DNA of 61,550 nt, filler included, from 5 parts of 5 records of this genome joined end to end with filler, not necessarily neighbours in it; one strand, 5' to 3'. Counted from the whole stretch's first letter, positions 1-61,550 are shown. A program made the numbers and translations. Notes: generated by a model from the sequence alone, not told the origin.

Positions 1-2
1 AC

Positions 3-1025
3 CTAAGATCTGTTGAGTTCCTGGAACCGTGCCATATTAATGGCCTGATCTCTTTCAAGAACCCTCGTCAGGATGGAAGGGTTTTTGAAAGATTCAGCCA
101 TTTCATCCACCATTTCCAGCAAAACAGCGTCACTGCTCCCCGAGCCGTATGAGACAGCCGCAATCAGATCCCCGGGCGAAGATTTTTCCAAAGCGTGAAA
201 CAGTCCGAACAAAAGGGACGGCGCATAAAGGTTGCCCAGTTTTTTTACAACCCTGAGGGCGTCTTCGGCAGCATCTTCGGCAAACCTCGATTTTTCCAGT
301 TTTTTTAATAATCCGGCGCCGCCCTTCACAAAGGGAAGGTGAATTGCCGCGCGCGAGATCTTTTCAAAAGCCATTCCGTCTTTTGAAAACAGACATTCCA
401 ACGATTTCATGATGGCTTTTTCATAAGAGGCACCATAAGCCTCCGGTTCATATCGACAAAGCGTTTCGCCGCTCAATTGCCAAAAATCATAGACCTCGCT
501 TTGATAATGGCCAAAATGATTCATTTTGGCGAAACCGTTCTTGCTGACAACCAACGCCGCGGCCCCGGCCGAAGACGGGAGATCTAAAGCCCCTCTGCCG
601 TCCTGGGGAATAAAATCGGAACAGATGATCAAGGCTTTTTCAACCCGGTCGGCCTCAATGAGACAATCCGCCGTTATAAGGGCTTCGCCCACCAGCTTGG
701 TGCTGGACCCAAAATCAAGCGTAATAATATGGGGGTGCAGATTCAACGATTGCGACAAGAGGACACCAACCGATTTTTTCTGAAAAGGGGGGCTCACACT
801 CCCCCATAATAGGGCACCGATCTCTTGTGGATTGACGCCGCCAAGTCGAAGCGCCATTTTGGCCGCCTCAAATCCCATGGTCACCACATCCTCATCCAGA
901 TTGGGAACCGCCATGCTCTCAACCCTTGTTTTATCGGGAACTCCGTAAAACGCGGCCAGTTTGTCCATGGGCAATCTGGTTTCGGGCACATACAACCCGT
1001 AGCTTTCTATGCAACCCATCTTCAC
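3..1025 (-). CDS. HMG-CoA synthase / KAS III-like fold protein, probably non-catalytic
   Basis: Archaeal-type HMGS motifs (YGLYVP, DEDVVTMGFEAA, AGAAALVV, GNLY, VSYGSG). The catalytic Cys position reads DFGSSTKLV, where active archaeal enzymes read DxEFACK. Confidence 0.75.
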   Translation of the reverse strand: MKMGCIESYGLYVPETRLPMDKLAAFYGVPDKTRVESMAVPNLDEDVVTMGFEAAKMALRLGGVNPQEIGALLWGSVSPPFQKKSVGVLLSQSLNLHPHIITLDFGSSTKLVGEALITADCLIEADRVEKALIICSDFIPQDGRGALDLPSSAGAAALVVSKNGFAKMNHFGHYQSEVYDFWQLSGETLCRYEPEAYGASYEKAIMKSLECLFSKDGMAFEKISRAAIHLPFVKGGAGLLKKLEKSRFAEDAAEDALRVVKKLGNLYAPSLLFGLFHALEKSSPGDLIAAVSYGSGSSDAVLLEMVDEMAESFKNPSILTRVLERDQAINMARFQELNRS

Positions 1026-1062
1026 CTCAATTCCTTAAAGTTTTCCAAATTCCATTTTTTTA

Positions 1063-2646
1063 CTACCTGGAAACCTTGTAGCCCGCCTTTTCCCTGTCCC
1101 AGGTCTTGCTTGTGACCCCTTGTTCCCTCAAAACATTTTTTTGGACCTTCTCGTTGGTGGTCTTCGGGAGACGATCTTGAAACCGTATGAACCTGGGCAC
1201 CGCAAAATAGGGCATGCGTGGCACACACCAGTCCATCAATTCTTCATGGGGGATCTCTTTGCCGTCTTTTGGGACAATGACGATCATCACTTCGTCCTCG
1301 GAGTATTCAGACGAAACCGAGATGGCGGCACATTCGGAAACGGCAGGATTGCTTAGGAAAACGCGTTCCACCTCGAACGAGGAAATATTTTCACCCCTGC
1401 GTCGGATATAGTCTTTGACACGGTCTCGAAAGTAAACATAGCCGTTCTCATCCATAACGCCGGCATCGCCCGTATGGAAATAAAAGTTGCGAAAAACTTC
1501 AACCGTCTTTTCCGGCATCTTGTAGTAGCCCAGACACATGGTAAAAGGGGCCCTGCTCCGAACCACAATCTCGCCCAGGGTATGGGGGGGCACCTCATTG
1601 TCGTCGCCGTCAAAAATCTTTACCTCGTAATTGGGTGTTGCTTTACCACAGGAGCCGACAACCGGTTTGTCCCAGGGATTATAGGTGATCATCCCGGTTT
1701 CCGTGAGGCCGTACCCTTCGATCACTTTGAGTTGGAATCTTTTCTCAAATTCCTTGTAAATATTGGCGGGCATTGGCGCGGCCATGCAGGCCCGGACCGA
1801 ATTATCTTTCTCTTCCGCACATTCGGGTTGACTGTAGGTGAACGGCGCCATTGCACCCAGAGAATTGAATATGGTGGCCCCTGAAGCCTTAATCTGCTTC
1901 CAGAATTTGCTTGCGGAAAACTGTTTATAAATCACCGCCTTGGCGCCGCACATCAGAGAAGGCAGGATGCAAAGAAGCTGTGCATTTGCGTGGAAAAGGG
2001 GGAGACAGGTGAAAAAAATGTCATCGGGCGTACATCGCATGGCCTGAAGATATTCTTCCGCGGCCATCAAGGCTTCGCCGGCCGGGGCCAATACGCCCTT
2101 GGAAGGTCCGGTTGTGCCGGAAGTATAAATCATGGCCACCGGATCGCCCTTCTTCAGCGCTGCCCGGGGCGTTCCGGAAGCGCCTTCCAGGAGGTCCTCA
2201 AAGGTATGCATTTCAAACCGCATGGATGGCAGATCGGGATTCCCTTCCCCGGAAAAGACCACCATGTGTTTCAGATGGACCAGATCGTTTTCCACAAATT
2301 GCACGCGACCCAGGAGCTGTTCATCTACAACCAATACCGTGGATTCCGAATTATTGATGATGTAAGAGAGAAAATCCCCCCTGTTGGCCAGGTTAATGGG
2401 TACTTCCACGGCCCCCAGTTTATTGGCGCCGAACCAGACGTAAGCGATCTCCAGGGAGTTGGGCATAAACATGGCCACCTTCCCCTCTTTTTCCACCCCG
2501 AGTCGCGCCAACCCGTCTGCAACGCGGTCCGTTATCTCATTCAATTCCCGGTATGATGCCGATTGCCTGTTTTCAAAAGTCAACGCAATCCTGTCGCCGT
2601 ATTTTAAAGCCCCTTCTTGTAAAATAGAGCCTATAATATTCCCCAT
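1063..2646 (-). CDS. Acyl-CoA synthetase / CoA ligase (CaiC-like AMP-binding enzyme)
   Basis: YTSGTTGPSKGV AMP-binding loop, EGYGLTETG, FHTGD, DRVKDYIRRRGENISSFEVE, C-terminal LPKT..EKVQK. Confidence 0.92.
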   Translation of the reverse strand: MGNIIGSILQEGALKYGDRIALTFENRQSASYRELNEITDRVADGLARLGVEKEGKVAMFMPNSLEIAYVWFGANKLGAVEVPINLANRGDFLSYIINNSESTVLVVDEQLLGRVQFVENDLVHLKHMVVFSGEGNPDLPSMRFEMHTFEDLLEGASGTPRAALKKGDPVAMIYTSGTTGPSKGVLAPAGEALMAAEEYLQAMRCTPDDIFFTCLPLFHANAQLLCILPSLMCGAKAVIYKQFSASKFWKQIKASGATIFNSLGAMAPFTYSQPECAEEKDNSVRACMAAPMPANIYKEFEKRFQLKVIEGYGLTETGMITYNPWDKPVVGSCGKATPNYEVKIFDGDDNEVPPHTLGEIVVRSRAPFTMCLGYYKMPEKTVEVFRNFYFHTGDAGVMDENGYVYFRDRVKDYIRRRGENISSFEVERVFLSNPAVSECAAISVSSEYSEDEVMIVIVPKDGKEIPHEELMDWCVPRMPYFAVPRFIRFQDRLPKTTNEKVQKNVLREQGVTSKTWDREKAGYKVSR

Positions 2647-2674
2647 TTAGAACCCCTCCTTAATATTTCGACCT

Positions 2675-3139
2675 TCAAATCCTCTCTGAAAGAACTTCCT
2701 GCACGCGAAGAAGGGTCACCGGATGCATCATCATTCCCTTGACTCGAATCTTGCCGATAAAAAGCTTGCCCACGATATGGCGCAAGCCGAAAGGGGTATA
2801 GTATCCCACTGGAAACCCCAAGAAACATTTCACGTTGGTCATGGCGATGAGACTTTCCAGGGAGCCGGAAATGGACAAGGTCGGCTTTGTTTGTACGCCG
2901 TCGACAACCGTCAGATTTCCTTTGTGAAATATCAATGAAACCATCCGCCCTGTATCAGTGGCGTTGATTGCCACGGAACAATCCATTTTCATGGAACGTT
3001 TTTCTTTTCGTGGGTCATTGTTACAGTTGTTTTTGATTAGATCAGCAAATGTATCAACCAAAGGGTTCGGTTCCTCTCCCTCTTTTCTTGTGATTTGAAG
3101 CATGGCCGCATTTCTCCTCATCATTATCTTCGGATACAT
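2675..3139 (-). CDS. SCP2 (sterol carrier)-like lipid-binding protein; start codon uncertain
   Basis: Pattern LIFHKGNLTVVDG..KPTLSISGSLE...LFIGKIRVKG resembles the SCP2 fold; lies within the operon. Confidence 0.6.
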   Translation of the reverse strand: MYPKIMMRRNAAMLQITRKEGEEPNPLVDTFADLIKNNCNNDPRKEKRSMKMDCSVAINATDTGRMVSLIFHKGNLTVVDGVQTKPTLSISGSLESLIAMTNVKCFLGFPVGYYTPFGLRHIVGKLFIGKIRVKGMMMHPVTLLRVQEVLSERI

Positions 3140-3187
3140 CTGGAGCCCGGCTTATGGACCGCCATAAACCTGGAATGAGAGAAACAG

Positions 3188-3231
3188 GGACGGAAAGACG
3201 GCATCCGAAGATCGCCGTCCTTCTTTCGTCC
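3188..3231 (-). terminator. Intergenic stem-loop with C(UUCG)G tetraloop (mRNA stabiliser or partial terminator)
   Basis: GACGGC-ATC-CGAA-GAT-C-GCCGTC core with outer GGACGGAA/TTTCGTCC arms; the loop reads TTCG on the transcribed (-) strand. Confidence 0.55.
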
Positions 3232-3242
3232 ATGTTGCCAAC

Positions 3243-3632
3243 CTAAAGAGCGCCGACTTTCTTGCCGAAAACAACATATCCCTTGCCCGCCACATTGATC
3301 AGGGATGAAGTAATATCGATTTTAATGCGTCTTTCCTTTACCAATTTGGCATAAATCGCTAAAAAATCATCGTGATCTTTTGCCTCGGCCAGCTCATCGA
3401 GGGCGTCGTAATCGAAATACCGGATGACACAGTCAGGTTTTCCATGGGGCCATGGCCCTTCCTCGATGAACCATTTTGTTCCTTCATTGTGAAAATTGAA
3501 AACTTCCTTGCCGTTTTCCAAGTCCAGATTAAAAAAGGCATCTTTTTCTTCTTTCACATAATGCAACACACTCAAACCGATTGAACCCTCCGGCGTCCAC
3601 ATCTTTCTTAGTTTTTCAAGGGTATTGCTCAT
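3243..3632 (-). CDS. Small SCP2-like hypothetical protein (paralog of 18246-18644)
   Basis: Good RBS (GAGAGGAGG). W.I.EG...PD..I..YDALDELA..DF pattern is shared with 18246-18644. Confidence 0.55.
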   Translation of the reverse strand: MSNTLEKLRKMWTPEGSIGLSVLHYVKEEKDAFFNLDLENGKEVFNFHNEGTKWFIEEGPWPHGKPDCVIRYFDYDALDELAEAKDHDDFLAIYAKLVKERRIKIDITSSLINVAGKGYVVFGKKVGAL

Positions 3633-3661
3633 TTTAAAGCCTCCTCTCTCAAATCTGATAT

Positions 3662-4489
3662 TTATTCTTCATATTTTTTGGCGATACCTGGACCGTATTT
3701 GTCCACGATATCCGACATTTCCTCTAAAACCGCATAAACGGCATCCATGGCTTCAGGCGGTTCGGGGGTCGCATTGAAAGCGGGACTTTCCCACCACCGG
3801 TCCTTGTTCTTGACGATCGGATTCCCCCCGCCGGGAAAGGCGCCAAAATGGGTGGGACAGGTTCGGAAAAGGCTGCCCATGGCATCCTCATAGGAAAATT
3901 TCTTGGTCATTGACGATCGACTCCACCATACAAGGTCCCGGGTCGGCCCCAGGGGCAGACCGATAAATGCCGAATTGCCGGGCATGTAACCGAGGTTTGC
4001 AGCCATGGCCCCGGAATCGGCCTGAATTCTGTTGTCAACCCTGTATTGGGCGGCCGCGGCGGCGGCCCAATCACAGGCCATTCCATAATCGAGCACCTTC
4101 CAGTTGCATGAAGGGCCCACCCAAAGCTGACCCATGTTTTTGTTTTCCTTAGCGTATTTGTTGAATTCATTGCAGGTGGGAAAGCCGCAGGCCCCGCAAT
4201 CCCACCCCATCTGCGAACTTGTGAGATCCCCGAATAAAAGCAAAAGGACCGGTGGATTCCCTGCATCATAATTGGTTTTAAAGGTTTCATAGTCCCAGCG
4301 GACAAATTGATTCACCTTGGCCAGCGCTCCCAGCATCTCGATAATCGGGACCAGATCATCACCGGTCACGATCTCGGCTTCCAATTTGGTATGCCCGGTC
4401 ATCTGAGGGGCCTTGAAGAATGCATTGATGCAGTGTTTGGCAACGTCGAGCAAATGTTCCCGGCTCGCCTCTTTCCCTGAATATCTCAT
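3662..4489 (-). CDS. DUF2148-like ferredoxin-domain protein (copy A)
   Basis: AFFKAPQMTG, DCGACGFPTC...GPSC, VDNRIQ. ATG at 4489 overlaps the upstream stop (ATGA). Confidence 0.7.
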   Translation of the reverse strand: MRYSGKEASREHLLDVAKHCINAFFKAPQMTGHTKLEAEIVTGDDLVPIIEMLGALAKVNQFVRWDYETFKTNYDAGNPPVLLLLFGDLTSSQMGWDCGACGFPTCNEFNKYAKENKNMGQLWVGPSCNWKVLDYGMACDWAAAAAAQYRVDNRIQADSGAMAANLGYMPGNSAFIGLPLGPTRDLVWWSRSSMTKKFSYEDAMGSLFRTCPTHFGAFPGGGNPIVKNKDRWWESPAFNATPEPPEAMDAVYAVLEEMSDIVDKYGPGIAKKYEE

Positions 4490-5271
4490 TTTTCCCCCTC
4501 CTCTTTTCTCTTGGGTATCCATTTACGGTAATCGAAAGTGGTAACGGTTCTGCCCGTAATATATTGTTTTCGGGCCACATCCACGATCTTTCCCATATTG
4601 AAGAGGTGATAATCAGGACATATATCCACAAAGGGGTTTTTTGCCTGCCCGGCCACCAGAATGCCTGCCACCATGCCTGAATTGGGACAGTAGCCGAGTT
4701 GCTGGCCCGCCAGGCCCACGCTCATGAATGGGCGGGCATCCACAAAACTGTTGGCGGCCTGCCACAATGCGGAGCCCAGGGCATACCCCAAATCATCCAC
4801 CCTGGCACTGCAAAGGGGCCCCTTGATGGGGGTATCGGATCGTCGATCCGTAATGTCCACCATTCCAAAACGGTGAGAACGATTTTCATAGAAAAAACTG
4901 CAATCGGCCCGCCCTCCGCAAAGCCCGCAACCGGCATCCAGAGGCGTTTCGTGGCACCGATAATTCCCTAAAAACAGAACGGCGTCGCTTTCCCGGACCA
5001 TGACCGCCTCGTATTTGGCACTTTCTTCCAAACGCGAATTGGTATATGCCAATTCTTCCATCTTTCGCGCCAGCTTTTCCTGTTCCTCCTGACCGTAAAC
5101 AATATGCCCTTCAATTTGTTGCACCCCCCCTGCAAAAGGCGCCGTCATTGCGCCGATCAGCATCTGCCGGGTAATTTGCAGCACAGCCTCCTTTCGCCTC
5201 AAATCGGAAGGCGAGTAGGGCGGCCATTCTTGATAATGTTCCTCTCCTCTGAATTCATTGTAATCTTTCAC
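4486..5271 (-). CDS. DUF2148-like ferredoxin-domain protein (copy B)
   Basis: GAMTAPFAGG, GCGLCGGRADC...GPLC, DLGYALGSA, VDARPFMSVG, KNPFVD. Confidence 0.7.
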   Translation of the reverse strand: MKDYNEFRGEEHYQEWPPYSPSDLRRKEAVLQITRQMLIGAMTAPFAGGVQQIEGHIVYGQEEQEKLARKMEELAYTNSRLEESAKYEAVMVRESDAVLFLGNYRCHETPLDAGCGLCGGRADCSFFYENRSHRFGMVDITDRRSDTPIKGPLCSARVDDLGYALGSALWQAANSFVDARPFMSVGLAGQQLGYCPNSGMVAGILVAGQAKNPFVDICPDYHLFNMGKIVDVARKQYITGRTVTTFDYRKWIPKRKEEGEK

Positions 5272-5352
5272 TATTCCCTCCTTTCCATGTCAAATCAAGA
5301 ATAAGTTATGATGTGAACGAAACAAGCGCCGGAAATGACACAATGTCTTCCC

Positions 5353-6606
5353 TTATGTGAAACGGAATTTCTCAAGATCGCAGCACAAGCTGACTTGATC
5401 CAGCAAACCTTGAAAGATGTGTGAAAGAGGGCAACAACCCTCAACAAAAAGACCCAGGTCCCGATGTTCCCTGGTGCAGTCCCCAACCACAAGAACGGGG
5501 CCGTCCATGGTCTCGGGGACCCGGCAATTCTTCCCCACAATGATTGAAATCGGTTGCATCAAATCATCCAAAATACCCATGGCCAGAAGTTGATCGAGAT
5601 AAATGCGCAGATGGCTGATACAGCCATCGCAAGCTTCTCCCTGATACACGAAAATATTCGGGTGGATGCCTGTCAGACGCATATCGGGACGTCGAAATTT
5701 TCTTGCACATGCGTCAATATGGGCCCCAACCGGAGAAATGGAATGAAAATTGTAGTCTGTGAATTCATCCTGTTCGGCCATTGCCAATACCGGAATATCT
5801 CTTGGATTAAATCCCATGAGCATGGCGCCCACGGCATCAACCGCAACCGGATTGAGACCTGCCACCAAAACATTCATGTCGTCTATGAGATCATCCGGAA
5901 AAGGGGACGTGGGGCCCTGTCCCTGCATGGCCCACAGACCGTCAATAATGGATAAATGGGGCCTGATGATTTTGATGAGGTCCAGTAGTTTCGCCGTTAA
6001 ATTGGAATCATGAAATTTCTTCTTTTCCGAAGTGGGCACCACCCCCTGATTCAATTTGATATTTAAGGTTACGCCGCACGTCATGTGAACTTTCAAGTGC
6101 GGCACAAAGATGAGCGTATCGGCCTCCAAAATCGTCTTCGGCACAAGGCACCGGGTCAAAACCTTCGGCCCGGGGATCATCACCTGCTCATGGATATCGT
6201 TCTCCAAAGCCGCCAACCTCACATGATTTCGCTCGGCCACCCGTGAAAGGCCGCAGGCTTCAAAACACTCAAAGGTTGTTGAACCGATATTGATTTCCTC
6301 GAGCATATGGAAATCTGCGGCATTTTCCGCGATAATGATTTCTCGGGGCAAACTTTGCTCCCGGAGGAGAAGGATCAGGGCCTCCACTACCCGGGGATCG
6401 GTGGTATGAACGCCGGGGGGACCGGAAAATCCAGCGTTCACCTTGATGACGACCACGGAGCCCGGTTCAACCATGGAACGAATCCCACCCAGAGGTGCAA
6501 GGCATTGGGAAAGCATCTCCTTTACGACCTGTAAATCCCGGGAGGAATAGGCGGCCGGAGTCCCCGGACTCTCTGCCGCACGGGCGATGGATACCAGGTC
6601 TTTCAT
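5353..6606 (-). CDS. DUF362 family Fe-S protein
   Basis: VVIKVN, TTDPRVV, PHLKVH..GVTLNIK, IIDGLWAMQGQGP, NPVAVDAV. C-terminal CDGC...GDC...GCCP motif. Confidence 0.8.
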   Translation of the reverse strand: MKDLVSIARAAESPGTPAAYSSRDLQVVKEMLSQCLAPLGGIRSMVEPGSVVVIKVNAGFSGPPGVHTTDPRVVEALILLLREQSLPREIIIAENAADFHMLEEINIGSTTFECFEACGLSRVAERNHVRLAALENDIHEQVMIPGPKVLTRCLVPKTILEADTLIFVPHLKVHMTCGVTLNIKLNQGVVPTSEKKKFHDSNLTAKLLDLIKIIRPHLSIIDGLWAMQGQGPTSPFPDDLIDDMNVLVAGLNPVAVDAVGAMLMGFNPRDIPVLAMAEQDEFTDYNFHSISPVGAHIDACARKFRRPDMRLTGIHPNIFVYQGEACDGCISHLRIYLDQLLAMGILDDLMQPISIIVGKNCRVPETMDGPVLVVGDCTREHRDLGLFVEGCCPLSHIFQGLLDQVSLCCDLEKFRFT

Positions 6607-6651
6607 GGCCGTACCATCCGGATTTTCTCCAGGTTGAATGAACCGGAGACT

Positions 6652-8142
6652 TTACCTTTGCACGTAGTCACAGACATGCGCCTCATGAATTGACCTTGAA
6701 CATATCTCCAATCTTGCCGCCACGGGGCAATGGGGATCGGAAGCCATGTAATTTCCCGTATAGGCCCTGGCTCGGGCGCGACAACCGCCGCACGATTCCC
6801 CATGGGAACAATGGCCGCAGACCCCTTCTATTTTGTGGCGATCACGAAGATTTTCCAGTACCCGGCTTTCATTCCAGAGATCGGCCAGTTTCCGATCACG
6901 AACATTTCCGATCCTTTCAGGGAGAAAGATACATGGAACAACACAACCATCGGCCTTTATGGCAAGATAATATCGCCCCGCCATACAGGCGGTGGATGAC
7001 CTGAGCATGGTTTGGCAGCTGCCGGCGAAAAGGGGTTCGTAATAGTGCGTGGCGTTCAATCGGTTCTTTAACCCCGAGATCTTTCCGAATACGGACAACT
7101 GAGGAGCAAATGAAAGCCATCTCGTCTTTCGGCAAAGAGCCGATTCTTCCAGCAAATCAGACCAGAGTTGATCCTTCTGCACGGCATCCAAATCAAGATC
7201 CAACCCGCCCCTCCCGGAGGGAATGTAGTTGTAGGTGATAAACCAGTCCACCCGAAGTTTATCCGCCAGTTGCAGTATTCCCCTCATATGCGAAACGTTT
7301 ATCCGGGTCGGGGTGGCCGCGAGAGCAACCTGCAGACCTTCTTCAAGGCACCCTTCTGCAGCCCTTATCACCTTTTCATAAGAGCCCGGATACCCCCTGA
7401 AATGGTCATGGGTTTGATGATCGCTTCCGTCAAGGCTGATATGGACCATACTGAGCCCGGCGTTTTTCAATTTCCTTATGGTTGCCACATCCAGCAATAA
7501 ACCGTTGGTCGCCATATACGAAACCATTCCCAAGCCGGTGGCGTACTTGACCAGGTCATAAAAACCGGGCCAAAGCAGTGATTCGCCGCCGGTAAATGCG
7601 ATGCCGCAGACGCCCCAGGCGGCCAATTGATCCACCACCTCTTTTGCTTCGGAAAAAGTAAGCTCCGAATCCGATCCCCGGTCGGTTTTCGCCCCCATAT
7701 GGCAATGGGCGCAGGTCCCCATATTGCATTGGGAGGTCAGCTCCCATGTCACGATAATCGGCGCCGCCGGCACAAGATGATGCTTCAGCCCGAAGCGATG
7801 GATACCACTGACCAAATTCGCCTGAATCCTTCTTTCAATGGGATCAAAAGAAGGCGGAATCAGTTTGCCAAGGGTAATACACCCCTCGTTGCAATCACGG
7901 CAGTCGGAATCTCCATTGTCCCGGTAAAGGGAAAGGACATGATTCAGTTTATCCCTGCCGCAGACCCCACATGAACCTTGTTCCCTTTTGATGTAACCCA
8001 GCAGGCCCCGGGTGAGCGCCGGTTTCCGGGATATACTTGACAGGGCTTTATTAACTGGATCTATCATCACGGCCAAATACGCATTGCAGTCGTTAACAAC
8101 CATACTGTTATCCTCCCAACCAGTTACGGGTTCCTTTACCAT
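6652..8142 (-). CDS. Radical SAM protein with C-terminal SPASM domain and Cys-rich N-terminus
   Basis: WELTSQCNMGTCAHC (CX4CX2C), FTGGE, ATNG, SLDG. SPASM CMAG..PC..CGHCSHGESCGGCRARA..DPHC. Start placed at ATG 8142. Confidence 0.85.
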   Translation of the reverse strand: MVKEPVTGWEDNSMVVNDCNAYLAVMIDPVNKALSSISRKPALTRGLLGYIKREQGSCGVCGRDKLNHVLSLYRDNGDSDCRDCNEGCITLGKLIPPSFDPIERRIQANLVSGIHRFGLKHHLVPAAPIIVTWELTSQCNMGTCAHCHMGAKTDRGSDSELTFSEAKEVVDQLAAWGVCGIAFTGGESLLWPGFYDLVKYATGLGMVSYMATNGLLLDVATIRKLKNAGLSMVHISLDGSDHQTHDHFRGYPGSYEKVIRAAEGCLEEGLQVALAATPTRINVSHMRGILQLADKLRVDWFITYNYIPSGRGGLDLDLDAVQKDQLWSDLLEESALCRKTRWLSFAPQLSVFGKISGLKNRLNATHYYEPLFAGSCQTMLRSSTACMAGRYYLAIKADGCVVPCIFLPERIGNVRDRKLADLWNESRVLENLRDRHKIEGVCGHCSHGESCGGCRARARAYTGNYMASDPHCPVAARLEICSRSIHEAHVCDYVQR

Positions 8143-8303
8143 AAACGCACCCGCTTTTTCTTCTCCTCGTTTATTTGCTTGGTGCGTTCTTCTCTTTCCT
8201 CCGGGGTGAGCTTTTCCCATTCCTCCTTTTCCCTGGCCTCGCGGATTTTCTTTGCCGCCAGGAATTGCTCAACCCATTTTGCGGTCGGTGTTCCCGAGGT
8301 CAT
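8136..8303 (-). CDS. 55-aa charged hypothetical peptide
   Basis: MTSGTPTAKWVEQFL...KKKRVRLW; strong RBS (GAGGGGAGG) upstream; stop overlaps the radical SAM start. Confidence 0.6.
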   Translation of the reverse strand: MTSGTPTAKWVEQFLAAKKIREAREKEEWEKLTPEEREERTKQINEEKKKRVRLW

Positions 8304-8385
8304 GACGCGCCTCCCCTCAAATAACAATGCTTCCCATGCGCCGGTTGTTCCACGGTTCCAAAACGGGCATTCGAAACAGCGTTCC

Positions 8386-9750
8386 TTATTTGTGCCATTG
8401 ATTAAAATGATTGCGAAACTTGTCGCTGATATAACCATCGACATAATACTTGTCATAAAACTCGGAATCCAGATGGTGAATCTGTATCTGGATATGCATA
8501 TGGTAAGGAGAGAAGTGGACCGGAAAATGTCCGTATTTATCGATGGTATACCGCAGATAGCTTTTGGTGGCATCCTGAACCCATTGGGGGATCTGCATTT
8601 TGGGATGATCAATGATTTCCGACATGATTTCCGGTTTGAAGGGGCCGCCGCATCGTTTCATCCAATTGTCCTGTTTGGCGTAAAAAGAGCCCTTTCGATA
8701 CTTCCTTGAAACCACTTCATCCACGACGGCATCCGAATCCTTCCACCAGGGCGCCGGCAAGCCAAAGCCTTCCAGCACATCCGGAATCCCCATATAAAAA
8801 TTTCCACCCGAAAAGGACTCATAAGAAAAGCCCAGCCCCTTGGATTCGTTCGGGAACCCTCCTAAAACCAGGTCTTCGCTGGTACCGCCGAATACCCAGC
8901 TTCCCAGGCCCATGGACTCCGCCGCCAGACGCATGTTCTGCATCAAGGCGCCCGCTTGAAAATCGTCCGCGTGCAGCAGAAGTTCTTCAAACAGCTTCTG
9001 GGTCATGGGAATTTCCAATTTGCCGGGTACGGCCCATTCTTCCATCCCCGCCGGCATCCCCGTATCATCATCCACAACCATGAAACCTGAAAATTCCATA
9101 TAGCACATGAGTGCGTTGAGACATTCCTTGGCGATATCGTAAACAGGAATGAAAAGGGTGGTTCCGGGCCTGTTCCAATTGTACTGCCAGGGAGAGGCGA
9201 TGGTTCCGGGCGCCATGATGGCCCAATCGAAGTCGGGCCGTTTGTCGCTGAGTTTGATCAAGCCTTCACGATACCATTTCAGTATCTTATGATAATCCTC
9301 TTCCCCCTCGATCTCGACGACCTTTGATCTTTCTTCCCCCGGGCGATACAGATACGTTCCGGAATCATTAATGACAAAAAGTTCAACGGCCAGGTCATTG
9401 CAGGGGGCCGGGATGGTTCGACCGGCATATGAAATAAACGTATTCTGACCAAAATTGGGGGTAAGATCGGCGGTTATAATGCCGCTGGGCCCACAGGCGG
9501 CCCAGCATAACATGGCCTCTTCCAGCTCCGTCAAAGGCACCGGCTCCTCTTTGGATTCAAATTTGAGGGGCCCTTCCGGGGCATGAAGCGTACGTCCGGT
9601 AACCGGGTGTACTTCGGGTTGGCCGGTATCATATCTGTAGCCATGCCCGATCCTCCTGGAACGTACCGTGCTCAATGTGGAAAAAACACTGCTGCCATTT
9701 TCGAACGCATGCTTGACCATCTCCTTCTCTTTCTTGTCCGACATGTCCAA
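8386..9750 (-). CDS. Long nitroreductase-like (putative FMN-binding) uncharacterised protein, copy 1
   Basis: TVRSRR (FMN-phosphate-type motif), GRTIPAP, QNMRLAAESMGLGSWVFGG; first gene after a sigma-54 promoter. Confidence 0.6.
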   Translation of the reverse strand: MDMSDKKEKEMVKHAFENGSSVFSTLSTVRSRRIGHGYRYDTGQPEVHPVTGRTLHAPEGPLKFESKEEPVPLTELEEAMLCWAACGPSGIITADLTPNFGQNTFISYAGRTIPAPCNDLAVELFVINDSGTYLYRPGEERSKVVEIEGEEDYHKILKWYREGLIKLSDKRPDFDWAIMAPGTIASPWQYNWNRPGTTLFIPVYDIAKECLNALMCYMEFSGFMVVDDDTGMPAGMEEWAVPGKLEIPMTQKLFEELLLHADDFQAGALMQNMRLAAESMGLGSWVFGGTSEDLVLGGFPNESKGLGFSYESFSGGNFYMGIPDVLEGFGLPAPWWKDSDAVVDEVVSRKYRKGSFYAKQDNWMKRCGGPFKPEIMSEIIDHPKMQIPQWVQDATKSYLRYTIDKYGHFPVHFSPYHMHIQIQIHHLDSEFYDKYYVDGYISDKFRNHFNQWHK

Positions 9751-9815
9751 ACCTCCCTTTCTTGGATTAAGCCATCAAAACAAATACTCTCAACCGAGGC
9801 AGTCATACTGGATAT

Positions 9816-9832
9816 AGCAAAATACGTGCCCA
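9816..9832 (-). promoter_or_regulatory. Sigma-54 -24/-12 promoter of the leftward operon
   Basis: Minus strand TGGGCACGTATTTTGCT: GG-N10-GC. Confidence 0.8.
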
Positions 9833-9846
9833 AACATAAAAATCCT

Positions 9847-9859
9847 TAACATGTTAATA
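9847..9859 (-). promoter_or_regulatory. IHF-like binding site
   Basis: Minus strand TATTAACATGTTA, one mismatch to WATCAANNNNTTR; same distance from -24 as the site at 12959-12971. Confidence 0.55.
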
Positions 9860-9890
9860 TTAAAAGATAATATTACAGCCACCAATCAGA

Positions 9891-9930
9891 GTGGTCTTAT
9901 TAGACCACCAGCGTGTCAGCATAAGGACGT
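9891..9930. promoter_or_regulatory. Paired 18-bp palindromic enhancer (UAS) sites
   Basis: GTGGTCTTATTAGACCAC (9891-9908) and GTGTCAGCATAAGGACGT (9913-9930), offset 22 bp; mirrored at 12887-12926. Confidence 0.7.
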
Positions 9931-9954
9931 TTTTTACTTGAAAACCACCAAACC

Positions 9955-12780
9955 TTGCGCTATCGTGCATATCAACATCATCATTGGAGGTGGGCCATGG
10001 CGACTCATACCCGCGCTCGACCTGCTCAGCAGGGAGAGGCCGCACGCTTGGAAAGGGACCTGGCTTGGAAAGCCATCAAAGTCAATGACCAGGCTACCGC
10101 CAGAAAGCACCTCCACAATGTCTTGGACCGACTCATCTCCCAACTGGACCACCCGGAATCCGCCAACCTTTATATTTCAACAACCCTCGAACTTTCCAAT
10201 CTCTGTTTTGTCCTGGGTCAGGGCTTCGGTGAACTGCTCATGCCGTTACAAAGCGCGTTGAATGCGGCCAAATGCATGGGAGATCGACGTTCTCAAGCGC
10301 TGATTAACCTACACTTGGGCAGGCTTTATTATTTTGCCGAACGACGGTCCGACGCCATCAGGGCCTTCTCGGAAGGAAAGGAAGAGATAGAAGACCTGGC
10401 GGACGACGATATTTTAACCCAGGCAGGTGAATTCCTGGGGCTATATTTCCATATGCAGGGCTTGTTCAGGGAGGCCCAAAAACATTTCGAGCAAGGGGTG
10501 GAAAGCTTTGAATCCGGGAAAGAAGGCCTGCTGGTCAATCCGTCCGCGGCCATGTGGTTGAGCTACTGCGCCGCCTACCTGGGACAGTTCCATCAAGCCA
10601 TCGGGAGTCTTGATTATCACCGCCGCCTGGCTTTGGAAAAATCGGATCAAACCCTGGCCACCACCCTGAGAGCGGTTTTGGGCCTTGTTCTGCTGATGAT
10701 CAAGAAAACACGGGAAGCCGCCTTTGAACTTTCCGGCGCAATGCGTGAAGCAACCCAAAGTAAAAACGACCTGGCGCTCTATTTTTGCAGGGGCGGAAGG
10801 GCCTACCTTCATTTATTGAAAGGCCGTCCCCATGAAGCTCGGGACTGGTTGGCCCTGACCATGTCCGAGGGCGCCGGATCAGGGTTGATACGCCAATATG
10901 CATCCCCGTTTGTACTGGAAATGCTCTTCGAATTCGAACGCCTGGGCCTGGAACCGATTCCCGAGTTCAGGTTTCAAAGGGAAGTACACCGGCTTATGTC
11001 CGAGCCGAACATTCACCTCCACGGAGTGGCCTTACGCCTGAAAGCCATGGAAGCTTCGGCCAGGGGGGAAGATAAGGGTGTGATTCAATCAGATCTGGCA
11101 TCCAGTGAACATTATCTGAAACGTTCCGGAGATCCGGTGCAACTGGCCAAAACACGGGTGGAACTGGCACGGTACAATCTGGGCATGGGCGACCAGAATA
11201 AGGCCCGCATTCTGGCGCAAAAGGCCTGGAGAGGATTCTCCGGCTATGCAAACGTATTTTACCCCGATGATCTCAGGCATCTGCTGACCGTTCGGAGCGA
11301 CGTTTCACCGGACTACGAATCTCGTGAAGAGTTCGTTCACCTTTTCATGGATTTGATTCAGGACCTTGTGCCCAGCACGGACTTAAACAAACTTCTAACG
11401 CGGACGGTTGCGGCCACCAATCGATTTTTCGGAGCGGAGCGGGGCGGCGTTTTCTGGTTCAGTCGCCGCAAACCCCAAAAGGGACCGGCATTACGAGCAG
11501 CCTGCAACCTTTTTCAAGCCGACGTGAACACAAAAGAATTTCGATCCAGCTTGGCCCTTGTCTTTGAGGCGCACCGGAAAAACATGCCGCAAGTGGACTT
11601 TGTCGAAGACGGCGGCTGTCGGCCCAATCGGGCAAAAGCCGTTCTTTGCCTGCCGTTTGAAGTGCAAGGCCTTGTTCAGGGCGTACTTTACCATGACAAC
11701 TCATTTGTCAAAGCCTGCTTCGACCACTTTGGCAAATCACAGTTGGTCCGCATTTCCCAATCCATCACCGGTTATATTGAACATGTCATCGGATTCAGCA
11801 GGCGTATAGAACAGAAAGTTATTGCAGACCTGGGCCAGCTGGGCCAGGCGGATGCACCGGAAATCGTGACACAGAGTTCAATAATGCGCAAAATGCTGGG
11901 TCAGACCGACAGAATAGCCGCCTCGGACAGCACCGTCCTGATTTTAGGCGAAACGGGCGTGGGAAAGGAACTCCTGGCCCAGCGGCTCCATAGATTAAGC
12001 CTTCGAAAGAAAGAACCCTTCGTCATTGTGGACCCGACCACCATCCCTGAAAGTCTCATTGAAAGCGAACTGTTCGGCCACGAAAAGGGCGCCTTCACGG
12101 GAGCGGACCGCCAAAAAACCGGACGTATGGAACTGGCGAACCATGGCACCCTATTCATTGACGAGGTGGGCGAAATACCCAAATCGGTGCAAGTCAAACT
12201 CCTTCGCGTACTCCAGGAAAAAACCTTGATCAGAATTGGGGGCACCAAAACCATTTTCTCCGATTTTCGACTCCTGGCGGCAACAAACCGCGATCTGGCG
12301 GAGGAAGTGGCGGCCGGCCGTTTTCGTGAAGACCTCTATTACCGTATCAATGTCATCCCCATAACCATTCCGTCATTGCGGGAACGGATCGAGGACGTAC
12401 CGTTGCTCGCCTATCACTTCCTGCAACGATATGCTTCAAAATACAGCAGATCCGCACTTCGGCTTATGCCTCAAGACGAAGTGCGTTTAGCTGAGTACCA
12501 CTGGCCGGGCAACGTGCGCGAATTGCAGAACGTAATGGAACGTGCCGTTCTCTTGTCAACCGACGAACGATTGGAACTCAACCTGCCCACCATGCCAAAT
12601 ACCATTTCAAAACACCCCTTTGCCGACAATCCCACCCTGGATGAATTACAGCGTCGCTACATTCTTCACGTGCTTGATAAAACCGATGGGAAAATAGGGG
12701 GACCCCATGGGGCCGCTGATCTGTTGGGCATGAAAAGATCCAGCCTGTACAACCGCATGAGAAGGCTGGGACTGCGTTGA
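9955..12780 (+). CDS. Large sigma-54-dependent transcriptional activator (helical-repeat N-terminus, GAF-like, AAA+, HTH); start uncertain (TTG 9955 or ATG 9997)
   Basis: GETGVGKE Walker [32 protein letters not shown]-terminal HTH. Confidence 0.9.
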   Translation: MRYRAYQHHHWRWAMATHTRARPAQQGEAARLERDLAWKAIKVNDQATARKHLHNVLDRLISQLDHPESANLYISTTLELSNLCFVLGQGFGELLMPLQSALNAAKCMGDRRSQALINLHLGRLYYFAERRSDAIRAFSEGKEEIEDLADDDILTQAGEFLGLYFHMQGLFREAQKHFEQGVESFESGKEGLLVNPSAAMWLSYCAAYLGQFHQAIGSLDYHRRLALEKSDQTLATTLRAVLGLVLLMIKKTREAAFELSGAMREATQSKNDLALYFCRGGRAYLHLLKGRPHEARDWLALTMSEGAGSGLIRQYASPFVLEMLFEFERLGLEPIPEFRFQREVHRLMSEPNIHLHGVALRLKAMEASARGEDKGVIQSDLASSEHYLKRSGDPVQLAKTRVELARYNLGMGDQNKARILAQKAWRGFSGYANVFYPDDLRHLLTVRSDVSPDYESREEFVHLFMDLIQDLVPSTDLNKLLTRTVAATNRFFGAERGGVFWFSRRKPQKGPALRAACNLFQADVNTKEFRSSLALVFEAHRKNMPQVDFVEDGGCRPNRAKAVLCLPFEVQGLVQGVLYHDNSFVKACFDHFGKSQLVRISQSITGYIEHVIGFSRRIEQKVIADLGQLGQADAPEIVTQSSIMRKMLGQTDRIAASDSTVLILGETGVGKELLAQRLHRLSLRKKEPFVIVDPTTIPESLIESELFGHEKGAFTGADRQKTGRMELANHGTLFIDEVGEIPKSVQVKLLRVLQEKTLIRIGGTKTIFSDFRLLAATNRDLAEEVAAGRFREDLYYRINVIPITIPSLRERIEDVPLLAYHFLQRYASKYSRSALRLMPQDEVRLAEYHWPGNVRELQNVMERAVLLSTDERLELNLPTMPNTISKHPFADNPTLDELQRRYILHVLDKTDGKIGGPHGAADLLGMKRSSLYNRMRRLGLR

Positions 12781-12886
12781 ATCTCCGCACTCATTATAAA
12801 ATCCAATAACAAAGCCATTAAGAACATGGCGAAACGACCTTTCACCATTGGGCATATGAGCGCTCAAACCCAGTCTTCGATGAAAT

Positions 12887-12926
12887 GTGTCCTTATTGGG
12901 ACACCGTGATGGCCGCATAAGGCCAC
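12887..12926. promoter_or_regulatory. Paired 18-bp palindromic enhancer (UAS) sites
   Basis: GTGTCCTTATTGGGACAC (12887-12904) and ATGGCCGCATAAGGCCAC (12909-12926), offset 22 bp. Confidence 0.7.
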
Positions 12927-12958
12927 GGCAACCGCTCATGGCTTAAATTATCATGCCA

Positions 12959-12971
12959 TATCAACATGTTA
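12959..12971 (+). promoter_or_regulatory. IHF binding site
   Basis: TATCAACATGTTA matches WATCAANNNNTTR exactly; lies between the UAS and -24. Confidence 0.65.
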
Positions 12972-12985
12972 ATACAACATTTTAT

Positions 12986-13002
12986 TAGGCACGAATTTTG
13001 CT
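12986..13002 (+). promoter_or_regulatory. Sigma-54 -24/-12 promoter of the etf operon
   Basis: TAGGCACGAATTTTGCT: GG-N10-GC. Confidence 0.8.
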
Positions 13003-13096
13003 ATTATATGTTGACCATTCGTAAAGATCAAAAAACATAACCGCCATCACATAAGATCCCTATGAATAAGATTTCTAAAGATTATGGGAGGAAAGC

Positions 13097-13843
13097 ATGA
13101 AAATTCTGGTCACGGCGAAACGTGTTACGGATCCGGACATGAAAATCGTACTCAAGCCGGATGGATCAGGCATCGAGCTATCCAGCATGAGCTTCAAAAC
13201 AAACCCTTTTGATGAAATCGCCATTGAGGAAGCGCTACGCATCAGGGGGGCCAAGGGCGGCGAAGTGGTCGTTGTCAGTATCGGAGATGAGAATTCAATC
13301 ACTGAAATCAGGGCCGGGCTGGCCATGGGCGCTGACCGCGGCGTCCTTGTGAAAACCGAAGATCAGTTGGATTCCAATGCCGTTGCCCTGATTCTTGCCA
13401 AAGTCATAGAACGGGAGCAGCCTGACCTGGTGGTACTGGGAAAACAGGCCGTTGATGTGGATGACAATCAGGTGGCTCAGATGTTAGCCGAGTATATGGG
13501 CTGGGGGCAGGCGTGCTTCGCTTCAAAAATTGCCTTGAACGGCACCACGGCCAGGGTGCACAGGGAAGTGGATGGCGGCATTGAAGTGGTGGAAATTGAT
13601 CTCCCCGGCATCATCAGTACGGATCTTCGCCTGAACGAACCCCGTTATCCCAAGGTGTCGGACGTACTCAAAGCCGACCGAAAAAAAGTTGAAACCTTAA
13701 CACCGATCGACCTGGGCGCGGACATCACACCCAGATTGGTCGTCAAAGGATTTGTTGATCCCCCGCAGCGGCAGGGCGGGCATCTGGTGGCGGATGTGGA
13801 TGAATTGGTCAAGGCCCTCAAGGAGGAGGCAAAGGTATTGTAG
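13097..13843 (+). CDS. etfB: Electron transfer flavoprotein beta subunit
   Basis: MKILV..KRV.DP, NPFDEIAIEEAL, LAMGADRG, GKQAVD, DLRLNEPRY. Confidence 0.95.
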   Translation: MKILVTAKRVTDPDMKIVLKPDGSGIELSSMSFKTNPFDEIAIEEALRIRGAKGGEVVVVSIGDENSITEIRAGLAMGADRGVLVKTEDQLDSNAVALILAKVIEREQPDLVVLGKQAVDVDDNQVAQMLAEYMGWGQACFASKIALNGTTARVHREVDGGIEVVEIDLPGIISTDLRLNEPRYPKVSDVLKADRKKVETLTPIDLGADITPRLVVKGFVDPPQRQGGHLVADVDELVKALKEEAKVL

Positions 13844-13898
13844 GAAATCGTCAAGACCGAAGGGCCTGATGCACACAAAATTCATGTTTTAAGGAGAA

Positions 13899-14864
13899 AT
13901 GAATATGGCAGGTGTTCTAATCGTTGCAGAGCATTGGAAGGGAGAATTGAAACGGGCCACGCTCAATGCCATTACCTTCGGCAGGGAAGCCGCGGAAAAG
14001 ATGGAAACCGAGCTGTATCTCCTGGTTGTTGGAAATAATGTCACCGGCATGGCAGACAAACTCAAGGATTTCGGCGCTTCGAAAATCTTTACGGCCGACG
14101 ACCCTCACCTTGAACACTACACCGCGGAAACATGGGGTCATGCCGTGGCTGAAGCCGCAAAGTTCTGTGATGCAAAAATCGTCGGCATGAGTTCCGGCAC
14201 CACGGGAAGAGACCTCATGCCGCGCGTTGCGGCCAAACTGGCGGCAGGTATGGCCTCAAGCGTCCTCGGTTTTGACGGTCGGGGTTTCACCCGGGAAATG
14301 TGGGCCGGCAGCGTCATTGCAAAGGTGGAAATCAAAACAGCGGTTCAGGTTGTAACCATCCAGGGGACCCATTTTGCTCCGGCTGAGCCTCTGGGAAGTG
14401 AAACACCGATGGAACCCCTGAACATCTCGGTACCCAGGAGCAAAACGCGTTTCGTGGAAATGCAGGAAACCCAGAGTGAACGTCCCGACCCCACCGAAGC
14501 CGAGGTCGTCATCTCCGGAGGGCGTGGAATGGCAGGCGCCGAAAACTTCAAGCTCCTGGAGGAAGTTGCGGATCTGTTCGGCGGCGCCGTGGGCGCCACG
14601 CGGGCGGCCGTGGACTCCGGCTGGGTGTCAAACGACCTGCAGGTGGGACAGACCGGAAAAAAAGTGGCGCCCGAGCTCTACCTTGCCGTGGGTCTCTCGG
14701 GATCCATTCAACATATTGCCGGCATGAAAAGCAGCAAAGTCATTGTTGCCATCAATAAGGATGAAGAGGCGCCCATCCACACGGTTGCAGACTTTGGTCT
14801 GGTTGCGGATCTGTTTAAGGCGGTACCCGAATTAACCCGGGCTTTGAGAAAGGAGCTTGCCTGA
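13899..14864 (+). CDS. etfA: Electron transfer flavoprotein alpha subunit
   Basis: SGGRG, GATRAAVD, QVGQTGK, GLSGSIQH, AINKD. Confidence 0.95.
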   Translation: MNMAGVLIVAEHWKGELKRATLNAITFGREAAEKMETELYLLVVGNNVTGMADKLKDFGASKIFTADDPHLEHYTAETWGHAVAEAAKFCDAKIVGMSSGTTGRDLMPRVAAKLAAGMASSVLGFDGRGFTREMWAGSVIAKVEIKTAVQVVTIQGTHFAPAEPLGSETPMEPLNISVPRSKTRFVEMQETQSERPDPTEAEVVISGGRGMAGAENFKLLEEVADLFGGAVGATRAAVDSGWVSNDLQVGQTGKKVAPELYLAVGLSGSIQHIAGMKSSKVIVAINKDEEAPIHTVADFGLVADLFKAVPELTRALRKELA

Positions 14865-14867
14865 TAA

Positions 14868-16910
14868 ATGAATCCTGTTGCCATGGGTATTTTGCTTTTT
14901 GCCACATTGTTGCTTTTCACCTTGTCCATGTTGCGCCGAATTCTGCCGCTATTTGCCATGCAACCCCAGGTCCGATGGGACCAACCCGCCGTGCGTTTGG
15001 CCGGGATGTTCAAATTTGCATTGGGTCAAGCCAGGCTTTTCCGGCGCTTTGAATTCCTGCATGGTTTGGCTCATATTCTGATCTTCTGGGGATTTATGGT
15101 CTTGAGCATCAACACAATCCATCTTGTGGGCCGCGGTTTCGCTGCAGGCTGGACCTTGCCCGGATTCCATCATGGCGCCGTTTTAGGCATGGTTTACACA
15201 CCGATCAAGGATTTTTTCGTTCTCGCGGTGATCGTCGGGACTCTCATAGCGCTCTGTCGAAGGATATTTATGAAGCCCGACCGTATGACCCTCTCCTTAG
15301 AAGCCAACCTGATTCTGTTGTGGATCTTCGTCATGATGGTGCTCGACATTCTCTATGGCGGCACCCTGTTCATCATAAATCCCCACAGCCCCGAGAAAGC
15401 GGGGGCCTTCATGGGGCTTTTGGGTCTACGCATCCTTACGGGCCTCGGGCTGACGCCCGATTCCCAATTAACCGCTTTTCTGCACGGCATGGGCTTGTGG
15501 GGTCATGTGGTGATGGTTTTCGCTTTCCTGAACTACTTGCCCTATGGAAAACATTTTCACGTTGTGACTTCCCTTCCCGGTGTTTTCGCGGGGAACCTCA
15601 ATGAAAAGGGCGCGTTGTCAAAACAGGACTTTGAAAGTGAAAAGCTCATCCTGGGCGCGGGCAGGCTGGAGGAACTGCCCTGGAAGCGTGCACTCGACAT
15701 GTACAACTGTACCGAATGCGGCCGTTGTCAGGAGAACTGTCCCGCTTACCTGTCGGATAAGCCCCTGTCGCCCAAGCGTCTCATGATGGACTCCCGAAAC
15801 CATCTCAAGAAAAAAACCCCCCTAATGTGTCGCGCCGGCGCCCATAAGCTTAATCACAAGCCTGAAAGGGCCAAGGGAATCCTCGATTTCTGGAAAGGGC
15901 CAACCCTTACGGGCGAAGCAATTGAAGAAGAGGCCCTCTGGTCCTGCACCACATGCGGCAATTGCATTGAAAACTGCCCGTTACTGATAGAACACGTTGC
16001 CCATGTGGTCGATATGCGTAGATACCTGGTGCAGGAGGAGAGCCGCTTTCCAAAGGAGCTGGCCTCTGTTTACAAGGGCATGGAAAACATGTCCAATCCC
16101 TGGGGCATGGCTTCCAACGCCCGTGCAGACTGGTTCCAGGGGATGGGCGTGAAAACGCCGTATGAAGACAAAGATTTCGAGTACCTGTTCTATGTGGGGT
16201 GTGCGGGTTCCTTCGACGACCGCAATAAGAAGATATCCCTTGCCATGGTTCGTTTGATGAAAAAGGCGAACATAAGATTTTTTTGTTTGGGAAATGAAGA
16301 AAAATGCTGTGGTGAAACGGCCCGCCGCCTCGGCAATGAATTCCTATCCCAAAGAATGATGAAAACCAATGTGGATCGCTTTAATGACTTGGGCGTGAAA
16401 AAAATTATCACCGCCTGCCCCCATTGCCACAACACCATAAAGAATGAATACGGCCAGTTCGGCGGTCATTACCAAGTGATTCACCACACACAACTTATCC
16501 AACGACTTATCCGTGAAGGAATGCTGGAACCCAACCTCAATTTCCATGGGGATGGGCGGGTCGTTTACCACGACTCCTGCTACCTGGGACGTTACAACGG
16601 TCTTTACCATACGCCAAGGGAAATAGCGCGGGCCGTACCCCGCCTTGACCTCGTTGAGGCCGAAAAAAACCGGCGCATGAGCTTTTGCTGTGGCGCAGGG
16701 GGCGGGCGGATGTGGATGGAGGAAAAGAGAGGCAAGCGTATCAACAGGATGCGTTGCGATCAACTCTTGGAAACCGGGGCCAAGACCTTTGCGGTCGCTT
16801 GCCCCTATTGTCTCATCATGCTTGATGACGAAATCAGGGAAAAAGCCCTTGAAGATAAAATCAAGGTCCTGGATGTGGCTCAGATCGTCAATAACGCTGT
16901 CTCGGACTAA
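14868..16910 (+). CDS. Membrane-bound Fe-S oxidoreductase (ETF:menaquinone oxidoreductase type; TM domain + two [4Fe-4S] + CCG domains)
   Basis: N-terminal TM helices with His residues, CTECGRCQENCP, CTTCGNCIENCP, CCG motifs (KCCG, FCCGAGGG); directly after etfAB. Confidence 0.85.
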   Translation: MNPVAMGILLFATLLLFTLSMLRRILPLFAMQPQVRWDQPAVRLAGMFKFALGQARLFRRFEFLHGLAHILIFWGFMVLSINTIHLVGRGFAAGWTLPGFHHGAVLGMVYTPIKDFFVLAVIVGTLIALCRRIFMKPDRMTLSLEANLILLWIFVMMVLDILYGGTLFIINPHSPEKAGAFMGLLGLRILTGLGLTPDSQLTAFLHGMGLWGHVVMVFAFLNYLPYGKHFHVVTSLPGVFAGNLNEKGALSKQDFESEKLILGAGRLEELPWKRALDMYNCTECGRCQENCPAYLSDKPLSPKRLMMDSRNHLKKKTPLMCRAGAHKLNHKPERAKGILDFWKGPTLTGEAIEEEALWSCTTCGNCIENCPLLIEHVAHVVDMRRYLVQEESRFPKELASVYKGMENMSNPWGMASNARADWFQGMGVKTPYEDKDFEYLFYVGCAGSFDDRNKKISLAMVRLMKKANIRFFCLGNEEKCCGETARRLGNEFLSQRMMKTNVDRFNDLGVKKIITACPHCHNTIKNEYGQFGGHYQVIHHTQLIQRLIREGMLEPNLNFHGDGRVVYHDSCYLGRYNGLYHTPREIARAVPRLDLVEAEKNRRMSFCCGAGGGRMWMEEKRGKRINRMRCDQLLETGAKTFAVACPYCLIMLDDEIREKALEDKIKVLDVAQIVNNAVSD

Positions 16911-16921
16911 AATCAGGAGGA

Positions 16922-18172
16922 ATGTCAATGTATACGGAACTGAATCTCAGGCTTACGGAACGTCAGGAAGCGCTTAAAACGAGTGTTCACAAATTCGCAA
17001 AGGAAGTGTTTCGTCCCGCGGGTGAGCAGATCGAAAAGATGGATCCCGATGACATTGCCGAAAAGGGCTCTCTCTGGTGGGACTGCAAAAAACAATTCAG
17101 AGAGATAGAATTGCATACGAGCTTCATTCCTGAAAAATTCGGCGGTTTGGGCATGGGACCCATGGAGCACCACATCGTATGGGAGGAACTTGGATGGGGT
17201 TCCGCGGGTCTCGCCCTTTCGCAAGATGTGGACGTTTATCCCGCATCATGGTGCATGCGCATGAGCCCGAAAAATGAACGGCTGCTGGAGGAATTGGTTG
17301 AACCCTACGTCAAAGACACACAAGCCGAGATAGTCGGCTGTTGGGGAATGACGGAACCCAATCGCGGTTCGGATTCCTTGATCGCGGGGTTGCCCGAATT
17401 CAGGGATCCACAAATAACACACAATGTGAAAGCCCGTAAAGATGGCAGCAAATGGATTATTTCCGGCCAGAAAGCCGCATGGGTGTCCGATGGTCCCGCC
17501 GCAACCCATACATTGCTGTTTTTGGGCATTGATCGGTCCAAAGGCATGAAAGGCGGCGGTATCGCCGTTGTTCCCCTTGACCTTCCCGGCGTGTCCAAAG
17601 GCCCCAATCTCCATAAATTGGGGCAGGTCGATCTTCCGCAAGGGGAGCTTTTTTTCGATGATGTGGAAATTCCCGAGGAATATATGGTTGCGGGACCGGA
17701 TCGCTACGAGTTTTGGGTCCAACAAGTACTTAGCGTTGCAAACTGCGGCATGTCTTCGGTTTTTACGGGCGTGGCCAGGGCCGCATTGGAACTGGCCCTT
17801 GAATACTCCAAGGAACGCATTCAAGGGGGCAAACCGATAAATCGGCATCAGCTGATTCAAAAAAAGCTTTTCGACATGTTTGTGAGGGTGGAAACGGCAC
17901 GGGCTTTTTCCAGAGCCGCCGTGGAGTATTGTTTTTCGGTAATTCCGGCGCCGCTGGAATACGCCGTTTCCGCAAAGGTCTACTGTACCCAGGCGGCCTA
18001 CCAAAATGCCGACGACGCCCTGCAAATCTATGGCGGCTACGGTTTGAGCAAGGAGTACCCCATCGAAAAGCTGTACCGGGATGCAAGGGCCGCCCTGATT
18101 GAAGACGGAACCAGCGAAGTACTCAGTTTGATCGGGGCGCACAACATCATTAAAACCTATTTTCCACACTAA
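16922..18172 (+). CDS. Acyl-CoA dehydrogenase
   Basis: WGMTEPNRGSD, ISGQKAWVS, ERIQGGKPI, QIYGGYG, IEDGT. Confidence 0.92.
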   Translation: MSMYTELNLRLTERQEALKTSVHKFAKEVFRPAGEQIEKMDPDDIAEKGSLWWDCKKQFREIELHTSFIPEKFGGLGMGPMEHHIVWEELGWGSAGLALSQDVDVYPASWCMRMSPKNERLLEELVEPYVKDTQAEIVGCWGMTEPNRGSDSLIAGLPEFRDPQITHNVKARKDGSKWIISGQKAAWVSDGPAATHTLLFLGIDRSKGMKGGGIAVVPLDLPGVSKGPNLHKLGQVDLPQGELFFDDVEIPEEYMVAGPDRYEFWVQQVLSVANCGMSSVFTGVARAALELALEYSKERIQGGKPINRHQLIQKKLFDMFVRVETARAFSRAAVEYCFSVIPAPLEYAVSAKVYCTQAAYQNADDALQIYGGYGLSKEYPIEKLYRDARAALIEDGTSEVLSLIGAHNIIKTYFPH

Positions 18173-18245
18173 TGTTATCATAAATTCATCCCTGCAGATT
18201 GAACGGTCAGTTTTTTTTAAAACCTTCAAATTAAGGAGTTAAAAG

Positions 18246-18644
18246 ATGGATGGTTTTACAATCAACAACGGCGCGGAGCTGAAATGGATGCTGGAGAGGA
18301 TCTGGACAACCCCTCTCGGTTTAGACGCCTCCCAGGATCTTCATGAGGGCGTTCTGTTAGAACAATATCATGAGAACACTTTTGTGGCATATGCACTGAA
18401 AACGACGGGAGGCTGGGAAGTCCATGAAGGGAAGGCGCCGTCGCTGCCGAATATGAGGCTCTTCTATTCCGGGGACGCCTTGGAAAAGCTGGCGCAATCT
18501 GAAAACCTGGAAGATTTTTCCACCCGCCTGCAAGATCTGATTGGAGATAGGGAACTGGTATTTATTCCCCTGCGGTCGCCCGACAAACTGGCCGAAGCCG
18601 GTTTCGGGGATTTTGCCGAGCGTCTCGGATTGCCCGGAAAATAG
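18246..18644 (+). CDS. Small SCP2-like hypothetical protein (paralog of 3243-3632)
   Basis: RBS AAGGAG; WEVHEG..P..LFYSGDALEKLA..EDF aligns by eye with 3243-3632. Confidence 0.55.
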   Translation: MDGFTINNGAELKWMLERIWTTPLGLDASQDLHEGVLLEQYHENTFVAYALKTTGGWEVHEGKAPSLPNMRLFYSGDALEKLAQSENLEDFSTRLQDLIGDRELVFIPLRSPDKLAEAGFGDFAERLGLPGK

Positions 18645-18728
18645 GTGTAAACCATGCTTGACGATGAAAAACATTATTTTAGAATCAAAAACAGGCCGTT
18701 TTCCGGCCGCCCGGGGGGAAATTGACCA

Positions 18729-20045
18729 ATGGGCAAGAAAGAGATTCAACGACTGAAGCATGCATTTGAACATACGCCCACATTATTCCAACTGCTATCA
18801 ACCGTGCGTTCCCGTCGTGTGGGGAAAGGATACTCCCTTGAATCGGGTCGGCCCGATACCCATGGCGTCACGGGCCGCGAATTGAATAGCCGAAAGGGGC
18901 CGCTCTGTTTCTCTTCCCAAAAAGATCCGGAACCGCTCAGTGAGCTTGAGACAGCCTTGCTTTGCTGGGCCGCCTGTGGGCCCAACGGCACCATTACGGG
19001 AGACATTGCGGGCACAAACAACCTCGGAACCCTCATGGGCTTTGGGGGCAGGACGATCCCTTCCGCGGCCAATGATGGATGCGTGGATCTCATCTTTACA
19101 AACGACGACGGCACTTTCCTGTACCGCCCGACACCTCAACGCGCCAAAACCATTGAAATTGAATCCGAAGCAGACTACCCGAAGATTCTGGAATGGTTCC
19201 GACAAGGTGTGATTCAGCTCAGCAAAAGGCGCCTGGATATCGATTGGACCATAACTCCCGGACGTCCCATGGGCATTTGGCAATATAATCTGAACAGGCC
19301 CGGCACCACATGGTTCATTCCCGTGGTGGATATTGCAAAAGGGATGGTCAATCTCTATTTTAGTGTTTTTGAACATATGCAATGGCTCATAACGGACGAC
19401 GAAACAGGCAAACCGTGCGGTTTGGAAGAATGGGCCAAGCCGGGAATGCTGGAATTGCCCATAACCCAGCACGCCTACGAAGAAGCGATGCTCCATATGG
19501 CGGATTACCAGCACGGCATGTTGGTCCAAAACCTTCGCCTGGCGGCGGAAGCCATGGGGCTCGGCTCCTGGATATTTGGAGGATTTTGCGAAGATCTGGT
19601 TTTCGGCGGCTTCAGGCCTTTGGCCAAAGGGCTCCGCTTCAGATACAAAACCATAAACGGCAGAAGAAATTACGTTGGAATCCCCAAAGTGCTGGAAGGT
19701 TTCGGCCTTCCCTGTGCGTGGAATAAGTCGGTGGATGCTCTGGTGGATCGGGTTTTGGAACAAAAAAAGAAAGCCATGGCCCAACTCCCCTATCCGCACC
19801 GAATTGAATCGGAAATACGCCCGATCCTGGATACCGGCCCTTCTGACTGGTGTTTAAAAGCCGTTAAATCCGTGTTGAATTATCTTTATGAAAAATACGG
19901 AAGATTCCCGGTCCATTTTTCCACATTTCATTCAAATCTACACGCTCAAATCCATCATTTGGACACCGATTTTTATGACAACTCCCTAAAGGACGGCTAT
20001 GTCACCACATGTCATCGAAATCACGATAACATGTGGCACAAATGA
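18729..20045 (+). CDS. Long nitroreductase-like uncharacterised protein, copy 2
   Basis: Paralog of 8386-9750 along its whole length (STVRSRR, LCWAACGP, GRTIP, NRPGTT, QNLRLAAEAMGLGSW, QIHHLD, WHK). Confidence 0.6.
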   Translation: MGKKEIQRLKHAFEHTPTLFQLLSTVRSRRVGKGYSLESGRPDTHGVTGRELNSRKGPLCFSSQKDPEPLSELETALLCWAACGPNGTITGDIAGTNNLGTLMGFGGRTIPSAANDGCVDLIFTNDDGTFLYRPTPQRAKTIEIESEADYPKILEWFRQGVIQLSKRRLDIDWTITPGRPMGIWQYNLNRPGTTWFIPVVDIAKGMVNLYFSVFEHMQWLITDDETGKPCGLEEWAKPGMLELPITQHAYEEAMLHMADYQHGMLVQNLRLAAEAMGLGSWIFGGFCEDLVFGGFRPLAKGLRFRYKTINGRRNYVGIPKVLEGFGLPCAWNKSVDALVDRVLEQKKKAMAQLPYPHRIESEIRPILDTGPSDWCLKAVKSVLNYLYEKYGRFPVHFSTFHSNLHAQIHHLDTDFYDNSLKDGYVTTCHRNHDNMWHK

Positions 20046-20255
20046 AAATTCCGCAGCCATTAAGGCCATGAATTCCTAAACCCGCATCCTTGCCGGAATA
20101 ATGTGCGTTCACTTCCCTTGGAACGCAGAATCGTTTTCTGAGCGGTAGTGTAACAAAGGTTGAACATCCGCTCAAAATAACACCACCGGAATGAAATTTA
20201 TTGAAATTATCATAGAATCCTGCCATGATGGGGCGGTTTTTCAGCAAGGTCTTTT

Positions 20256-20552
20256 ATGATGCAACGGAATAATCTGGTTAAAATCGGTTTGTGGCGCCGA
20301 TTGCTTGAGGATTTCAGGCTCCTCGGCGCGCTGATAAAAGATTATTGGAAAGGGGAATATCGGGATGTTTCTCTCGGCTCCATTGCTGTTTTCGTCCTGT
20401 CCATCATCTATGTCCTCAGCCCCATCGATATCCTTTCCGATTTCATCCCGTTGCTGGGACAAATCGATGATGCCTTTCTTCTGCTCTTCTGCATTTATTT
20501 TCTGGAAAAAGACCTTAAGAAATACCATGACTGGAAAAGCAACCGTTCCTGA
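20256..20552 (+). CDS. YkvA / DUF1232 family membrane protein
   Basis: YVLSPIDILSDFIPLLGQIDD motif. Confidence 0.85.
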   Translation: MMQRNNLVKIGLWRRLLEDFRLLGALIKDYWKGEYRDVSLGSIAVFVLSIIYVLSPIDILSDFIPLLGQIDDAFLLLFCIYFLEKDLKKYHDWKSNRS

Positions 20553-20624
20553 AAACCGGATCCCGGCGGCACCCGGGGATTCGGCATAGGCCCTGCTGTT
20601 ACCGTAACCCTCAAGGAGACCAAA

Positions 20625-22175
20625 ATGGATATAGAAGCAAAAATCAGTGAACTTGAGAGAAGAAACAATGAAGCGGCCCTGGGCGGGGGCCAGAAAAGGA
20701 TCGATTCACAACACGCCAAGGGAAAACTGACGGCCAGGGAAAGGATTGAATACCTTCTGGACGAGGGGAGCTTTGAGGAAATCGATAAATTTGTACTCCA
20801 TCGCTGCCAGGATTTCGGCATGGAGAAAAAGAAAATCCCGGGCGACGGGGTTGTAACGGGGTACGGCACCATCAACGGGCGGTCGGTTTTTATCTTTTCC
20901 CAGGATTTTACGGTCTTTGGCGGTTCTTTAAGCGGCCCATTCGGAGAGAAGGTCTGCAAAATCATGGATCTGGCCCTCAAAAACGGCGCACCGGTCATCG
21001 GGCTCAACGATTCAGGGGGCGCCAGAATTCAGGAAGGGGTCGTATCCCTGGGCAGCTATGGTGAAATATTCAAGCGGAATGTGTGGTCTTCGGGCGTGGT
21101 CCCCCAGATATCGGTAATCATGGGTCCCTGTGCCGGCGGGGCCGTCTATTCACCGGCCATCACGGATTTTACCATCATGGTCAAAAAAACCAGCAACATG
21201 TTCGTCACCGGTCCCCAGGTCATTAAAACCGTCACCAGCGAGGAAGTCACCGCCGAAGCGCTTGGGGGCGCCATGGCCCACAACACCAAGAGCGGCGTGG
21301 CCCACTTTGCCGAGGAATCCGACCAGGCGGCCCTGGACCGGGTCAAGGAAATCCTTGCCTTCCTCCCCCAGAATTACCGGGAGATGCCCCCCAAAATTTC
21401 CTGCACCGACGACCCCATGCGCACGGATGCGGGGTTAAACAGCGTGGTCCCCACCAACCCCAGAATACCCTACGATATCAGGGATATTATCACTTCCGTC
21501 CTGGACCATAACCAATTCATGGAAATCCAGCGCCATTATGCACAAAATATGGTCATCGGTTTCGGCCGTTTAAACGGCATGCCCGTGGGCATTGTGGCGA
21601 ACCAGCCCAGATTCATGGCAGGGTGCCTGGATATCAACGCTTCCATGAAATGCGCCAGATTCGTGCGAACCTGCGACAGCTTCAATGTTCCGCTCATCAC
21701 CTTCGTGGACGTGCCGGGGTTTCTGCCGGGCGTGGGCCAGGAGCACGGCGGCATCATCAAACACGGTGCCAAAATCATTTATGCCTATTGCGAAGCCACG
21801 GTGCCCAAAATCACCGTGGTCACCCGAAAGGCCTACGGCGGCGCCTATGACGTCATGAGCAGCAAGCACCACGGGGGCGACATCAATTACGCCTACCCCA
21901 CCGCTGAAATCGCCGTCATGGGGCCCGAAGGGGCCGTCAACATCATCTTCAGAAAGGAGATCGCCGAGGCGGAAGATCCCGAAGCCAAGAGAAAAGAACT
22001 GGTGGAAGACTATCGGAACAATTTCGCCAGCCCTTTCAAGGCCGCCGAACTCGGTTACATCGATCAGATCATCTTTCCGGAAAATACCCGGCCCCGTTTG
22101 ATCAAGGCGCTCAACATGCTCAAGGACAAACGGGAGACCATTCCCCCAAGGCGGCATGGGAATTGTCCATTATAG
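20625..22175 (+). CDS. Acyl-CoA carboxylase carboxyltransferase beta subunit (PccB / methylmalonyl-CoA decarboxylase alpha family)
   Basis: [58 protein letters not shown]. Confidence 0.93.
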
Positions 22176-22256
22176 TGGTAAGGTTTCATGTGTTAAGTTT
22201 ATGTTTTCAGGTCTTGGGATTACAATCATTCATCAACATTAACAGAAGGTTATAGA

Positions 22257-22652
22257 ATGAAAATTCACGAATATCAGGCGAAAGAGATTCTAAGGCAATC
22301 CGGCGTTCCGGTACCGGACGGTCAGGTGGTAACATCTCCTGATGAAGCCACAAAGGCTTCCCGGATGATCGGTGGAAATTTATGGGTCGTCAAAGCCCAG
22401 GTGCATGCGGGGGGGCGGGGCAAAGGGGGGGGCGTCAAAGTGGTTCATGACCCCCACGAGGTGGCTTCCACCACGGAATCCCTACTCAAGACGTCCCTTG
22501 TGACCCCCCAGACGGGACCGGATGGCGTGAACGTCAACAAAGTTCTCGTGGAACAAGGGGTTAACATCGAAAGGGAGCTTTATCTGGGCATGGTCATTGA
22601 CCGCAAAAGGGGAAGGGCGACAATGATTTTCAGCCAGGCCGGCGGCATGGAA
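22257..22652 (+). CDS. sucC: Succinyl-CoA synthetase beta subunit (3' truncated by contig end)
   Basis: MKIHEYQAKE, VKAQVHAGGRGKGGGVK, ELYLG. Confidence 0.9.
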
Positions 22653-22752
22653 NNNNNNNNNNNNNNNNNNNNNNNNNNNNNNNNNNNNNNNNNNNNTTAA
22701 TTAATTAANNNNNNNNNNNNNNNNNNNNNNNNNNNNNNNNNNNNNNNNNNNN
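22653..22752. other. Artificial contig linker
   Basis: N-run with TTAATTAATTAA (stops in all six frames). Confidence 0.99.
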
Positions 22753-23502
22753 ATGGTCGCTTCGAATTTTCGAGGTCACATTTAGGTTTTCAATAATCAG
22801 CGCCAGTTCCTTCAGTACCTCATGGGGAGAAAGCATCTGAAATCTTCCTTTCCCGATCTGATGCAGCATCAGGGTATTCAACTTGGGAAGGAAAGTACGC
22901 ACTCGAATAAAGTCGGGATTCACGGCATTGAGTACGGATGCGGTCTTACCCGCATGGTCCAGAGTCCTTTCCAAGCCACCGATCCCCAGCAGCACATAGA
23001 CATTCAATTCCATTCCGGCCTCCCTGACCCACAATCCCGCCTCTATCTGCTCCATTGAATCGGTCCCTTTTTTGATCCTTTTAAGGACTTCATCATCCCC
23101 GCTTTCGAGCCCCACATGTATCCTTGACAAACCGGCATTTCTAAGTCTGAGCAGTTTTTTTAAGCCTTTTCCGTGAATGTATTGGGAAGAACCGTACACC
23201 GTAATCCGTTTGAGTTCAGGAAAGAGAGATCGTGCACAAGAGCAGATATGGACCAGATCATCCGTGGGCATTGCGATGGTGTTTCCAGCAGGGAAAAAAA
23301 GCGTTTGAACATTTTCGCCATAGGCTTTCCGGGCTTCCAACAGATCCGCTTCAATATCCTCGACGGACCGCAATCGAAAACGGGGACCTTTTTTGTAGAC
23401 CATGCAAAAGGTGCATTTGTTGTGAGGGCAACCGACCGTGGCCTGTACCAGCAGGCTGTCCGCTTCACTGGGGGGACGGTAAATGGGCCCTTCATATTGC
23501 AT
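22753..23502 (-). CDS. Radical SAM protein (3' truncated)
   Basis: MQYEGPIYRPPSEA, GCPHNKCTFC, GLESG. Confidence 0.85.
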
Positions 23503-23650
23503 AGAAAACAACTACTTGAAGCATTACAGGAAAGAATCCGGTTGAAAAGATCACAACATCTCACCGACGATGGCTATTTTTTAACAAACCTCGCGGATAC
23601 TGTCAAGCGGTCAGCCCATTGCTTTTCCATGACGGAAAGGCAAAACACCC

Positions 23651-23680
23651 TTGACAAAAGGAATATCTTTTAAGTAAAAG
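23651..23680 (+). promoter_or_regulatory. Putative sigma-70 promoter of the cytochrome-rnf operon
   Basis: TTGACA at 23651, TAAAAG 18 bp downstream. Confidence 0.4.
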
Positions 23681-23767
23681 GTTCCTAAATTTGACGGGCA
23701 TTCTTCTTTATTCACCCATGCCCGTCATAAATCACACTGCAATGTTGGGAACTTAAGGAAAATCATC

Positions 23768-24142
23768 ATGGATAACAAGGCTCTTCGAACCATCGCCTGC
23801 TGTATGGCGGCGGCTTTTCTGGTTATTGGCGTGGTTTGTTACGCAGCATTCGCAAAAAAAGCCCCGGAAAATCCCATCAGGATCATGTTCAAGAATACGG
23901 GCGGCAACGTTCTCTTTGATCATAAGGGACATTTTCACGATGATGGCTACGGCATTGAATGTGCTGATTGCCATCATGACCTTGAAGAAGAAGGTGACAC
24001 CCCGGCCGCGTGCAGTGAATGTCATGACGCGGAAGGAGAAGATGCACCGAAGCGGGTGGACGTGCTGCACTCTCAATGCAAAGACTGCCATGACGAGGGT
24101 GGCAGCGGGCCGTTAAACTGCGCTGAGTGTCATGTAATGTAG
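23768..24142 (+). CDS. Tetraheme class III cytochrome c (c3-type)
   Basis: N-terminal signal/anchor, VLFDHKGH, four CxxCH (CADCHH, CSECH, CKDCH, CAECH). Confidence 0.9.
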   Translation: MDNKALRTIACCMAAAFLVIGVVCYAAFAKKAPENPIRIMFKNTGGNVLFDHKGHFHDDGYGIECADCHHDLEEEGDTPAACSECHDAEGEDAPKRVDVLHSQCKDCHDEGGSGPLNCAECHVM

Positions 24143-24209
24143 TCTTCGCCATTAAAGCATCTGTTACCCATGGACAGATTGAGTGTTTATTCATGGGCGG
24201 GAGGGAAAT

Positions 24210-25499
24210 ATGATAAAAAGACCGTTTTTCGGTTTTGGAAAACCCAAACTGGATTATGCCGGTGTTGAAGGGCTGGCGCCGGGTGAAGTGAAAGATATCC
24301 CCCTTTCGGGGCGGGCCGTCCTGTTTTTTGAAGTACCGCATCCCACCATCCACGATGTCTCCATCCAGGTGGACGATGAAGTCAAAACCGGACAGAATCT
24401 TAAACTTTCCCCCTTTTCGAAAACCACGTTCACATCAACGGTGACCGGTTCCATTACGGATATTTCAAAAAAGACGGGTTACCTTGGAAAAACGTTTTTT
24501 TCGGTGGGCATTGACGTCTCCGAAGCAGACCAATGGGATGATGCCTTTTCCGAGGCGGTGCAATCACAGGGACTGGAAAAAGCGGATCGATACTTAAACG
24601 GGCTGCCGGGTATCTCAAACATCAACGCGTTGATTCATCCTGAGACCCCTTTAAAGACCATCGTGGTTAACGGGATGGACAAAGATCTCCTGGTGACGAC
24701 CCAGCAGATGGTTGTAAAATCCCAAAGCGACGATCTCAAAGAAGGCATCGCATTTCTGAAAAAATTAACCGGGAATCCGAAAGTCATCCTGGTTGTGCCG
24801 CCCGGTCTCAGTGCGGAAGCGGCAAAATCAGGCGCTCAAGTTGAAACCATCACCCCCTCTTACCCCAACAGCCTGCCCGAAATGATCATGAAGGATGTCC
24901 TGCATCAGGTAGTTCCCGCAGGAACGGACTGTGGGTCCCTGGGTGTGGGATTTATTGATGCGGAAGGGGTGGCGGCACTGAAACACGCCATTACGGAAGG
25001 GAAACCGCCCGTTACCAAAATGGTTACCGTTATCGGAAAAAATGAAAAGGTTCAGGTCATCAGGGTCCGATTGGGAACCCCCATTGATGCGGTTTTGAGC
25101 GCCCTTCACCTTCCCCTGGAGCAGGGCGACAGGCTTGTGATCGGCGGACCCATGACGGGAAAAAGCATTTATACGGAAGAAATGCCCATCAGGCAGGATA
25201 CGGATGCCATCATGGTACAGGGTAAGGACCTTCTGGCCCATAATGAAGATGTTCCGTGCGTCAATTGCGGAGAATGCATCAGAGCGTGCCCGGTCAAGAT
25301 TCCCGTCAACATGCTGGTGCGCCTCCTTGAAAGCAGTGAGTTTGAGGAAGCCGCAAAAGACTACGATCTCCTTTCCTGCATTGAATGCGGGCTTTGCAGT
25401 TACGTATGCGAAGCGAGAATCCCTGTTTTTCACTATATCATGCTGGGGAAATATGAACTGTCGCTGATAAAAGAAGCGGAGGAAAGCGCGAATGGATAA
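24210..25499 (+). CDS. rnfC: Rnf complex subunit C (divergent)
   Basis: GGPMTG, CVNCGECIRACP, CIECGLCSYVC; first in the rnfCDGEA order. Confidence 0.85.
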   Translation: MIKRPFFGFGKPKLDYAGVEGLAPGEVKDIPLSGRAVLFFEVPHPTIHDVSIQVDDEVKTGQNLKLSPFSKTTFTSTVTGSITDISKKTGYLGKTFFSVGIDVSEADQWDDAFSEAVQSQGLEKADRYLNGLPGISNINALIHPETPLKTIVVNGMDKDLLVTTQQMVVKSQSDDLKEGIAFLKKLTGNPKVILVVPPGLSAEAAKSGAQVETITPSYPNSLPEMIMKDVLHQVVPAGTDCGSLGVGFIDAEGVAALKHAITEGKPPVTKMVTVIGKNEKVQVIRVRLGTPIDAVLSALHLPLEQGDRLVIGGPMTGKSIYTEEMPIRQDTDAIMVQGKDLLAHNEDVPCVNCGECIRACPVKIPVNMLVRLLESSEFEEAAKDYDLLSCIECGLCSYVCEARIPVFHYIMLGKYELSLIKEAEESANG

Positions 25500-26460
25500 C
25501 CGGAAGCTGTTTGTCAGCTCACATGCCCCTTACTGGCACAATGGGAGCAGCATCGCCATAAAAAGCTACAATATTATGCTGGCTGCCCTTCCCGCCGTGC
25601 TTCTGGGCATTTATCATTACGGAGCCCCGGCCCTTGGCGTGGTGACCTTTTCCATATCCTGCGCCATGATCTGGGAGCTCATCATGAATGTTATCATGAG
25701 GCGTCCCATCAGCATCGGCGATGGCAACGCCGCTGTTATCGGGCTGATGTTCGCCATGCTCCTGCCCGCGGCGGCCCCCTGGTGGGTGGTGCTCATCGGT
25801 ACATTTCTGGCCATCGTGGTGGGAAAGCAGATTTTCGGCGGCATCGGTTCCAACCCGCTGAATCCGGCGTTGGTGGCCATTGCCATGATCTTTCTTTCCT
25901 GGAAGGGTATCCTGGACTTTGACGAAGCCCTGCTCGATTATGAACTGGGGTTTTCCATGTTGTATCCCCTGGCCACATTGAAACACTTCGGCGTGGAAGC
26001 GGTTAGCGAATATGGGGCGGGCGGACTGCTCATGGGCTGCCATACCGGTGGCATCGGTTCCACTTTCGGTCTCGGCCTGATCATTGGGGGAATCTATCTG
26101 ATTTTGAGAGGTTTCATCCGCTGGGAAATCGCCGTCTCCTTTCTGGCAGGGGTATTCATCACCGCTTTATTGTTTAATGTGGCAAACCCTGAAAGCTACG
26201 CCGGACCGGTTTTCCATCTTCTGACCGGTTACACGCTGATCGGCGCATTTTTTCTGGCCACCGAAGACTCTTCTTCGCCGGTCAATTTTATCCCCATGCT
26301 GATTTATGGGGCACTGGCCGGTCTTCTCACGGTTCTCATCCGCAATATCGGCGCCATGGTGGACGGCGTTGTTTTTGCCATTCTCATGCTAAATTGCGCA
26401 AACCCATTACTGGACAAAATCAGGCCCAAGGCCCTTGGAAAGGAGATGGAAAATGCGTGA
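25492..26460 (+). CDS. rnfD: Rnf complex subunit D
   Basis: GKQIFGGIGSNPLNPA, GAFFLATEDSSSP, multiple TM helices. Confidence 0.9.
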   Translation: MDNRKLFVSSHAPYWHNGSSIAIKSYNIMLAALPAVLLGIYHYGAPALGVVTFSISCAMIWELIMNVIMRRPISIGDGNAAVIGLMFAMLLPAAAPWWVVLIGTFLAIVVGKQIFGGIGSNPLNPALVAIAMIFLSWKGILDFDEALLDYELGFSMLYPLATLKHFGVEAVSEYGAGGLLMGCHTGGIGSTFGLGLIIGGIYLILRGFIRWEIAVSFLAGVFITALLFNVANPESYAGPVFHLLTGYTLIGAFFLATEDSSSPVNFIPMLIYGALAGLLTVLIRNIGAMVDGVVFAILMLNCANPLLDKIRPKALGKEMENA

Positions 26461-27046
26461 TCTTTTCAAACTTTTCATTGCGGTTGTGATCTTCAGTGCT
26501 TTTTCGGGGGGTGTCCTGGCCACCGTCCGAAACGCCACCCAGGACCGTATTGAGTATCAGCAGCTGGTCTTTGTTAAAGGCCCCGCCATCAATCTCATTT
26601 TGGAAGGGTGCACCAACGATCCGCTTCAGGATCGGTTTAAGATGAAGGACCAGGACAAAGAAAGGGATTTCTTTGTGGGGGAATTCGACGGCAAGAAAAA
26701 TGTAGTGGCCTTTGAAACCTACGGCAAGGGGTTCAGTGGCGACATCGGCGTCATCACGGCGGTGGATGTGGACACGGACAAAATCATCGGCGTTGCGGTG
26801 ACCACCCACAGTGAAACACCCGGCGTGGGCTCAAAAGCAAAGACCGACGCCGGCTTTGGAGGCCAGTTTAAAGGGCAAACCATTACCGAGGTCTTCAAAG
26901 TTAAGCCCGACGGAGGTCAAATTGACGCCATCAGCGGCGCCACCATTTCATCTCGCGGTGTTGCAGCGGCTGTTTCACAGTCCGGAGAAATTTATAAGCG
27001 CTTGAAAAACGACCTCAAAAACAAAATGAAAGCGTCTCAAGGATAA
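26453..27046 (+). CDS. rnfG: Rnf complex subunit G
   Basis: HSETPGVG, DAISGATISS FMNylation motif. Confidence 0.92.
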   Translation: MRDLFKLFIAVVIFSAFSGGVLATVRNATQDRIEYQQLVFVKGPAINLILEGCTNDPLQDRFKMKDQDKERDFFVGEFDGKKNVVAFETYGKGFSGDIGVITAVDVDTDKIIGVAVTTHSETPGVGSKAKTDAGFGGQFKGQTITEVFKVKPDGGQIDAISGATISSRGVAAAVSQSGEIYKRLKNDLKNKMKASQG

Positions 27047-27063
27047 GGGGGATAACATCAGTT

Positions 27064-27657
27064 ATGGCAAAAACGGCTGTTCAGGAATTCACCAAAGGAC
27101 TCTGGGCTGAAATCCCACCTTTTCGACTGGTCTTAGGCCTCTGCCCCGTGCTGGCCGTGACCAAAACCGTGGAAAACGGTATCGGCATGGGGGTGGCAAC
27201 CACCTTTGTGCTGGTATGTTCCAATGTCCTCATATCAATGCTTCGAAACGCCATTCCCAAAAAGGTGAGAATCGCCTGTTTCATCGCGGTCATCGCCACG
27301 TTCGTAACGGTGGTGGAACTGTTGATGCAGGCATTCGCCTACCCGCTGTTCCTGAAATTGGGAATTTTCATTCCCTTGATCGTGGTGAACTGCATCGTGT
27401 TGGGACGCGCGGAAGCCTTTGCGGCCAAGAACAAGGTGGTTCCCTCCCTTGCCGACGGACTGGGTATCGGTGTCGGATTCACCCTCTCTTTAGGCGCACT
27501 GGGCGGCATTCGAGAGGTTCTGGGATCAGGCATGTTTTACGGAACACCCGTATTTGGACCGTCCTTTGAACCTTTCGGTTTCATGGTTCAGGCGCCGGGC
27601 GCCTTCGTATGCCTGGGGCTCATGCTGTGCGTCATGAATATGCTGGGTAAAAAATAA
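27064..27657 (+). CDS. rnfE: Rnf complex subunit E
   Basis: LGLCPVLAVT, FIPLIVVNCIVLGRAE, PGAF. Confidence 0.93.
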   Translation: MAKTAVQEFTKGLWAEIPPFRLVLGLCPVLAVTKTVENGIGMGVATTFVLVCSNVLISMLRNAIPKKVRIACFIAVIATFVTVVELLMQAFAYPLFLKLGIFIPLIVVNCIVLGRAEAFAAKNKVVPSLADGLGIGVGFTLSLGALGGIREVLGSGMFYGTPVFGPSFEPFGFMVQAPGAFVCLGLMLCVMNMLGKK

Positions 27658-27672
27658 TCCATCAAGGAGTAA

Positions 27673-28251
27673 ATGATGACCGATTACCTCTTACTGATTG
27701 TCAGCTGTATTTTCGTCAACAACATCCTCTTGATGCAATATCTGGGGAACTGCCCGTTCCTTGGCGTCTCCAAAAGGATGGAAACGGCCACGGGCATGTC
27801 CATGGCGGTCATATTCGTAATGGTCATGGCAGGGTCCATCACCTGGATGGTGGATAATTTCCTCTTAAAGCCGTTCGATCTGGAATACCTGCGGACCCTC
27901 ACCTTCATTATGGTGATTGCCAGTCTGGTGCAATTCGTGGAGATGTTCCTCCGGAAATCCATTCCCACACTGTATGCGGGCCTCGGCATATTCCTCCCCC
28001 TCATTACCACCAACTGTGCCGTCATGGGTGTATGCCTCATCAACATCATGGAAGAATACAGCTTTATTCAGGCCCTGGTCGCTTCATTCGCCTACGCCAT
28101 CGGGTTCGGCCTGGCGCTGGTCCTTTTCGCGGGCCTTCGGGAACGCATCAACCTTGCACGGGTGCCCAAACCCCTTCAGGATACCTCCATCGGGCTTGTG
28201 ACCGCGGGCATGCTCTCCCTTGCCTTTTTTGCATTCAAAGGGATGGTATAG
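27673..28251 (+). CDS. rnfA: Rnf complex subunit A
   Basis: YLGNCPFLGVSK, LGIFLPLITTNCAV. Confidence 0.93.
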   Translation: MMTDYLLLIVSCIFVNNILLMQYLGNCPFLGVSKRMETATGMSMAVIFVMVMAGSITWMVDNFLLKPFDLEYLRTLTFIMVIASLVQFVEMFLRKSIPTLYAGLGIFLPLITTNCAVMGVCLINIMEEYSFIQALVASFAYAIGFGLALVLFAGLRERINLARVPKPLQDTSIGLVTAGMLSLAFFAFKGMV

Positions 28252-28278
28252 AGTTTCTTTATTGACCAAAACGCAACC

Positions 28279-28322
28279 AAAAACGGGATTTTCCAGGCTA
28301 TAAGGAAATCCCGTTTTTTTTT
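28279..28322. terminator. Rho-independent terminator, likely bidirectional, between rnfA and rseC
   Basis: AAAAACGGGATTTTCC...GGAAATCCCGTTTTTTTTT. Confidence 0.8.
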
Positions 28323-28342
28323 GACACTTCAGGGTTGCCGGT

Positions 28343-28786
28343 TCACGGTTGAAATCGTGTGATGATGCGGGTCATTCTAGGCCGGTATTTCCGGTTGGCC
28401 CCCGGTGTTTTGTCAAAGAACCTCAGAAGAAGAAAGGTGATACCCATGGCCAAAAACCCAAAGACGATGGAACATGGTGTTGGATTTAGACCCAGAGCCG
28501 GCGCCAAAAATGTTCCACCCACATAGGCGCCGCAAATGAGCGCCGCAACGGGGATGAAATAGACATAGAGTGAGAGGGCCAGAAACGTCCCGGATGGGAT
28601 GCTCACCTCAACCTGGTCCCCTTCGCCCGCTTTCAGACGGTTGTCCACTTCGATCTCCATGGGTTTCCCGCCGTGAACGTCACAGGAATCACGGGATTCA
28701 CACGAAGAACAGGCGGAACTCTTCTCGATTCTAATGACGGCTTTTCGGCCCGAAATTTTATCAATAATACCCCGTTCGGTAATCAT
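28343..28786 (-). CDS. rseC: RseC/MucC family (SoxR-reducing system) membrane protein
   Basis: MITERG, SACSSCESRDSC, GDQVEV, two TM helices, RPRMTRII. Confidence 0.8.
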   Translation of the reverse strand: MITERGIIDKISGRKAVIRIEKSSACSSCESRDSCDVHGGKPMEIEVDNRLKAGEGDQVEVSIPSGTFLALSLYVYFIPVAALICGAYVGGTFLAPALGLNPTPCSIVFGFLAMGITFLLLRFFDKTPGANRKYRPRMTRIITRFQP

Positions 28787-28862
28787 TTGTGTTCATGCTC
28801 CTTATTTTCAGATATCATAATCATGATGCACGCAAAAATCAAATGTGAACAGAGCACCCCTT

Positions 28863-30059
28863 ATGACAAACGCATTTACAATCCCGGCATTTGAAATAGA
28901 AAAGCGCATCCGTGACCTTCAAAGAGGTTTGAGGGAGTCGGAAATTGACGGCCTCCTTGTTGTTCAGCGGGTGGACCTGCTCTATTTCGCCGGAACCGCG
29001 CAAAACGGATTCCTCTATATCCCCGCCCAGGGAAACCCACTCCTGCTTATCAAACGGTATGCACCCAGAGCCGGGGAAGAATCCCCCATTGCCCATATGA
29101 TCGAAATCAAATCCCCAAAGGAGGTGCCCGGGCGGATTGTGGACGTGTACGGCCGCCTTCCCGACAAATTGGCTTTTGAGCTGGATGTGCTTCCGGTCAC
29201 CCATTTTCATTTTTACCGGAATCTCTTTCCCGCCGCCACCCATGTGGACGGCTCTTCACTGATTCACCAGGCCAGATGCGTAAAATCCCCATGGGAAATC
29301 GAGCAAATGGAAAAGACCGCTAAGCTTTCCGCCAGAACCTTTGAATATATGGCAACACATCTTACGGAAGGGTATACGGAGATGGAATTTGCCGGCATGT
29401 TTGAGGCCTTTGCCCGAAAAATCGGCCATGGGGGAAAGTTGAGGGTCAGGGATTATCAATCGGAGGTCTACCCCTGGCATGTTTTGAGCGGCCCCAATAG
29501 CGGAAAAATGGGGCTTCTGGATTCCCCCTTCAGCGGAGAGGGAACGTCGGTTGCGTTTCCCACGGGTGCGGGCTTTCGAAAAATGTCGGCACATGAACCG
29601 ATCCTCGTTGATCTCGGTTTCGTTTACAACGGTTACCACATGGATGAAACCCGGATGTTCGCCATTTCATCCATGCCCCAAAAGGCCATGGACGCATCCC
29701 TGGCGGCAATGGAAATTCATGACGAGATCCTCGAAACCGCCAGACCCGGAATCCCCATGAACGCCCTTTTTGAAACTTCCGTTGCCAAGGCCAAGGCCCT
29801 GGGTTATGCCGAGACCTATCTGGGTCCTCCCGGTTATAAGGTCTCTTTCGTGGGGCATGGTATCGGCCTCGATCTGGTGGAGCAACCCATCATCAGTACC
29901 AAGAATGAAACCCTCCTTCAACCGGGCATGACATTTGCCATTGAACCCAAAATCAATTTTATAAACGAGTTCGGCGTGGGGATTGAGAGCGTTTTTACCA
30001 TCACCGAAACAGGGTACCGGATGATCAGCCGGGTACCGAGGAAAGTTTTCATTACCTAA
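28863..30059 (+). CDS. Xaa-Pro aminopeptidase (M24 family)
   Basis: VDLG, MDETR, GHGIGL, IEPK, GIES metal ligands. Confidence 0.88.
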   Translation: MTNAFTIPAFEIEKRIRDLQRGLRESEIDGLLVVQRVDLLYFAGTAQNGFLYIPAQGNPLLLIKRYAPRAGEESPIAHMIEIKSPKEVPGRIVDVYGRLPDKLAFELDVLPVTHFHFYRNLFPAATHVDGSSLIHQARCVKSPWEIEQMEKTAKLSARTFEYMATHLTEGYTEMEFAGMFEAFARKIGHGGKLRVRDYQSEVYPWHVLSGPNSGKMGLLDSPFSGEGTSVAFPTGAGFRKMSAHEPILVDLGFVYNGYHMDETRMFAISSMPQKAMDASLAAMEIHDEILETARPGIPMNALFETSVAKAKALGYAETYLGPPGYKVSFVGHGIGLDLVEQPIISTKNETLLQPGMTFAIEPKINFINEFGVGIESVFTITETGYRMISRVPRKVFIT

Positions 30060-30070
30060 AAGGCTTACCC

Positions 30071-31573
30071 ATGGTTGAAAATAATCGTGACGCCTCCCCG
30101 GAAAAGGTAAAGCTCCTGCAAAAACAGCTTCAACAACACCGCATGCTCCTGGAGCTGGGCCGGGTGATTGTCTCGGAAATGGACATGCAGCGCCTCTTTA
30201 CGGTCATCATGAACCGGACCCGCCGGTTCATGGATACGGAAAAATGCTCGGTCTTCATATTTGACAAGGAAAAAGATGAGTTGTGGTCCAGGGTTTCCAC
30301 GGATCTTGCGGCCAATGAGATACGCTTTCCGGCCCATAGGGGAATTGCAGGATGGGTCTTTCAGAACCGGCAACCCCTGATCATCAACGACGCCTACAAT
30401 GATCCCCGGTTTTATCCCGGGGTGGATCAAAAAACCCATTTTAGAACCCGTAACATCCTGTGTCTCCCCCTGATCAATCGAATGGAAACGTGTGTCGGCA
30501 CCCTTCAGGTCATCAACAAAACATCCGGCGACTTTACACCCGATGATGAAGAACTGCTCCTGTCGGTCAGCCATTACATCACCATCGCCCTTGAAAACGC
30601 CAGGCTGTATGAGGACCTGAAAGTCCTGGACAAGGCCAAGGAACGGGTCATCAACCATCTCTCCCATGAACTGAAAACACCCCTTGCCGTTCTTTCGGCC
30701 ACGGTGAAACGGCTCTACCAGCTGCTGGATTCCCATGGGCACCCCAATGCCCACAAAACCTTTCTGAGGGGCCGGCGCCAGATCCGGCGGCTGAGGGATC
30801 TGGAGATTAAAATCGGTGATATTCTGAACCAGCGGCCCGTTGTGGAGCAGCTTCGAATACTGAACATCATCGAAAACGCAGCCGACCTGGTGGATGCCTT
30901 TAATGACCAGAGCGACCCGTTTAAAAAGGAGATCCTGGACCTCATCGCCCACCGCCTTGACACCCTTTTTGCCATTTCCGACACATGTCCGGAACCGATC
31001 CATGTGGCCCCATCTCTAAAAGATATGCTTCGGGAGGCCCGGGAGCTCATGGCGCCCAGGAATCTTGACATCCTTTTCCGGGCGGATGATACCGTTCAAA
31101 TGACAATGGACCGTCAAGTACTTGAAAAGATTGTATCCGGGATTTTGAAAAACGCCATTGAAAACACCCCGGACGAGGGTATTATCGAAATGGTCGGGGA
31201 AACCCTGGAAAACGGCATCCGGATCACCATACGGGATTACGGGGTGGGGATTACCGAAACCAACCGGAAACTGATTTTCGGCGGATTCTTTCACACCCAG
31301 GAGACGGACATGTATTCCTCCAAGAGACCGTATGAATTCAATGCGGGGGGCGCCGGCGCGGATCTATTGAGAATCAAGGTCTTCTCCGAGCGCATGGATT
31401 TTTCAGTCCGTTTCGAAACCACCCGATGCCCCCACATCCCAAAGGATACCGACATGTGTCCCGGTCGGATATCGGACTGTGAATTTATTCAGAACCGGGA
31501 CGGGTGCCTCAAAACGGGGGGAAGTACCTTTTATGTGCTCTTTCCCCGCTCCCACCGCCGGCTCAGTTTGTAA
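30071..31573 (+). CDS. GAF-domain sensor histidine kinase
   Basis: GAF (GIAGWV..DPRF..NILCLPL), HLSHELKTPL H-box, NAIEN, DYGVG. Confidence 0.85.
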   Translation: MVENNRDASPEKVKLLQKQLQQHRMLLELGRVIVSEMDMQRLFTVIMNRTRRFMDTEKCSVFIFDKEKDELWSRVSTDLAANEIRFPAHRGIAGWVFQNRQPLIINDAYNDPRFYPGVDQKTHFRTRNILCLPLINRMETCVGTLQVINKTSGDFTPDDEELLLSVSHYITIALENARLYEDLKVLDKAKERVINHLSHELKTPLAVLSATVKRLYQLLDSHGHPNAHKTFLRGRRQIRRLRDLEIKIGDILNQRPVVEQLRILNIIENAADLVDAFNDQSDPFKKEILDLIAHRLDTLFAISDTCPEPIHVAPSLKDMLREARELMAPRNLDILFRADDTVQMTMDRQVLEKIVSGILKNAIENTPDEGIIEMVGETLENGIRITIRDYGVGITETNRKLIFGGFFHTQETDMYSSKRPYEFNAGGAGADLLRIKVFSERMDFSVRFETTRCPHIPKDTDMCPGRISDCEFIQNRDGCLKTGGSTFYVLFPRSHRRLSL

Positions 31574-33651
31574 TAGAGCCCTTCCATGGCCATGAGTTCC
31601 TCGTGGGTTCCCTGCTCCCGGATCCGTCCGTGGTGCATCACCAGAATCCGGTCCGCGTCCCTGACGGTGGAGAGGCGGTGTGCCACCACCAGGGTGGTCC
31701 TTTTACGGGCCATTTTTGAGATGGCCGTCTGGATGAGGCGCTCGGTTTCCGGGTCCACGCTGCTGGTGGCCTCATCCAGGATCAACAGGCGGGGATCACT
31801 GGCAAGGGCGCGGGCAAAAGAGAGGAGTTGGCGTTGACCGCCCGAAAGGGTGGCGCCCTGCTCCCCCAGTTCCTGTAAAAACCCGTTTTCCAGACGCTCA
31901 ATGAACCCCAGTGCATTGGCGGTTTCCGCCGCACCATGCACCGCTTCCGGTTTCAGGTTTTTCCGGCCCAGGGAGATGTTTTCCGAAACGTTCCCGGCAA
32001 AGATGAAGACATCCTGCATGCAGAGACTCACGGCGTTCCGCAGGCCTTCATTGGACCACTCCCTGAGATCAATCCCATCCAGGGTAATACTCCCCTCATC
32101 CGGGTCGTAAAACCGCTCCACCAGGCTCACCACCGTGGTCTTCCCGGAGCCGGTGGCCCCCACCACGGCAATGGTTTCCCCCGGTTTCACCTCGAAAGAA
32201 ACGTCATGGAGGACCCTTTTCTCCCGGTCGTATCCGAAAGAGACGTGATCGAACACCAGATGCCCCCGGACCCGGGAAGGATTCCGGGGGGACGGGGATC
32301 GGGATAACACCTCCTTTTTGTCCATGAATTCAAATATCCGTTCCATGGAGGCCATGGCCATCTGCATAATGTTGTATTTCTCGGAAATATCCCGGATGGG
32401 TTTAAAGAACATCTGGATGTAACCGATAAAGGCCACCAGAACCCCCAGGGTCATCTCTTCCTGCAACACCTGCCCACCGCCGTGCCAGATCAAAAAAGCG
32501 ATGGCCAGCGCCGACAACAGCTCCATCAACGGCATGAACAGCGCAAAAATGCGGATCTGCTTCATGCCCGCCTGATAATTTTCCCGGCTGAGGCCTGTAA
32601 ACATTGCCATTTGCGATTTTTCCCGGACAAACAACTGGATGACGCGCATGCCGCTGATGCGCTCCTGCAAAAAGGCGTTTATTCTGGAAACCGTGCTTCG
32701 AAGTTCCCGAAACGCTTCACGGGCCATGAAACTGAAAAAAAAAGTCAATCCGAAAATAATGGGGAGCAGGATAAAACAGAGAAGCGCCAGGCGCCAGTTG
32801 AGATAAAGCAGGACCGCCAGAATCCCCACGATCATGAACAGATCCTTGAAAACGGTGATCAGGACGGATTTGAACATTTCGTTGAGGTTGCCGATATCAT
32901 TGGTGACCCGGGTGACCAAGGTGCCCACCGGGTGCCGATCGAAAAACCGCAGGGTCTGGACCTGCATCCGGTCAAAGAGCTTCATGCGAATATCCTGCAT
33001 GATCCGCTGACCCGTTAATTCCATGATATAATATTCCACATAACTGAACCCCAGGGACAACAGGAGCAGAACAAAGAAAACCCCCGCCACCAGGGTCACG
33101 CCGTTGATATCGCCGGCCCTGATCTCAAGGAGTTCTTTTCCGGGCAAGCGCTCCAACTCTTCGTAGGGAACCATTGAAGCGCCGTCGGCCATTTTACGAA
33201 TACCCCTTTGACCTCCCCGGAACCATTTGGTGATTTCCCGGTCCGGTCCCATGCGGTAAAAGCGTTCGGATGCGAGCAGCCCTCCATCTTTGAGAAGGTG
33301 TATATGGGCCGGGTCGATCTTCTTCAGGTTCGAATTGGAGATGTAATAGACCGAAGGGACGGCGCTTTTATCCATCAGTGACCCATAGCGTTGTCTCAAA
33401 TCCCCGTAAGCCTTATGGGACAGCTTTTTTCCGTTTATTTCATACCAGGAGACCAGGATATACCGATCAATGGCAATCTTGGTCAGATACGGCACGCATA
33501 GATCGAACAGGGCCACCAGAATGGAGAGCATCAGCCCTGCCACAACCTTTTTTGTGTAAGGGCGCGCAAAATGGGCCAGTCTTTTCATCAACTTGAAATT
33601 GTAGGGCTTACCCAGCTTCCCTTCCTCGGCGTACCCGTAATCCCCCATCAT
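31531..33651 (-). CDS. ABC exporter, fused permease/ATPase (MdlB-like)
   Basis: GATGSGKT, LSGGQRQ, LILDEAT; about 110-aa insertion in the first extracytoplasmic loop. Confidence 0.9.
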   Translation of the reverse strand: MMGDYGYAEEGKLGKPYNFKLMKRLAHFARPYTKKVVAGLMLSILVALFDLCVPYLTKIAIDRYILVSWYEINGKKLSHKAYGDLRQRYGSLMDKSAVPSVYYISNSNLKKIDPAHIHLLKDGGLLASERFYRMGPDREITKWFRGGQRGIRKMADGASMVPYEELERLPGKELLEIRAGDINGVTLVAGVFFVLLLLSLGFSYVEYYIMELTGQRIMQDIRMKLFDRMQVQTLRFFDRHPVGTLVTRVTNDIGNLNEMFKSVLITVFKDLFMIVGILAVLLYLNWRLALLCFILLPIIFGLTFFFSFMAREAFRELRSTVSRINAFLQERISGMRVIQLFVREKSQMAMFTGLSRENYQAGMKQIRIFALFMPLMELLSALAIAFLIWHGGGQVLQEEMTLGVLVAFIGYIQMFFKPIRDISEKYNIMQMAMASMERIFEFMDKKEVLSRSPSPRNPSRVRGHLVFDHVSFGYDREKRVLHDVSFEVKPGETIAVVGATGSGKTTVVSLVERFYDPDEGSITLDGIDLREWSNEGLRNAVSLCMQDVFIFAGNVSENISLGRKNLKPEAVHGAAETANALGFIERLENGFLQELGEQGATLSGGQRQLLSFARALASDPRLLILDEATSSVDPETERLIQTAISKMARKRTTLVVAHRLSTVRDADRILVMHHGRIREQGTHEELMAMEGLYYKLSRRWERGKST

Positions 33652-35492
33652 GACGAGTTCACGCCTCCGTTTTCAAGGGCTTCCCCCAGAAGCTGTTCTT
33701 CATACAGGGCCGCATAGATCCCCCCCAAAGAAATCAAGCTTTCGTGGGTCCCTTCCTCTTTCAAGGAGCCATGGTCAAGCACAAATATGCGATCCGCCCG
33801 GCGGATGGTGGAAACCCTGTGGGAAACAATCACATTGGTCCCTTTCCGCCGAAGGTCCAGGATCCGGTTCAGGATCCCCTCTTCGGTCCGGGTATCCACC
33901 ATTGAAAGGGCGTCATCCAGTATCAGGATGGGGAAATTCCCCACCACGGCCCGCGCAATGGTGAGCCGTTGCCGCTGGCCGCCCGAAAGGGTAATGCCCC
34001 TTTCGCCCAAAAGGGTGTCCAGGCCCTTGTCCAGGGCTTCCATTTCCTCGCGTATACCGGCAACCGCCAGAGCATCTCTCACATCTTCCTCGGTAACATC
34101 ATCCCTTCCGAATGCCACATTGTTGTATATGGTATCGGAAAAAATAAAGACGTCCTGGCTTACGAACCCGATCTTTTCCCTGAGCGTTAAAAGCGGCAGT
34201 TTTCGAATATCCCGGCCATCCACGAAAACCGTATGTTCGGGCGCATTCAGCAACCGGGGTATGATCTGCAACAGGGTGGTTTTACCGGAACCCACGCGCC
34301 CCACAATGGCAACGGTCTCTTCCGGGCGGATTTCCAGGTTGACATCCTTCAGCACATATCCCCTTTGGCCTGGATACTGAAAACAGAGCCCGCGAAAGTG
34401 AATGGACCCGTCGGTCTCTCCCGAAAGTATTTTCCCCGAATTGCCTTCGGAAACCCCTCCGTTTTCCGCCTTGGGATCCCGGATCTCCGGAACCGCATCA
34501 AAAACACCGTTAATACGCCGCATGGAGGCAGATCCCCGCTGGATCAGGCTGACCACCCACCCCATGGCCATAACGGGCCAGGTGAGCAGGTTCAAATAGC
34601 TGATAAAGGCGACGAAATCACCCGGCGTAATGGTTCCCAAAATCGTATATCGTCCACCCAGAAGAATCACAACGGCAAGTCCCGCATTGGTGATCAGGGT
34701 CATGAGGGGGAAGAACAACGCCAGGGTCCCGGCCAGATGCATGCTCTCCCCCACATATCCCTCTCCCTTGGCCTTCATTCTGTCGTATTCCCATCCTTCC
34801 CGCCGATGGGCCTTGATCACCCGGATGCCGGCAAAACTTTCGCGGGCCTGTTCCGTGAGGTCGGAGAAGCTCTTCTGAACCCGTTCAAACCGTGCCGACA
34901 TCTGGTTGGCCAACATCCGGGTGAGGACCACCACAACCGGTGCGGGAATCAGTGAAATAAGGGTCAACCGCCAATCAATGCTCATCATAAAGCCGATGGC
35001 CGCGGTACCGAGGACCAAACCGTCCACCAGGGCCACCAGGCCCATTCCGCAGGCCATGCGAACCGCATTGACATCATTGATGGCCCGGGCCATGAGATCG
35101 CCGGTCTTCGTATTCTGGAAAAATGAGAGGGAAAGGGTTTGCATATGCCCGTACAGCCGGTTGCGCAAGCCTTGTTCCACCTTCCTGGAATGGCCCAGCA
35201 GAAAATGGCGCCACACATAGCGGAACAGGGCGATAAACAGGGCGATGATACCGATGGTAACCCCCTGCTTCACCAGTAAAAGGGCGGTTCCCGAAACCTG
35301 GACCACCAGGGAATTGATGGCCTCCTTGATAATCAGGGGGATCATAAGTTGGAGGAAATCCACCGTGAGCAGGCTCAGAACCCCTGCCAGCAGGGCCCAC
35401 CGGTTTTTCACAAAATATATCCAGAGGGGCTGAAAATTGCTGAGGGTGGTTTTAAAGGAGGCCGTCAGGTTTTTAAGGGAACCGGATTTCAT
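33648..35492 (-). CDS. ABC exporter, fused permease/ATPase (MdlA-like, degenerate Walker B)
   Basis: GRVGSGKT, LSGGQRQR, LILDDALS; heterodimer partner of the downstream gene. Confidence 0.9.
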   Translation of the reverse strand: MKSGSLKNLTASFKTTLSNFQPLWIYFVKNRWALLAGVLSLLTVDFLQLMIPLIIKEAINSLVVQVSGTALLLVKQGVTIGIIALFIALFRYVWRHFLLGHSRKVEQGLRNRLYGHMQTLSLSFFQNTKTGDLMARAINDVNAVRMACGMGLVALVDGLVLGTAAIGFMMSIDWRLTLISLIPAPVVVVLTRMLANQMSARFERVQKSFSDLTEQARESFAGIRVIKAHRREGWEYDRMKAKGEGYVGESMHLAGTLALFFPLMTLITNAGLAVVILLGGRYTILGTITPGDFVAFISYLNLLTWPVMAMGWVVSLIQRGSASMRRINGVFDAVPEIRDPKAENGGVSEGNSGKILSGETDGSIHFRGLCFQYPGQRGYVLKDVNLEIRPEETVAIVGRVGSGKTTLLQIIPRLLNAPEHTVFVDGRDIRKLPLLTLREKIGFVSQDVFIFSDTIYNNVAFGRDDVTEEDVRDALAVAGIREEMEALDKGLDTLLGERGITLSGGQRQRLTIARAVVGNFPILILDDALSMVDTRTEEGILNRILDLRRKGTNVIVSHRVSTIRRADRIFVLDHGSLKEEGTHESLISLGGIYAALYEEQLLGEALENGGVNSS

Positions 35493-35713
35493 GTGGTAGG
35501 CGTGGTTTTTCACCCCAAAGAAAGTCTGTCCCGGCGCCACCCGCAACAGAACGGGAATATCATTTAGACCGACTGGGGACAGGGTACCGATAATCGATCC
35601 GGGCCGGGAAAGGTGGCATCATGCATTTTTCCATTGTTAATGGCGCATCCTGATATTATATTGGAACATTGTCAAGGCTAAACTTGAGATTAAGACAAGG
35701 GGATCAAAGGCCC

Positions 35714-35896
35714 ATGAGCATCAGATTGATCGCAAAAGACCTTTATCAGCTCATTCGACAGGTGGAAGAACTGGAGAAACGGATCGACCGTACGCCCCAT
35801 GAAAACCAGGGAGACATGAAAGATCAATTGCGGAAACTGCTTGCTGAAAGGGATCGGATGCGTAAGGTCCTCGAAGGGTGCAAAGACCCGAAATAA
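35714..35896 (+). CDS. Small coiled-coil hypothetical protein
   Basis: MSIRLIAKDLYQL...; amphipathic heptads. Confidence 0.6.
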   Translation: MSIRLIAKDLYQLIRQVEELEKRIDRTPHENQGDMKDQLRKLLAERDRMRKVLEGCKDPK

Positions 35897-35905
35897 AGGT
35901 ATGAA

Positions 35906-36508
35906 ATGATGAAACCAATCATTAAAAAACACATCCTTTTGCCGGTGGCTTTGTTTTTGGGTCTTTATTCGGCATCCTTTATTTCAACCACGCGGGCCGA
36001 TGACGGATTGAACATCATCTCCGCCAGATACGGCATCCCGGGAAGCTATCGGGACGTCACCCAGACGGTCAGAGATTTCATATCGGGTCATGCCATCAGC
36101 ATGAAGGTATCCAACCGAAACCTCGAAACAGATCCGGCCCCCGGCAAAGAAAAGGAGATGGCGGTTGTTTATGAGAAAAACGGCAAGAGAAAGGAATTAC
36201 GCATCCGGGAGGGGGACTGGTTCGTGGTTCCCGGCCCTGAAAAGGGATATAGGCCCCCGCACCATGGCGCCGGCCGACTTGAAATCATAAGAGCCCTTTA
36301 CGGTTCCGGGGGAAGATACCGGATTGTGACGGGCGATGTTCAGAATCATGTGCGCCACGACAATATCAACATGTTGGTTTCCAGTGAGAACCTGGGCGGT
36401 GACCCCACACCCAACCGGAAAAAAGAATTCCTGGTGATTTACCGAAAACAGGGCCGTGAATACGGCGCTCATCTTCAGGAGGGGAGTTGGTTTATCATCA
36501 CCGATTAA
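35906..36508 (+). CDS. Secreted protein with two tandem repeats (DUF3395 / SUEL-lectin-like)
   Basis: Signal peptide; repeated IISARYG..DV..V...NL..DP.P..KE..V.Y...EG.WF. Confidence 0.6.
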   Translation: MMKPIIKKHILLPVALFLGLYSASFISTTRADDGLNIISARYGIPGSYRDVTQTVRDFISGHAISMKVSNRNLETDPAPGKEKEMAVVYEKNGKRKELRIREGDWFVVPGPEKGYRPPHHGAGRLEIIRALYGSGGRYRIVTGDVQNHVRHDNINMLVSSENLGGDPTPNRKKEFLVIYRKQGREYGAHLQEGSWFIITD

Positions 36509-36514
36509 ACAGAA

Positions 36515-37108
36515 CTAGATGGGAATGTGGGGCAAATAGGCCATGGCCCAGGCCCCCGGACCGCAGTGGGTGCCGGTGGTCAGGCTGAGCGGCTGAAGAA
36601 AGACCTCGGCCCGTGGAAACTCCCTTTCAATGGCCGTTTTGAACTCATTTTCCACCAAGAGACGGTTATCCGTATACTGCAGCATGATCAGGGGGCATTG
36701 AGTCCCTTGCAATGCTTTTTTCAGCTTCTCAAGGGCAAAACCGATCTGCTGCCCTTTGTTCCGCACCACCCCCACCTTTTTCACCCCGTCCGCTGCCGGG
36801 CTGACCACCGGTTTCACATGCAGCATATCGCCGAAAAAAGCACCGGTTTTTGAAATCCGGCCGCCCCTGGCAAGGTAGTGAAGCTTCTCAATAAAGATCA
36901 ATTCCTCAACGAGGGTTTGGGCCTTTTCGGCATATTGAACCACCGAACCGGCATCTTCCGCCTTTAAGGAAAAACGGGCCGTGGCTATGGCCAGGAGCCC
37001 CAGTTTGCCGCTGGCGGCCGCCGTATCCACCACCATCAACTTGTCCGCCGGATCGTTTTGGGCTTTCCAGTCCATGACGGTTTCATAATTTCCCGTGTAT
37101 CCGGACCC
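36515..37108 (-). CDS. DegV family fatty-acid-binding protein (5' truncated)
   Basis: VVDT..ASG, LHYLARGGRIS, KPVV, THCGPG. Confidence 0.85.
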   Translation of the reverse strand, partial: GSGYTGNYETVMDWKAQNDPADKLMVVDTAAASGKLGLLAIATARFSLKAEDAGSVVQYAEKAQTLVEELIFIEKLHYLARGGRISKTGAFFGDMLHVKPVVSPAADGVKKVGVVRNKGQQIGFALEKLKKALQGTQCPLIMLQYTDNRLLVENEFKTAIEREFPRAEVFLQPLSLTTGTHCGPGAWAMAYLPHIPI

Positions 37109-37208
37109 NNNNNNNNNNNNNNNNNNNNNNNNNNNNNNNNNNNNNNNNNNNNTTAATTAATTAANNNNNNNNNNNNNNNNNNNNNNNNNNNNNNNNNNNN
37201 NNNNNNNN
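37109..37208. other. Artificial contig linker
   Basis: N-run with TTAATTAATTAA. Confidence 0.99.
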
Positions 37209-38327
37209 GGCGTAAAAAGCCGCCTTCAAGACCGCCCGGGCCAAGGGGTGAGTACAGTTTTCTTCCGCCCCGGCCGCATATGACAGCAGATCCTTTTGAT
37301 CCACGCCGTCAATGCAGACAATCTTATCCACACGGGGTTCTCCCATGGTCAAAGTGCCTGTTTTGTCGAAAAGAAATGCGGAAGCCAGGCCGGCCCGCTC
37401 AAGTATGTGACCGCCCTTGACCAGGATGCCGGCTTTGGCCGCCCGTCCCAAAGCCGCTACAGTCGCCGTAGGGGCGGCCAGAATCAAGGCGCATGGACAC
37501 CCAACAATCAGCACAGCCACGGCCCTGTCCACGTCGCCCGTTAAAACCCAGGCAATCGCGGCGCAAGCCAGTATGGCCGGGGTAAAGTATATGGCGAACC
37601 TGTCGACGAGTCGTATTACTTCCGGTTTATGGTGTTCTGCCTCAGATATAAGCTTTATCACTTTTCCGAGGGCGGCGTCTTCGCCCACTCTTACGACCCT
37701 GGCTTCTATCACCCCGTTATAATTAAGAGTTCCAGCCATTAGTGAATCGCCAGGTCCCTTTTCTCCAGGCAACGGCTCTCCGGTCATGGCGGATTCGTCG
37801 ATGGCGGATACACCCTTTGTTATGACAGCGTCCACGGGTATGCGTTCTCCGGGTTTGATAAGAATTGTGTCATCCACCTTGACTTTCTCAACAGGAACTG
37901 CCCTCGGGCCCTGATCATCCACAACCGTAGCAGTCTGGGGCGTAATTTCAATCAATGATTTTATTGCCTTACGCGCTGATTCGCTGGTTATTTCTTCTAT
38001 CAGGCCGCCTAAAGTCATTACAAAGCCGACTACGGCCGCGGTAAGAAATTCTCCCCGGAAAAGTGAAGCCGCAATCGCGATGCTGACCAGTTCATCAACA
38101 TTTACCCGCCGATTATAAAGACCTTTAATGGCGCCCCATATGATGGGCAGGCCGTTTATGGCCACGGAAAAGATGGCCAGGGCCGCGCCTGTTTTGCTTA
38201 TTGCATCATCATTGTAATCCACTATCCAGGAAGCCAGGGCCAGCAGCCCGGCAAAGATGATAATGTAAAAATCCCTGCTTCTTACAAGCTCTCTGTATAC
38301 TCCCAACTGGTTATAACGTCCGATCAT
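37209..38327 (-). CDS. Heavy-metal P1B-type ATPase (3' truncated)
   Basis: TGE, GCPCAL, DKTGTLT, THPLA. Confidence 0.92.
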
Positions 38328-38348
38328 TTCAGTACATATTTCCTTTCA

Positions 38349-38624
38349 TCACTTGTTGAACCGATTAAATATATCGATCACCTGGTTTATCATGTCGTCT
38401 TCATGATCCTTATTAACAATGGCCTCGGCCACACAGCCTTTAAGGTGATCTTCGAGGATCACCGCGCCCAGGGAACGCACGGCCCCGTTGACCGCAGCTA
38501 TCTGTTTCAGGACATCCATACAATCCCGGTCTTCTTCGACCATTTTTCTTATTCCGCGAATCTGCCCTTCAATCCTGTTGATTCGGGCCAGCACTTTTTG
38601 ATGATCATCGCCGCATAAAGCCAT
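38349..38624 (-). CDS. CsoR/RcnR family metal-sensing repressor
   Basis: RINRIEGQIRGI..DC..VLKQIAA..HLKGC; RBS GGAGG before ATG 38624. Confidence 0.9.
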   Translation of the reverse strand: MALCGDDHQKVLARINRIEGQIRGIRKMVEEDRDCMDVLKQIAAVNGAVRSLGAVILEDHLKGCVAEAIVNKDHEDDMINQVIDIFNRFNK

Positions 38625-38634
38625 GTCGACCTCC

Positions 38635-38661
38635 ATATACATATACTATGTATATGTATAT
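38635..38661. promoter_or_regulatory. Perfect 12-bp inverted repeat, candidate CsoR-family operator
   Basis: ATATACATATAC-TAT-GTATATGTATAT directly upstream of the repressor RBS. Confidence 0.6.
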
Positions 38662-38731
38662 CATTGGATGCAAAATAAGGCAACCACAAATATCACAGGG
38701 ATATTCTCTATAAATTCTACTGGTTATATAA

Positions 38732-40171
38732 TTACAACAAAGGGGAGAGAAGCCGGGCCAGTTTTACGCCCAGCTTGAAGAACATGCCCCGGCAATGGTA
38801 ATCATCCGGCGAGGCCGCAACGGATTCCGCGAAATCCCGTTCGAACATGGCCTTGATCCGATCGGCGAATTCGCGCCCGAATATGAGCATCATTATTTCA
38901 AAATTTAAACGGAACGAACGATTGTCAGCATTGGCCGTCCCCACAATGGCCAGGTCATCGTCAATCAACATTGCTTTTTGATGTAAAAAGCCGGCTTTGT
39001 ATCGATAGAACCGTATGTTCGGCAGGTCCAGTTGAAGGATATATGAAAAGCCGGCCAGGTACACAGTGCGATGATCGGCTTTAAAGGGCAGAATAATTCG
39101 CACATCCACACCTCTTAATGCGGCTATCTGCAAGGCTTCCAGCACTGCTTCGTTGGGAATGAAATACGGACTGGCCAGCCAGAAACGGCGCCTGGCCGAA
39201 TGAATGGCGTGAACAAACATCAGAGAGCAGTTTTCCAGTTCATCCGCCGGCCCGGTGGACATGGCCAGCATGTGCGGCCCATCCTGCTCAGCCTTTTTAA
39301 AATCCCAGTTTAAATCTATATCGGACCCGGTGGACCAATGCCAGTCATTGACAAAGGATATCTGAATATCGGCAATGACCGGCCCTTCAATTTTCAAATG
39401 GGTATCCCGCCATCTTCCAAAACGGGGATTGCGCCCCATATATTCATCGCCGATATTGTGGCCGCCGACAAACGCCGTATGACCGTCGATCACGGTAATC
39501 TTTCGATGATTCCTGAAATTGAGTTGAAAACGGTTGCCTCGTCCCTTGGTTGTATGAAACGAACTTACTTTGACTCCGGCTTTTCGTAAATCATTAATAT
39601 AACGCCGGGGGAGATTGTGGCTTCCGATCTCGTCATATTGAAAATATATTCTAACGCCCTCCTCGGCTTTTTTAGTGAGCCTGGATTTAAGTTCTCGACC
39701 GGTCTCATCGTCATTAATGATATAGTATTGAACCAGGATATAATTTTGAGCTTTATCAATAGATTCGAACATGGCGCCGAAAAAGGCGGGGCCGTCGATA
39801 AGGAGTTCGACGCGGTTGTCCGGCGTGAACGGCAGGATCGTCATCTTTTCGAACACCTCGTAATATTCAGGTATGCGATCGCCGGAAACCTCCCGGCTCT
39901 TTTCAATTCTGCGAATCACCTGTTCAACCGCATCCTGGTGCTCAATTCTGCCGGCCCGCAGGCTTTCCACATATCCATTGAATTTATTCCGGCCGAATAT
40001 CCAATAGAGCGGCAGGGCCAGCCAGGGAAAAGTGACCAGTGATATGCTCCAGGCTATAGAACCCTGGGCTGAGCGGACATTTATAACCGCATGCCAGGCG
40101 GTTAAAATCCCAAGTATTTCCACTGTAGGTACAACAACGGCCGCCAATGTAACCAGTAGTTCGAATTCCAT
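38732..40171 (-). CDS. cls: Cardiolipin synthase
   Basis: Two HKD motifs (NHRKITVID, LHQKAMLID), N-terminal TM helices. Confidence 0.93.
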   Translation of the reverse strand: MEFELLVTLAAVVVPTVEILGILTAWHAVINVRSAQGSIAWSISLVTFPWLALPLYWIFGRNKFNGYVESLRAGRIEHQDAVEQVIRRIEKSREVSGDRIPEYYEVFEKMTILPFTPDNRVELLIDGPAFFGAMFESIDKAQNYILVQYYIINDDETGRELKSRLTKKAEEGVRIYFQYDEIGSHNLPRRYINDLRKAGVKVSSFHTTKGRGNRFQLNFRNHRKITVIDGHTAFVGGHNIGDEYMGRNPRFGRWRDTHLKIEGPVIADIQISFVNDWHWSTGSDIDLNWDFKKAEQDGPHMLAMSTGPADELENCSLMFVHAIHSARRRFWLASPYFIPNEAVLEALQIAALRGVDVRIILPFKADHRTVYLAGFSYILQLDLPNIRFYRYKAGFLHQKAMLIDDDLAIVGTANADNRSFRLNFEIMMLIFGREFADRIKAMFERDFAESVAASPDDYHCRGMFFKLGVKLARLLSPLL

Positions 40172-40551
40172 GACCCCTCCCCGCTTTAAAATACAATCTC
40201 CGCCCTCAAATATTCAATTCAAATTATTCAGACATCCATTTTTTGATTAATAATTATAGAAGTTACCCAAATCCGTGTTATGGAGTTTAAGTTGATAATA
40301 GCTCGAAGGAAAATTGTTAATTGCGGGTTCAATGGGCGTTTATAACGATGCGGAGTCCCGGGTCGGCGCACTTGCCGAATATGAAATTCTATTTCACCGT
40401 GCGCCAGGCCGGATTGATTCCATGGTCAAGGCCGCACAACAAGCAGGACTCCGCTGGTTTGGCGGGACTAGAAACTGCACGCCGGCATTTTCTCCCGCCT
40501 CTATTTCTTTCAATTAAGTTGATTCTGATGATATTGTCATAAATATATATT

Positions 40552-41334
40552 TTATGGATGATCCTTGAATTTAGTAGTCAATGAGCCGTCATGGCAGGGC
40601 CTGCAGCCCATTTTACCTTTCATTATATCTGAATCGCCGTCCTTGGAATGGCATTTGCCGCATAGGCTGCGAGCCAGATTATGACTTGAACTGATCGGCT
40701 TGCCGTCAATGGCCAGGTTTATAAGGATTGCCGCCTGGCGGGCCGTGTCGGCGGTTACCCTGGCGCAACGCTCCGATCTTTCAGGACTATGCATTTCAGT
40801 TCCCGATCGATAACACCATTTACTCACGGAAGCATGGCAAAGCACTGAACTTGAAATAGTTTTGGGCACATCATATTCATATTCAGGCTTATCTGGAATA
40901 TACTCGGGGAGATTTGCTTTCTCATACCAATAAAACAAACTGTCCACCAAGGGCTCCTGGTTTTTTCTATCAAAAAACAAACCAAAGGCGGCGGCGGCCC
41001 CATTCAAGGAACCGCATAAAGTTCCCCAATTCGCAACACCGCTGGCGCCATAGGCCATCATTCCAAGAGGGAAAGTATTATAAGGCGCGCCGTATTTTTT
41101 GGCCATTTGGCCGACAATACCCGTAAATACACCATAGCAGCATCCCTGGCCCCCGTCATAAAAGCCATCGTATCCCATGGCCGCGGCTTCATCCGGATCA
41201 ATTTTGCGAGGTTCCCATGGGTAGCCCCCCTGTTTACTCAAAACGGCGAAAGCTTTCCCTGCCGGCGCAACTGATAAAGCCCCGGCCAGAAGGCCGCCGC
41301 CGATTCCTGTCAATGCTTGTCTGCGAGATATCAT
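40552..41334 (-). CDS. Split-Soret cytochrome c-like protein (C-GCAxxG-C-C family, Tat-exported, diheme)
   Basis: SRRQAL Tat signal, GCCYG, GTLCG, VLCH, ERC, and C-terminal CGKCH and CRPCH. Confidence 0.8.
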   Translation of the reverse strand: MISRRQALTGIGGGLLAGALSVAPAGKAFAVLSKQGGYPWEPRKIDPDEAAAMGYDGFYDGGQGCCYGVFTGIVGQMAKKYGAPYNTFPLGMMAYGASGVANWGTLCGSLNGAAAAFGLFFDRKNQEPLVDSLFYWYEKANLPEYIPDKPEYEYDVPKTISSSVLCHASVSKWCYRSGTEMHSPERSERCARVTADTARQAAILINLAIDGKPISSSHNLARSLCGKCHSKDGDSDIMKGKMGCRPCHDGSLTTKFKDHP

Positions 41335-41673
41335 CTCTACCCTCCTATAGTAGAAAACCACTTCATCTTTCTAACCACCCAGTCGCATCTGCAACTGCAT
41401 TAATATAAATATAAGTTAACCCCTAAAGAAATTTGAATCCGCCAGCCTTGATACTATCTCAAAATATTAGGATCAAGAAATCTTCAACTAATAATTTGGC
41501 AAAGATATCAGGCTGTAAAGAAAACCAAAATAACAAAAATGATATTCATACGCAATTAGATCTTAAGTAAAACACATTTAGGATATCATCCAGGCAAAAG
41601 CAATAAAAGGCGTGCGTCTTATTTAAAATTATCCGGATTTAAGAACAAAAAATGGGTGTCCGTATTAAAATTG

Positions 41674-42376
41674 TTACTTGATTCCAAGCTTGTACATGCG
41701 AGTATAAAGGCTTGACCTTTTCATGCCCAACCTGGCCGCGGCGCCGTCCGGCCCGCCGATTTTCCCTCCGGTCGCCCGGATTATTCTTTTGATATAGCGA
41801 CGCTGAACCTCCTCCAGAGTCAACGTTTCGACACTATCATCCTCCAACATGTCAACTTTTACCGGGATGTCCAAAGTTAAACGATCGCCCTTTGCCAAAA
41901 TCACCGACCTTTCCATACAATTTTTCAACTCCCGAACATTACCGGGCCACGGATAACTGATGAGACATTCCTCATCCTGCCGGGACAATTCAAAAGGCCT
42001 CCGCCCATATTGGCTCGCATAGTATTGCAGAAAATATTCAGCCAGCAGGATAATGTCGTCTCCCCGCTTGCGAAGCGGCGGAAGATCGAGGTGTATGACA
42101 TTTAGCCGGTAATAAAGATCCGGCCTGAATCGTTCCTCTTTTACTTCATCTGAAAGAGAACGATTTGTAGCCGCTACAAGTCTGAAGTCGGACTTGATTA
42201 ATTGCGATCCGCCAACCCTGGTGAATGCTTTTGACTCAAGCGCCCTCAGCAGTTTGGCCTGAACCTGAAGAGAAAGCTCTCCAATTTCATCTATAAACAG
42301 GGTTCCTTTGTGGGCCAGTTCCATTCGTCCCCGCTTACGGGAATCAGCGCCGGTGAAAGCCCCTTTTTCATGGCCG
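41674..42376 (-). CDS. Sigma-54-dependent activator (5' truncated)
   Basis: [28 protein letters not shown] almost identical to that of 9955-12780 ([10 protein letters not shown]). Confidence 0.9.
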
Positions 42377-42476
42377 NNNNNNNNNNNNNNNNNNNNNNNN
42401 NNNNNNNNNNNNNNNNNNNNTTAATTAATTAANNNNNNNNNNNNNNNNNNNNNNNNNNNNNNNNNNNNNNNNNNNN
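42377..42476. other. Artificial contig linker
   Basis: N-run with TTAATTAATTAA. Confidence 0.99.
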
Positions 42477-42530
42477 GGGGAACGATTGATAAAATACTTA
42501 ATCGTTAGCCTCAATTAAAGAAATACGAAC

Positions 42531-43610
42531 ATGGAACATCCAAAACAATTGGATTTATTCACGGAAATCATTGATGACACAGAGAAGGAAGTACTCATCT
42601 TTAGATATGAAATAGCAAATTATGGTGCTGATTATCCGGTAGACTCATTGGTGAAACGATTACGAAATAAAGCAATTTTTGTACCTCCTTTTCAACGTAG
42701 GTTTGTCTGGAATATTTATGAAGCTTCAAAGTTTATTGAGTCCCTACTTCTTGGACTACCAGTTCCGGGAATTTTCTTGTCTAAAGAACGTGAAACTAAT
42801 CGGCTTCTAATTGTTGATGGACAACAGAGGTTATTAACATTAAGATTCTTCTATGATAAAGTTTTTAGAGATGGAACAGAATTCACATTAAAGGGGGTTC
42901 AAGAGGATTTGGAAGGAAAAAACTATGATGATCTTTCTCCGTCAGATCAGAATCGTCTAGACGACTCAATTATACATTCAACAATCATCAAGCAGGAAGA
43001 GCCAGATGATGATGATAGCAGTATTTATCAAATTTTCGAGAGAATAAATTCAGGAGGACGACCTTTAAGTGCTCAAGAAATTAGAGCCTGTATTTACTAT
43101 GGGAAATTCAATGAACTTTTGGTTGAATTGGCATCCAAGAAATTAACTTGGCGCAAAATTATTGAAGGGGAACATAATGATCGATTAAAGGAAGAAGAGT
43201 TAATTCTTCGATTCTTTGCCTTGCATTATAATTTGGCAAATTACAAGAAACCAATGAAGGAATTCTTGAATAAATTTATGTCTACTAACAAGAATTTTGA
43301 AAAATACAGTTTTGATGAAATGGAAAATATCTTTAACGAGACGATTGGATACATTTACTCTGCTATAGGTAGTTCTGCTTTTAGATACAAAAGAGGAATT
43401 CATTCAGCGATATTTGATTCTATAATGGTTGCAACAGCTGGTTTTTTGTCAAAAGGAATAAAACCTAATAAGGATAAATTTAAAAAAGCGTATGAAGAAC
43501 TAATAGAAAATCCAGATTTCAAAAAATACTATACATCTGGAACCTCTGATGAAAATAGCGTTGAAGGCAGAATTGAATTAGCCACAAAAAATTTCGCACA
43601 AATTTCCTAA
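42531..43610 (+). CDS. DUF262 (ParB/Srx-like, GmrS-type) domain protein
   Basis: PPFQRRFVW, IVDGQQRL, IFERINSGG motifs. Confidence 0.88.
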   Translation: MEHPKQLDLFTEIIDDTEKEVLIFRYEIANYGADYPVDSLVKRLRNKAIFVPPFQRRFVWNIYEASKFIESLLLGLPVPGIFLSKERETNRLLIVDGQQRLLTLRFFYDKVFRDGTEFTLKGVQEDLEGKNYDDLSPSDQNRLDDSIIHSTIIKQEEPDDDDSSIYQIFERINSGGRPLSAQEIRACIYYGKFNELLVELASKKLTWRKIIEGEHNDRLKEEELILRFFALHYNLANYKKPMKEFLNKFMSTNKNFEKYSFDEMENIFNETIGYIYSAIGSSAFRYKRGIHSAIFDSIMVATAGFLSKGIKPNKDKFKKAYEELIENPDFKKYYTSGTSDENSVEGRIELATKNFAQIS

Positions 43611-43613
43611 TCG

Positions 43614-44072
43614 ATGAAGTGGAAATTAGAGCAACAAGAAAAGAAACTTGATTCTCTCTTCGCAATGGTACAGAAAATCGAAGATGAAGAACAAAAGGCA
43701 ATTTTGGCAAAATTCCTTTGTGTTAGGGCATCTGGATTTATAGAAAGTTCAATTCGTAATCTAATTGGGGAATTTACGAACGGAACTTCACCCCAACAAA
43801 TACAACTATACGTTAACAAAAAAACAAAATATGTTACTAACCTAAACTATGAAAGACTGTTGGAAATACTTTCAATGTTCGACAATGACTGGAGAGAAAC
43901 ATTTTCTAAAAGAGTAAATGATGAACAAAAAGCAGCTCTTAATACTATCGTGAGTAATCGTAATAATATTGCTCATGGAGAAAATGATGGAATTTCATAT
44001 GGACTTATGCATGGCTATTATAGGCGCATTAAGGAAGTAGTCGACATATTGAAAGAGACAATCAAGAAATAA
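43614..44072 (+). CDS. HEPN domain putative RNase
   Basis: RNNIAHG (R-X4-H) motif, upstream GFIE; 3 bp after the DUF262 stop. Confidence 0.8.
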   Translation: MKWKLEQQEKKLDSLFAMVQKIEDEEQKAILAKFLCVRASGFIESSIRNLIGEFTNGTSPQQIQLYVNKKTKYVTNLNYERLLEILSMFDNDWRETFSKRVNDEQKAALNTIVSNRNNIAHGENDGISYGLMHGYYRRIKEVVDILKETIKK

Positions 44073-44354
44073 CTAAGGCTAATCGAGTAGACGGCACTGA
44101 GATCAAAAGCCCACTGACCGCCTGCTAACGGTTCTGTCAGCATCGTCCCGGTCTCACATTTATCCTCCGAAATAAAATGAAGGAGGACCATCCCGACTGC
44201 AGCATCAGAGCGTTTTCCTAAAAACACGGGAAACAAACTTAAAGTACCAGAATGGTTCCGGCAGGCTAGCTTTGCAGGCAGCGGGACCAGAGCAATGCAT
44301 TGTTTAACCAATCCCGGCAAATCACTAAATGTGCCGTGAATAAAAATGAATACT

Positions 44355-44393
44355 TTTGTAGTAATGAATATTTGTATTAACTTTGTAATTACA
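44355..44393 (+). promoter_or_regulatory. Bacteroidota-type promoter with overlapping palindromic operator of the TA pair
   Basis: TTTG (44355-58), 19-nt spacer, TAACTTTG (44378-85); palindrome TGTAATTACA 44384-44393. Confidence 0.6.
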
Positions 44394-44409
44394 TTTAAAA
44401 TTTAGTACG

Positions 44410-44655
44410 ATGGAACTTTCAATAATACAAATAGGGAATTCAAAAGGGTTTAGGCTCTCCAAAACACTCATTGAAAAATACAATATCAAGGACAAAGTTG
44501 AACTCATTCTTGAAAAAGGATACATCATTCTGAAACCCATATCAAAACCCAGAAAAGACTGGGAACAAGCATTCAAAGAAATGAACGAAAATGGAGACGA
44601 CCAACTTTTATTTAATGATGTATTTGAAAATGAAAATATGGAAGAATGGAACTAA
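44410..44655 (+). CDS. AbrB/MazE family antitoxin
   Basis: IIQIGNSKGFRLSK, IILKP, acidic C-terminus. Confidence 0.88.
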   Translation: MELSIIQIGNSKGFRLSKTLIEKYNIKDKVELILEKGYIILKPISKPRKDWEQAFKEMNENGDDQLLFNDVFENENMEEWN

Positions 44656-44969
44656 AACAATATCAAATTGTGCAGGTTAACCCTGACCCGACTATCGGTA
44701 GCGAAATTAAAAAGACCAGGCCTTGTGTTATAATTTCTCCGGATGAAATGAATAAATATCTCCGGACTATTATAGTTGCTCCCATGACAACAACTTCGAG
44801 AAAGTATCCAACCAGAATTGAAGTAAAGCATGACAAAAAAATGGGTTGGATTGTAGTTGATCAAATCAGGACTATTGACAAACAAAGAATAATTAAAGTT
44901 TTGGGAAGACTTTCACAACCTGAAACAAAAGAATTGAAATCAGTGATTAGAGAAACTTTTGTTGATTGA
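44646..44969 (+). CDS. PemK/MazF family endoribonuclease toxin
   Basis: DPTIGSEIKKTRPCVIISP, APMTT, DQIRTIDKQR. Confidence 0.9.
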   Translation: MELKQYQIVQVNPDPTIGSEIKKTRPCVIISPDEMNKYLRTIIVAPMTTTSRKYPTRIEVKHDKKMGWIVVDQIRTIDKQRIIKVLGRLSQPETKELKSVIRETFVD

Positions 44970-45266
44970 ATTGAAAATGATAAAAAACCGAAAAGTGTTT
45001 TGCCCAATCAATCCCGACAAATCAATATATTCGCCGCAATAATTTCGAAACCAATACAAGCCGGATTTCATTTTACCATGTAAACCTTTTGTGCACCTGA
45101 GGGCTGGAAACCGGTAAGTCCTTGCAAGGCGGGATACGGTTTTTAGGAGACGTAAGCTGCCTTGTTTACCAATAGTTCACCGGACAAACCCACATTTCGG
45201 AAAAAAATTTATTGGGGGTGTAATATTCAACTGACCCGGGCCACTAAACCTGTAAATATTAAAATT

Positions 45267-45719
45267 ATGACACTTAAAAATGCGATAAACCTTTTCAACC
45301 GTAAAGTATCTGAAACGACTAAAAAGTCTGAAATTAAGATGTACAGGGATTTCATAAGGATACTTACCAACCTGGAAAACAGAAGCTTCTCAAAGGCTGA
45401 AGTTCAATCGATAGAGACAGAACTCAATGCGTTGGAACTGGATAGTACCACAACAAACAAGATAAAGCATTTAAAAAAATCGCTTCATCAGTTTAAGAAA
45501 TATTTGAAGGATACTTTTTCTTTCATTACCAAAGGGCACTACACGAACATGGGAATAACTTATGGAGCCTTAACAGGTTTACTTTTTGGAACTATATTTC
45601 TATCAGGCCTGGAGCGCTCTTTAGGTATTTCACTGGGCCTTTCAGTTGGAGCCTTAATCGGAATAATTATAGCAGGTTATTTGGAATCTCAGGCTAAAAC
45701 AGCGGGAAACCTGATTTAA
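45267..45719 (+). CDS. Hypothetical membrane protein (two C-terminal TM helices)
   Basis: ORF with GxxxG-rich hairpin at the C-terminus. Confidence 0.6.
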   Translation: MTLKNAINLFNRKVSETTKKSEIKMYRDFIRILTNLENRSFSKAEVQSIETELNALELDSTTTNKIKHLKKSLHQFKKYLKDTFSFITKGHYTNMGITYGALTGLLFGTIFLSGLERSLGISLGLSVGALIGIIIAGYLESQAKTAGNLI

Positions 45720-45738
45720 ATAACGAAAATATGAAAGC

Positions 45739-46230
45739 TTGACTAACGACTTCTATGCGATATCAATAAAGCCGTATGCTGCAATCATTATAAAGATATG
45801 CAGGGCCTATACGAATTCTCAGGAAGATTTTGAAGATTACTACCAGGAGGTATGCTTACAAATCTGGAGAACCAGAAACAACTTCCGGGGGCAATCTGAA
45901 TGGAGTACCTGGGTTTATAGGTTGGCACTGAATGTAAGCCTGACGATGCTGAAAAAGAAGAAAAATAATCAGCAGCATTTCACTTCTGACGCTTTGCCTG
46001 ACGAACTGGCCGAAAACAGTCAGGCATTTCCGGATGAAGCCCTCAATCAATTGTATGATGCCATCAAACAACTTTCAGAAGTTGACAGGGGTGTAATTCT
46101 ACTTTATCTGGAAGAAAAATCTTACAAAGAAATAGCCGAAATTACAGGCACCAACCCAAACAATATTGGGGTACGCATTAAACGAATTAAAGAACGATTA
46201 AAAAAATTATTAGATGGAAAAGTCAATTGA
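45739..46230 (+). CDS. ECF sigma-70 factor
   Basis: EDYYQEVCLQIW, STWVYRLALN, LYLEEKSYKEIAEITG. Confidence 0.9.
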   Translation: MTNDFYAISIKPYAAIIIKICRAYTNSQEDFEDYYQEVCLQIWRTRNNFRGQSEWSTWVYRLALNVSLTMLKKKKNNQQHFTSDALPDELAENSQAFPDEALNQLYDAIKQLSEVDRGVILLYLEEKSYKEIAEITGTNPNNIGVRIKRIKERLKKLLDGKVN

Positions 46231-46870
46231 ATCCATTTGGAAACAAGGTTTTTTAAATAACGACGCATTGGTTGCTCCAAAGCTGAACAACCTTTACGAT
46301 CAAAAATCGATACATCTGATTGATAAGTTTAAAAGGATGTTCAAAATTAATCTGAATGCAATCGTTGCCGGTTCAATACTGTTTTTGGGGATTTCGTTTT
46401 TAATTGGGATCCCATATATGGGAATCGGCTTTTTTTTAACATTAACCATAATCGTTATTGTCAACAGAAGGCTCTCCACGGGATTAAATAAAATTGATAA
46501 GAGCGATAGCAGCTATCTTTATATTAAAGCATTTAACAACTGGATGAAGCAACAGGTAAGTGTAAACAAAAAAATGGCCGGATTCTATTATCCTTTCTTC
46601 TTTTTGTCTTTTGTGCTTGGTTTTTGGCATTACCATATTAACGGAAAGCAATTGGGTGAAGCTATTACGAATAAGATTATTTTAAGCTATCCCGGCACTG
46701 ACCTTGTTTTTGGAGTGCCGCTATTTATCATACCTGGCGTGATTTTAATGATGGTTTTACTCTCATACCTTGGGGGAAGATTATATAATTGGGATTTGAA
46801 GGTCGTATATGGAGGCGTACTAAAAAAACTGGATGAAATTATTGCAGATATGGAAGAATTAAGAAACTAA
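46214..46870 (+). CDS. Membrane protein, probable anti-sigma factor
   Basis: Overlaps the ECF stop; four TM helices. Confidence 0.6.
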   Translation: MEKSIESIWKQGFLNNDALVAPKLNNLYDQKSIHLIDKFKRMFKINLNAIVAGSILFLGISFLIGIPYMGIGFFLTLTIIVIVNRRLSTGLNKIDKSDSSYLYIKAFNNWMKQQVSVNKKMAGFYYPFFFLSFVLGFWHYHINGKQLGEAITNKIILSYPGTDLVFGVPLFIIPGVILMMVLLSYLGGRLYNWDLKVVYGGVLKKLDEIIADMEELRN

Positions 46871-47086
46871 TGCTGGTGATAAGCCTGTGCGGCCCCGGCC
46901 CGATATGGCCCGGAGCGCTTGCTGCCGCTTTGGTCAACATCATTCCTGAATCACATCCGGACCATAGTGTCAGGGCTTCCATCACCTGGCACAATCCAAA
47001 CCGAAATCACTGGCACAATTCGCAACGGAACAGCAAGACCAACTTCATTTTTGTTACCCACCTGCGGAACTATTTACCATTTGGTA

Positions 47087-47350
47087 TTACCCTGCACGCT
47101 GAGTCATCCCGGTTTTATCCTCCTGAAAATAATACAAATATTCAGGGGCAAAATCAGCGCCATTTTCCCATTCGATGGTGAAGCGATTTACCCTGAAGTT
47201 TTTGAATTTCTCAACATCTTTTAATGGTTCAAAAACTTCACCCCAGAGCAGATTCTCAAAATCAATGACTTTTTCCTTCCTGTCATTAAACCGGAAATTT
47301 ATTTTGTAACCTTCGATGTATGTAGCTTGTGTTACTTTAACCATTTGCAT
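47087..47350 (-). CDS. DUF2442 family antitoxin
   Basis: YKINFRFND, VFEPLKD, TIEWENGADFAPEYLY. Confidence 0.85.
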   Translation of the reverse strand: MQMVKVTQATYIEGYKINFRFNDRKEKVIDFENLLWGEVFEPLKDVEKFKNFRVNRFTIEWENGADFAPEYLYYFQEDKTGMTQRAG

Positions 47351-47356
47351 AGCAAA

Positions 47357-47400
47357 CTATTTTAACGGTTCAATTTTATTAAACGGTTTTCTGAGCTCTA
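47357..47400 (-). pseudogene. 3' remnant of a DUF4160-type toxin gene
   Basis: Minus strand reads ...RKPFNKIEPLK-stop just upstream of DUF2442; rest of the gene absent. Confidence 0.55.
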
Positions 47401-47470
47401 ATGGTTTCCGGTTTTGTCAATTAAGGTTGTTGCTTTTTGAGAGATCAACCCTAATATCACCAATCGCTAA

Positions 47471-47505
47471 CTGCCTGCTGCCCACTGCCGACTGCCTACT
47501 GCCGA
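47471..47505 (+). repeat. Five tandem heptamers CTGCCNR
   Basis: CTGCCTG CTGCCCA CTGCCGA CTGCCTA CTGCCGA. Confidence 0.85.
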
Positions 47506-47563
47506 CTTCCAAATCTAAAATTATTTCCAATATTCTCCGATCGCATTTCCCTCAGAAAACCCA

Positions 47564-47673
47564 TCAATACCCAAACCTTTTCAGCGCCTGCTCGCTGTCG
47601 CGCCAGTCTTTATCAACTTTTACGGTGAGTTCCAGAAATACTTTTTGGCCCATGAATTCCCGATGTCTTTCCG
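47564..47673 (-). pseudogene. Diverged duplicate of the last 37 codons of era
   Basis: Aligns with 48436-48546 with 10 substitutions and a 1-nt deletion. Confidence 0.9.
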
Positions 47674-47758
47674 GATGAATCAGTCTTATAGAAAAGAGAA
47701 TTATTTTGGTAAAGTACATTCAGTTGAATTCTATATTTTTGGGAAAAGTTTTGTAAAT

Positions 47759-47989
47759 ATGAACAACTTAATAAATAGAATAACAACCGATCCTGAAGTT
47801 TGCCATGGCAAGCCATGTATTCGTGGTATGCGTTGGCCTGTAGAAGTTATCATCGACATGCTTGGATCCGGGATGACCGTTGATGAGATTCTGGAAGATC
47901 ACAAGGAACTGGAGCGCGAAGACATTCTGGCAAGCTTGAATTATGCCAAACTATCCTTGTCTGGTCTGTCAATAAAAGATGTCGCCTGA
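47759..47989 (+). CDS. DUF433 family antitoxin
   Basis: RITTDPEVCHGKPCIRGMRWPV, L..EDILA.L.YA. Confidence 0.9.
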   Translation: MNNLINRITTDPEVCHGKPCIRGMRWPVEVIIDMLGSGMTVDEILEDHKELEREDILASLNYAKLSLSGLSIKDVA

Positions 47990-48351
47990 TGAAGTTTCTT
48001 TGTGATTTTCATATCTCATTTAAACTCGTTAAGTTTTTTAAATCGGCTGGATTTGAGGCCATTCATGTAAATGATATGCTGAATAAATCTGAAACCAAAG
48101 ATGCGGAAATCTGCCGATATGCTGATGAAAATAGGTTAACTATAGTGACAAAGGACTAAGATTTCAAAGACACATACCTGGTTAAAAGATCACCGCAAAA
48201 ACTGATCAAAATAAACCTGGGCAATATCCCAAACAATGATTTGATTCAAATCTTCGAAAATCATATAAACCATATCGCAAAATTGGATAAAAAAAGTTCA
48301 TTTCTGGTGGAAATCGACAGGAATGATATCAAACTTATTCATTCAGAATGA
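47989..48351 (+). pseudogene. DUF5615 PIN-like toxin with internal stop codon
   Basis: Manual translation MKFLCDFHIS...TIVTKD*DFKD...INLGN...; TAA at 48157-48159, frame continues to TGA 48349-48351; not in the ORF track. Confidence 0.8.
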
Positions 48352-48435
48352 AATGAAAATGATAAACATAATCACCCTCAATTTAAAGTTTTATTGACAT
48401 TTTGATTTATGGGGTAAGTTTCAAGCCAGCAAATA

Positions 48436-49308
48436 TCAATAACCAAACCTTTTCAGCGCCTGCTCACTGTCGCGCCAGTCTTTATCCACTTTCACGGTGA
48501 GTTCCAGGAAAACTTTCTGTCCGATGAATTCCTCGATGTCTTTTCGTGCTTCGGTGCCCAGTTGTTTGATGGCTTTGCCACCTTTGCCCAGGATGATCAT
48601 CTTCTGGGTTTCGCGGGCCACATAAATAAATGCTATGATCCTTGTGATGTTTTCTTCTTCCTTGTACTGATCCACCACCACTTCCGCAGAATAGGGAACT
48701 TCTTTGCGATACAAAAGCAGTATTTTTTCGCGGATGATCTCCGAAACAAAAAAGCGGTAATTTTTGTCAGTCAGCACATCTTTGGGGTAAAACGGCGGAT
48801 GCTCGGGCAGGTTTTTGAGAATGACATCCAGCACCTTATCCACATTAAAATTATGCAGGGCAGAAACCGGGATAATCAAAGCTCCAGGTAACTTTTCACG
48901 CCAGTATTCATAGGCTTGTTCAACCGTTTTCTGCTCTGCCGTATCAATTTTGTTAATGAGCAATAAAAGCTTTTGATATTTGGATAAATCCAGTTTGGTA
49001 ATCCTGGGATCAGGTTCTTTTTCTCCCAGCTCAATAATGTAAAGCATGATATCAGCATCCACCACGGCTTCATCCACATTTCCCATCATGGATTCGTGTA
49101 GCTTGTAATGCGGTGAAAGTATTCCGGGCGTATCCGAAAACACGATCTGGTAATCCTCAGAACTTACAATTCCTTTTATCCGGTGCCTCGTTGTCTGGGC
49201 TTTGTTGGTAATTACGGAGAGTTTCTCCCCTACCAGAACGTTCATCAGTGTTGACTTTCCCACATTTGGTTTACCCAAGATACTCACAAATCCTGCTTTG
49301 TGTGCCAT
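48436..49308 (-). CDS. era: GTPase Era
   Basis: GKPNVGKST, QTTR, DTPG, NKID, EVPY, KH domain. Confidence 0.96.
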   Translation of the reverse strand: MAHKAGFVSILGKPNVGKSTLMNVLVGEKLSVITNKAQTTRHRIKGIVSSEDYQIVFSDTPGILSPHYKLHESMMGNVDEAVVDADIMLYIIELGEKEPDPRITKLDLSKYQKLLLLINKIDTAEQKTVEQAYEYWREKLPGALIIPVSALHNFNVDKVLDVILKNLPEHPPFYPKDVLTDKNYRFFVSEIIREKILLLYRKEVPYSAEVVVDQYKEEENITRIIAFIYVARETQKMIILGKGGKAIKQLGTEARKDIEEFIGQKVFLELTVKVDKDWRDSEQALKRFGY

Positions 49309-49350
49309 ATTTTTTTTCGAATTAGGTTGCAAAGTAACTATTTCTTTGTT

Positions 49351-49358
49351 TATCTTTG
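49351..49358 (+). promoter_or_regulatory. Bacteroidota -7 promoter element for the tRNA
   Basis: TATCTTTG matches TAnnTTTG. Confidence 0.5.
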
Positions 49359-49416
49359 CACTCCCAAAAAAAATTGGGCATTCAAAAAGAAGTTCTTTAA
49401 AAGACCAAAAATACAT

Positions 49417-49437
49417 TGCGGGGTGGAGCAGAGGTAG
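49417..49437 (+). tRNA. 5' fragment of a tRNA, probably initiator tRNA-Met (truncated by contig end)
   Basis: TGCGGGGTGGAGCAGAGGTAG resembles the acceptor/D-arm start of tRNA-fMet; anticodon not visible. Confidence 0.6.
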
Positions 49438-49537
49438 NNNNNNNNNNNNNNNNNNNNNNNNNNNNNNNNNNNNNNNNNNNNTTAATTAATTAANNNNNNN
49501 NNNNNNNNNNNNNNNNNNNNNNNNNNNNNNNNNNNNN
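49438..49537. other. Artificial contig linker
   Basis: N-run with TTAATTAATTAA. Confidence 0.99.
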
Positions 49538-49735
49538 GATTATACCGGCGAGACGGAACTGCGGTTCCGGGGCGACGGGTTCGACGTGACCCTCGATCCG
49601 GCCGATCCGGCCGCGACGGCAACCGGCCAATCCAATGGTCCGGTCGATTTGGAACCAATGATGGTTATGGCGGCGATGCTGAAGGCCGTCACCGCCGTGC
49701 CGGCGGCGAACTATGTCAGCGCAGGATTGAAATAA
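49538..49735 (+). CDS. C-terminal 65 aa of an unidentified upstream gene
   Basis: Open frame from the contig edge (DYTGETELRF...NYVSAGLK*) ending 4 bp before the next ATG. Confidence 0.55.
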   Translation, partial: DYTGETELRFRGDGFDVTLDPADPAATATGQSNGPVDLEPMMVMAAMLKAVTAVPAANYVSAGLK

Positions 49736-49739
49736 CAAA

Positions 49740-52379
49740 ATGAAAACGATCGAATTCACGCTCAACGGCGAATCTTGCAGGATCGAAACGGAAGCGGACC
49801 GGTCCCTGCTCGAGGTTCTGCGGGAAACCTATAAGATCAAATCCCTGAAGGATGCCTGCGCGCCACAAGGGCAGTGCGGCTGCTGTCTGGCGCTGATCAA
49901 CGGCAGGCCGCGCAAGACCTGTTCCCTGCCGATGGCCGCGGTCAAGAACAAGGATGTCGTTACCCTGGAAGGCGTGGCGGAGGCCGAACGCCAGCTTTAT
50001 GCCGATGCCTTCCAGGTCGCCGCCGGCCTTCAATGCGGGTTCTGCACGCCGGGGCTGGTGCTGCGCATCAAGCACCTGACGGATCGGGACGAGCGTATGT
50101 CCCGCGATGCCATCGCCGCCGCCCTTGACGGTCATCTCTGCCGTTGCACCGGGTACATTAAAATCGTCGACGCGGTCGAATTGATCCATGACGCCAAACA
50201 CGGCGGGTCGCTGCCGCAGGCGCTGACCGACGGCGGTGTCGGGGCGCCGATCAAACGCTACCAGGGCGCCGAATTGACCCTGGGAACCCGGCCCTTCGTT
50301 GCCGATATCGAGGCTCCCGGTCTGCTCTATGGCGTCGTCGTCCTGTCGGCGCATGCACGCGCGCGTGTGCTGCGCATCGACACGGAACAAGCCAAAACCG
50401 TGCCCGGCGTTGCCGCCGTCGCGACCGCCAAGGACGTGCCGGGCGACCGCTGGGTTGGCCTGATCAACAAGGATTGGCCGGTCTTCGTCGCCGAGGGCGA
50501 AGAGGTACGATACGTCGGCGACGTACTGGCCGCGGTGGCCGCTGAGTCGCCGGCTGCGGCGCGTCAGGCCGCCGGATTGGTGGCGGTGGACTATGAGCCG
50601 CTTTCTCCGGTTCTCGATCCGGCGGACGCCTTGAAACCCGATGCGCCCCAGGTCAATCCGCGTTACGACAACAAGCTGTCGGAAACCTTCATCGAACGCG
50701 GCGACGCCGATGCGGCGCTGGCGGCTTCCGCCCATGTCGTTTCGGGGACCTGGCAGACCCAGCGCATCGAACATCTGTTCCTGGAACCGGAAAGCGCCTT
50801 GGCCGTGCCGCTTGCCGACGGACGCCTGCATCTTTATTGCCAGGGCCAAGGGATCTTCGACGACCGCATGCAGGTCGCATCCGTCCTTGATGAACCGGAA
50901 GAAAACCTTTTCGTCGAACTGGTGCCCAACGGCGGTGCCTTCGGCGGCAAGGAGGACATGAGCATCCAGGCGCAGACGGCTCTGCTGGCCAGGATGACCA
51001 ACCGCCCAGTGCGCCTGACGCTGAACCGCGAACAGTCCATCCGCATGCACCCGAAACGCCATCCGATCACCATGACCTATACGGTCGGATGCGACGCCGA
51101 AGGGATACTGACCGCCGCCAGGATGGATTTGCTGGGCGATTCGGGTGCTTACGCTTCCGTCGGTGGCAAGGTGCTGGAACGGGCCGCCGGCCATGCCTGC
51201 GGGCCGTACAGGGTGCCGGCTTTGAACATCCACGCCATCGCAGCCTATACCAACAACCCGCCGTGCGGCGCCATGCGTGGTTTCGGCGTCAACCAGACCA
51301 GCTTCGCCATGGAAGGCTGCCTCGACCAACTGGCGGCCAAGGTCGGCCTTGACGGCTGGGAGATGCGCTGGCGCAATGCCGTGCGCATCGGCGATCTGTT
51401 CAGTTCCGGGCAGATCCTGGAAAAATCGGTCGGGCTGGAAAAAACCCTTTTGGCGGTCAAGGACGCTTATTACGCCGCCCGCGAAAACGGCCACGCCGTC
51501 GGCATCGCGTGCGCGGTCAAGAATTCGGGCATCGGCAACGGGGCGCTGGAATACGGCAAATGCCGGCTCGAGGTCGAAGCCGACGGCACCGTCTCGCTTT
51601 ACATCGGATTCACCGAAATGGGGCAGGGCCTGCTGACCATCGCGGCCCAGTGCGCCGCCGAAGTGACCGGCCTGCCGTCATCGGTCTTCCGGCCCAAGGT
51701 CAACAGCCGCCACGAAGTCGGCGTCGGCCAGACGACCGGTTCGCGCGGCACCCTGCTGGCCGGTCGCGCGGTCGAAGCGGCGGCCAGGAACATGCGGGCC
51801 GATTTGGACAAGGGCCTGGGTCTGGCCGATATGATCGGCAACGTCTATGCCGGCGATATCACGATCGACGACACCACCGCGCCGGGCCAGTTGAAAAACG
51901 GCAAGATCAAGACCCACACCGCGTTCGGCTGGGCGACCCAGGTGGCGGTGTTGGACGCCGACGGCCGGGTGGATCGGATGATCGCCGCCCACGATGTCGG
52001 CCGCGCCATCAATCCGCAGCAGTGCGAGGCCCAGATCGAAGGCGCCGTGCACATGGGCCTGGGTTACGCCCTGACCGAGGAACTGCCGTGTAAGGACGGC
52101 ATGCCGGTTACCTTCAATCTTCGCGAAATCGGGGTTCTGCGGGCCAGCCATATGCCGAAGGTCGAGGTGATCCTGGTCGAGGACCCGGAACCCGAAGGTC
52201 CCTTCGGCGCCAAGGGCGTCGGCGAGATCGGGCTGGTTCCGACCGCCGGCGCCGTTGCCGGCGCCCTGGAGGCTTTCGACGGTATCCGGCGTATGCGATT
52301 GCCGATGAAGGATTCACCGGCGGCGCGTGCAGTCAATGTCGGGCGGATATCCGAAGACGACCGGGAACAGTGGCATTGA
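49740..52379 (+). CDS. Fused [2Fe-2S]/molybdopterin xanthine-dehydrogenase-family enzyme (selenium-dependent Xdh-like)
   Basis: CAPQGQCGCC, QCGFCTPG, LCRCTGY, GGAFGGKED, AMRGFG, GAKGVGE. Confidence 0.85.
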   Translation: MKTIEFTLNGESCRIETEADRSLLEVLRETYKIKSLKDACAPQGQCGCCLALINGRPRKTCSLPMAAVKNKDVVTLEGVAEAERQLYADAFQVAAGLQCGFCTPGLVLRIKHLTDRDERMSRDAIAAALDGHLCRCTGYIKIVDAVELIHDAKHGGSLPQALTDGGVGAPIKRYQGAELTLGTRPFVADIEAPGLLYGVVVLSAHARARVLRIDTEQAKTVPGVAAVATAKDVPGDRWVGLINKDWPVFVAEGEEVRYVGDVLAAVAAESPAAARQAAGLVAVDYEPLSPVLDPADALKPDAPQVNPRYDNKLSETFIERGDADAALAASAHVVSGTWQTQRIEHLFLEPESALAVPLADGRLHLYCQGQGIFDDRMQVASVLDEPEENLFVELVPNGGAFGGKEDMSIQAQTALLARMTNRPVRLTLNREQSIRMHPKRHPITMTYTVGCDAEGILTAARMDLLGDSGAYASVGGKVLERAAGHACGPYRVPALNIHAIAAYTNNPPCGAMRGFGVNQTSFAMEGCLDQLAAKVGLDGWEMRWRNAVRIGDLFSSGQILEKSVGLEKTLLAVKDAYYAARENGHAVGIACAVKNSGIGNGALEYGKCRLEVEADGTVSLYIGFTEMGQGLLTIAAQCAAEVTGLPSSVFRPKVNSRHEVGVGQTTGSRGTLLAGRAVEAAARNMRADLDKGLGLADMIGNVYAGDITIDDTTAPGQLKNGKIKTHTAFGWATQVAVLDADGRVDRMIAAHDVGRAINPQQCEAQIEGAVHMGLGYALTEELPCKDGMPVTFNLREIGVLRASHMPKVEVILVEDPEPEGPFGAKGVGEIGLVPTAGAVAGALEAFDGIRRMRLPMKDSPAARAVNVGRISEDDREQWH

Positions 52380-53560
52380 GCGCTTCGCTGACCATCGGGC
52401 CCGACCGGTCGGGCCGCGTCCTGGCCATCGATGACGGTCTGGTGGTCGATGCGCCCATCGCCGATGCGCCGGTTCTGGAATGCGCCGACGGCGACATCGG
52501 TCCGGGCAATGTTTGCGCCCACACCCACCTTTACAGCGGCCTTGCGCCTTACGGCATGCCGCCGGCCAATCCGTCCCCCGATACCTTCGTTCAGATACTG
52601 GAGCGGATCTGGTGGCGGCTGGATCGGGCATTGGATGCGGAAAGCCTGCGCGCCTCGGCCCGTGACTATGTGGCGAACGCGTTGTTGGCCGGCACGACAT
52701 CCTTGATCGATCATCATGAATCGCCCGGATTGATCGAAGGCTCGATGGAAATCCTGGCGGATGCCTGCGACGGCCTGGGGATACGCGCCCTTCTTTGTTA
52801 TGGCGCGACAGAGCGTAATTCCGGACTTGAAGAAGCCCACCGGGGCTTGGCCGAATGTGGCCGGGTTCCCGCCACTTCGCTGATCAGGGGGTTGGTCGGT
52901 TTGCATGCCGGCTTCACGGTGTCCGACAACACCATCCGCGAGGCCGGCAACCGGGCCCGGGGGTTGGGAACGGTCCTGCATATTCACGTCGCCGAAGCCA
53001 GATCGGATGTTGAGGACGCGCAAGCCCGCGGATACGACGGTCCGCTCGAACGTCTGATCGCGTTGGACGCCCTGATCCCGGGATCGATCCTGGTCCACGG
53101 CGTTCACCTGTCGCCCGAACAGGTCAGGCGGGCCGAAGAATTGGGTTGCTGGTTGGTGCAAAACCCGCGCTCCAACGAAGGCAACAAGGTCGGGTATGCC
53201 TCCTCGCTGGCCGCCGGCAAACGGGTGGCGCTGGGGACCGACGGATGGAACGCCGACATGGCGGAAGAAGAGCAAGCCCTCTTCCGGCTGGCCGAAAAAA
53301 ACGGCGATACGCGCGCCGCCGGGCGATTGGCGACGGGCCACGCCTTGATCGCCGAACGCTTCGGTCTTGAAGCGGTTCCGCTGGCGCCCGGTGCGCCGGG
53401 CGATGCCGTCGTTCGCAAGGATGGCCGGGTGGTTCATGTCGTCATCGACGGACATCTCGTGGTTTGCGACGGTGTGTTGGCGGGCGCTAATCACGAGACC
53501 ATCCGCACGGAAGCGCAGGCCCAGGCCAAGCGTTTGTGGGCGCGCATGGCGGATCTTTGA
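52370..53560 (+). CDS. Amidohydrolase (SsnA-like)
   Basis: CAHTHLYSGLA, WWRLDRALD, IDHHES, GLHAGFT, HIHVAE, NPRSN, LGTDG. Confidence 0.75.
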   Translation: MALSASLTIGPDRSGRVLAIDDGLVVDAPIADAPVLECADGDIGPGNVCAHTHLYSGLAPYGMPPANPSPDTFVQILERIWWRLDRALDAESLRASARDYVANALLAGTTSLIDHHESPGLIEGSMEILADACDGLGIRALLCYGATERNSGLEEAHRGLAECGRVPATSLIRGLVGLHAGFTVSDNTIREAGNRARGLGTVLHIHVAEARSDVEDAQARGYDGPLERLIALDALIPGSILVHGVHLSPEQVRRAEELGCWLVQNPRSNEGNKVGYASSLAAGKRVALGTDGWNADMAEEEQALFRLAEKNGDTRAAGRLATGHALIAERFGLEAVPLAPGAPGDAVVRKDGRVVHVVIDGHLVVCDGVLAGANHETIRTEAQAQAKRLWARMADL

Positions 53561-53572
53561 TCGGTGGGCGGC

Positions 53573-54571
53573 ATGAACGATCGCGATGTTCTGGGTACGG
53601 CCGAGACCTGGTTGACGGAAGGCAAACGCATTGCCTTGGCGACGGTGGTCGAAACCTGGGGCTCGGCGCCGCGCCCCGTCGGTAGCCATATGATCGTTGC
53701 CGATGATGGAACCTTCGAAGGATCAGTCTCGGGCGGTTGCGTTGAGGGGGCCGTGGTTTCGGAAGCCCTGGAAATCCTCCGGAAAACCGGGCCTGCGAAG
53801 GTACTGGAGTTCGGCGTCAGCGACCAGGAAGCCTGGGACGTCGGCCTGACTTGCGGCGGAACCATCCGTATTTTTCTCGTTCGTCCGGAATGGTGGCTCA
53901 TAGATAATCTGCACGATCTGCGCCTTAACCGATGTCCGGTTGCCATGGTCAGTAACATCGATGACGGCAGGCAGGCCCTGATTAGCGCGGAGCATCTGTC
54001 CAGCGGCTTGGCGCTGTCAGAGGAACAGGAGAGAGCGGCTCGTCAATTGCTGGCGGAAGGCCGTAGCGGTTTGGCCGAGGGGGTTTTCGTCCGATCCTAC
54101 GGTCCGCCCTGGACTGTGATTATCGTCGGCGCGGTGCATATCGCCCAGGCCCTGGTGCCCATGGCCAGGCTGGCGGGGTTTGCGGTCCGCATCATCGATC
54201 CGCGCCAGGCGTTTGCCACCGAAAGCCGGTTTCCGGATACGACGATCGTCACCAAATGGCCCGACAAGGCCCTTGCCGAAACCCCGCCGGACGCTCAATG
54301 CGCCGTCGTCACCCTGACCCACGATCCGAAACTGGATGACCCGGCCCTCCTTACGGCCCTGCAATCGCCGGCGTTTTTCATCGGCGCCCTGGGCAGCCGC
54401 CGCAATCATGAAAAAAGACGGGCCCGTCTGATCGAAGCCGGCGCCGCACCCGATCACCTCGGCCGCATCGCCGGGCCGGTCGGGCTTGATCTCGGCGGCC
54501 GATCGACCGGCGAAATCGCCGTTTCCATCGTCGCCGCCATCGTCGCCGCCCGTCATGGAAAATCGCCGTGA
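53573..54571 (+). CDS. XdhC/CoxI family molybdenum-cofactor insertion protein
   Basis: TWGSAPRPVG, GSVSGGCVE, GLTCGG, THDPKLDD, GALGSRR. Confidence 0.88.
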   Translation: MNDRDVLGTAETWLTEGKRIALATVVETWGSAPRPVGSHMIVADDGTFEGSVSGGCVEGAVVSEALEILRKTGPAKVLEFGVSDQEAWDVGLTCGGTIRIFLVRPEWWLIDNLHDLRLNRCPVAMVSNIDDGRQALISAEHLSSGLALSEEQERAARQLLAEGRSGLAEGVFVRSYGPPWTVIIVGAVHIAQALVPMARLAGFAVRIIDPRQAFATESRFPDTTIVTKWPDKALAETPPDAQCAVVTLTHDPKLDDPALLTALQSPAFFIGALGSRRNHEKRRARLIEAGAAPDHLGRIAGPVGLDLGGRSTGEIAVSIVAAIVAARHGKSP

Positions 54572-55179
54572 TCGCGGCGCTCATCCTGGCGGCCGGCGCG
54601 TCGATGCGCATGGGCACCAACAAGCTGTTGATCGAAGGCGAAAACGGCCGTCCTTTGATCGCCGCCGTCGCCGACGCGGCAATCGAAGCCGGACTGGAAC
54701 CTGTTGTCGTCGTTACCGGCCATGATGCGGCTTCCGTTCGCACGGCCCTTGCCGGCCGCGCCGTTGAGTTCGTCCATAATGCGCGTTATCGGGAAGGGTT
54801 GGCGGGTTCGCTGAAAACCGGATTGGCTGACTTGCCCGATACAACCGATGGCGTGCTGATTTGTCTGGGCGACATGCCGGACGTAACGGCCAGGCACATG
54901 GCCCGTATCGTTTCGGCGTTCGATCCCGATAACGGCGCGGCGATTTGTGTGCCGAACCGGAAAGGGAAACGCGGCAACCCGGTGCTGTTCGGGCGCCGCT
55001 ATTTCGCCGAAATGATGACGCTATCGGGCGATGTCGGCGCCCGCGGGTTGATCGCGGCGCATGCCGATCATGTCATCGAAGTGCCGATGGACGACGATGC
55101 GGTGCTGATGGACCTTGATACCGCCGACGCCCTGGAAGCGTATCGGTCACGGTCTCAAGAACCCGAACCGGGCGAATAA
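54568..55179 (+). CDS. Molybdenum cofactor cytidylyltransferase (MocA-like)
   Basis: LAAGASMRMG.NKL, LGDMP, GNPVLF, GDVGAR, DLDT. Confidence 0.85.
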   Translation: MIAALILAAGASMRMGTNKLLIEGENGRPLIAAVADAAIEAGLEPVVVVTGHDAASVRTALAGRAVEFVHNARYREGLAGSLKTGLADLPDTTDGVLICLGDMPDVTARHMARIVSAFDPDNGAAICVPNRKGKRGNPVLFGRRYFAEMMTLSGDVGARGLIAAHADHVIEVPMDDDAVLMDLDTADALEAYRSRSQEPEPGE

Positions 55180-55190
55180 AACGGGGCGCG

Positions 55191-56441
55191 TCAGCCGTTG
55201 TCGTCGTCTTCTTCTTCTTCCATCGGGCCGTGCAGCCACAGGCGCAGCAGGGCGCGTTCTTCCGGCTGCATGTTGGTGGCGTTGCCCAGCGGCATGGTAT
55301 CGGTCTGCACCGTCTGTTTGTCGATGGCGTCGGCCCAGCGCAGGATATCGGCTTGCGTTTCCAGGACGACTTCCTTCGGCGGCGCGTCGAACCCTTCATA
55401 GGTCGGTTTGGCGGCGTGGCAGGCGACGCAGCGGGCCTGGATCACCGCCTGGACCGCTGCGAAGGAGTAGGCTGGATAGTCCTCATCGTCTTCTTCCTCT
55501 TCGGCAACGTCGCTGCCGGTCCCGGTCAGGGCGTCGAGTTTGATGTCGCCCGCCGCGGCAATCACCAATACGAAAGCGGCCCCCGCCACCGGCAGCATCC
55601 AGCCTTTCATGCGTCCGGTATGGCGCAGAACGAAGGCCTGGCGAACCAGCCCCCCCAACGTCGCCAACGCAAGTAACAACAACCAGTTCCAGTCATGGCC
55701 GGTCACCATCGCGAAGTGGTTCGATATCATCAGGAACAGAACGGGCAGGGTGAAATAGGTGTTGTGCACACTGCGCTGCTTGCCGGCCCGGCCCAGCTTC
55801 GGATCGGGCGTTTCGCCTGCAAGCATTTGCTTCACCATGCGCCGCTGGTTCGGGATGATGACCATGAAGACGTTGGCGACCATGATCGTGCCGATCGCCG
55901 ATCCGACGTGAATGAAGGCGGCCCGACCCGACAGCAACTGACACAGGACATAGGCCAGGACCGCCACCAAAATCGCGACGGCGACGGCCAGCAGGCGGTC
56001 GTCGCGGCCCAATGGTGAGCGGCACATCAGGTCGTAGACGATCCACGACCCGGCGATTGCCGAGATGCCGATGCCGACGGCCTGCAACGGTGTCAGATCG
56101 CTGTCCGACGGCAGCATGTAAACCGACGCGCCCAGGTAATAGACGAGGATGAGCAGTGAGATCCCGGAAAGCCATGTCGAATAGGCTTCCCATTTGAACC
56201 AGTGCAGGTGTTCAGGCGTTTCGGCGGGCGCCACTTTATACTTGCGGGCATGGTAGAAACCGCCGCCGTGAACCATCCAGACCTCGCCCTGAAGACGTTT
56301 CTGTTCCGGATCGTCGGGCGTCGGTTCCAGGCTGTTGTCCTGCCAGACGAAATAGAATGACGAACCGATCCAGGCGATGCCGAAGATCAGATGCATCCAC
56401 CGCACCAGCAGGTTCAGCCACTCCAATTCATTTCCGGACAT
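55191..56441 (-). CDS. puuD: Membrane urate hydroxylase PuuD with C-terminal cytochrome c
   Basis: WLNLLVRWMH..GIAWIGSSFYF, VHGGGFY, HLHWFKWEAY, QRSVHNTY, CVACH. Confidence 0.9.
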   Translation of the reverse strand: MSGNELEWLNLLVRWMHLIFGIAWIGSSFYFVWQDNSLEPTPDDPEQKRLQGEVWMVHGGGFYHARKYKVAPAETPEHLHWFKWEAYSTWLSGISLLILVYYLGASVYMLPSDSDLTPLQAVGIGISAIAGSWIVYDLMCRSPLGRDDRLLAVAVAILVAVLAYVLCQLLSGRAAFIHVGSAIGTIMVANVFMVIIPNQRRMVKQMLAGETPDPKLGRAGKQRSVHNTYFTLPVLFLMISNHFAMVTGHDWNWLLLLALATLGGLVRQAFVLRHTGRMKGWMLPVAGAAFVLVIAAAGDIKLDALTGTGSDVAEEEEDDEDYPAYSFAAVQAVIQARCVACHAAKPTYEGFDAPPKEVVLETQADILRWADAIDKQTVQTDTMPLGNATNMQPEERALLRLWLHGPMEEEEDDDNG

Positions 56442-56447
56442 AAGCGG

Positions 56448-57344
56448 TCAGCTCCCCCGATAGGTCGAATAGGCCCACGGCGTGACTAGCAGGGGCACGT
56501 GATAATGGGATTCCGGATTGGCGATGGAAAAGCGGATGGGCACGATATCCAGGAACGGCGGGCCGTCCGTCGGTTGGCCGGTGCGGACGAAATAATCGGC
56601 GGTGTGAAACAGCCATTCGTAGGTTCCGGTTTGCAGATCCGCTCCGGCCAGGGCCGGGACGTCCAGCCGCCCGTCGGCATTGGTGACGAAACGATCCATG
56701 TGGTCCCGCGTCCCATCGTCGGCAATCCGGAACAGATCGATTTCCATGCCGCCGGCCGGACGGCCCAGGGCGGTGTCCAGAACGTGGGTGGTCAGTTTTC
56801 CGGTGGCGGCGGGCACGACGATGTCCAACAGCCGCAGCCAGGCTATCTTGCCGACCTCGGCCAAAGCATGCGCGATTTCGTCGCTGCGGTCGTTGCCGAT
56901 ACGGCCCACGAAGGCGGCCAGGATGCGATTTTTGTTGGCGCCGCGAACGGCCAGGATAAAGGGAAATTCGAACTTTTCCCGATAGGCTTCGTTGAGCGCG
57001 GTAAAGCGCGTCATTTCCTCGGGCGTCAGGCTGTCGAGCCCGGCGGACTTTTGCTCGACCGACGAACTGGCGGTCAATTCGCCGGCCAACGCCGCCTTTC
57101 CGGCCAGGTCCGGGTGCGCTTTTAACAGTTCCAGTTGGGCCTCTTCCGAGGCGCCGGTGATCGCGGCCTGCATGGCCTCGAACAATTGGGTGAGGGTCGG
57201 AAACGGCGTTTCCTTGGCGGCCTCGCCGGCGATCCAGGGCGAATGCTCGTAGACAGCCCCCAGACGGGAAACGAAGGCTTCGCCGTCCAAAGCATTCAGA
57301 TCGTCAAGGCTGATGCGGCCATTACCCGGCCCGGCATTCGGCAT
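56448..57344 (-). CDS. Fused OHCU decarboxylase (UraD) - HIU hydrolase (UraH)
   Basis: N-terminal YEHSPW, AHPDLAG, FPFILAVRG; C-terminal LTTHVLDT..YHVPLL..YSTYRGS. Confidence 0.9.
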   Translation of the reverse strand: MPNAGPGNGRISLDDLNALDGEAFVSRLGAVYEHSPWIAGEAAKETPFPTLTQLFEAMQAAITGASEEAQLELLKAHPDLAGKAALAGELTASSSVEQKSAGLDSLTPEEMTRFTALNEAYREKFEFPFILAVRGANKNRILAAFVGRIGNDRSDEIAHALAEVGKIAWLRLLDIVVPAATGKLTTHVLDTALGRPAGGMEIDLFRIADDGTRDHMDRFVTNADGRLDVPALAGADLQTGTYEWLFHTADYFVRTGQPTDGPPFLDIVPIRFSIANPESHYHVPLLVTPWAYSTYRGS

Positions 57345-57383
57345 TGTCTATTCCCCCTCCTGAGCGGGATTTCCTCAAATGGT

Positions 57384-58187
57384 TCAGGATTCCCGCAGGC
57401 TCAAAAGTTCCGCCGCCACCGCGATGGCGATATCGGCAGGGCCTTTGCCGCCGACGCCTTTCAGGCCGATCGGGCATTGGACGCGATCCACAACCTCGTC
57501 CGGCACGCCTTTCTTGCGCAGGCGGGAACGGAAGTTCCCCCATTTGGTTTTCGATCCGATCAGTCCGATGGACGCCAGATCGTCGCGGGCCAATAGCGCG
57601 TCGATGATTTCGAAATCGCGGGCATGGCTGTGGGTCATCACCCTAACGTGCGTTCCCGCTGGAAGCTTCGCGACCTCGGCCGCCGGGTCCTTGGTGATCC
57701 GCGATGTGGCGCTGCCCGGCGGCGGTCCGGACAGAAGCTCTTCCCGTTCGTCGATCCACAGGATGTTGACACCGGTTCCATCCAAAACCCGGACCAGGGC
57801 ACGTCCGACATGTCCGGCCCCGAACAGCGCCAGGCGCAAGGACGAAACCGCCATCGGTTCGAACAGAACCGAAGTCGCGCCGCCGCAACATTGGTCCTGC
57901 TCGATCCCCAGTGTCTGGTTCTCCAGGAAAGGCTCGGCCGCTCCTTCGGCCAGCATGTGCCGCGCCGTGTCGATGGCCAGGCGTTCCAGGGTGCCGCCGC
58001 CGATTGAACCGGCGATGCCTTCAGCTGCGACCACCATCTTGGTTCCCGCCGCGCGCGGCGTCGATCCCTTGGCCGAGACGAGGGTCACCAGAATGTGCGG
58101 AATGCCCGCACCTTCCAGTTCGACCAGCGCGCCGCGCCAATCGCCCCGGGTCCAGTCCGACGATGCGGCCGATGCGGTTTTGTTCAT
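57384..58187 (-). CDS. xdhC: Xanthine dehydrogenase accessory protein
   Basis: GSTPR..GTKM, GSIGGG.LE, QCCGG, FGAGHVG, MTHSH, LIGSKTK. Confidence 0.9.
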   Translation of the reverse strand: MNKTASAASSDWTRGDWRGALVELEGAGIPHILVTLVSAKGSTPRAAGTKMVVAAEGIAGSIGGGTLERLAIDTARHMLAEGAAEPFLENQTLGIEQDQCCGGATSVLFEPMAVSSLRLALFGAGHVGRALVRVLDGTGVNILWIDEREELLSGPPPGSATSRITKDPAAEVAKLPAGTHVRVMTHSHARDFEIIDALLARDDLASIGLIGSKTKWGNFRSRLRKKGVPDEVVDRVQCPIGLKGVGGKGPADIAIAVAAELLSLRES

Positions 58188-58191
58188 GGCC

Positions 58192-60531
58192 TCACCCCTT
58201 GCCGTTTGACGTCGCGCGGGCCGCGGTCACGGCCTTAAGAATGCGTTCCGGCGTCGCCGGGGCGTGCAGTTGTGGAACATGGCCGGCAGGAGCCAGCGAA
58301 GTTACCGCGTCGCGCAACGCCAGCCAGATCGAGATCGCCAGCATCAACGGCGGTTCGCCGACGGCTTTCGATCGGAACACCGTCGCCACCTCGTTCGGGG
58401 TGTCGGCCAAAAGCTCGACGCGGAAATCCTTCGGCAGGTCGCGCCCGGTCGGGATCTTGTAGGTCGACGGCGCGTGGGTCAGCAATCGTCCGTCATCGTC
58501 CCATACCAGTTCCTCCAGGGTCAGCCATCCCAGGCCCTGGATGAAACCGCCTTCGATCTGGCCCTTGTCGATGGCCGGGTTCAAGGACGATCCGACGTCG
58601 TGCAGGATGTCCGTGCGCAAGGGTTTCCATTCGCCGCTCAGCGTGTCGATAGCGACTTCGGATACCGCCACGCCCTGGGCGTAATAGTAAAATGGGCTTC
58701 CCCTCATCGTTTTCAGGTCGAAATGAATGTCCGGCGTCCGGTAGTACCCGGTCGAGGAAAGCGAAACCCGGCTGGCGTAAGCCGTTTTGACGAGTTCGGC
58801 GAAGGTCATCGAACGGTTGCCGGCCCGCACGATGCCGTTGTCGAAAACGATCTCCTCCACACCGACGTTGAATCGTTCGGCGGCGACATCCGTAAGCCGT
58901 TGTTTGATCGTTTCCGCCGCCTGCAACGCCGCCATGCCGTTCATGTCGGATCCCGAACTTGCCGCCGTCGCCGATGTATTCGGGACCTTGTCGGTGGTCG
59001 TCGCCGTGATCTTGACCTGCTCCATCGGCACCGAGAAGACTTCCGCAACAACCTGCGCCACTTTGATGTAAAGGCCCTGACCCATTTCGGTGCCGCCGTG
59101 GTTGAGGCGGATCGACCCGTCGGTATAAACGTGAACCAGGGCGCCGGCCTGGTTCAGCTTGATCATGTTGAAGGAAATGCCGAATTTCACCGGCGACAGG
59201 GCAAGCCCCTTGCGGATGATCGGGCTCGTCGCATTGAAGGCGTCGACGGCGCGCCTACGCGCCGCATATTCCGATGAGGCGACGATCTGATCGACCATAT
59301 CGGGCAGGTGGAAATGTTCGATCCGTTGATGATACGGCGTCAGATCGCGCGCCGTACCGGGGCGATAGAAATTGCGCCGCCGCACTTCCAGCGGATCGAT
59401 CTTCAGGGTGCGCGCGATCTGATCGATCATCGCCTCGCCCCCGATCATGCCCTGCGGGCCGCCGAAACCGCGGAACGCGGTGTTGGACTGGCTGTTGGTC
59501 TTGCAGGCCAATCCCCGCAGCCGGACATGGGGATAATAGTACGCGCTGTCGGCGTGGCTGAGTGCGCGCGAGATAACGGCGGCCGACAGATCGACCGACC
59601 AGCCGCAACCGGCGGCCAAGTCCATGTCGACGGCGAGGATCCGCCCGTCCGCATTAACGCCAACCTTCCAGCGCAGCAGGAAATCGTGGCGCTTGCCGGT
59701 GACGATCATGTCGGTGTCGCGGTCGAGCCTTAGCTTCACCGGCCGCCCGGTTTTCCTTGCCAACAGGGCGGCGATGCCGGCGATCGGGGTGGCCTGGCTT
59801 TCCTTGCCGCCGAAGGCGCCGCCCATGCGCCGGACCTCGACGGTCACGGCGTTTTGCGGAATGTCCAGCAGGCGGGCGACGATGTGCTGGACCTCGCTCG
59901 GATGCTGGGTCGAACTCCAGACCATCATATCCCGGTCTTCCTGAGGGATGGCCAGGGCGACCTGGGTTTCCAGATAGAAATGATCCTGGCCGCCGACCTC
60001 CAACTCGCCTTCCAGAACGATCGGCGCGCCGGCCAGTTCGGTCTTTGCGTCACCCCGGTTCATCTCGACCGGCGCCTTCAGCCAGTGCTCGCTTTCATAA
60101 GCCTCGCGAACCGTTTTGACGGCGGCAAGCGGCTCGCCCTTGACGATCACGCTTTCCGCGGCGCGGCGGGCCAGGGCAGGGGTTTCGGCGGCAACAGCGG
60201 CCAACGGGTGGCCGACATATTCGGCCAGACCTTCCGGCAGCAGGGGTTCCTCGAAGGGCGCCTCGGCGATGTTGTTTTCACCTGGAATGTCGGCTTGCGT
60301 CACGGCGGCATGGACGCCGGGCAGGTCCAACGCCGGTCCGGCATCGATGTCGGTGACGCGGGCGTGGGCCCAGGGGCTGAGAACAAGATGGGCGTGCAGG
60401 CAGCCCTGCGGATCAGCCATATCATCCAGAAAGACCGCTTCACCGGTCGCATGTTTGATGGCGCTGTCGTGGGCAAGGGCGGCGCCGACGCGCACCGGGT
60501 TTTCGGAAGCCGGAGATTTGGCGCCGGTCAT
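58192..60531 (-). CDS. xdhB: Xanthine dehydrogenase molybdopterin subunit
   Basis: HDSA.KH, GGQDHFYLE, RMGGAFGGKE, TAFRGFGGPQG, SKAVGEPP. Confidence 0.93.
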   Translation of the reverse strand: MTGAKSPASENPVRVGAALAHDSAIKHATGEAVFLDDMADPQGCLHAHLVLSPWAHARVTDIDAGPALDLPGVHAAVTQADIPGENNIAEAPFEEPLLPEGLAEYVGHPLAAVAAETPALARRAAESVIVKGEPLAAVKTVREAYESEHWLKAPVEMNRGDAKTELAGAPIVLEGELEVGGQDHFYLETQVALAIPQEDRDMMVWSSTQHPSEVQHIVARLLDIPQNAVTVEVRRMGGAFGGKESQATPIAGIAALLARKTGRPVKLRLDRDTDMIVTGKRHDFLLRWKVGVNADGRILAVDMDLAAGCGWSVDLSAAVISRALSHADSAYYYPHVRLRGLACKTNSQSNTAFRGFGGPQGMIGGEAMIDQIARTLKIDPLEVRRRNFYRPGTARDLTPYHQRIEHFHLPDMVDQIVASSEYAARRRAVDAFNATSPIIRKGLALSPVKFGISFNMIKLNQAGALVHVYTDGSIRLNHGGTEMGQGLYIKVAQVVAEVFSVPMEQVKITATTTDKVPNTSATAASSGSDMNGMAALQAAETIKQRLTDVAAERFNVGVEEIVFDNGIVRAGNRSMTFAELVKTAYASRVSLSSTGYYRTPDIHFDLKTMRGSPFYYYAQGVAVSEVAIDTLSGEWKPLRTDILHDVGSSLNPAIDKGQIEGGFIQGLGWLTLEELVWDDDGRLLTHAPSTYKIPTGRDLPKDFRVELLADTPNEVATVFRSKAVGEPPLMLAISIWLALRDAVTSLAPAGHVPQLHAPATPERILKAVTAARATSNGKG

Positions 60532-61550
60532 GCCGCGTCCCCCAATGCATCCAGCGAATAGGGCACATCGTCCGGCCCGGCGGTTTCCCACCACAGGCGT
60601 TCCAACAAATTGACGCAAACGGTTTCGCGATAGTCGGCGCTGCCGCGCGCATCATCGATCGGGCTGACAGACTGCCGCACCGCCGAAGCCGCGGCCCGTG
60701 CGGTATCCAGCGTCCAGTCTCGGCCGGTCAAAGCCTCTTCGACCGCCGGCGCGCGCAGCGGCCGATCGGCGACCCCGCCGAAGGCAATGCGGGCGCGTTT
60801 TACTCGGCCGTCCGCGACATCGAGGGCGAAGGCGGCCGATGCCGCCGAGATGTCTTGGTCGACGCGCCGTGCGATCTTGTAGACGCGGAGAAGGCGTTCT
60901 GGTGGCGGCTTCGGTATACGCACGGCGGTAATGATCTCGCCGTCCCGCAGGACCGTCTGCCGGTAGCCGGTAATGAAAGTATCCAGCGGGATGGTCCGTC
61001 GTCCCTGCCGGGATGCGGTTTCCAATGTGGCGTCCAACGCGATCAACGGCGGCATCGTATCGCCGATCGGCGAAGCGTTGCCGATGTTGCCGCCGATCGT
61101 ACCCATGGCCCGGATCTGGGCGGCACCGATGCGCCGTACCATGTCGCCGAAAGACGGCGCCAGGCCGGAAATGGCGTCCAGGGCATCGGTATAGGGCACT
61201 GCCGCGCCGATGACGGTTTCGCCGTCGCTTGTCGAAATTTCGTGCAGGTCCGGCACACGGGCCAGCGACAGCACGCAGGCCGGTTCCTCGTGCCGTTTGG
61301 TCAGGCGCAGGCCCAAATCGGTGCCGCCGGCCAATATCCACGCATCGGGGTGGTCCTTGAGCACGGCCAGGGCGTCATCAAGGCCGTTCGGCGCTACGAA
61401 GCGTTGGCTGTTCACGCGGTAATCCAAAGGCTCGGTGCAGTCGGCGGCGAGGTCGGCTGCGATTTTGGCCTCGGCCGGGGTTGCCTCGATGAAGGGCAGG
61501 GCGCGGGCGGCTTCCAGGATCGGCCGATAGCCGGTGCAGCGGCACAGGTT
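60528..61550 (-). CDS. xdhA: Xanthine dehydrogenase Fe-S/FAD subunit (5' end beyond the window)
   Basis: NLCRCTGYRP at the window edge, AGGTDLGL, GTIGGNIGNASPIGD, DQDIS. Confidence 0.92.
   Translation of the reverse strand, partial: NLCRCTGYRPILEAARALPFIEATPAEAKIAADLAADCTEPLDYRVNSQRFVAPNGLDDALAVLKDHPDAWILAGGTDLGLRLTKRHEEPACVLSLARVPDLHEISTSDGETVIGAAVPYTDALDAISGLAPSFGDMVRRIGAAQIRAMGTIGGNIGNASPIGDTMPPLIALDATLETASRQGRRTIPLDTFITGYRQTVLRDGEIITAVRIPKPPPERLLRVYKIARRVDQDISAASAAFALDVADGRVKRARIAFGGVADRPLRAPAVEEALTGRDWTLDTARAAASAVRQSVSPIDDARGSADYRETVCVNLLERLWWETAGPDDVPYSLDALGDAA

Follow-up and report, generated by a model that had tools for sequence, protein, structure and literature searches.

Two operons around a sigma-54 activator encode paired, predicted nitroreductase-fold and SCP2-like proteins of a possible pathway for a hydrophobic carboxylic acid

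Introduction

Catabolism is the usual setting of an ACAD-ETF-EMO chain that occurs with a thiolase/DUF35 pair and a CoA ligase, while UbiT and UbiJ present a lipid intermediate to enzymes in quinone biosynthesis, and SPASM enzymes frequently have a role in peptide maturation. According to PMC8805022, EMO can run either way, and the EMO, ETF and ACAD of Syntrophus are reported to reduce enoyl-CoA. The EtfAB and membrane CCG/Fe-S protein of the locus analysed here are as that paper describes for EMO. The core proteins of the cluster had no NCBIfam match or stayed below the cut-off, no curated family set was found, and a literature search on the cluster and its ~440-aa NtrL family returned no paper, in keeping with a preliminary description of the locus as an undescribed system.

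Results

Cluster layout

Positions 3-20045 of the window (the whole stretch of DNA analysed, 61,550 nucleotides) contained a minus-strand and a plus-strand operon flanking one sigma-54 activator. Pfam and NCBIfam profile matches agreed with the gene content and coordinates first described, and the features are as follows.

3..1025, minus strand: HMG-CoA-synthase-like (HMGS-like) protein, 340 aa, at the visible end of the left operon
1063..2646, minus strand: AMP-forming acyl-CoA ligase, 527 aa (Pfam AMP-binding 249 bits, plus AMP-binding_C)
2675..3139, minus strand: SCP2-like protein, 154 aa (Atlas score 0.96; Pfam SCP2 sub-threshold)
3243..3632, minus strand: 129-aa protein, diverged from its 132-aa SCP2-fold paralogue (BLASTP)
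3662..4522, minus strand: DUF2148 protein a, 286 aa (Pfam DUF2148 46.6 bits, cut-off 25)
4486..5271, minus strand: DUF2148 protein b, 261 aa (Pfam DUF2148 54.2 bits, cut-off 25)
5353..6606, minus strand: DUF362 protein, 417 aa (Pfam DUF362 148.5 bits)
6652..8220, minus strand: radical SAM/SPASM enzyme, ORF of 522 aa (Pfam Radical_SAM 79 bits, SPASM 41.6 bits)
8386..9750, minus strand: NtrL1, predicted nitroreductase-fold protein, 454 aa (Pfam Nitroreductase 22.5 bits against a cut-off of 23.5)
9817..9830, minus strand: sigma-54 -24/-12 element of the left operon (exact GGCAC-N5-TTGC)
9848..9859, no strand: AACATGTT-core palindrome, left, 17 nt upstream of the -24 element
9892..9907, no strand: inverted repeat, candidate activator site, left, ~70 bp upstream of the -24 element
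9998..12780, plus strand: sigma-54 enhancer-binding protein, 927 aa from ATG 9998 (Sigma54_activat 221.5 bits)
12910..12925, no strand: inverted repeat, candidate activator site, right, ~70 bp upstream of the -24 element
12963..12974, no strand: AACATGTT-core palindrome, right, 17 nt upstream of the -24 element
12988..13001, plus strand: sigma-54 -24/-12 element of the right operon (exact GGCAC-N5-TTGC)
13097..13843, plus strand: EtfB, electron transfer flavoprotein beta subunit (Pfam ETF 126.5 bits)
13899..14864, plus strand: EtfA, electron transfer flavoprotein alpha subunit (Pfam ETF and ETF_alpha)
14868..16910, plus strand: membrane Fe-S/CCG oxidoreductase, EMO-like, 680 aa (two CCG domains 123.7 bits, Fer4 dicluster)
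16922..18172, plus strand: acyl-CoA dehydrogenase (ACAD), 416 aa (all three ACAD domains)
18246..18644, plus strand: 132-aa protein with predicted SCP2 fold (AF2 model and Foldseek)
18729..20045, plus strand: NtrL2, predicted nitroreductase-fold protein, 438 aa (AF2 model and Foldseek)

Because the first letters of the window are the stop codon of the HMGS-like gene, the left operon may run on out of sight. Terminator-like sites (22, against 27.5 expected) were not beyond chance.

Homologous clusters in other genomes

Homologues of the cluster genes co-occurred. Two Bacillota genomes, those of Desulfotruncus arcticus (L001) and an Ammonifex MAG (L002), each had genes of both operons interleaved within one cluster, and the two operons therefore belong together; the right operon was also syntenic in a Thermodesulfobacteriota MAG (L003). 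Of 76 loci, only 2 held the full cluster and 1 other held the right operon by itself; the rest carried single-copy NtrL relatives in quite different contexts. The Ammonifex cluster ran in one direction as NtrL1, radical SAM, DUF362, NtrL2, SCP2-fold protein, CoA ligase, DUF2148b, DUF2148a, OYE-type flavoenzyme, PaaK-like ligase, SCPx-type thiolase and ACAD, with 40-72% identity to the window proteins. The Desulfotruncus arcticus cluster contained NtrL1, radical SAM, NtrL2, SCP2, ACAD, a DUF35 protein, a thiolase and two DUF2148 proteins, together with an OYE-type flavoenzyme, as in Ammonifex, and an MFS transporter. ETF and EMO were absent from both Bacillota stretches, and the left operon was not seen beside the right one within the 10 kb examined in the Thermodesulfobacteriota MAG.

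At one further locus (L045), an NtrL1 orthologue (79%) adjoins a DUF362 gene, and the two precede a polyketide synthase exceeding 2600 aa (KS, AT and NMO domains) in the same direction, a neighbourhood that hints at lipid biosynthesis.

Promoters and activator

The exact GGCAC-N5-TTGC element occurred only twice in the window, directly upstream of each operon, while 31 matches were obtained with one mismatch allowed. Exact copies of AACATGTTAATA made up the two palindromes; within one mismatch it gave 4 matches against 0.17 expected, a count reached by 0 of 100 shuffles. The two inverted repeats are equidistant from their respective -24 elements, and since their pattern was taken from these two sites, its count in the window (3 matches, 0.40 expected) has to be read as post hoc. 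The matching promoter architecture claimed for the operons was thus recovered as a sigma-54 element, a AACATGTT core and an inverted repeat at equal spacing, and this common arrangement of promoter and putative upstream sites argues for co-regulation.

The activator ORF opens at TTG 9955, with ATG 9998 as an alternative start. Besides the sigma-54 activation domain, Pfam detected AAA_lid_14, HTH_8 and a weak TPR_12 match, and the long N-terminal part is TPR-like. Its orthologue in the Thermodesulfobacteriota MAG (927 aa) had a weak GAF match; there a sigma-54 element lies upstream of etfB, as in the right operon, with a degenerate copy of the inverted repeat. Sigma-54 activators were also encoded within both Bacillota clusters, and in Ammonifex a sigma-54 element lies directly upstream of the NtrL1 gene.

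Nitroreductase-fold proteins

NtrL1 and NtrL2 are paralogues (51% identity, E 8e-167). The AF2 model of NtrL2 (pLDDT 95.4, pTM 0.94) matched in Foldseek the FMN nitroreductases 3hoi and 8cqs (E 1.5e-5, target TM 0.66, 12-16% identity), the azoline oxidases BmdC, McbC and ThcOx and, at E 0.41, the fatty-acid enone reductase CLA-ER (4qlx). A nitroreductase fold is confidently predicted for both paralogues. The N-terminal Arg motif RxRR, a central helix motif and C-terminal His residues were invariant or nearly so, and the predicted fold and the Arg motif favour a flavin enzyme. The family comprised 981 representative clusters, with no curated family model found for it, and the nearest relative of NtrL1 was P0019 (83% identity). 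NtrL2 orthology spans two phyla in a 12-row clade (support 100/99), while NtrL1 of the window and the Bacillota copies formed a polytomy in the tree.

An AMP-binding-superfamily gene was found within 8 kb of NtrL in 51 of 76 loci (33 of 43 among loci of at least 15 kb) and an SCPx-type thiolase in 24 of 76, which places the family in an acyl-thioester setting. Alpha subunits of ethylbenzene-dehydrogenase-like molybdoenzymes, the family of the steroid C25 and p-cymene hydroxylases, were present in 29 of 76 loci, with 2-3 per locus in three loci of clear coordinates or order (L034 and L050 among them). In P0220, a rubber-oxygenase/MpaB-like domain is fused to a full NtrL domain; this fusion and the alpha subunits constitute an isoprenoid lead.

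Distant NtrL loci carried CofD, CofH/MqnC-like radical SAM and PaaK/F390-synthetase-like genes. The small nitroreductase and 123-aa protein accompanying distant NtrL genes had no detectable kinship to the DUF2148 proteins or the SCP2-fold protein, and the apparent parallel between the cluster types is therefore not homology. Single-copy relatives were also found in Prauserella, Saccharomonospora and Pseudonocardia, which are aerobic actinomycete genera, and their presence there tells against O2-independence, assumed earlier, as a family trait.

DUF2148, DUF362 and radical SAM proteins

DUF2148 proteins a and b shared 24% identity (E 2e-7) with each other and 40% and 52%, respectively, with their Ammonifex orthologues. 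Four Cys columns (C115, C118, C124 and C154 of protein a) were invariant in 6 of 6 aligned sequences, covering both paralogues, which points to the DUF2148 proteins as putative Fe-S partners. The DUF362 protein contained 14 Cys, 8 of them beyond residue 325 in a Cys-rich C-terminus, and had orthologues in Ammonifex (49%) and at L045 (63%). The radical SAM/SPASM enzyme, whose true start is probably near 8103, kept its CX4CX2C motif, N-terminal CxxC...CxxC and 7 SPASM Cys in both Bacillota genomes. Its closest models were the non-peptide families AhbD (best NCBIfam match, 216.8 bits against a cut-off of 500), NirJ and TIGR04053.

SCP2-like proteins

The 129-aa and 132-aa proteins matched no Pfam family. 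BLASTP related them at 26% identity over 74 residues (E 3e-6), and the former could be aligned to the latter over its whole length. An SCP2 fold is predicted for the 132-aa protein, for which AF2 gave a pLDDT of 91.3 (confident in only 1 of 5 models) and Foldseek ranked UbiJ-SCP2 6h6p first (E 9e-6, TM 0.54/0.60), followed by sterol carrier proteins. Its gene adjoins NtrL2 in all three related genomes, and 4 of its 14 homologues appear to share a contig with an NtrL2 homologue. The 154-aa protein had 211 Atlas features in common with clusters where PF02036 SCP2 is found in 43-46% of the members, and scored below threshold against Pfam SCP2 (E 0.012, 16.4 bits, cut-off 21.3); it is the most canonical of the three SCP2-like genes. 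The two small paralogues initially reported were thus related as proposed, with the fold predicted for one of them, while the 154-aa gene had been missed. Three SCP2-like proteins fit a hydrophobic substrate, an earlier idea with which they are compatible.

CoA ligase, HMGS-like protein and electron-transfer chain

The CoA ligase scored 548 bits against NCBIfam PRK06155 (cut-off 722), was nearest in the PDB to FadD13 (3r44, E 3.3e-63) and shared 50% identity with the Ammonifex ligase. The HMGS-like protein scored 180.7 bits against PRK04262 (cut-off 244), with archaeal HMGS 6esq_I (E 8.6e-27) and then PhlA 5m3k as best PDB matches, and in the alignment its catalytic Cys column holds a non-Cys residue.

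EtfB and EtfA were 78% and 77% identical to the Thermodesulfobacteriota proteins, and ACAD was 88% identical to the copy there and 71-72% to the Bacillota copies. In the EMO-like protein, roughly 5 hydrophobic segments fell within residues 1-221, and the CxxCxxCxxxC motif occurred twice. Short- and medium-chain ACADs were the nearest PDB entries to ACAD. The best NCBIfam names were acryloyl-CoA reductase subunits for ACAD (AcrC, 174 bits), EtfA (AcrA, 214 bits) and EtfB (AcrB, 108 bits), all far below their cut-offs of 640, 600 and 475 bits. Neither an enoyl-CoA hydratase nor a 3-hydroxyacyl-CoA dehydrogenase was found in the cluster, and the beta-oxidation set is therefore incomplete.

Discussion

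The two operons most plausibly form one sigma-54 regulon, switched together, for a pathway that handles a poorly soluble carboxylic acid with a new redox module; on sequence grounds we give this reading a probability of about 45%. Gene content, paralogy, folds, promoter architecture and co-occurrence across phyla come directly from the analysis, whereas enzymatic roles, oxidative direction, cofactors and protein-protein contacts we infer from the protein families. The long N-terminal part of the activator would sense an effector, and the activator would bind the candidate inverted repeats upstream of both promoters and turn both operons on. In the cytoplasm, the three SCP2-fold proteins may hold the substrate and intermediates, the CoA ligase would form the thioester and ACAD would desaturate it, with electrons passing through EtfAB and the EMO-like protein to the menaquinone pool. 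The putative new redox module, comprising NtrL1 and NtrL2 (FMN-type), both DUF2148 proteins, DUF362 and the radical SAM/SPASM enzyme, would carry out at least one step beyond ordinary beta-oxidation, probably where the substrate has a branch, a ring or a double bond. The Cys-less HMGS-like protein may be a non-catalytic partner in a thiolase/DUF35-type C-C-cleaving complex, whose thiolase is in-cluster in both Bacillota genomes and here would lie past the window edge.

The claim that the pathway activates or oxidises its substrate is carried by the CoA ligase and ACAD/ETF/EMO genes, while the acryloyl-CoA reductase names and the bidirectional EMO (PMC8805022) would also fit reduction. The same regulon could instead be reductive, a hydrophobic unsaturated acid being converted to its CoA ester and its double bond(s) reduced, in biohydrogenation or enoyl-CoA respiration. 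Electrons would then pass from menaquinol through EMO and ETF to an ACAD-type enoyl-CoA reductase, with NtrL, and OYE in the Bacillota, as ene-reductases. The Syntrophus precedent from the same paper, the OYE-type flavoenzyme in both Bacillota clusters and the CLA-ER fold match are consistent with this, as are the subunit names; however, the three NCBIfam scores are far under cut-off, the CLA-ER match is weak and simple hydrogenation needs no radical SAM enzyme, DUF362 or thiolase-family partner, and we consider it unlikely.

Of similarly low probability is a biosynthetic cluster. It would make or modify a prenylated cofactor or else a lipid, either of the membrane or polyketide-like, and its SCP2 proteins would present the lipid intermediate to the enzymes of the Fe-S, flavin and radical SAM types. 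The UbiJ-SCP2 fold match, the cofactor-type genes at distant NtrL loci (CofD and its companions) and the polyketide synthase following NtrL1 and DUF362 at L045 speak for it, and the last counts against the catabolic reading. Against biosynthesis stand the usual catabolic marks (ACAD-ETF-EMO chain, CoA ligase and thiolase/DUF35 pair), the MFS transporter of Desulfotruncus arcticus and the fact that each of the three lineages has a sigma-54 activator of the substrate type, equipped with sensor domains; Pfam detected no glycerol-lipid, prenyltransferase or acyl-carrier genes in the window cluster.

It is quite improbable that the operons are unrelated neighbours, an ordinary fatty-acid ACAD/ETF/EMO module on the right and a separate redox cluster on the left with coincidental promoter likeness. 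Each operon holds one member of two paralogue pairs, the Bacillota clusters interleave genes of both, and sigma-54 element, palindrome and upstream repeat are alike at equal spacing, which outweighs the separation seen in the Thermodesulfobacteriota MAG and the Bacillota stretches without ETF and EMO. Peptide (RiPP) maturation, in which a SagB-like dehydrogenase pair and the SPASM enzyme would modify a small precursor peptide, is the least probable of all: NtrL2 matches the SagB domain TIGR03605 weakly (E 0.0012, 18.4 bits against a cut-off of 78.4) and azoline oxidases by fold, and SPASM maturases are common, but the nearest radical SAM models are non-peptide, the conserved partners are CoA ligase, ACAD, thiolase and ETF, and the small proteins (~130 aa) are predicted to be SCP2-like folded rather than leader-core peptides.

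An anaerobic pathway for a hydrophobic carboxylic acid thus remains the most likely function, with an isoprenoid-like or otherwise branched substrate class as a lead only. Overall, the locus reads best as a regulon for the breakdown of a hydrophobic acid, perhaps one of isoprenoid-like type.

Gene organization of the two operons

The feature at 3-20045 was mapped from the ORF listing and the Pfam/NCBIfam scans of the window. A minus-strand (left) operon and a plus-strand (right) operon flank the gene of a sigma-54 activator, as listed below.

Genes of the two operons and the downstream gene (window coordinates, strand, product)
3-1025, minus, HMGS-like protein (340 aa)
1063-2646, minus, AMP-forming CoA ligase
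2675-3139, minus, 154-aa protein
3243-3632, minus, 129-aa protein
3662-4522, minus, DUF2148a
4486-5271, minus, DUF2148b
5353-6606, minus, DUF362 protein
6652-8220, minus, radical SAM/SPASM enzyme
8386-9750, minus, nitroreductase-like NtrL1 (454 aa)
9955/9998-12780, sigma-54 enhancer-binding protein
13097-13843, plus, EtfB
13899-14864, plus, EtfA
14868-16910, plus, membrane Fe-S/CCG protein (680 aa)
16922-18172, plus, acyl-CoA dehydrogenase (ACAD)
18246-18644, plus, 132-aa protein
18729-20045, plus, nitroreductase-like NtrL2 (438 aa)
20625-22175, methylmalonyl-CoA-type carboxyltransferase (TIGR01117, 832 bits vs cut-off 998.8)

The intergenic gaps within both operons were 3-165 nt, while a gap of 579 nt separated NtrL2 from the carboxyltransferase downstream. 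The latter is followed, within 20625-22700, by a truncated succinyl-CoA ligase beta gene. Because the window opens with the stop codon of the HMGS-like gene, the end of the minus-strand operon is out of view. Pfam and NCBIfam found no enoyl-CoA hydratase or 3-hydroxyacyl-CoA dehydrogenase among the 16 proteins of both operons, and the predicted gene content of the cluster falls short of a complete beta-oxidation cycle.

Rfam and tRNA scans gave no matches. In window 1-20000, terminator-like sites (22 vs 27.5 expected) and sigma-70 promoter-like sites (19 vs 17.0 expected) were at chance level; at 19900-24300 both were somewhat above the shuffle means (11 vs 5.7, sd 2.5, and 7 vs 4.1, sd 2.2, respectively).

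Promoters and activator

Exact GGCAC-N5-TTGC elements were found at 9817-9830 (minus) and 12988-13001 (plus), one upstream of each operon, and were the sole exact matches in 61.5 kb. Aligned along transcription, the two promoters had a -24/-12 element, a palindrome and an inverted repeat in common: the AACATGTT-core palindrome lies 17 nt upstream of the -24/-12 element at both, and the inverted repeats (9892-9907 and 12910-12925) lie ~70 bp upstream. This bears out the matching promoter architecture claimed in the preliminary description, with all three elements at equal spacing. The inverted-repeat pattern had 3 matches vs 0.40 expected; since the same two sites defined the pattern, this count is post hoc, and it is the equal spacing that is independent. 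The third match (34565-34580), inside an ABC transporter gene, is probably due to chance.

The activator carried Sigma54_activat (221.5 bits), AAA_lid_14 (74.5 bits) and HTH_8 (25.7 bits) domains. Both a promoter and an enhancer-binding protein were thus recognised by sequence, as for a predicted sigma-54-dependent regulon. The shared inverted repeats at equal spacing are candidate binding sites through which the activator would control both operons. A sigma-54 element and a degenerate copy of the inverted repeat were also found at the orthologous operon of locus L003, and a sigma-54 element lay directly upstream of the NtrL1 gene in L002.

The NtrL proteins

NtrL1 and NtrL2 were 51% identical over their full length, which agrees with the claim of one ~440-aa nitroreductase-like copy per operon, a nitroreductase fold being predicted for NtrL2. 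Pfam Nitroreductase (PF00881) scored 22.5 and 21.4 bits, below the cut-off of 23.5, with ~35-40 residues matched. The AlphaFold2 model of NtrL2, built on a 69-sequence alignment, reached pLDDT 95.4 and pTM 0.94, and its best PDB fold matches in Foldseek were the FMN nitroreductases 3hoi and 8cqs (E 1.5e-5, probability 1.00, identity 12-16%). The target TM was 0.66 and the query TM ~0.3; NtrL2 is therefore modelled as a nitroreductase core plus large additions, which include a C-terminal domain with conserved His residues. In the alignment, Arg is invariant at positions 27 and 30, and a central-helix motif is present. The model predicts a nitroreductase alpha+beta fold, and FMN bound at a dimer interface is putative.

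With the FMN nitroreductase superfamily, NtrL has in common the core fold and two motifs, that of the central helix and the N-terminal Arg motif. It differs in its double size (438-454 aa vs ~190-260), identity of at most 16%, the conserved His-rich C-terminal domain, a score below the Pfam cut-off and the lack of an NCBIfam model. The next fold matches were azoline and cyclodipeptide oxidases (BmdC, McbC, ThcOx, AlbA). A SagB-type azoline dehydrogenase (RiPP) was rejected, as TIGR03605 scored 18.4 bits in NtrL2 vs a cut-off of 78.4 and had no match in NtrL1. The NtrL profile found nothing better than E 0.005 among PDB sequences.

A word search with NtrL2 returned 206 homologues, and any names given were "hypothetical protein" or "nitroreductase". 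The full profile scan of 1.84 billion representative proteins gave 981 matches at E<=1e-3, 397 at E<=1e-10 and 120 at E<=1e-30; NtrL is a family of ~1000 50%-identity clusters with no curated model. None of the 14 distant members scanned matched NCBIfam. Fused forms of at least 920 aa were not found by word search, which is weak evidence, lengths of 768-919 aa being outside both word searches. The full profile scan itself yielded P0220, an 863-aa homologue in which MPAB_Lcp_cat (rubber oxygenase/MpaB-like, 101-315) is fused to a complete NtrL domain (436-859; hhalign probability 99.9, 386 aligned columns).

SCP2-like small proteins

The 129-aa and 132-aa proteins were weak paralogues (26% identity, E 3e-6). 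The model of the 132-aa protein had a pLDDT of 91.3, reached in 1 of 5 runs only; its top 11 Foldseek matches were all SCP2 proteins (E 9e-6 to 7e-4, TM 0.43-0.60), with UbiJ-SCP2 (6h6p) the best. An SCP2 fold is accordingly predicted for this protein, with one of five models confident. The structure prediction and Foldseek search proposed in the preliminary description thus led from NtrL2 to FMN nitroreductases and from the 132-aa protein to SCP2 proteins. Its pair of SCP2-like paralogues stands on the 26% identity and the predicted fold, while a third SCP2-like protein, of 154 aa, had gone unnamed. The 154-aa protein was the most SCP2-like by language-model features (0.96), scored 16.4 bits vs 21.3 against Pfam SCP2 (PF02036), below the gathering score, and did not resemble the 132-aa protein in BLAST. 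Neither the 129-aa nor the 132-aa protein matched Pfam SCP2.

The SCP2-like proteins of the cluster are putative hydrophobic-ligand carriers. UbiJ-SCP2 and UbiT/UbiU/UbiV are examples of systems in which SCP2 lipid carriers serve enzymes acting on prenylated substrates. The 132-aa protein resembles UbiJ-type carriers in its predicted fold and is encoded together with Fe-S enzymes; the window cluster differs from the Ubi carriers in having no sequence-level SCP2 membership and no U32-peptidase-type hydroxylase. Complex prediction for NtrL2 with the 132-aa protein gave 0.17 vs a mark of 0.34, which is neutral on binding.

DUF2148, DUF362, radical SAM and HMGS-like proteins

DUF2148b and DUF2148a scored 54.2 and 46.6 bits against Pfam DUF2148 (cut-off 25), and the DUF362 protein scored 148.5 bits (cut-off 24). 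The DUF2148 proteins are distant paralogues with four Cys invariant across both and four orthologues. PDB sequence searches with DUF2148b and DUF362 gave nothing useful. PMC11770544 places DUF362 in a clan with LarA.

The radical SAM enzyme exceeded the Pfam cut-offs for Radical_SAM (79 bits vs 29.5) and SPASM (41.6 bits vs 21.5). Its CX4CX2C motif, an N-terminal CxxC...CxxC four-Cys domain and seven SPASM Cys were conserved in 3 of 3 orthologues compared (window 6652-8220; L001 8468-9898; L002 7172-8581). The orthologues begin near its residue 40, so that translation may really start near 8103; in that case ~282 nt would separate this gene from NtrL1. The usual radical SAM motif is CX3CX2C. 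The best NCBIfam matches were AhbD, TIGR04053 and NirJ2; AhbD/NirJ-type enzymes likewise have a core and a SPASM domain with 7 Cys. The window enzyme differs from them in its CX4CX2C motif, its extra N-terminal domain and its scores (216.8 bits vs a cut-off of 500, all less than half of the cut-offs). AhbD/NirJ membership was rejected on both the curated score and the motif.

The HMGS-like protein scored 180.7 bits vs 244 (PRK04262) and 127.9 bits vs 353 (TIGR00748), and in alignment with 6esq_I the catalytic Cys column held Thr in a Ser/Thr-rich stretch. An HMG-CoA synthase identity was rejected, all curated cut-offs being missed and the catalytic Cys replaced; the earlier reading of a degenerate HMGS holds on the same two points. 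Its closest relatives are in the archaeal thiolase/HMGS/DUF35 complex (6esq) and PhlACB (5m3k, PhlA). Unlike in those systems, no thiolase or DUF35 genes are visible in the window, because the minus-strand operon runs off the edge; the related clusters in L001 and L002 do contain such partners.

The ACAD-ETF-EMO module

The preliminary description had placed EtfAB, a membrane Fe-S oxidoreductase and an ACAD in the right operon, and these genes are indeed adjacent and on one strand. The 680-aa protein combines ~5 hydrophobic segments with two CxxCxxCxxxC motifs and a pair of CCG domains. A membrane protein with Fe-S/CCG domains, encoded with etfAB and an ACAD, is by sequence a predicted ETF:(methyl)menaquinone oxidoreductase (EMO). 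PDB sequence searches with the ACAD and the CoA ligase gave generic relatives only.

PMC8805022 describes the EMO of Syntrophus aciditrophicus as an ETF:methylmenaquinone oxidoreductase with two heme b and quinone reduction by reduced ETF. The module of the window resembles that of Syntrophus in having EtfB, EtfA, an ACAD and a membrane protein whose N-terminal part is hydrophobic and which carries two 4Fe-4S motifs and a pair of CCG domains. Unlike the Syntrophus module, that of the window is tied through its promoter and its paralogues to six proteins without assigned function, and is without a hydratase or hydroxyacyl-CoA dehydrogenase; its use of heme b and quinone is putative.

Relatives with matching gene sets

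One genome scan with a 22-sequence NtrL alignment gave 76 loci, against which 17 window proteins were searched by tblastn (E<=1e-5, at least 40% coverage).

Window proteins found among the 76 loci
NtrL, 76/76
CoA ligase relatives, 23/76
ACAD, 9/76
132-aa protein, 3/76
DUF2148a, 2/76
DUF2148b, 2/76
Radical SAM enzyme, 2/76
DUF362, 2/76
Activator, EtfB, EtfA and EMO-like protein, 1/76 each, all in L003
Carboxyltransferase (L032), HMGS-like (L043) and 154-aa protein (L046), 1/76 each, weak or isolated
129-aa protein, 0/76

Among the 76 loci, this gene-neighbourhood search, also proposed in the preliminary description, recovered the full gene set together in two Bacillota loci, L001 and L002. L002 (Ammonifex MAG) contained one co-directional array in the order NtrL1, radical SAM, DUF362, NtrL2, SCP2-fold protein, CoA ligase, DUF2148b, DUF2148a, OYE (with a pyridine-nucleotide-disulfide oxidoreductase domain), PaaK-like ligase, SCPx-type thiolase and ACAD, adjoined by a divergent sigma-54 activator. 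L001 (Desulfotruncus arcticus DSM 17038) contained an MFS transporter, NtrL1, radical SAM, NtrL2, SCP2 and ACAD, and also two sigma-54 activators, a DUF35 protein, thiolase, PaaK-like ligase, two DUF2148 proteins and OYE. L003 (Thermodesulfobacteriota MAG) repeated the activator and right operon at 64-88% identity.

At 9980-21097 of L045 (Desulfomonilaceae MAG), NtrL1 (79%) and DUF362 (63%) precede, on the same strand, a large polyketide or PUFA-type synthase, which has NMO, KS and AT domains, exceeds 2690 aa and runs off the locus.

Of the 30 rows of the NtrL tree, 23 were drawn from the 120 listed homologues and 7 from the window and the loci. One clade (100/99) united NtrL2 of the window and of L003 with the second copies in L001 and L002. 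NtrL1 fell apart from the first copies of the Bacillota, as separate, well-supported clades within a polytomy, which sits inside a 22-row "paired" clade (100/99). Equal-sized contigs suggest that 4 of 14 homologues of the 132-aa protein are co-located with an NtrL2 homologue, and contigs of 134,722 bases each suggest that P0004 and P0019 lie together.

Distant NtrL neighbourhoods

Neighbouring ORFs up to 8 kb from NtrL were picked in order of conservation and grouped into clusters; NtrL itself was recovered in 74/76 loci, and each neighbour cluster was named from one representative (Pfam/NCBIfam).

Recurrent neighbours of NtrL among the 76 loci
CopD-like membrane protein, 38/76
400-aa AMP-binding protein, 35/76
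Ethylbenzene-dehydrogenase (EBDH)-like alpha subunit, 29/76
SCPx-type thiolase, 24/76
CoA ligase, 19/76
Fer4_11 beta subunit, 19/76
Small nitroreductase, 16/76
123-aa protein, 14/76
CofD, 12/76
PaaK-like ligase, 11/76
NarJ-like chaperone, 11/76
EB_dh gamma subunit, 10/76

At least one AMP-binding-superfamily gene was present in 51/76 loci, and 12/76 had no recurrent neighbours. The alpha-type subunits in 29/76 loci resemble ethylbenzene and steroid C25 dehydrogenases, which are type II DMSO-reductase enzymes, but scored 680-720 bits, below the EbdA cut-off of 2000; some loci (e.g. L034, L050) had 2-3 of them. They are joined by the beta subunits (19 loci), gamma subunits (10 loci) and chaperone (11 loci) listed above. 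EBDH-type subunits were absent from the window and L001-L003. Profile comparison rejected the 123-aa neighbour as an SCP2-fold protein and the 262-aa small nitroreductase as a DUF2148 relative (probability <1% each), and module-for-module homology of the cluster types was therefore dropped.

Two recurrent arrays were seen. The first belongs to Acidimicrobiia, Actinomycetes and some Proteobacteria. Its gene order is EBDH-like alpha, gamma (EB_dh), beta (Fer4_11), NarJ-like chaperone, second EBDH-like alpha, NtrL, 1-2 CopD-like proteins and the 400-aa AMP-binding protein; sometimes a third alpha subunit and a radical SAM enzyme of the anaerobic-sulfatase-maturase-like kind come after these. The array appears to be a separate system that has not been described. 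The second, in Chloroflexota, Dormiibacterota, Binatia and Actinomycetota, has NtrL, the 262-aa nitroreductase, the 123-aa protein, thiolase and CoA ligase, with locus-dependent extras: CoA-transferase subunits, CofD, a luciferase-like monooxygenase, or CopD and two PaaK-like proteins.

Loci with the two arrays
EBDH-NtrL array (~7000-14000 per locus): L020, L022, L027, L032-L034, L036, L039, L050, L059, L061, L065, L071, L072, others
Second NtrL array: L010, L012, L013, L026, L029, L056, L062, L070, L073

Other features of the window

Truncated genes were observed at 22257-23511, where a 147-aa SucC abuts a radical SAM fragment at ~22.7 kb, and within 36515-38327 and 41674-42324 (DegV and P-type ATPase fragments; a sigma-54 activator fragment from profile position 89). 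GC was 34-42% at 42-50 kb and 62-65% at 50-61.5 kb. The window thus has the look of a mosaic or of contigs joined together, but no breaks of these kinds occurred inside 3-20045.

A row of Rnf-type genes at 24183-28251 encodes a ferredoxin-domain subunit, RnfD, an FMN_bind subunit and two Rnf-Nqr membrane subunits. In a low-GC islet (42531-44072), the gene of a GmrSD-type restriction endonuclease N-domain protein is followed by that of a RiboL-PSP HEPN protein, likely a defence pair. The part at 50000-61550 (64% GC) carries genes for the breakdown of purines and urate, which encode two xanthine-dehydrogenase-type molybdoenzymes, XdhC, a MobA-like protein, an amidohydrolase, a membrane urate oxidase (Urate_ox_N) and an OHCU decarboxylase-HIUase fusion. 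Urate oxidation requires O2; this requirement and a composition different from the 50% GC part suggest that 50000-61550 may come from another organism.

Interpretation and significance

The genes at 3-20045 belong to a conserved set, under predicted sigma-54 control, that links an acyl-CoA-forming and -dehydrogenating branch to uncharacterised, putative flavin, Fe-S and radical SAM proteins and to predicted SCP2-fold carriers. Our main reading, with a probability of about 0.45, is a catabolic pathway for a hydrophobic carboxylic acid, in which the NtrL, DUF2148, DUF362 and radical SAM proteins would perform a non-standard redox step and a thiolase-family complex would cleave a C-C bond. We infer the redox direction, the substrate and the protein contacts. 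An isoprenoid-like substrate is a lead only; it draws on the resemblance of the SCP2 fold to UbiJ, on the EBDH-type genes near distant NtrL members and on the one fusion protein.

A more specific version is speculative and rather improbable. It holds that NtrL1/NtrL2, the DUF2148 pair and DUF362 make up, together with the CX4CX2C radical SAM enzyme, an enzyme system new to science and independent of O2, which would functionalise or cleave isoprenoid-type (methyl-branched, unsaturated) chains on SCP2 carriers, and that in other phyla the NtrL family would act with ethylbenzene-dehydrogenase-type hydroxylases or fused to rubber-oxygenase-like domains. If true, NtrL would be the signature enzyme of a widespread, unrecognised degradation route for polyprenyl, sterol-side-chain or hydrocarbon-derived acids.

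The same acyl-CoA and flavin/Fe-S genes could work by reductive hydrogenation instead of oxidation, which we regard as unlikely, and lipid or cofactor biosynthesis is given equally little weight. That two operons with a shared promoter layout and paralogous NtrL genes are unrelated neighbours is very improbable, and a peptide maturation cluster, towards which the azoline oxidase fold matches point and the SagB scores do not, is hardly credible.

Literature searches on DUF2148, DUF362 and cluster gene combinations found no publication on this cluster or on the NtrL family. In the cluster, a known electron outlet (ACAD-ETF-EMO) is joined to six proteins without assigned function. Little is understood of how sulfate reducers and their relatives degrade branched, cyclic or isoprenoid lipids anaerobically, a process relevant to carbon turnover in sediments, tar and oil settings. 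The question is directly testable, since a cultured carrier exists (Desulfotruncus arcticus DSM 17038). Assigning NtrL would permit annotation of hundreds of loci in Actinomycetota, Chloroflexota, Binatia and Thermodesulfobacteriota, and could uncover new flavin, Fe-S or radical chemistry.
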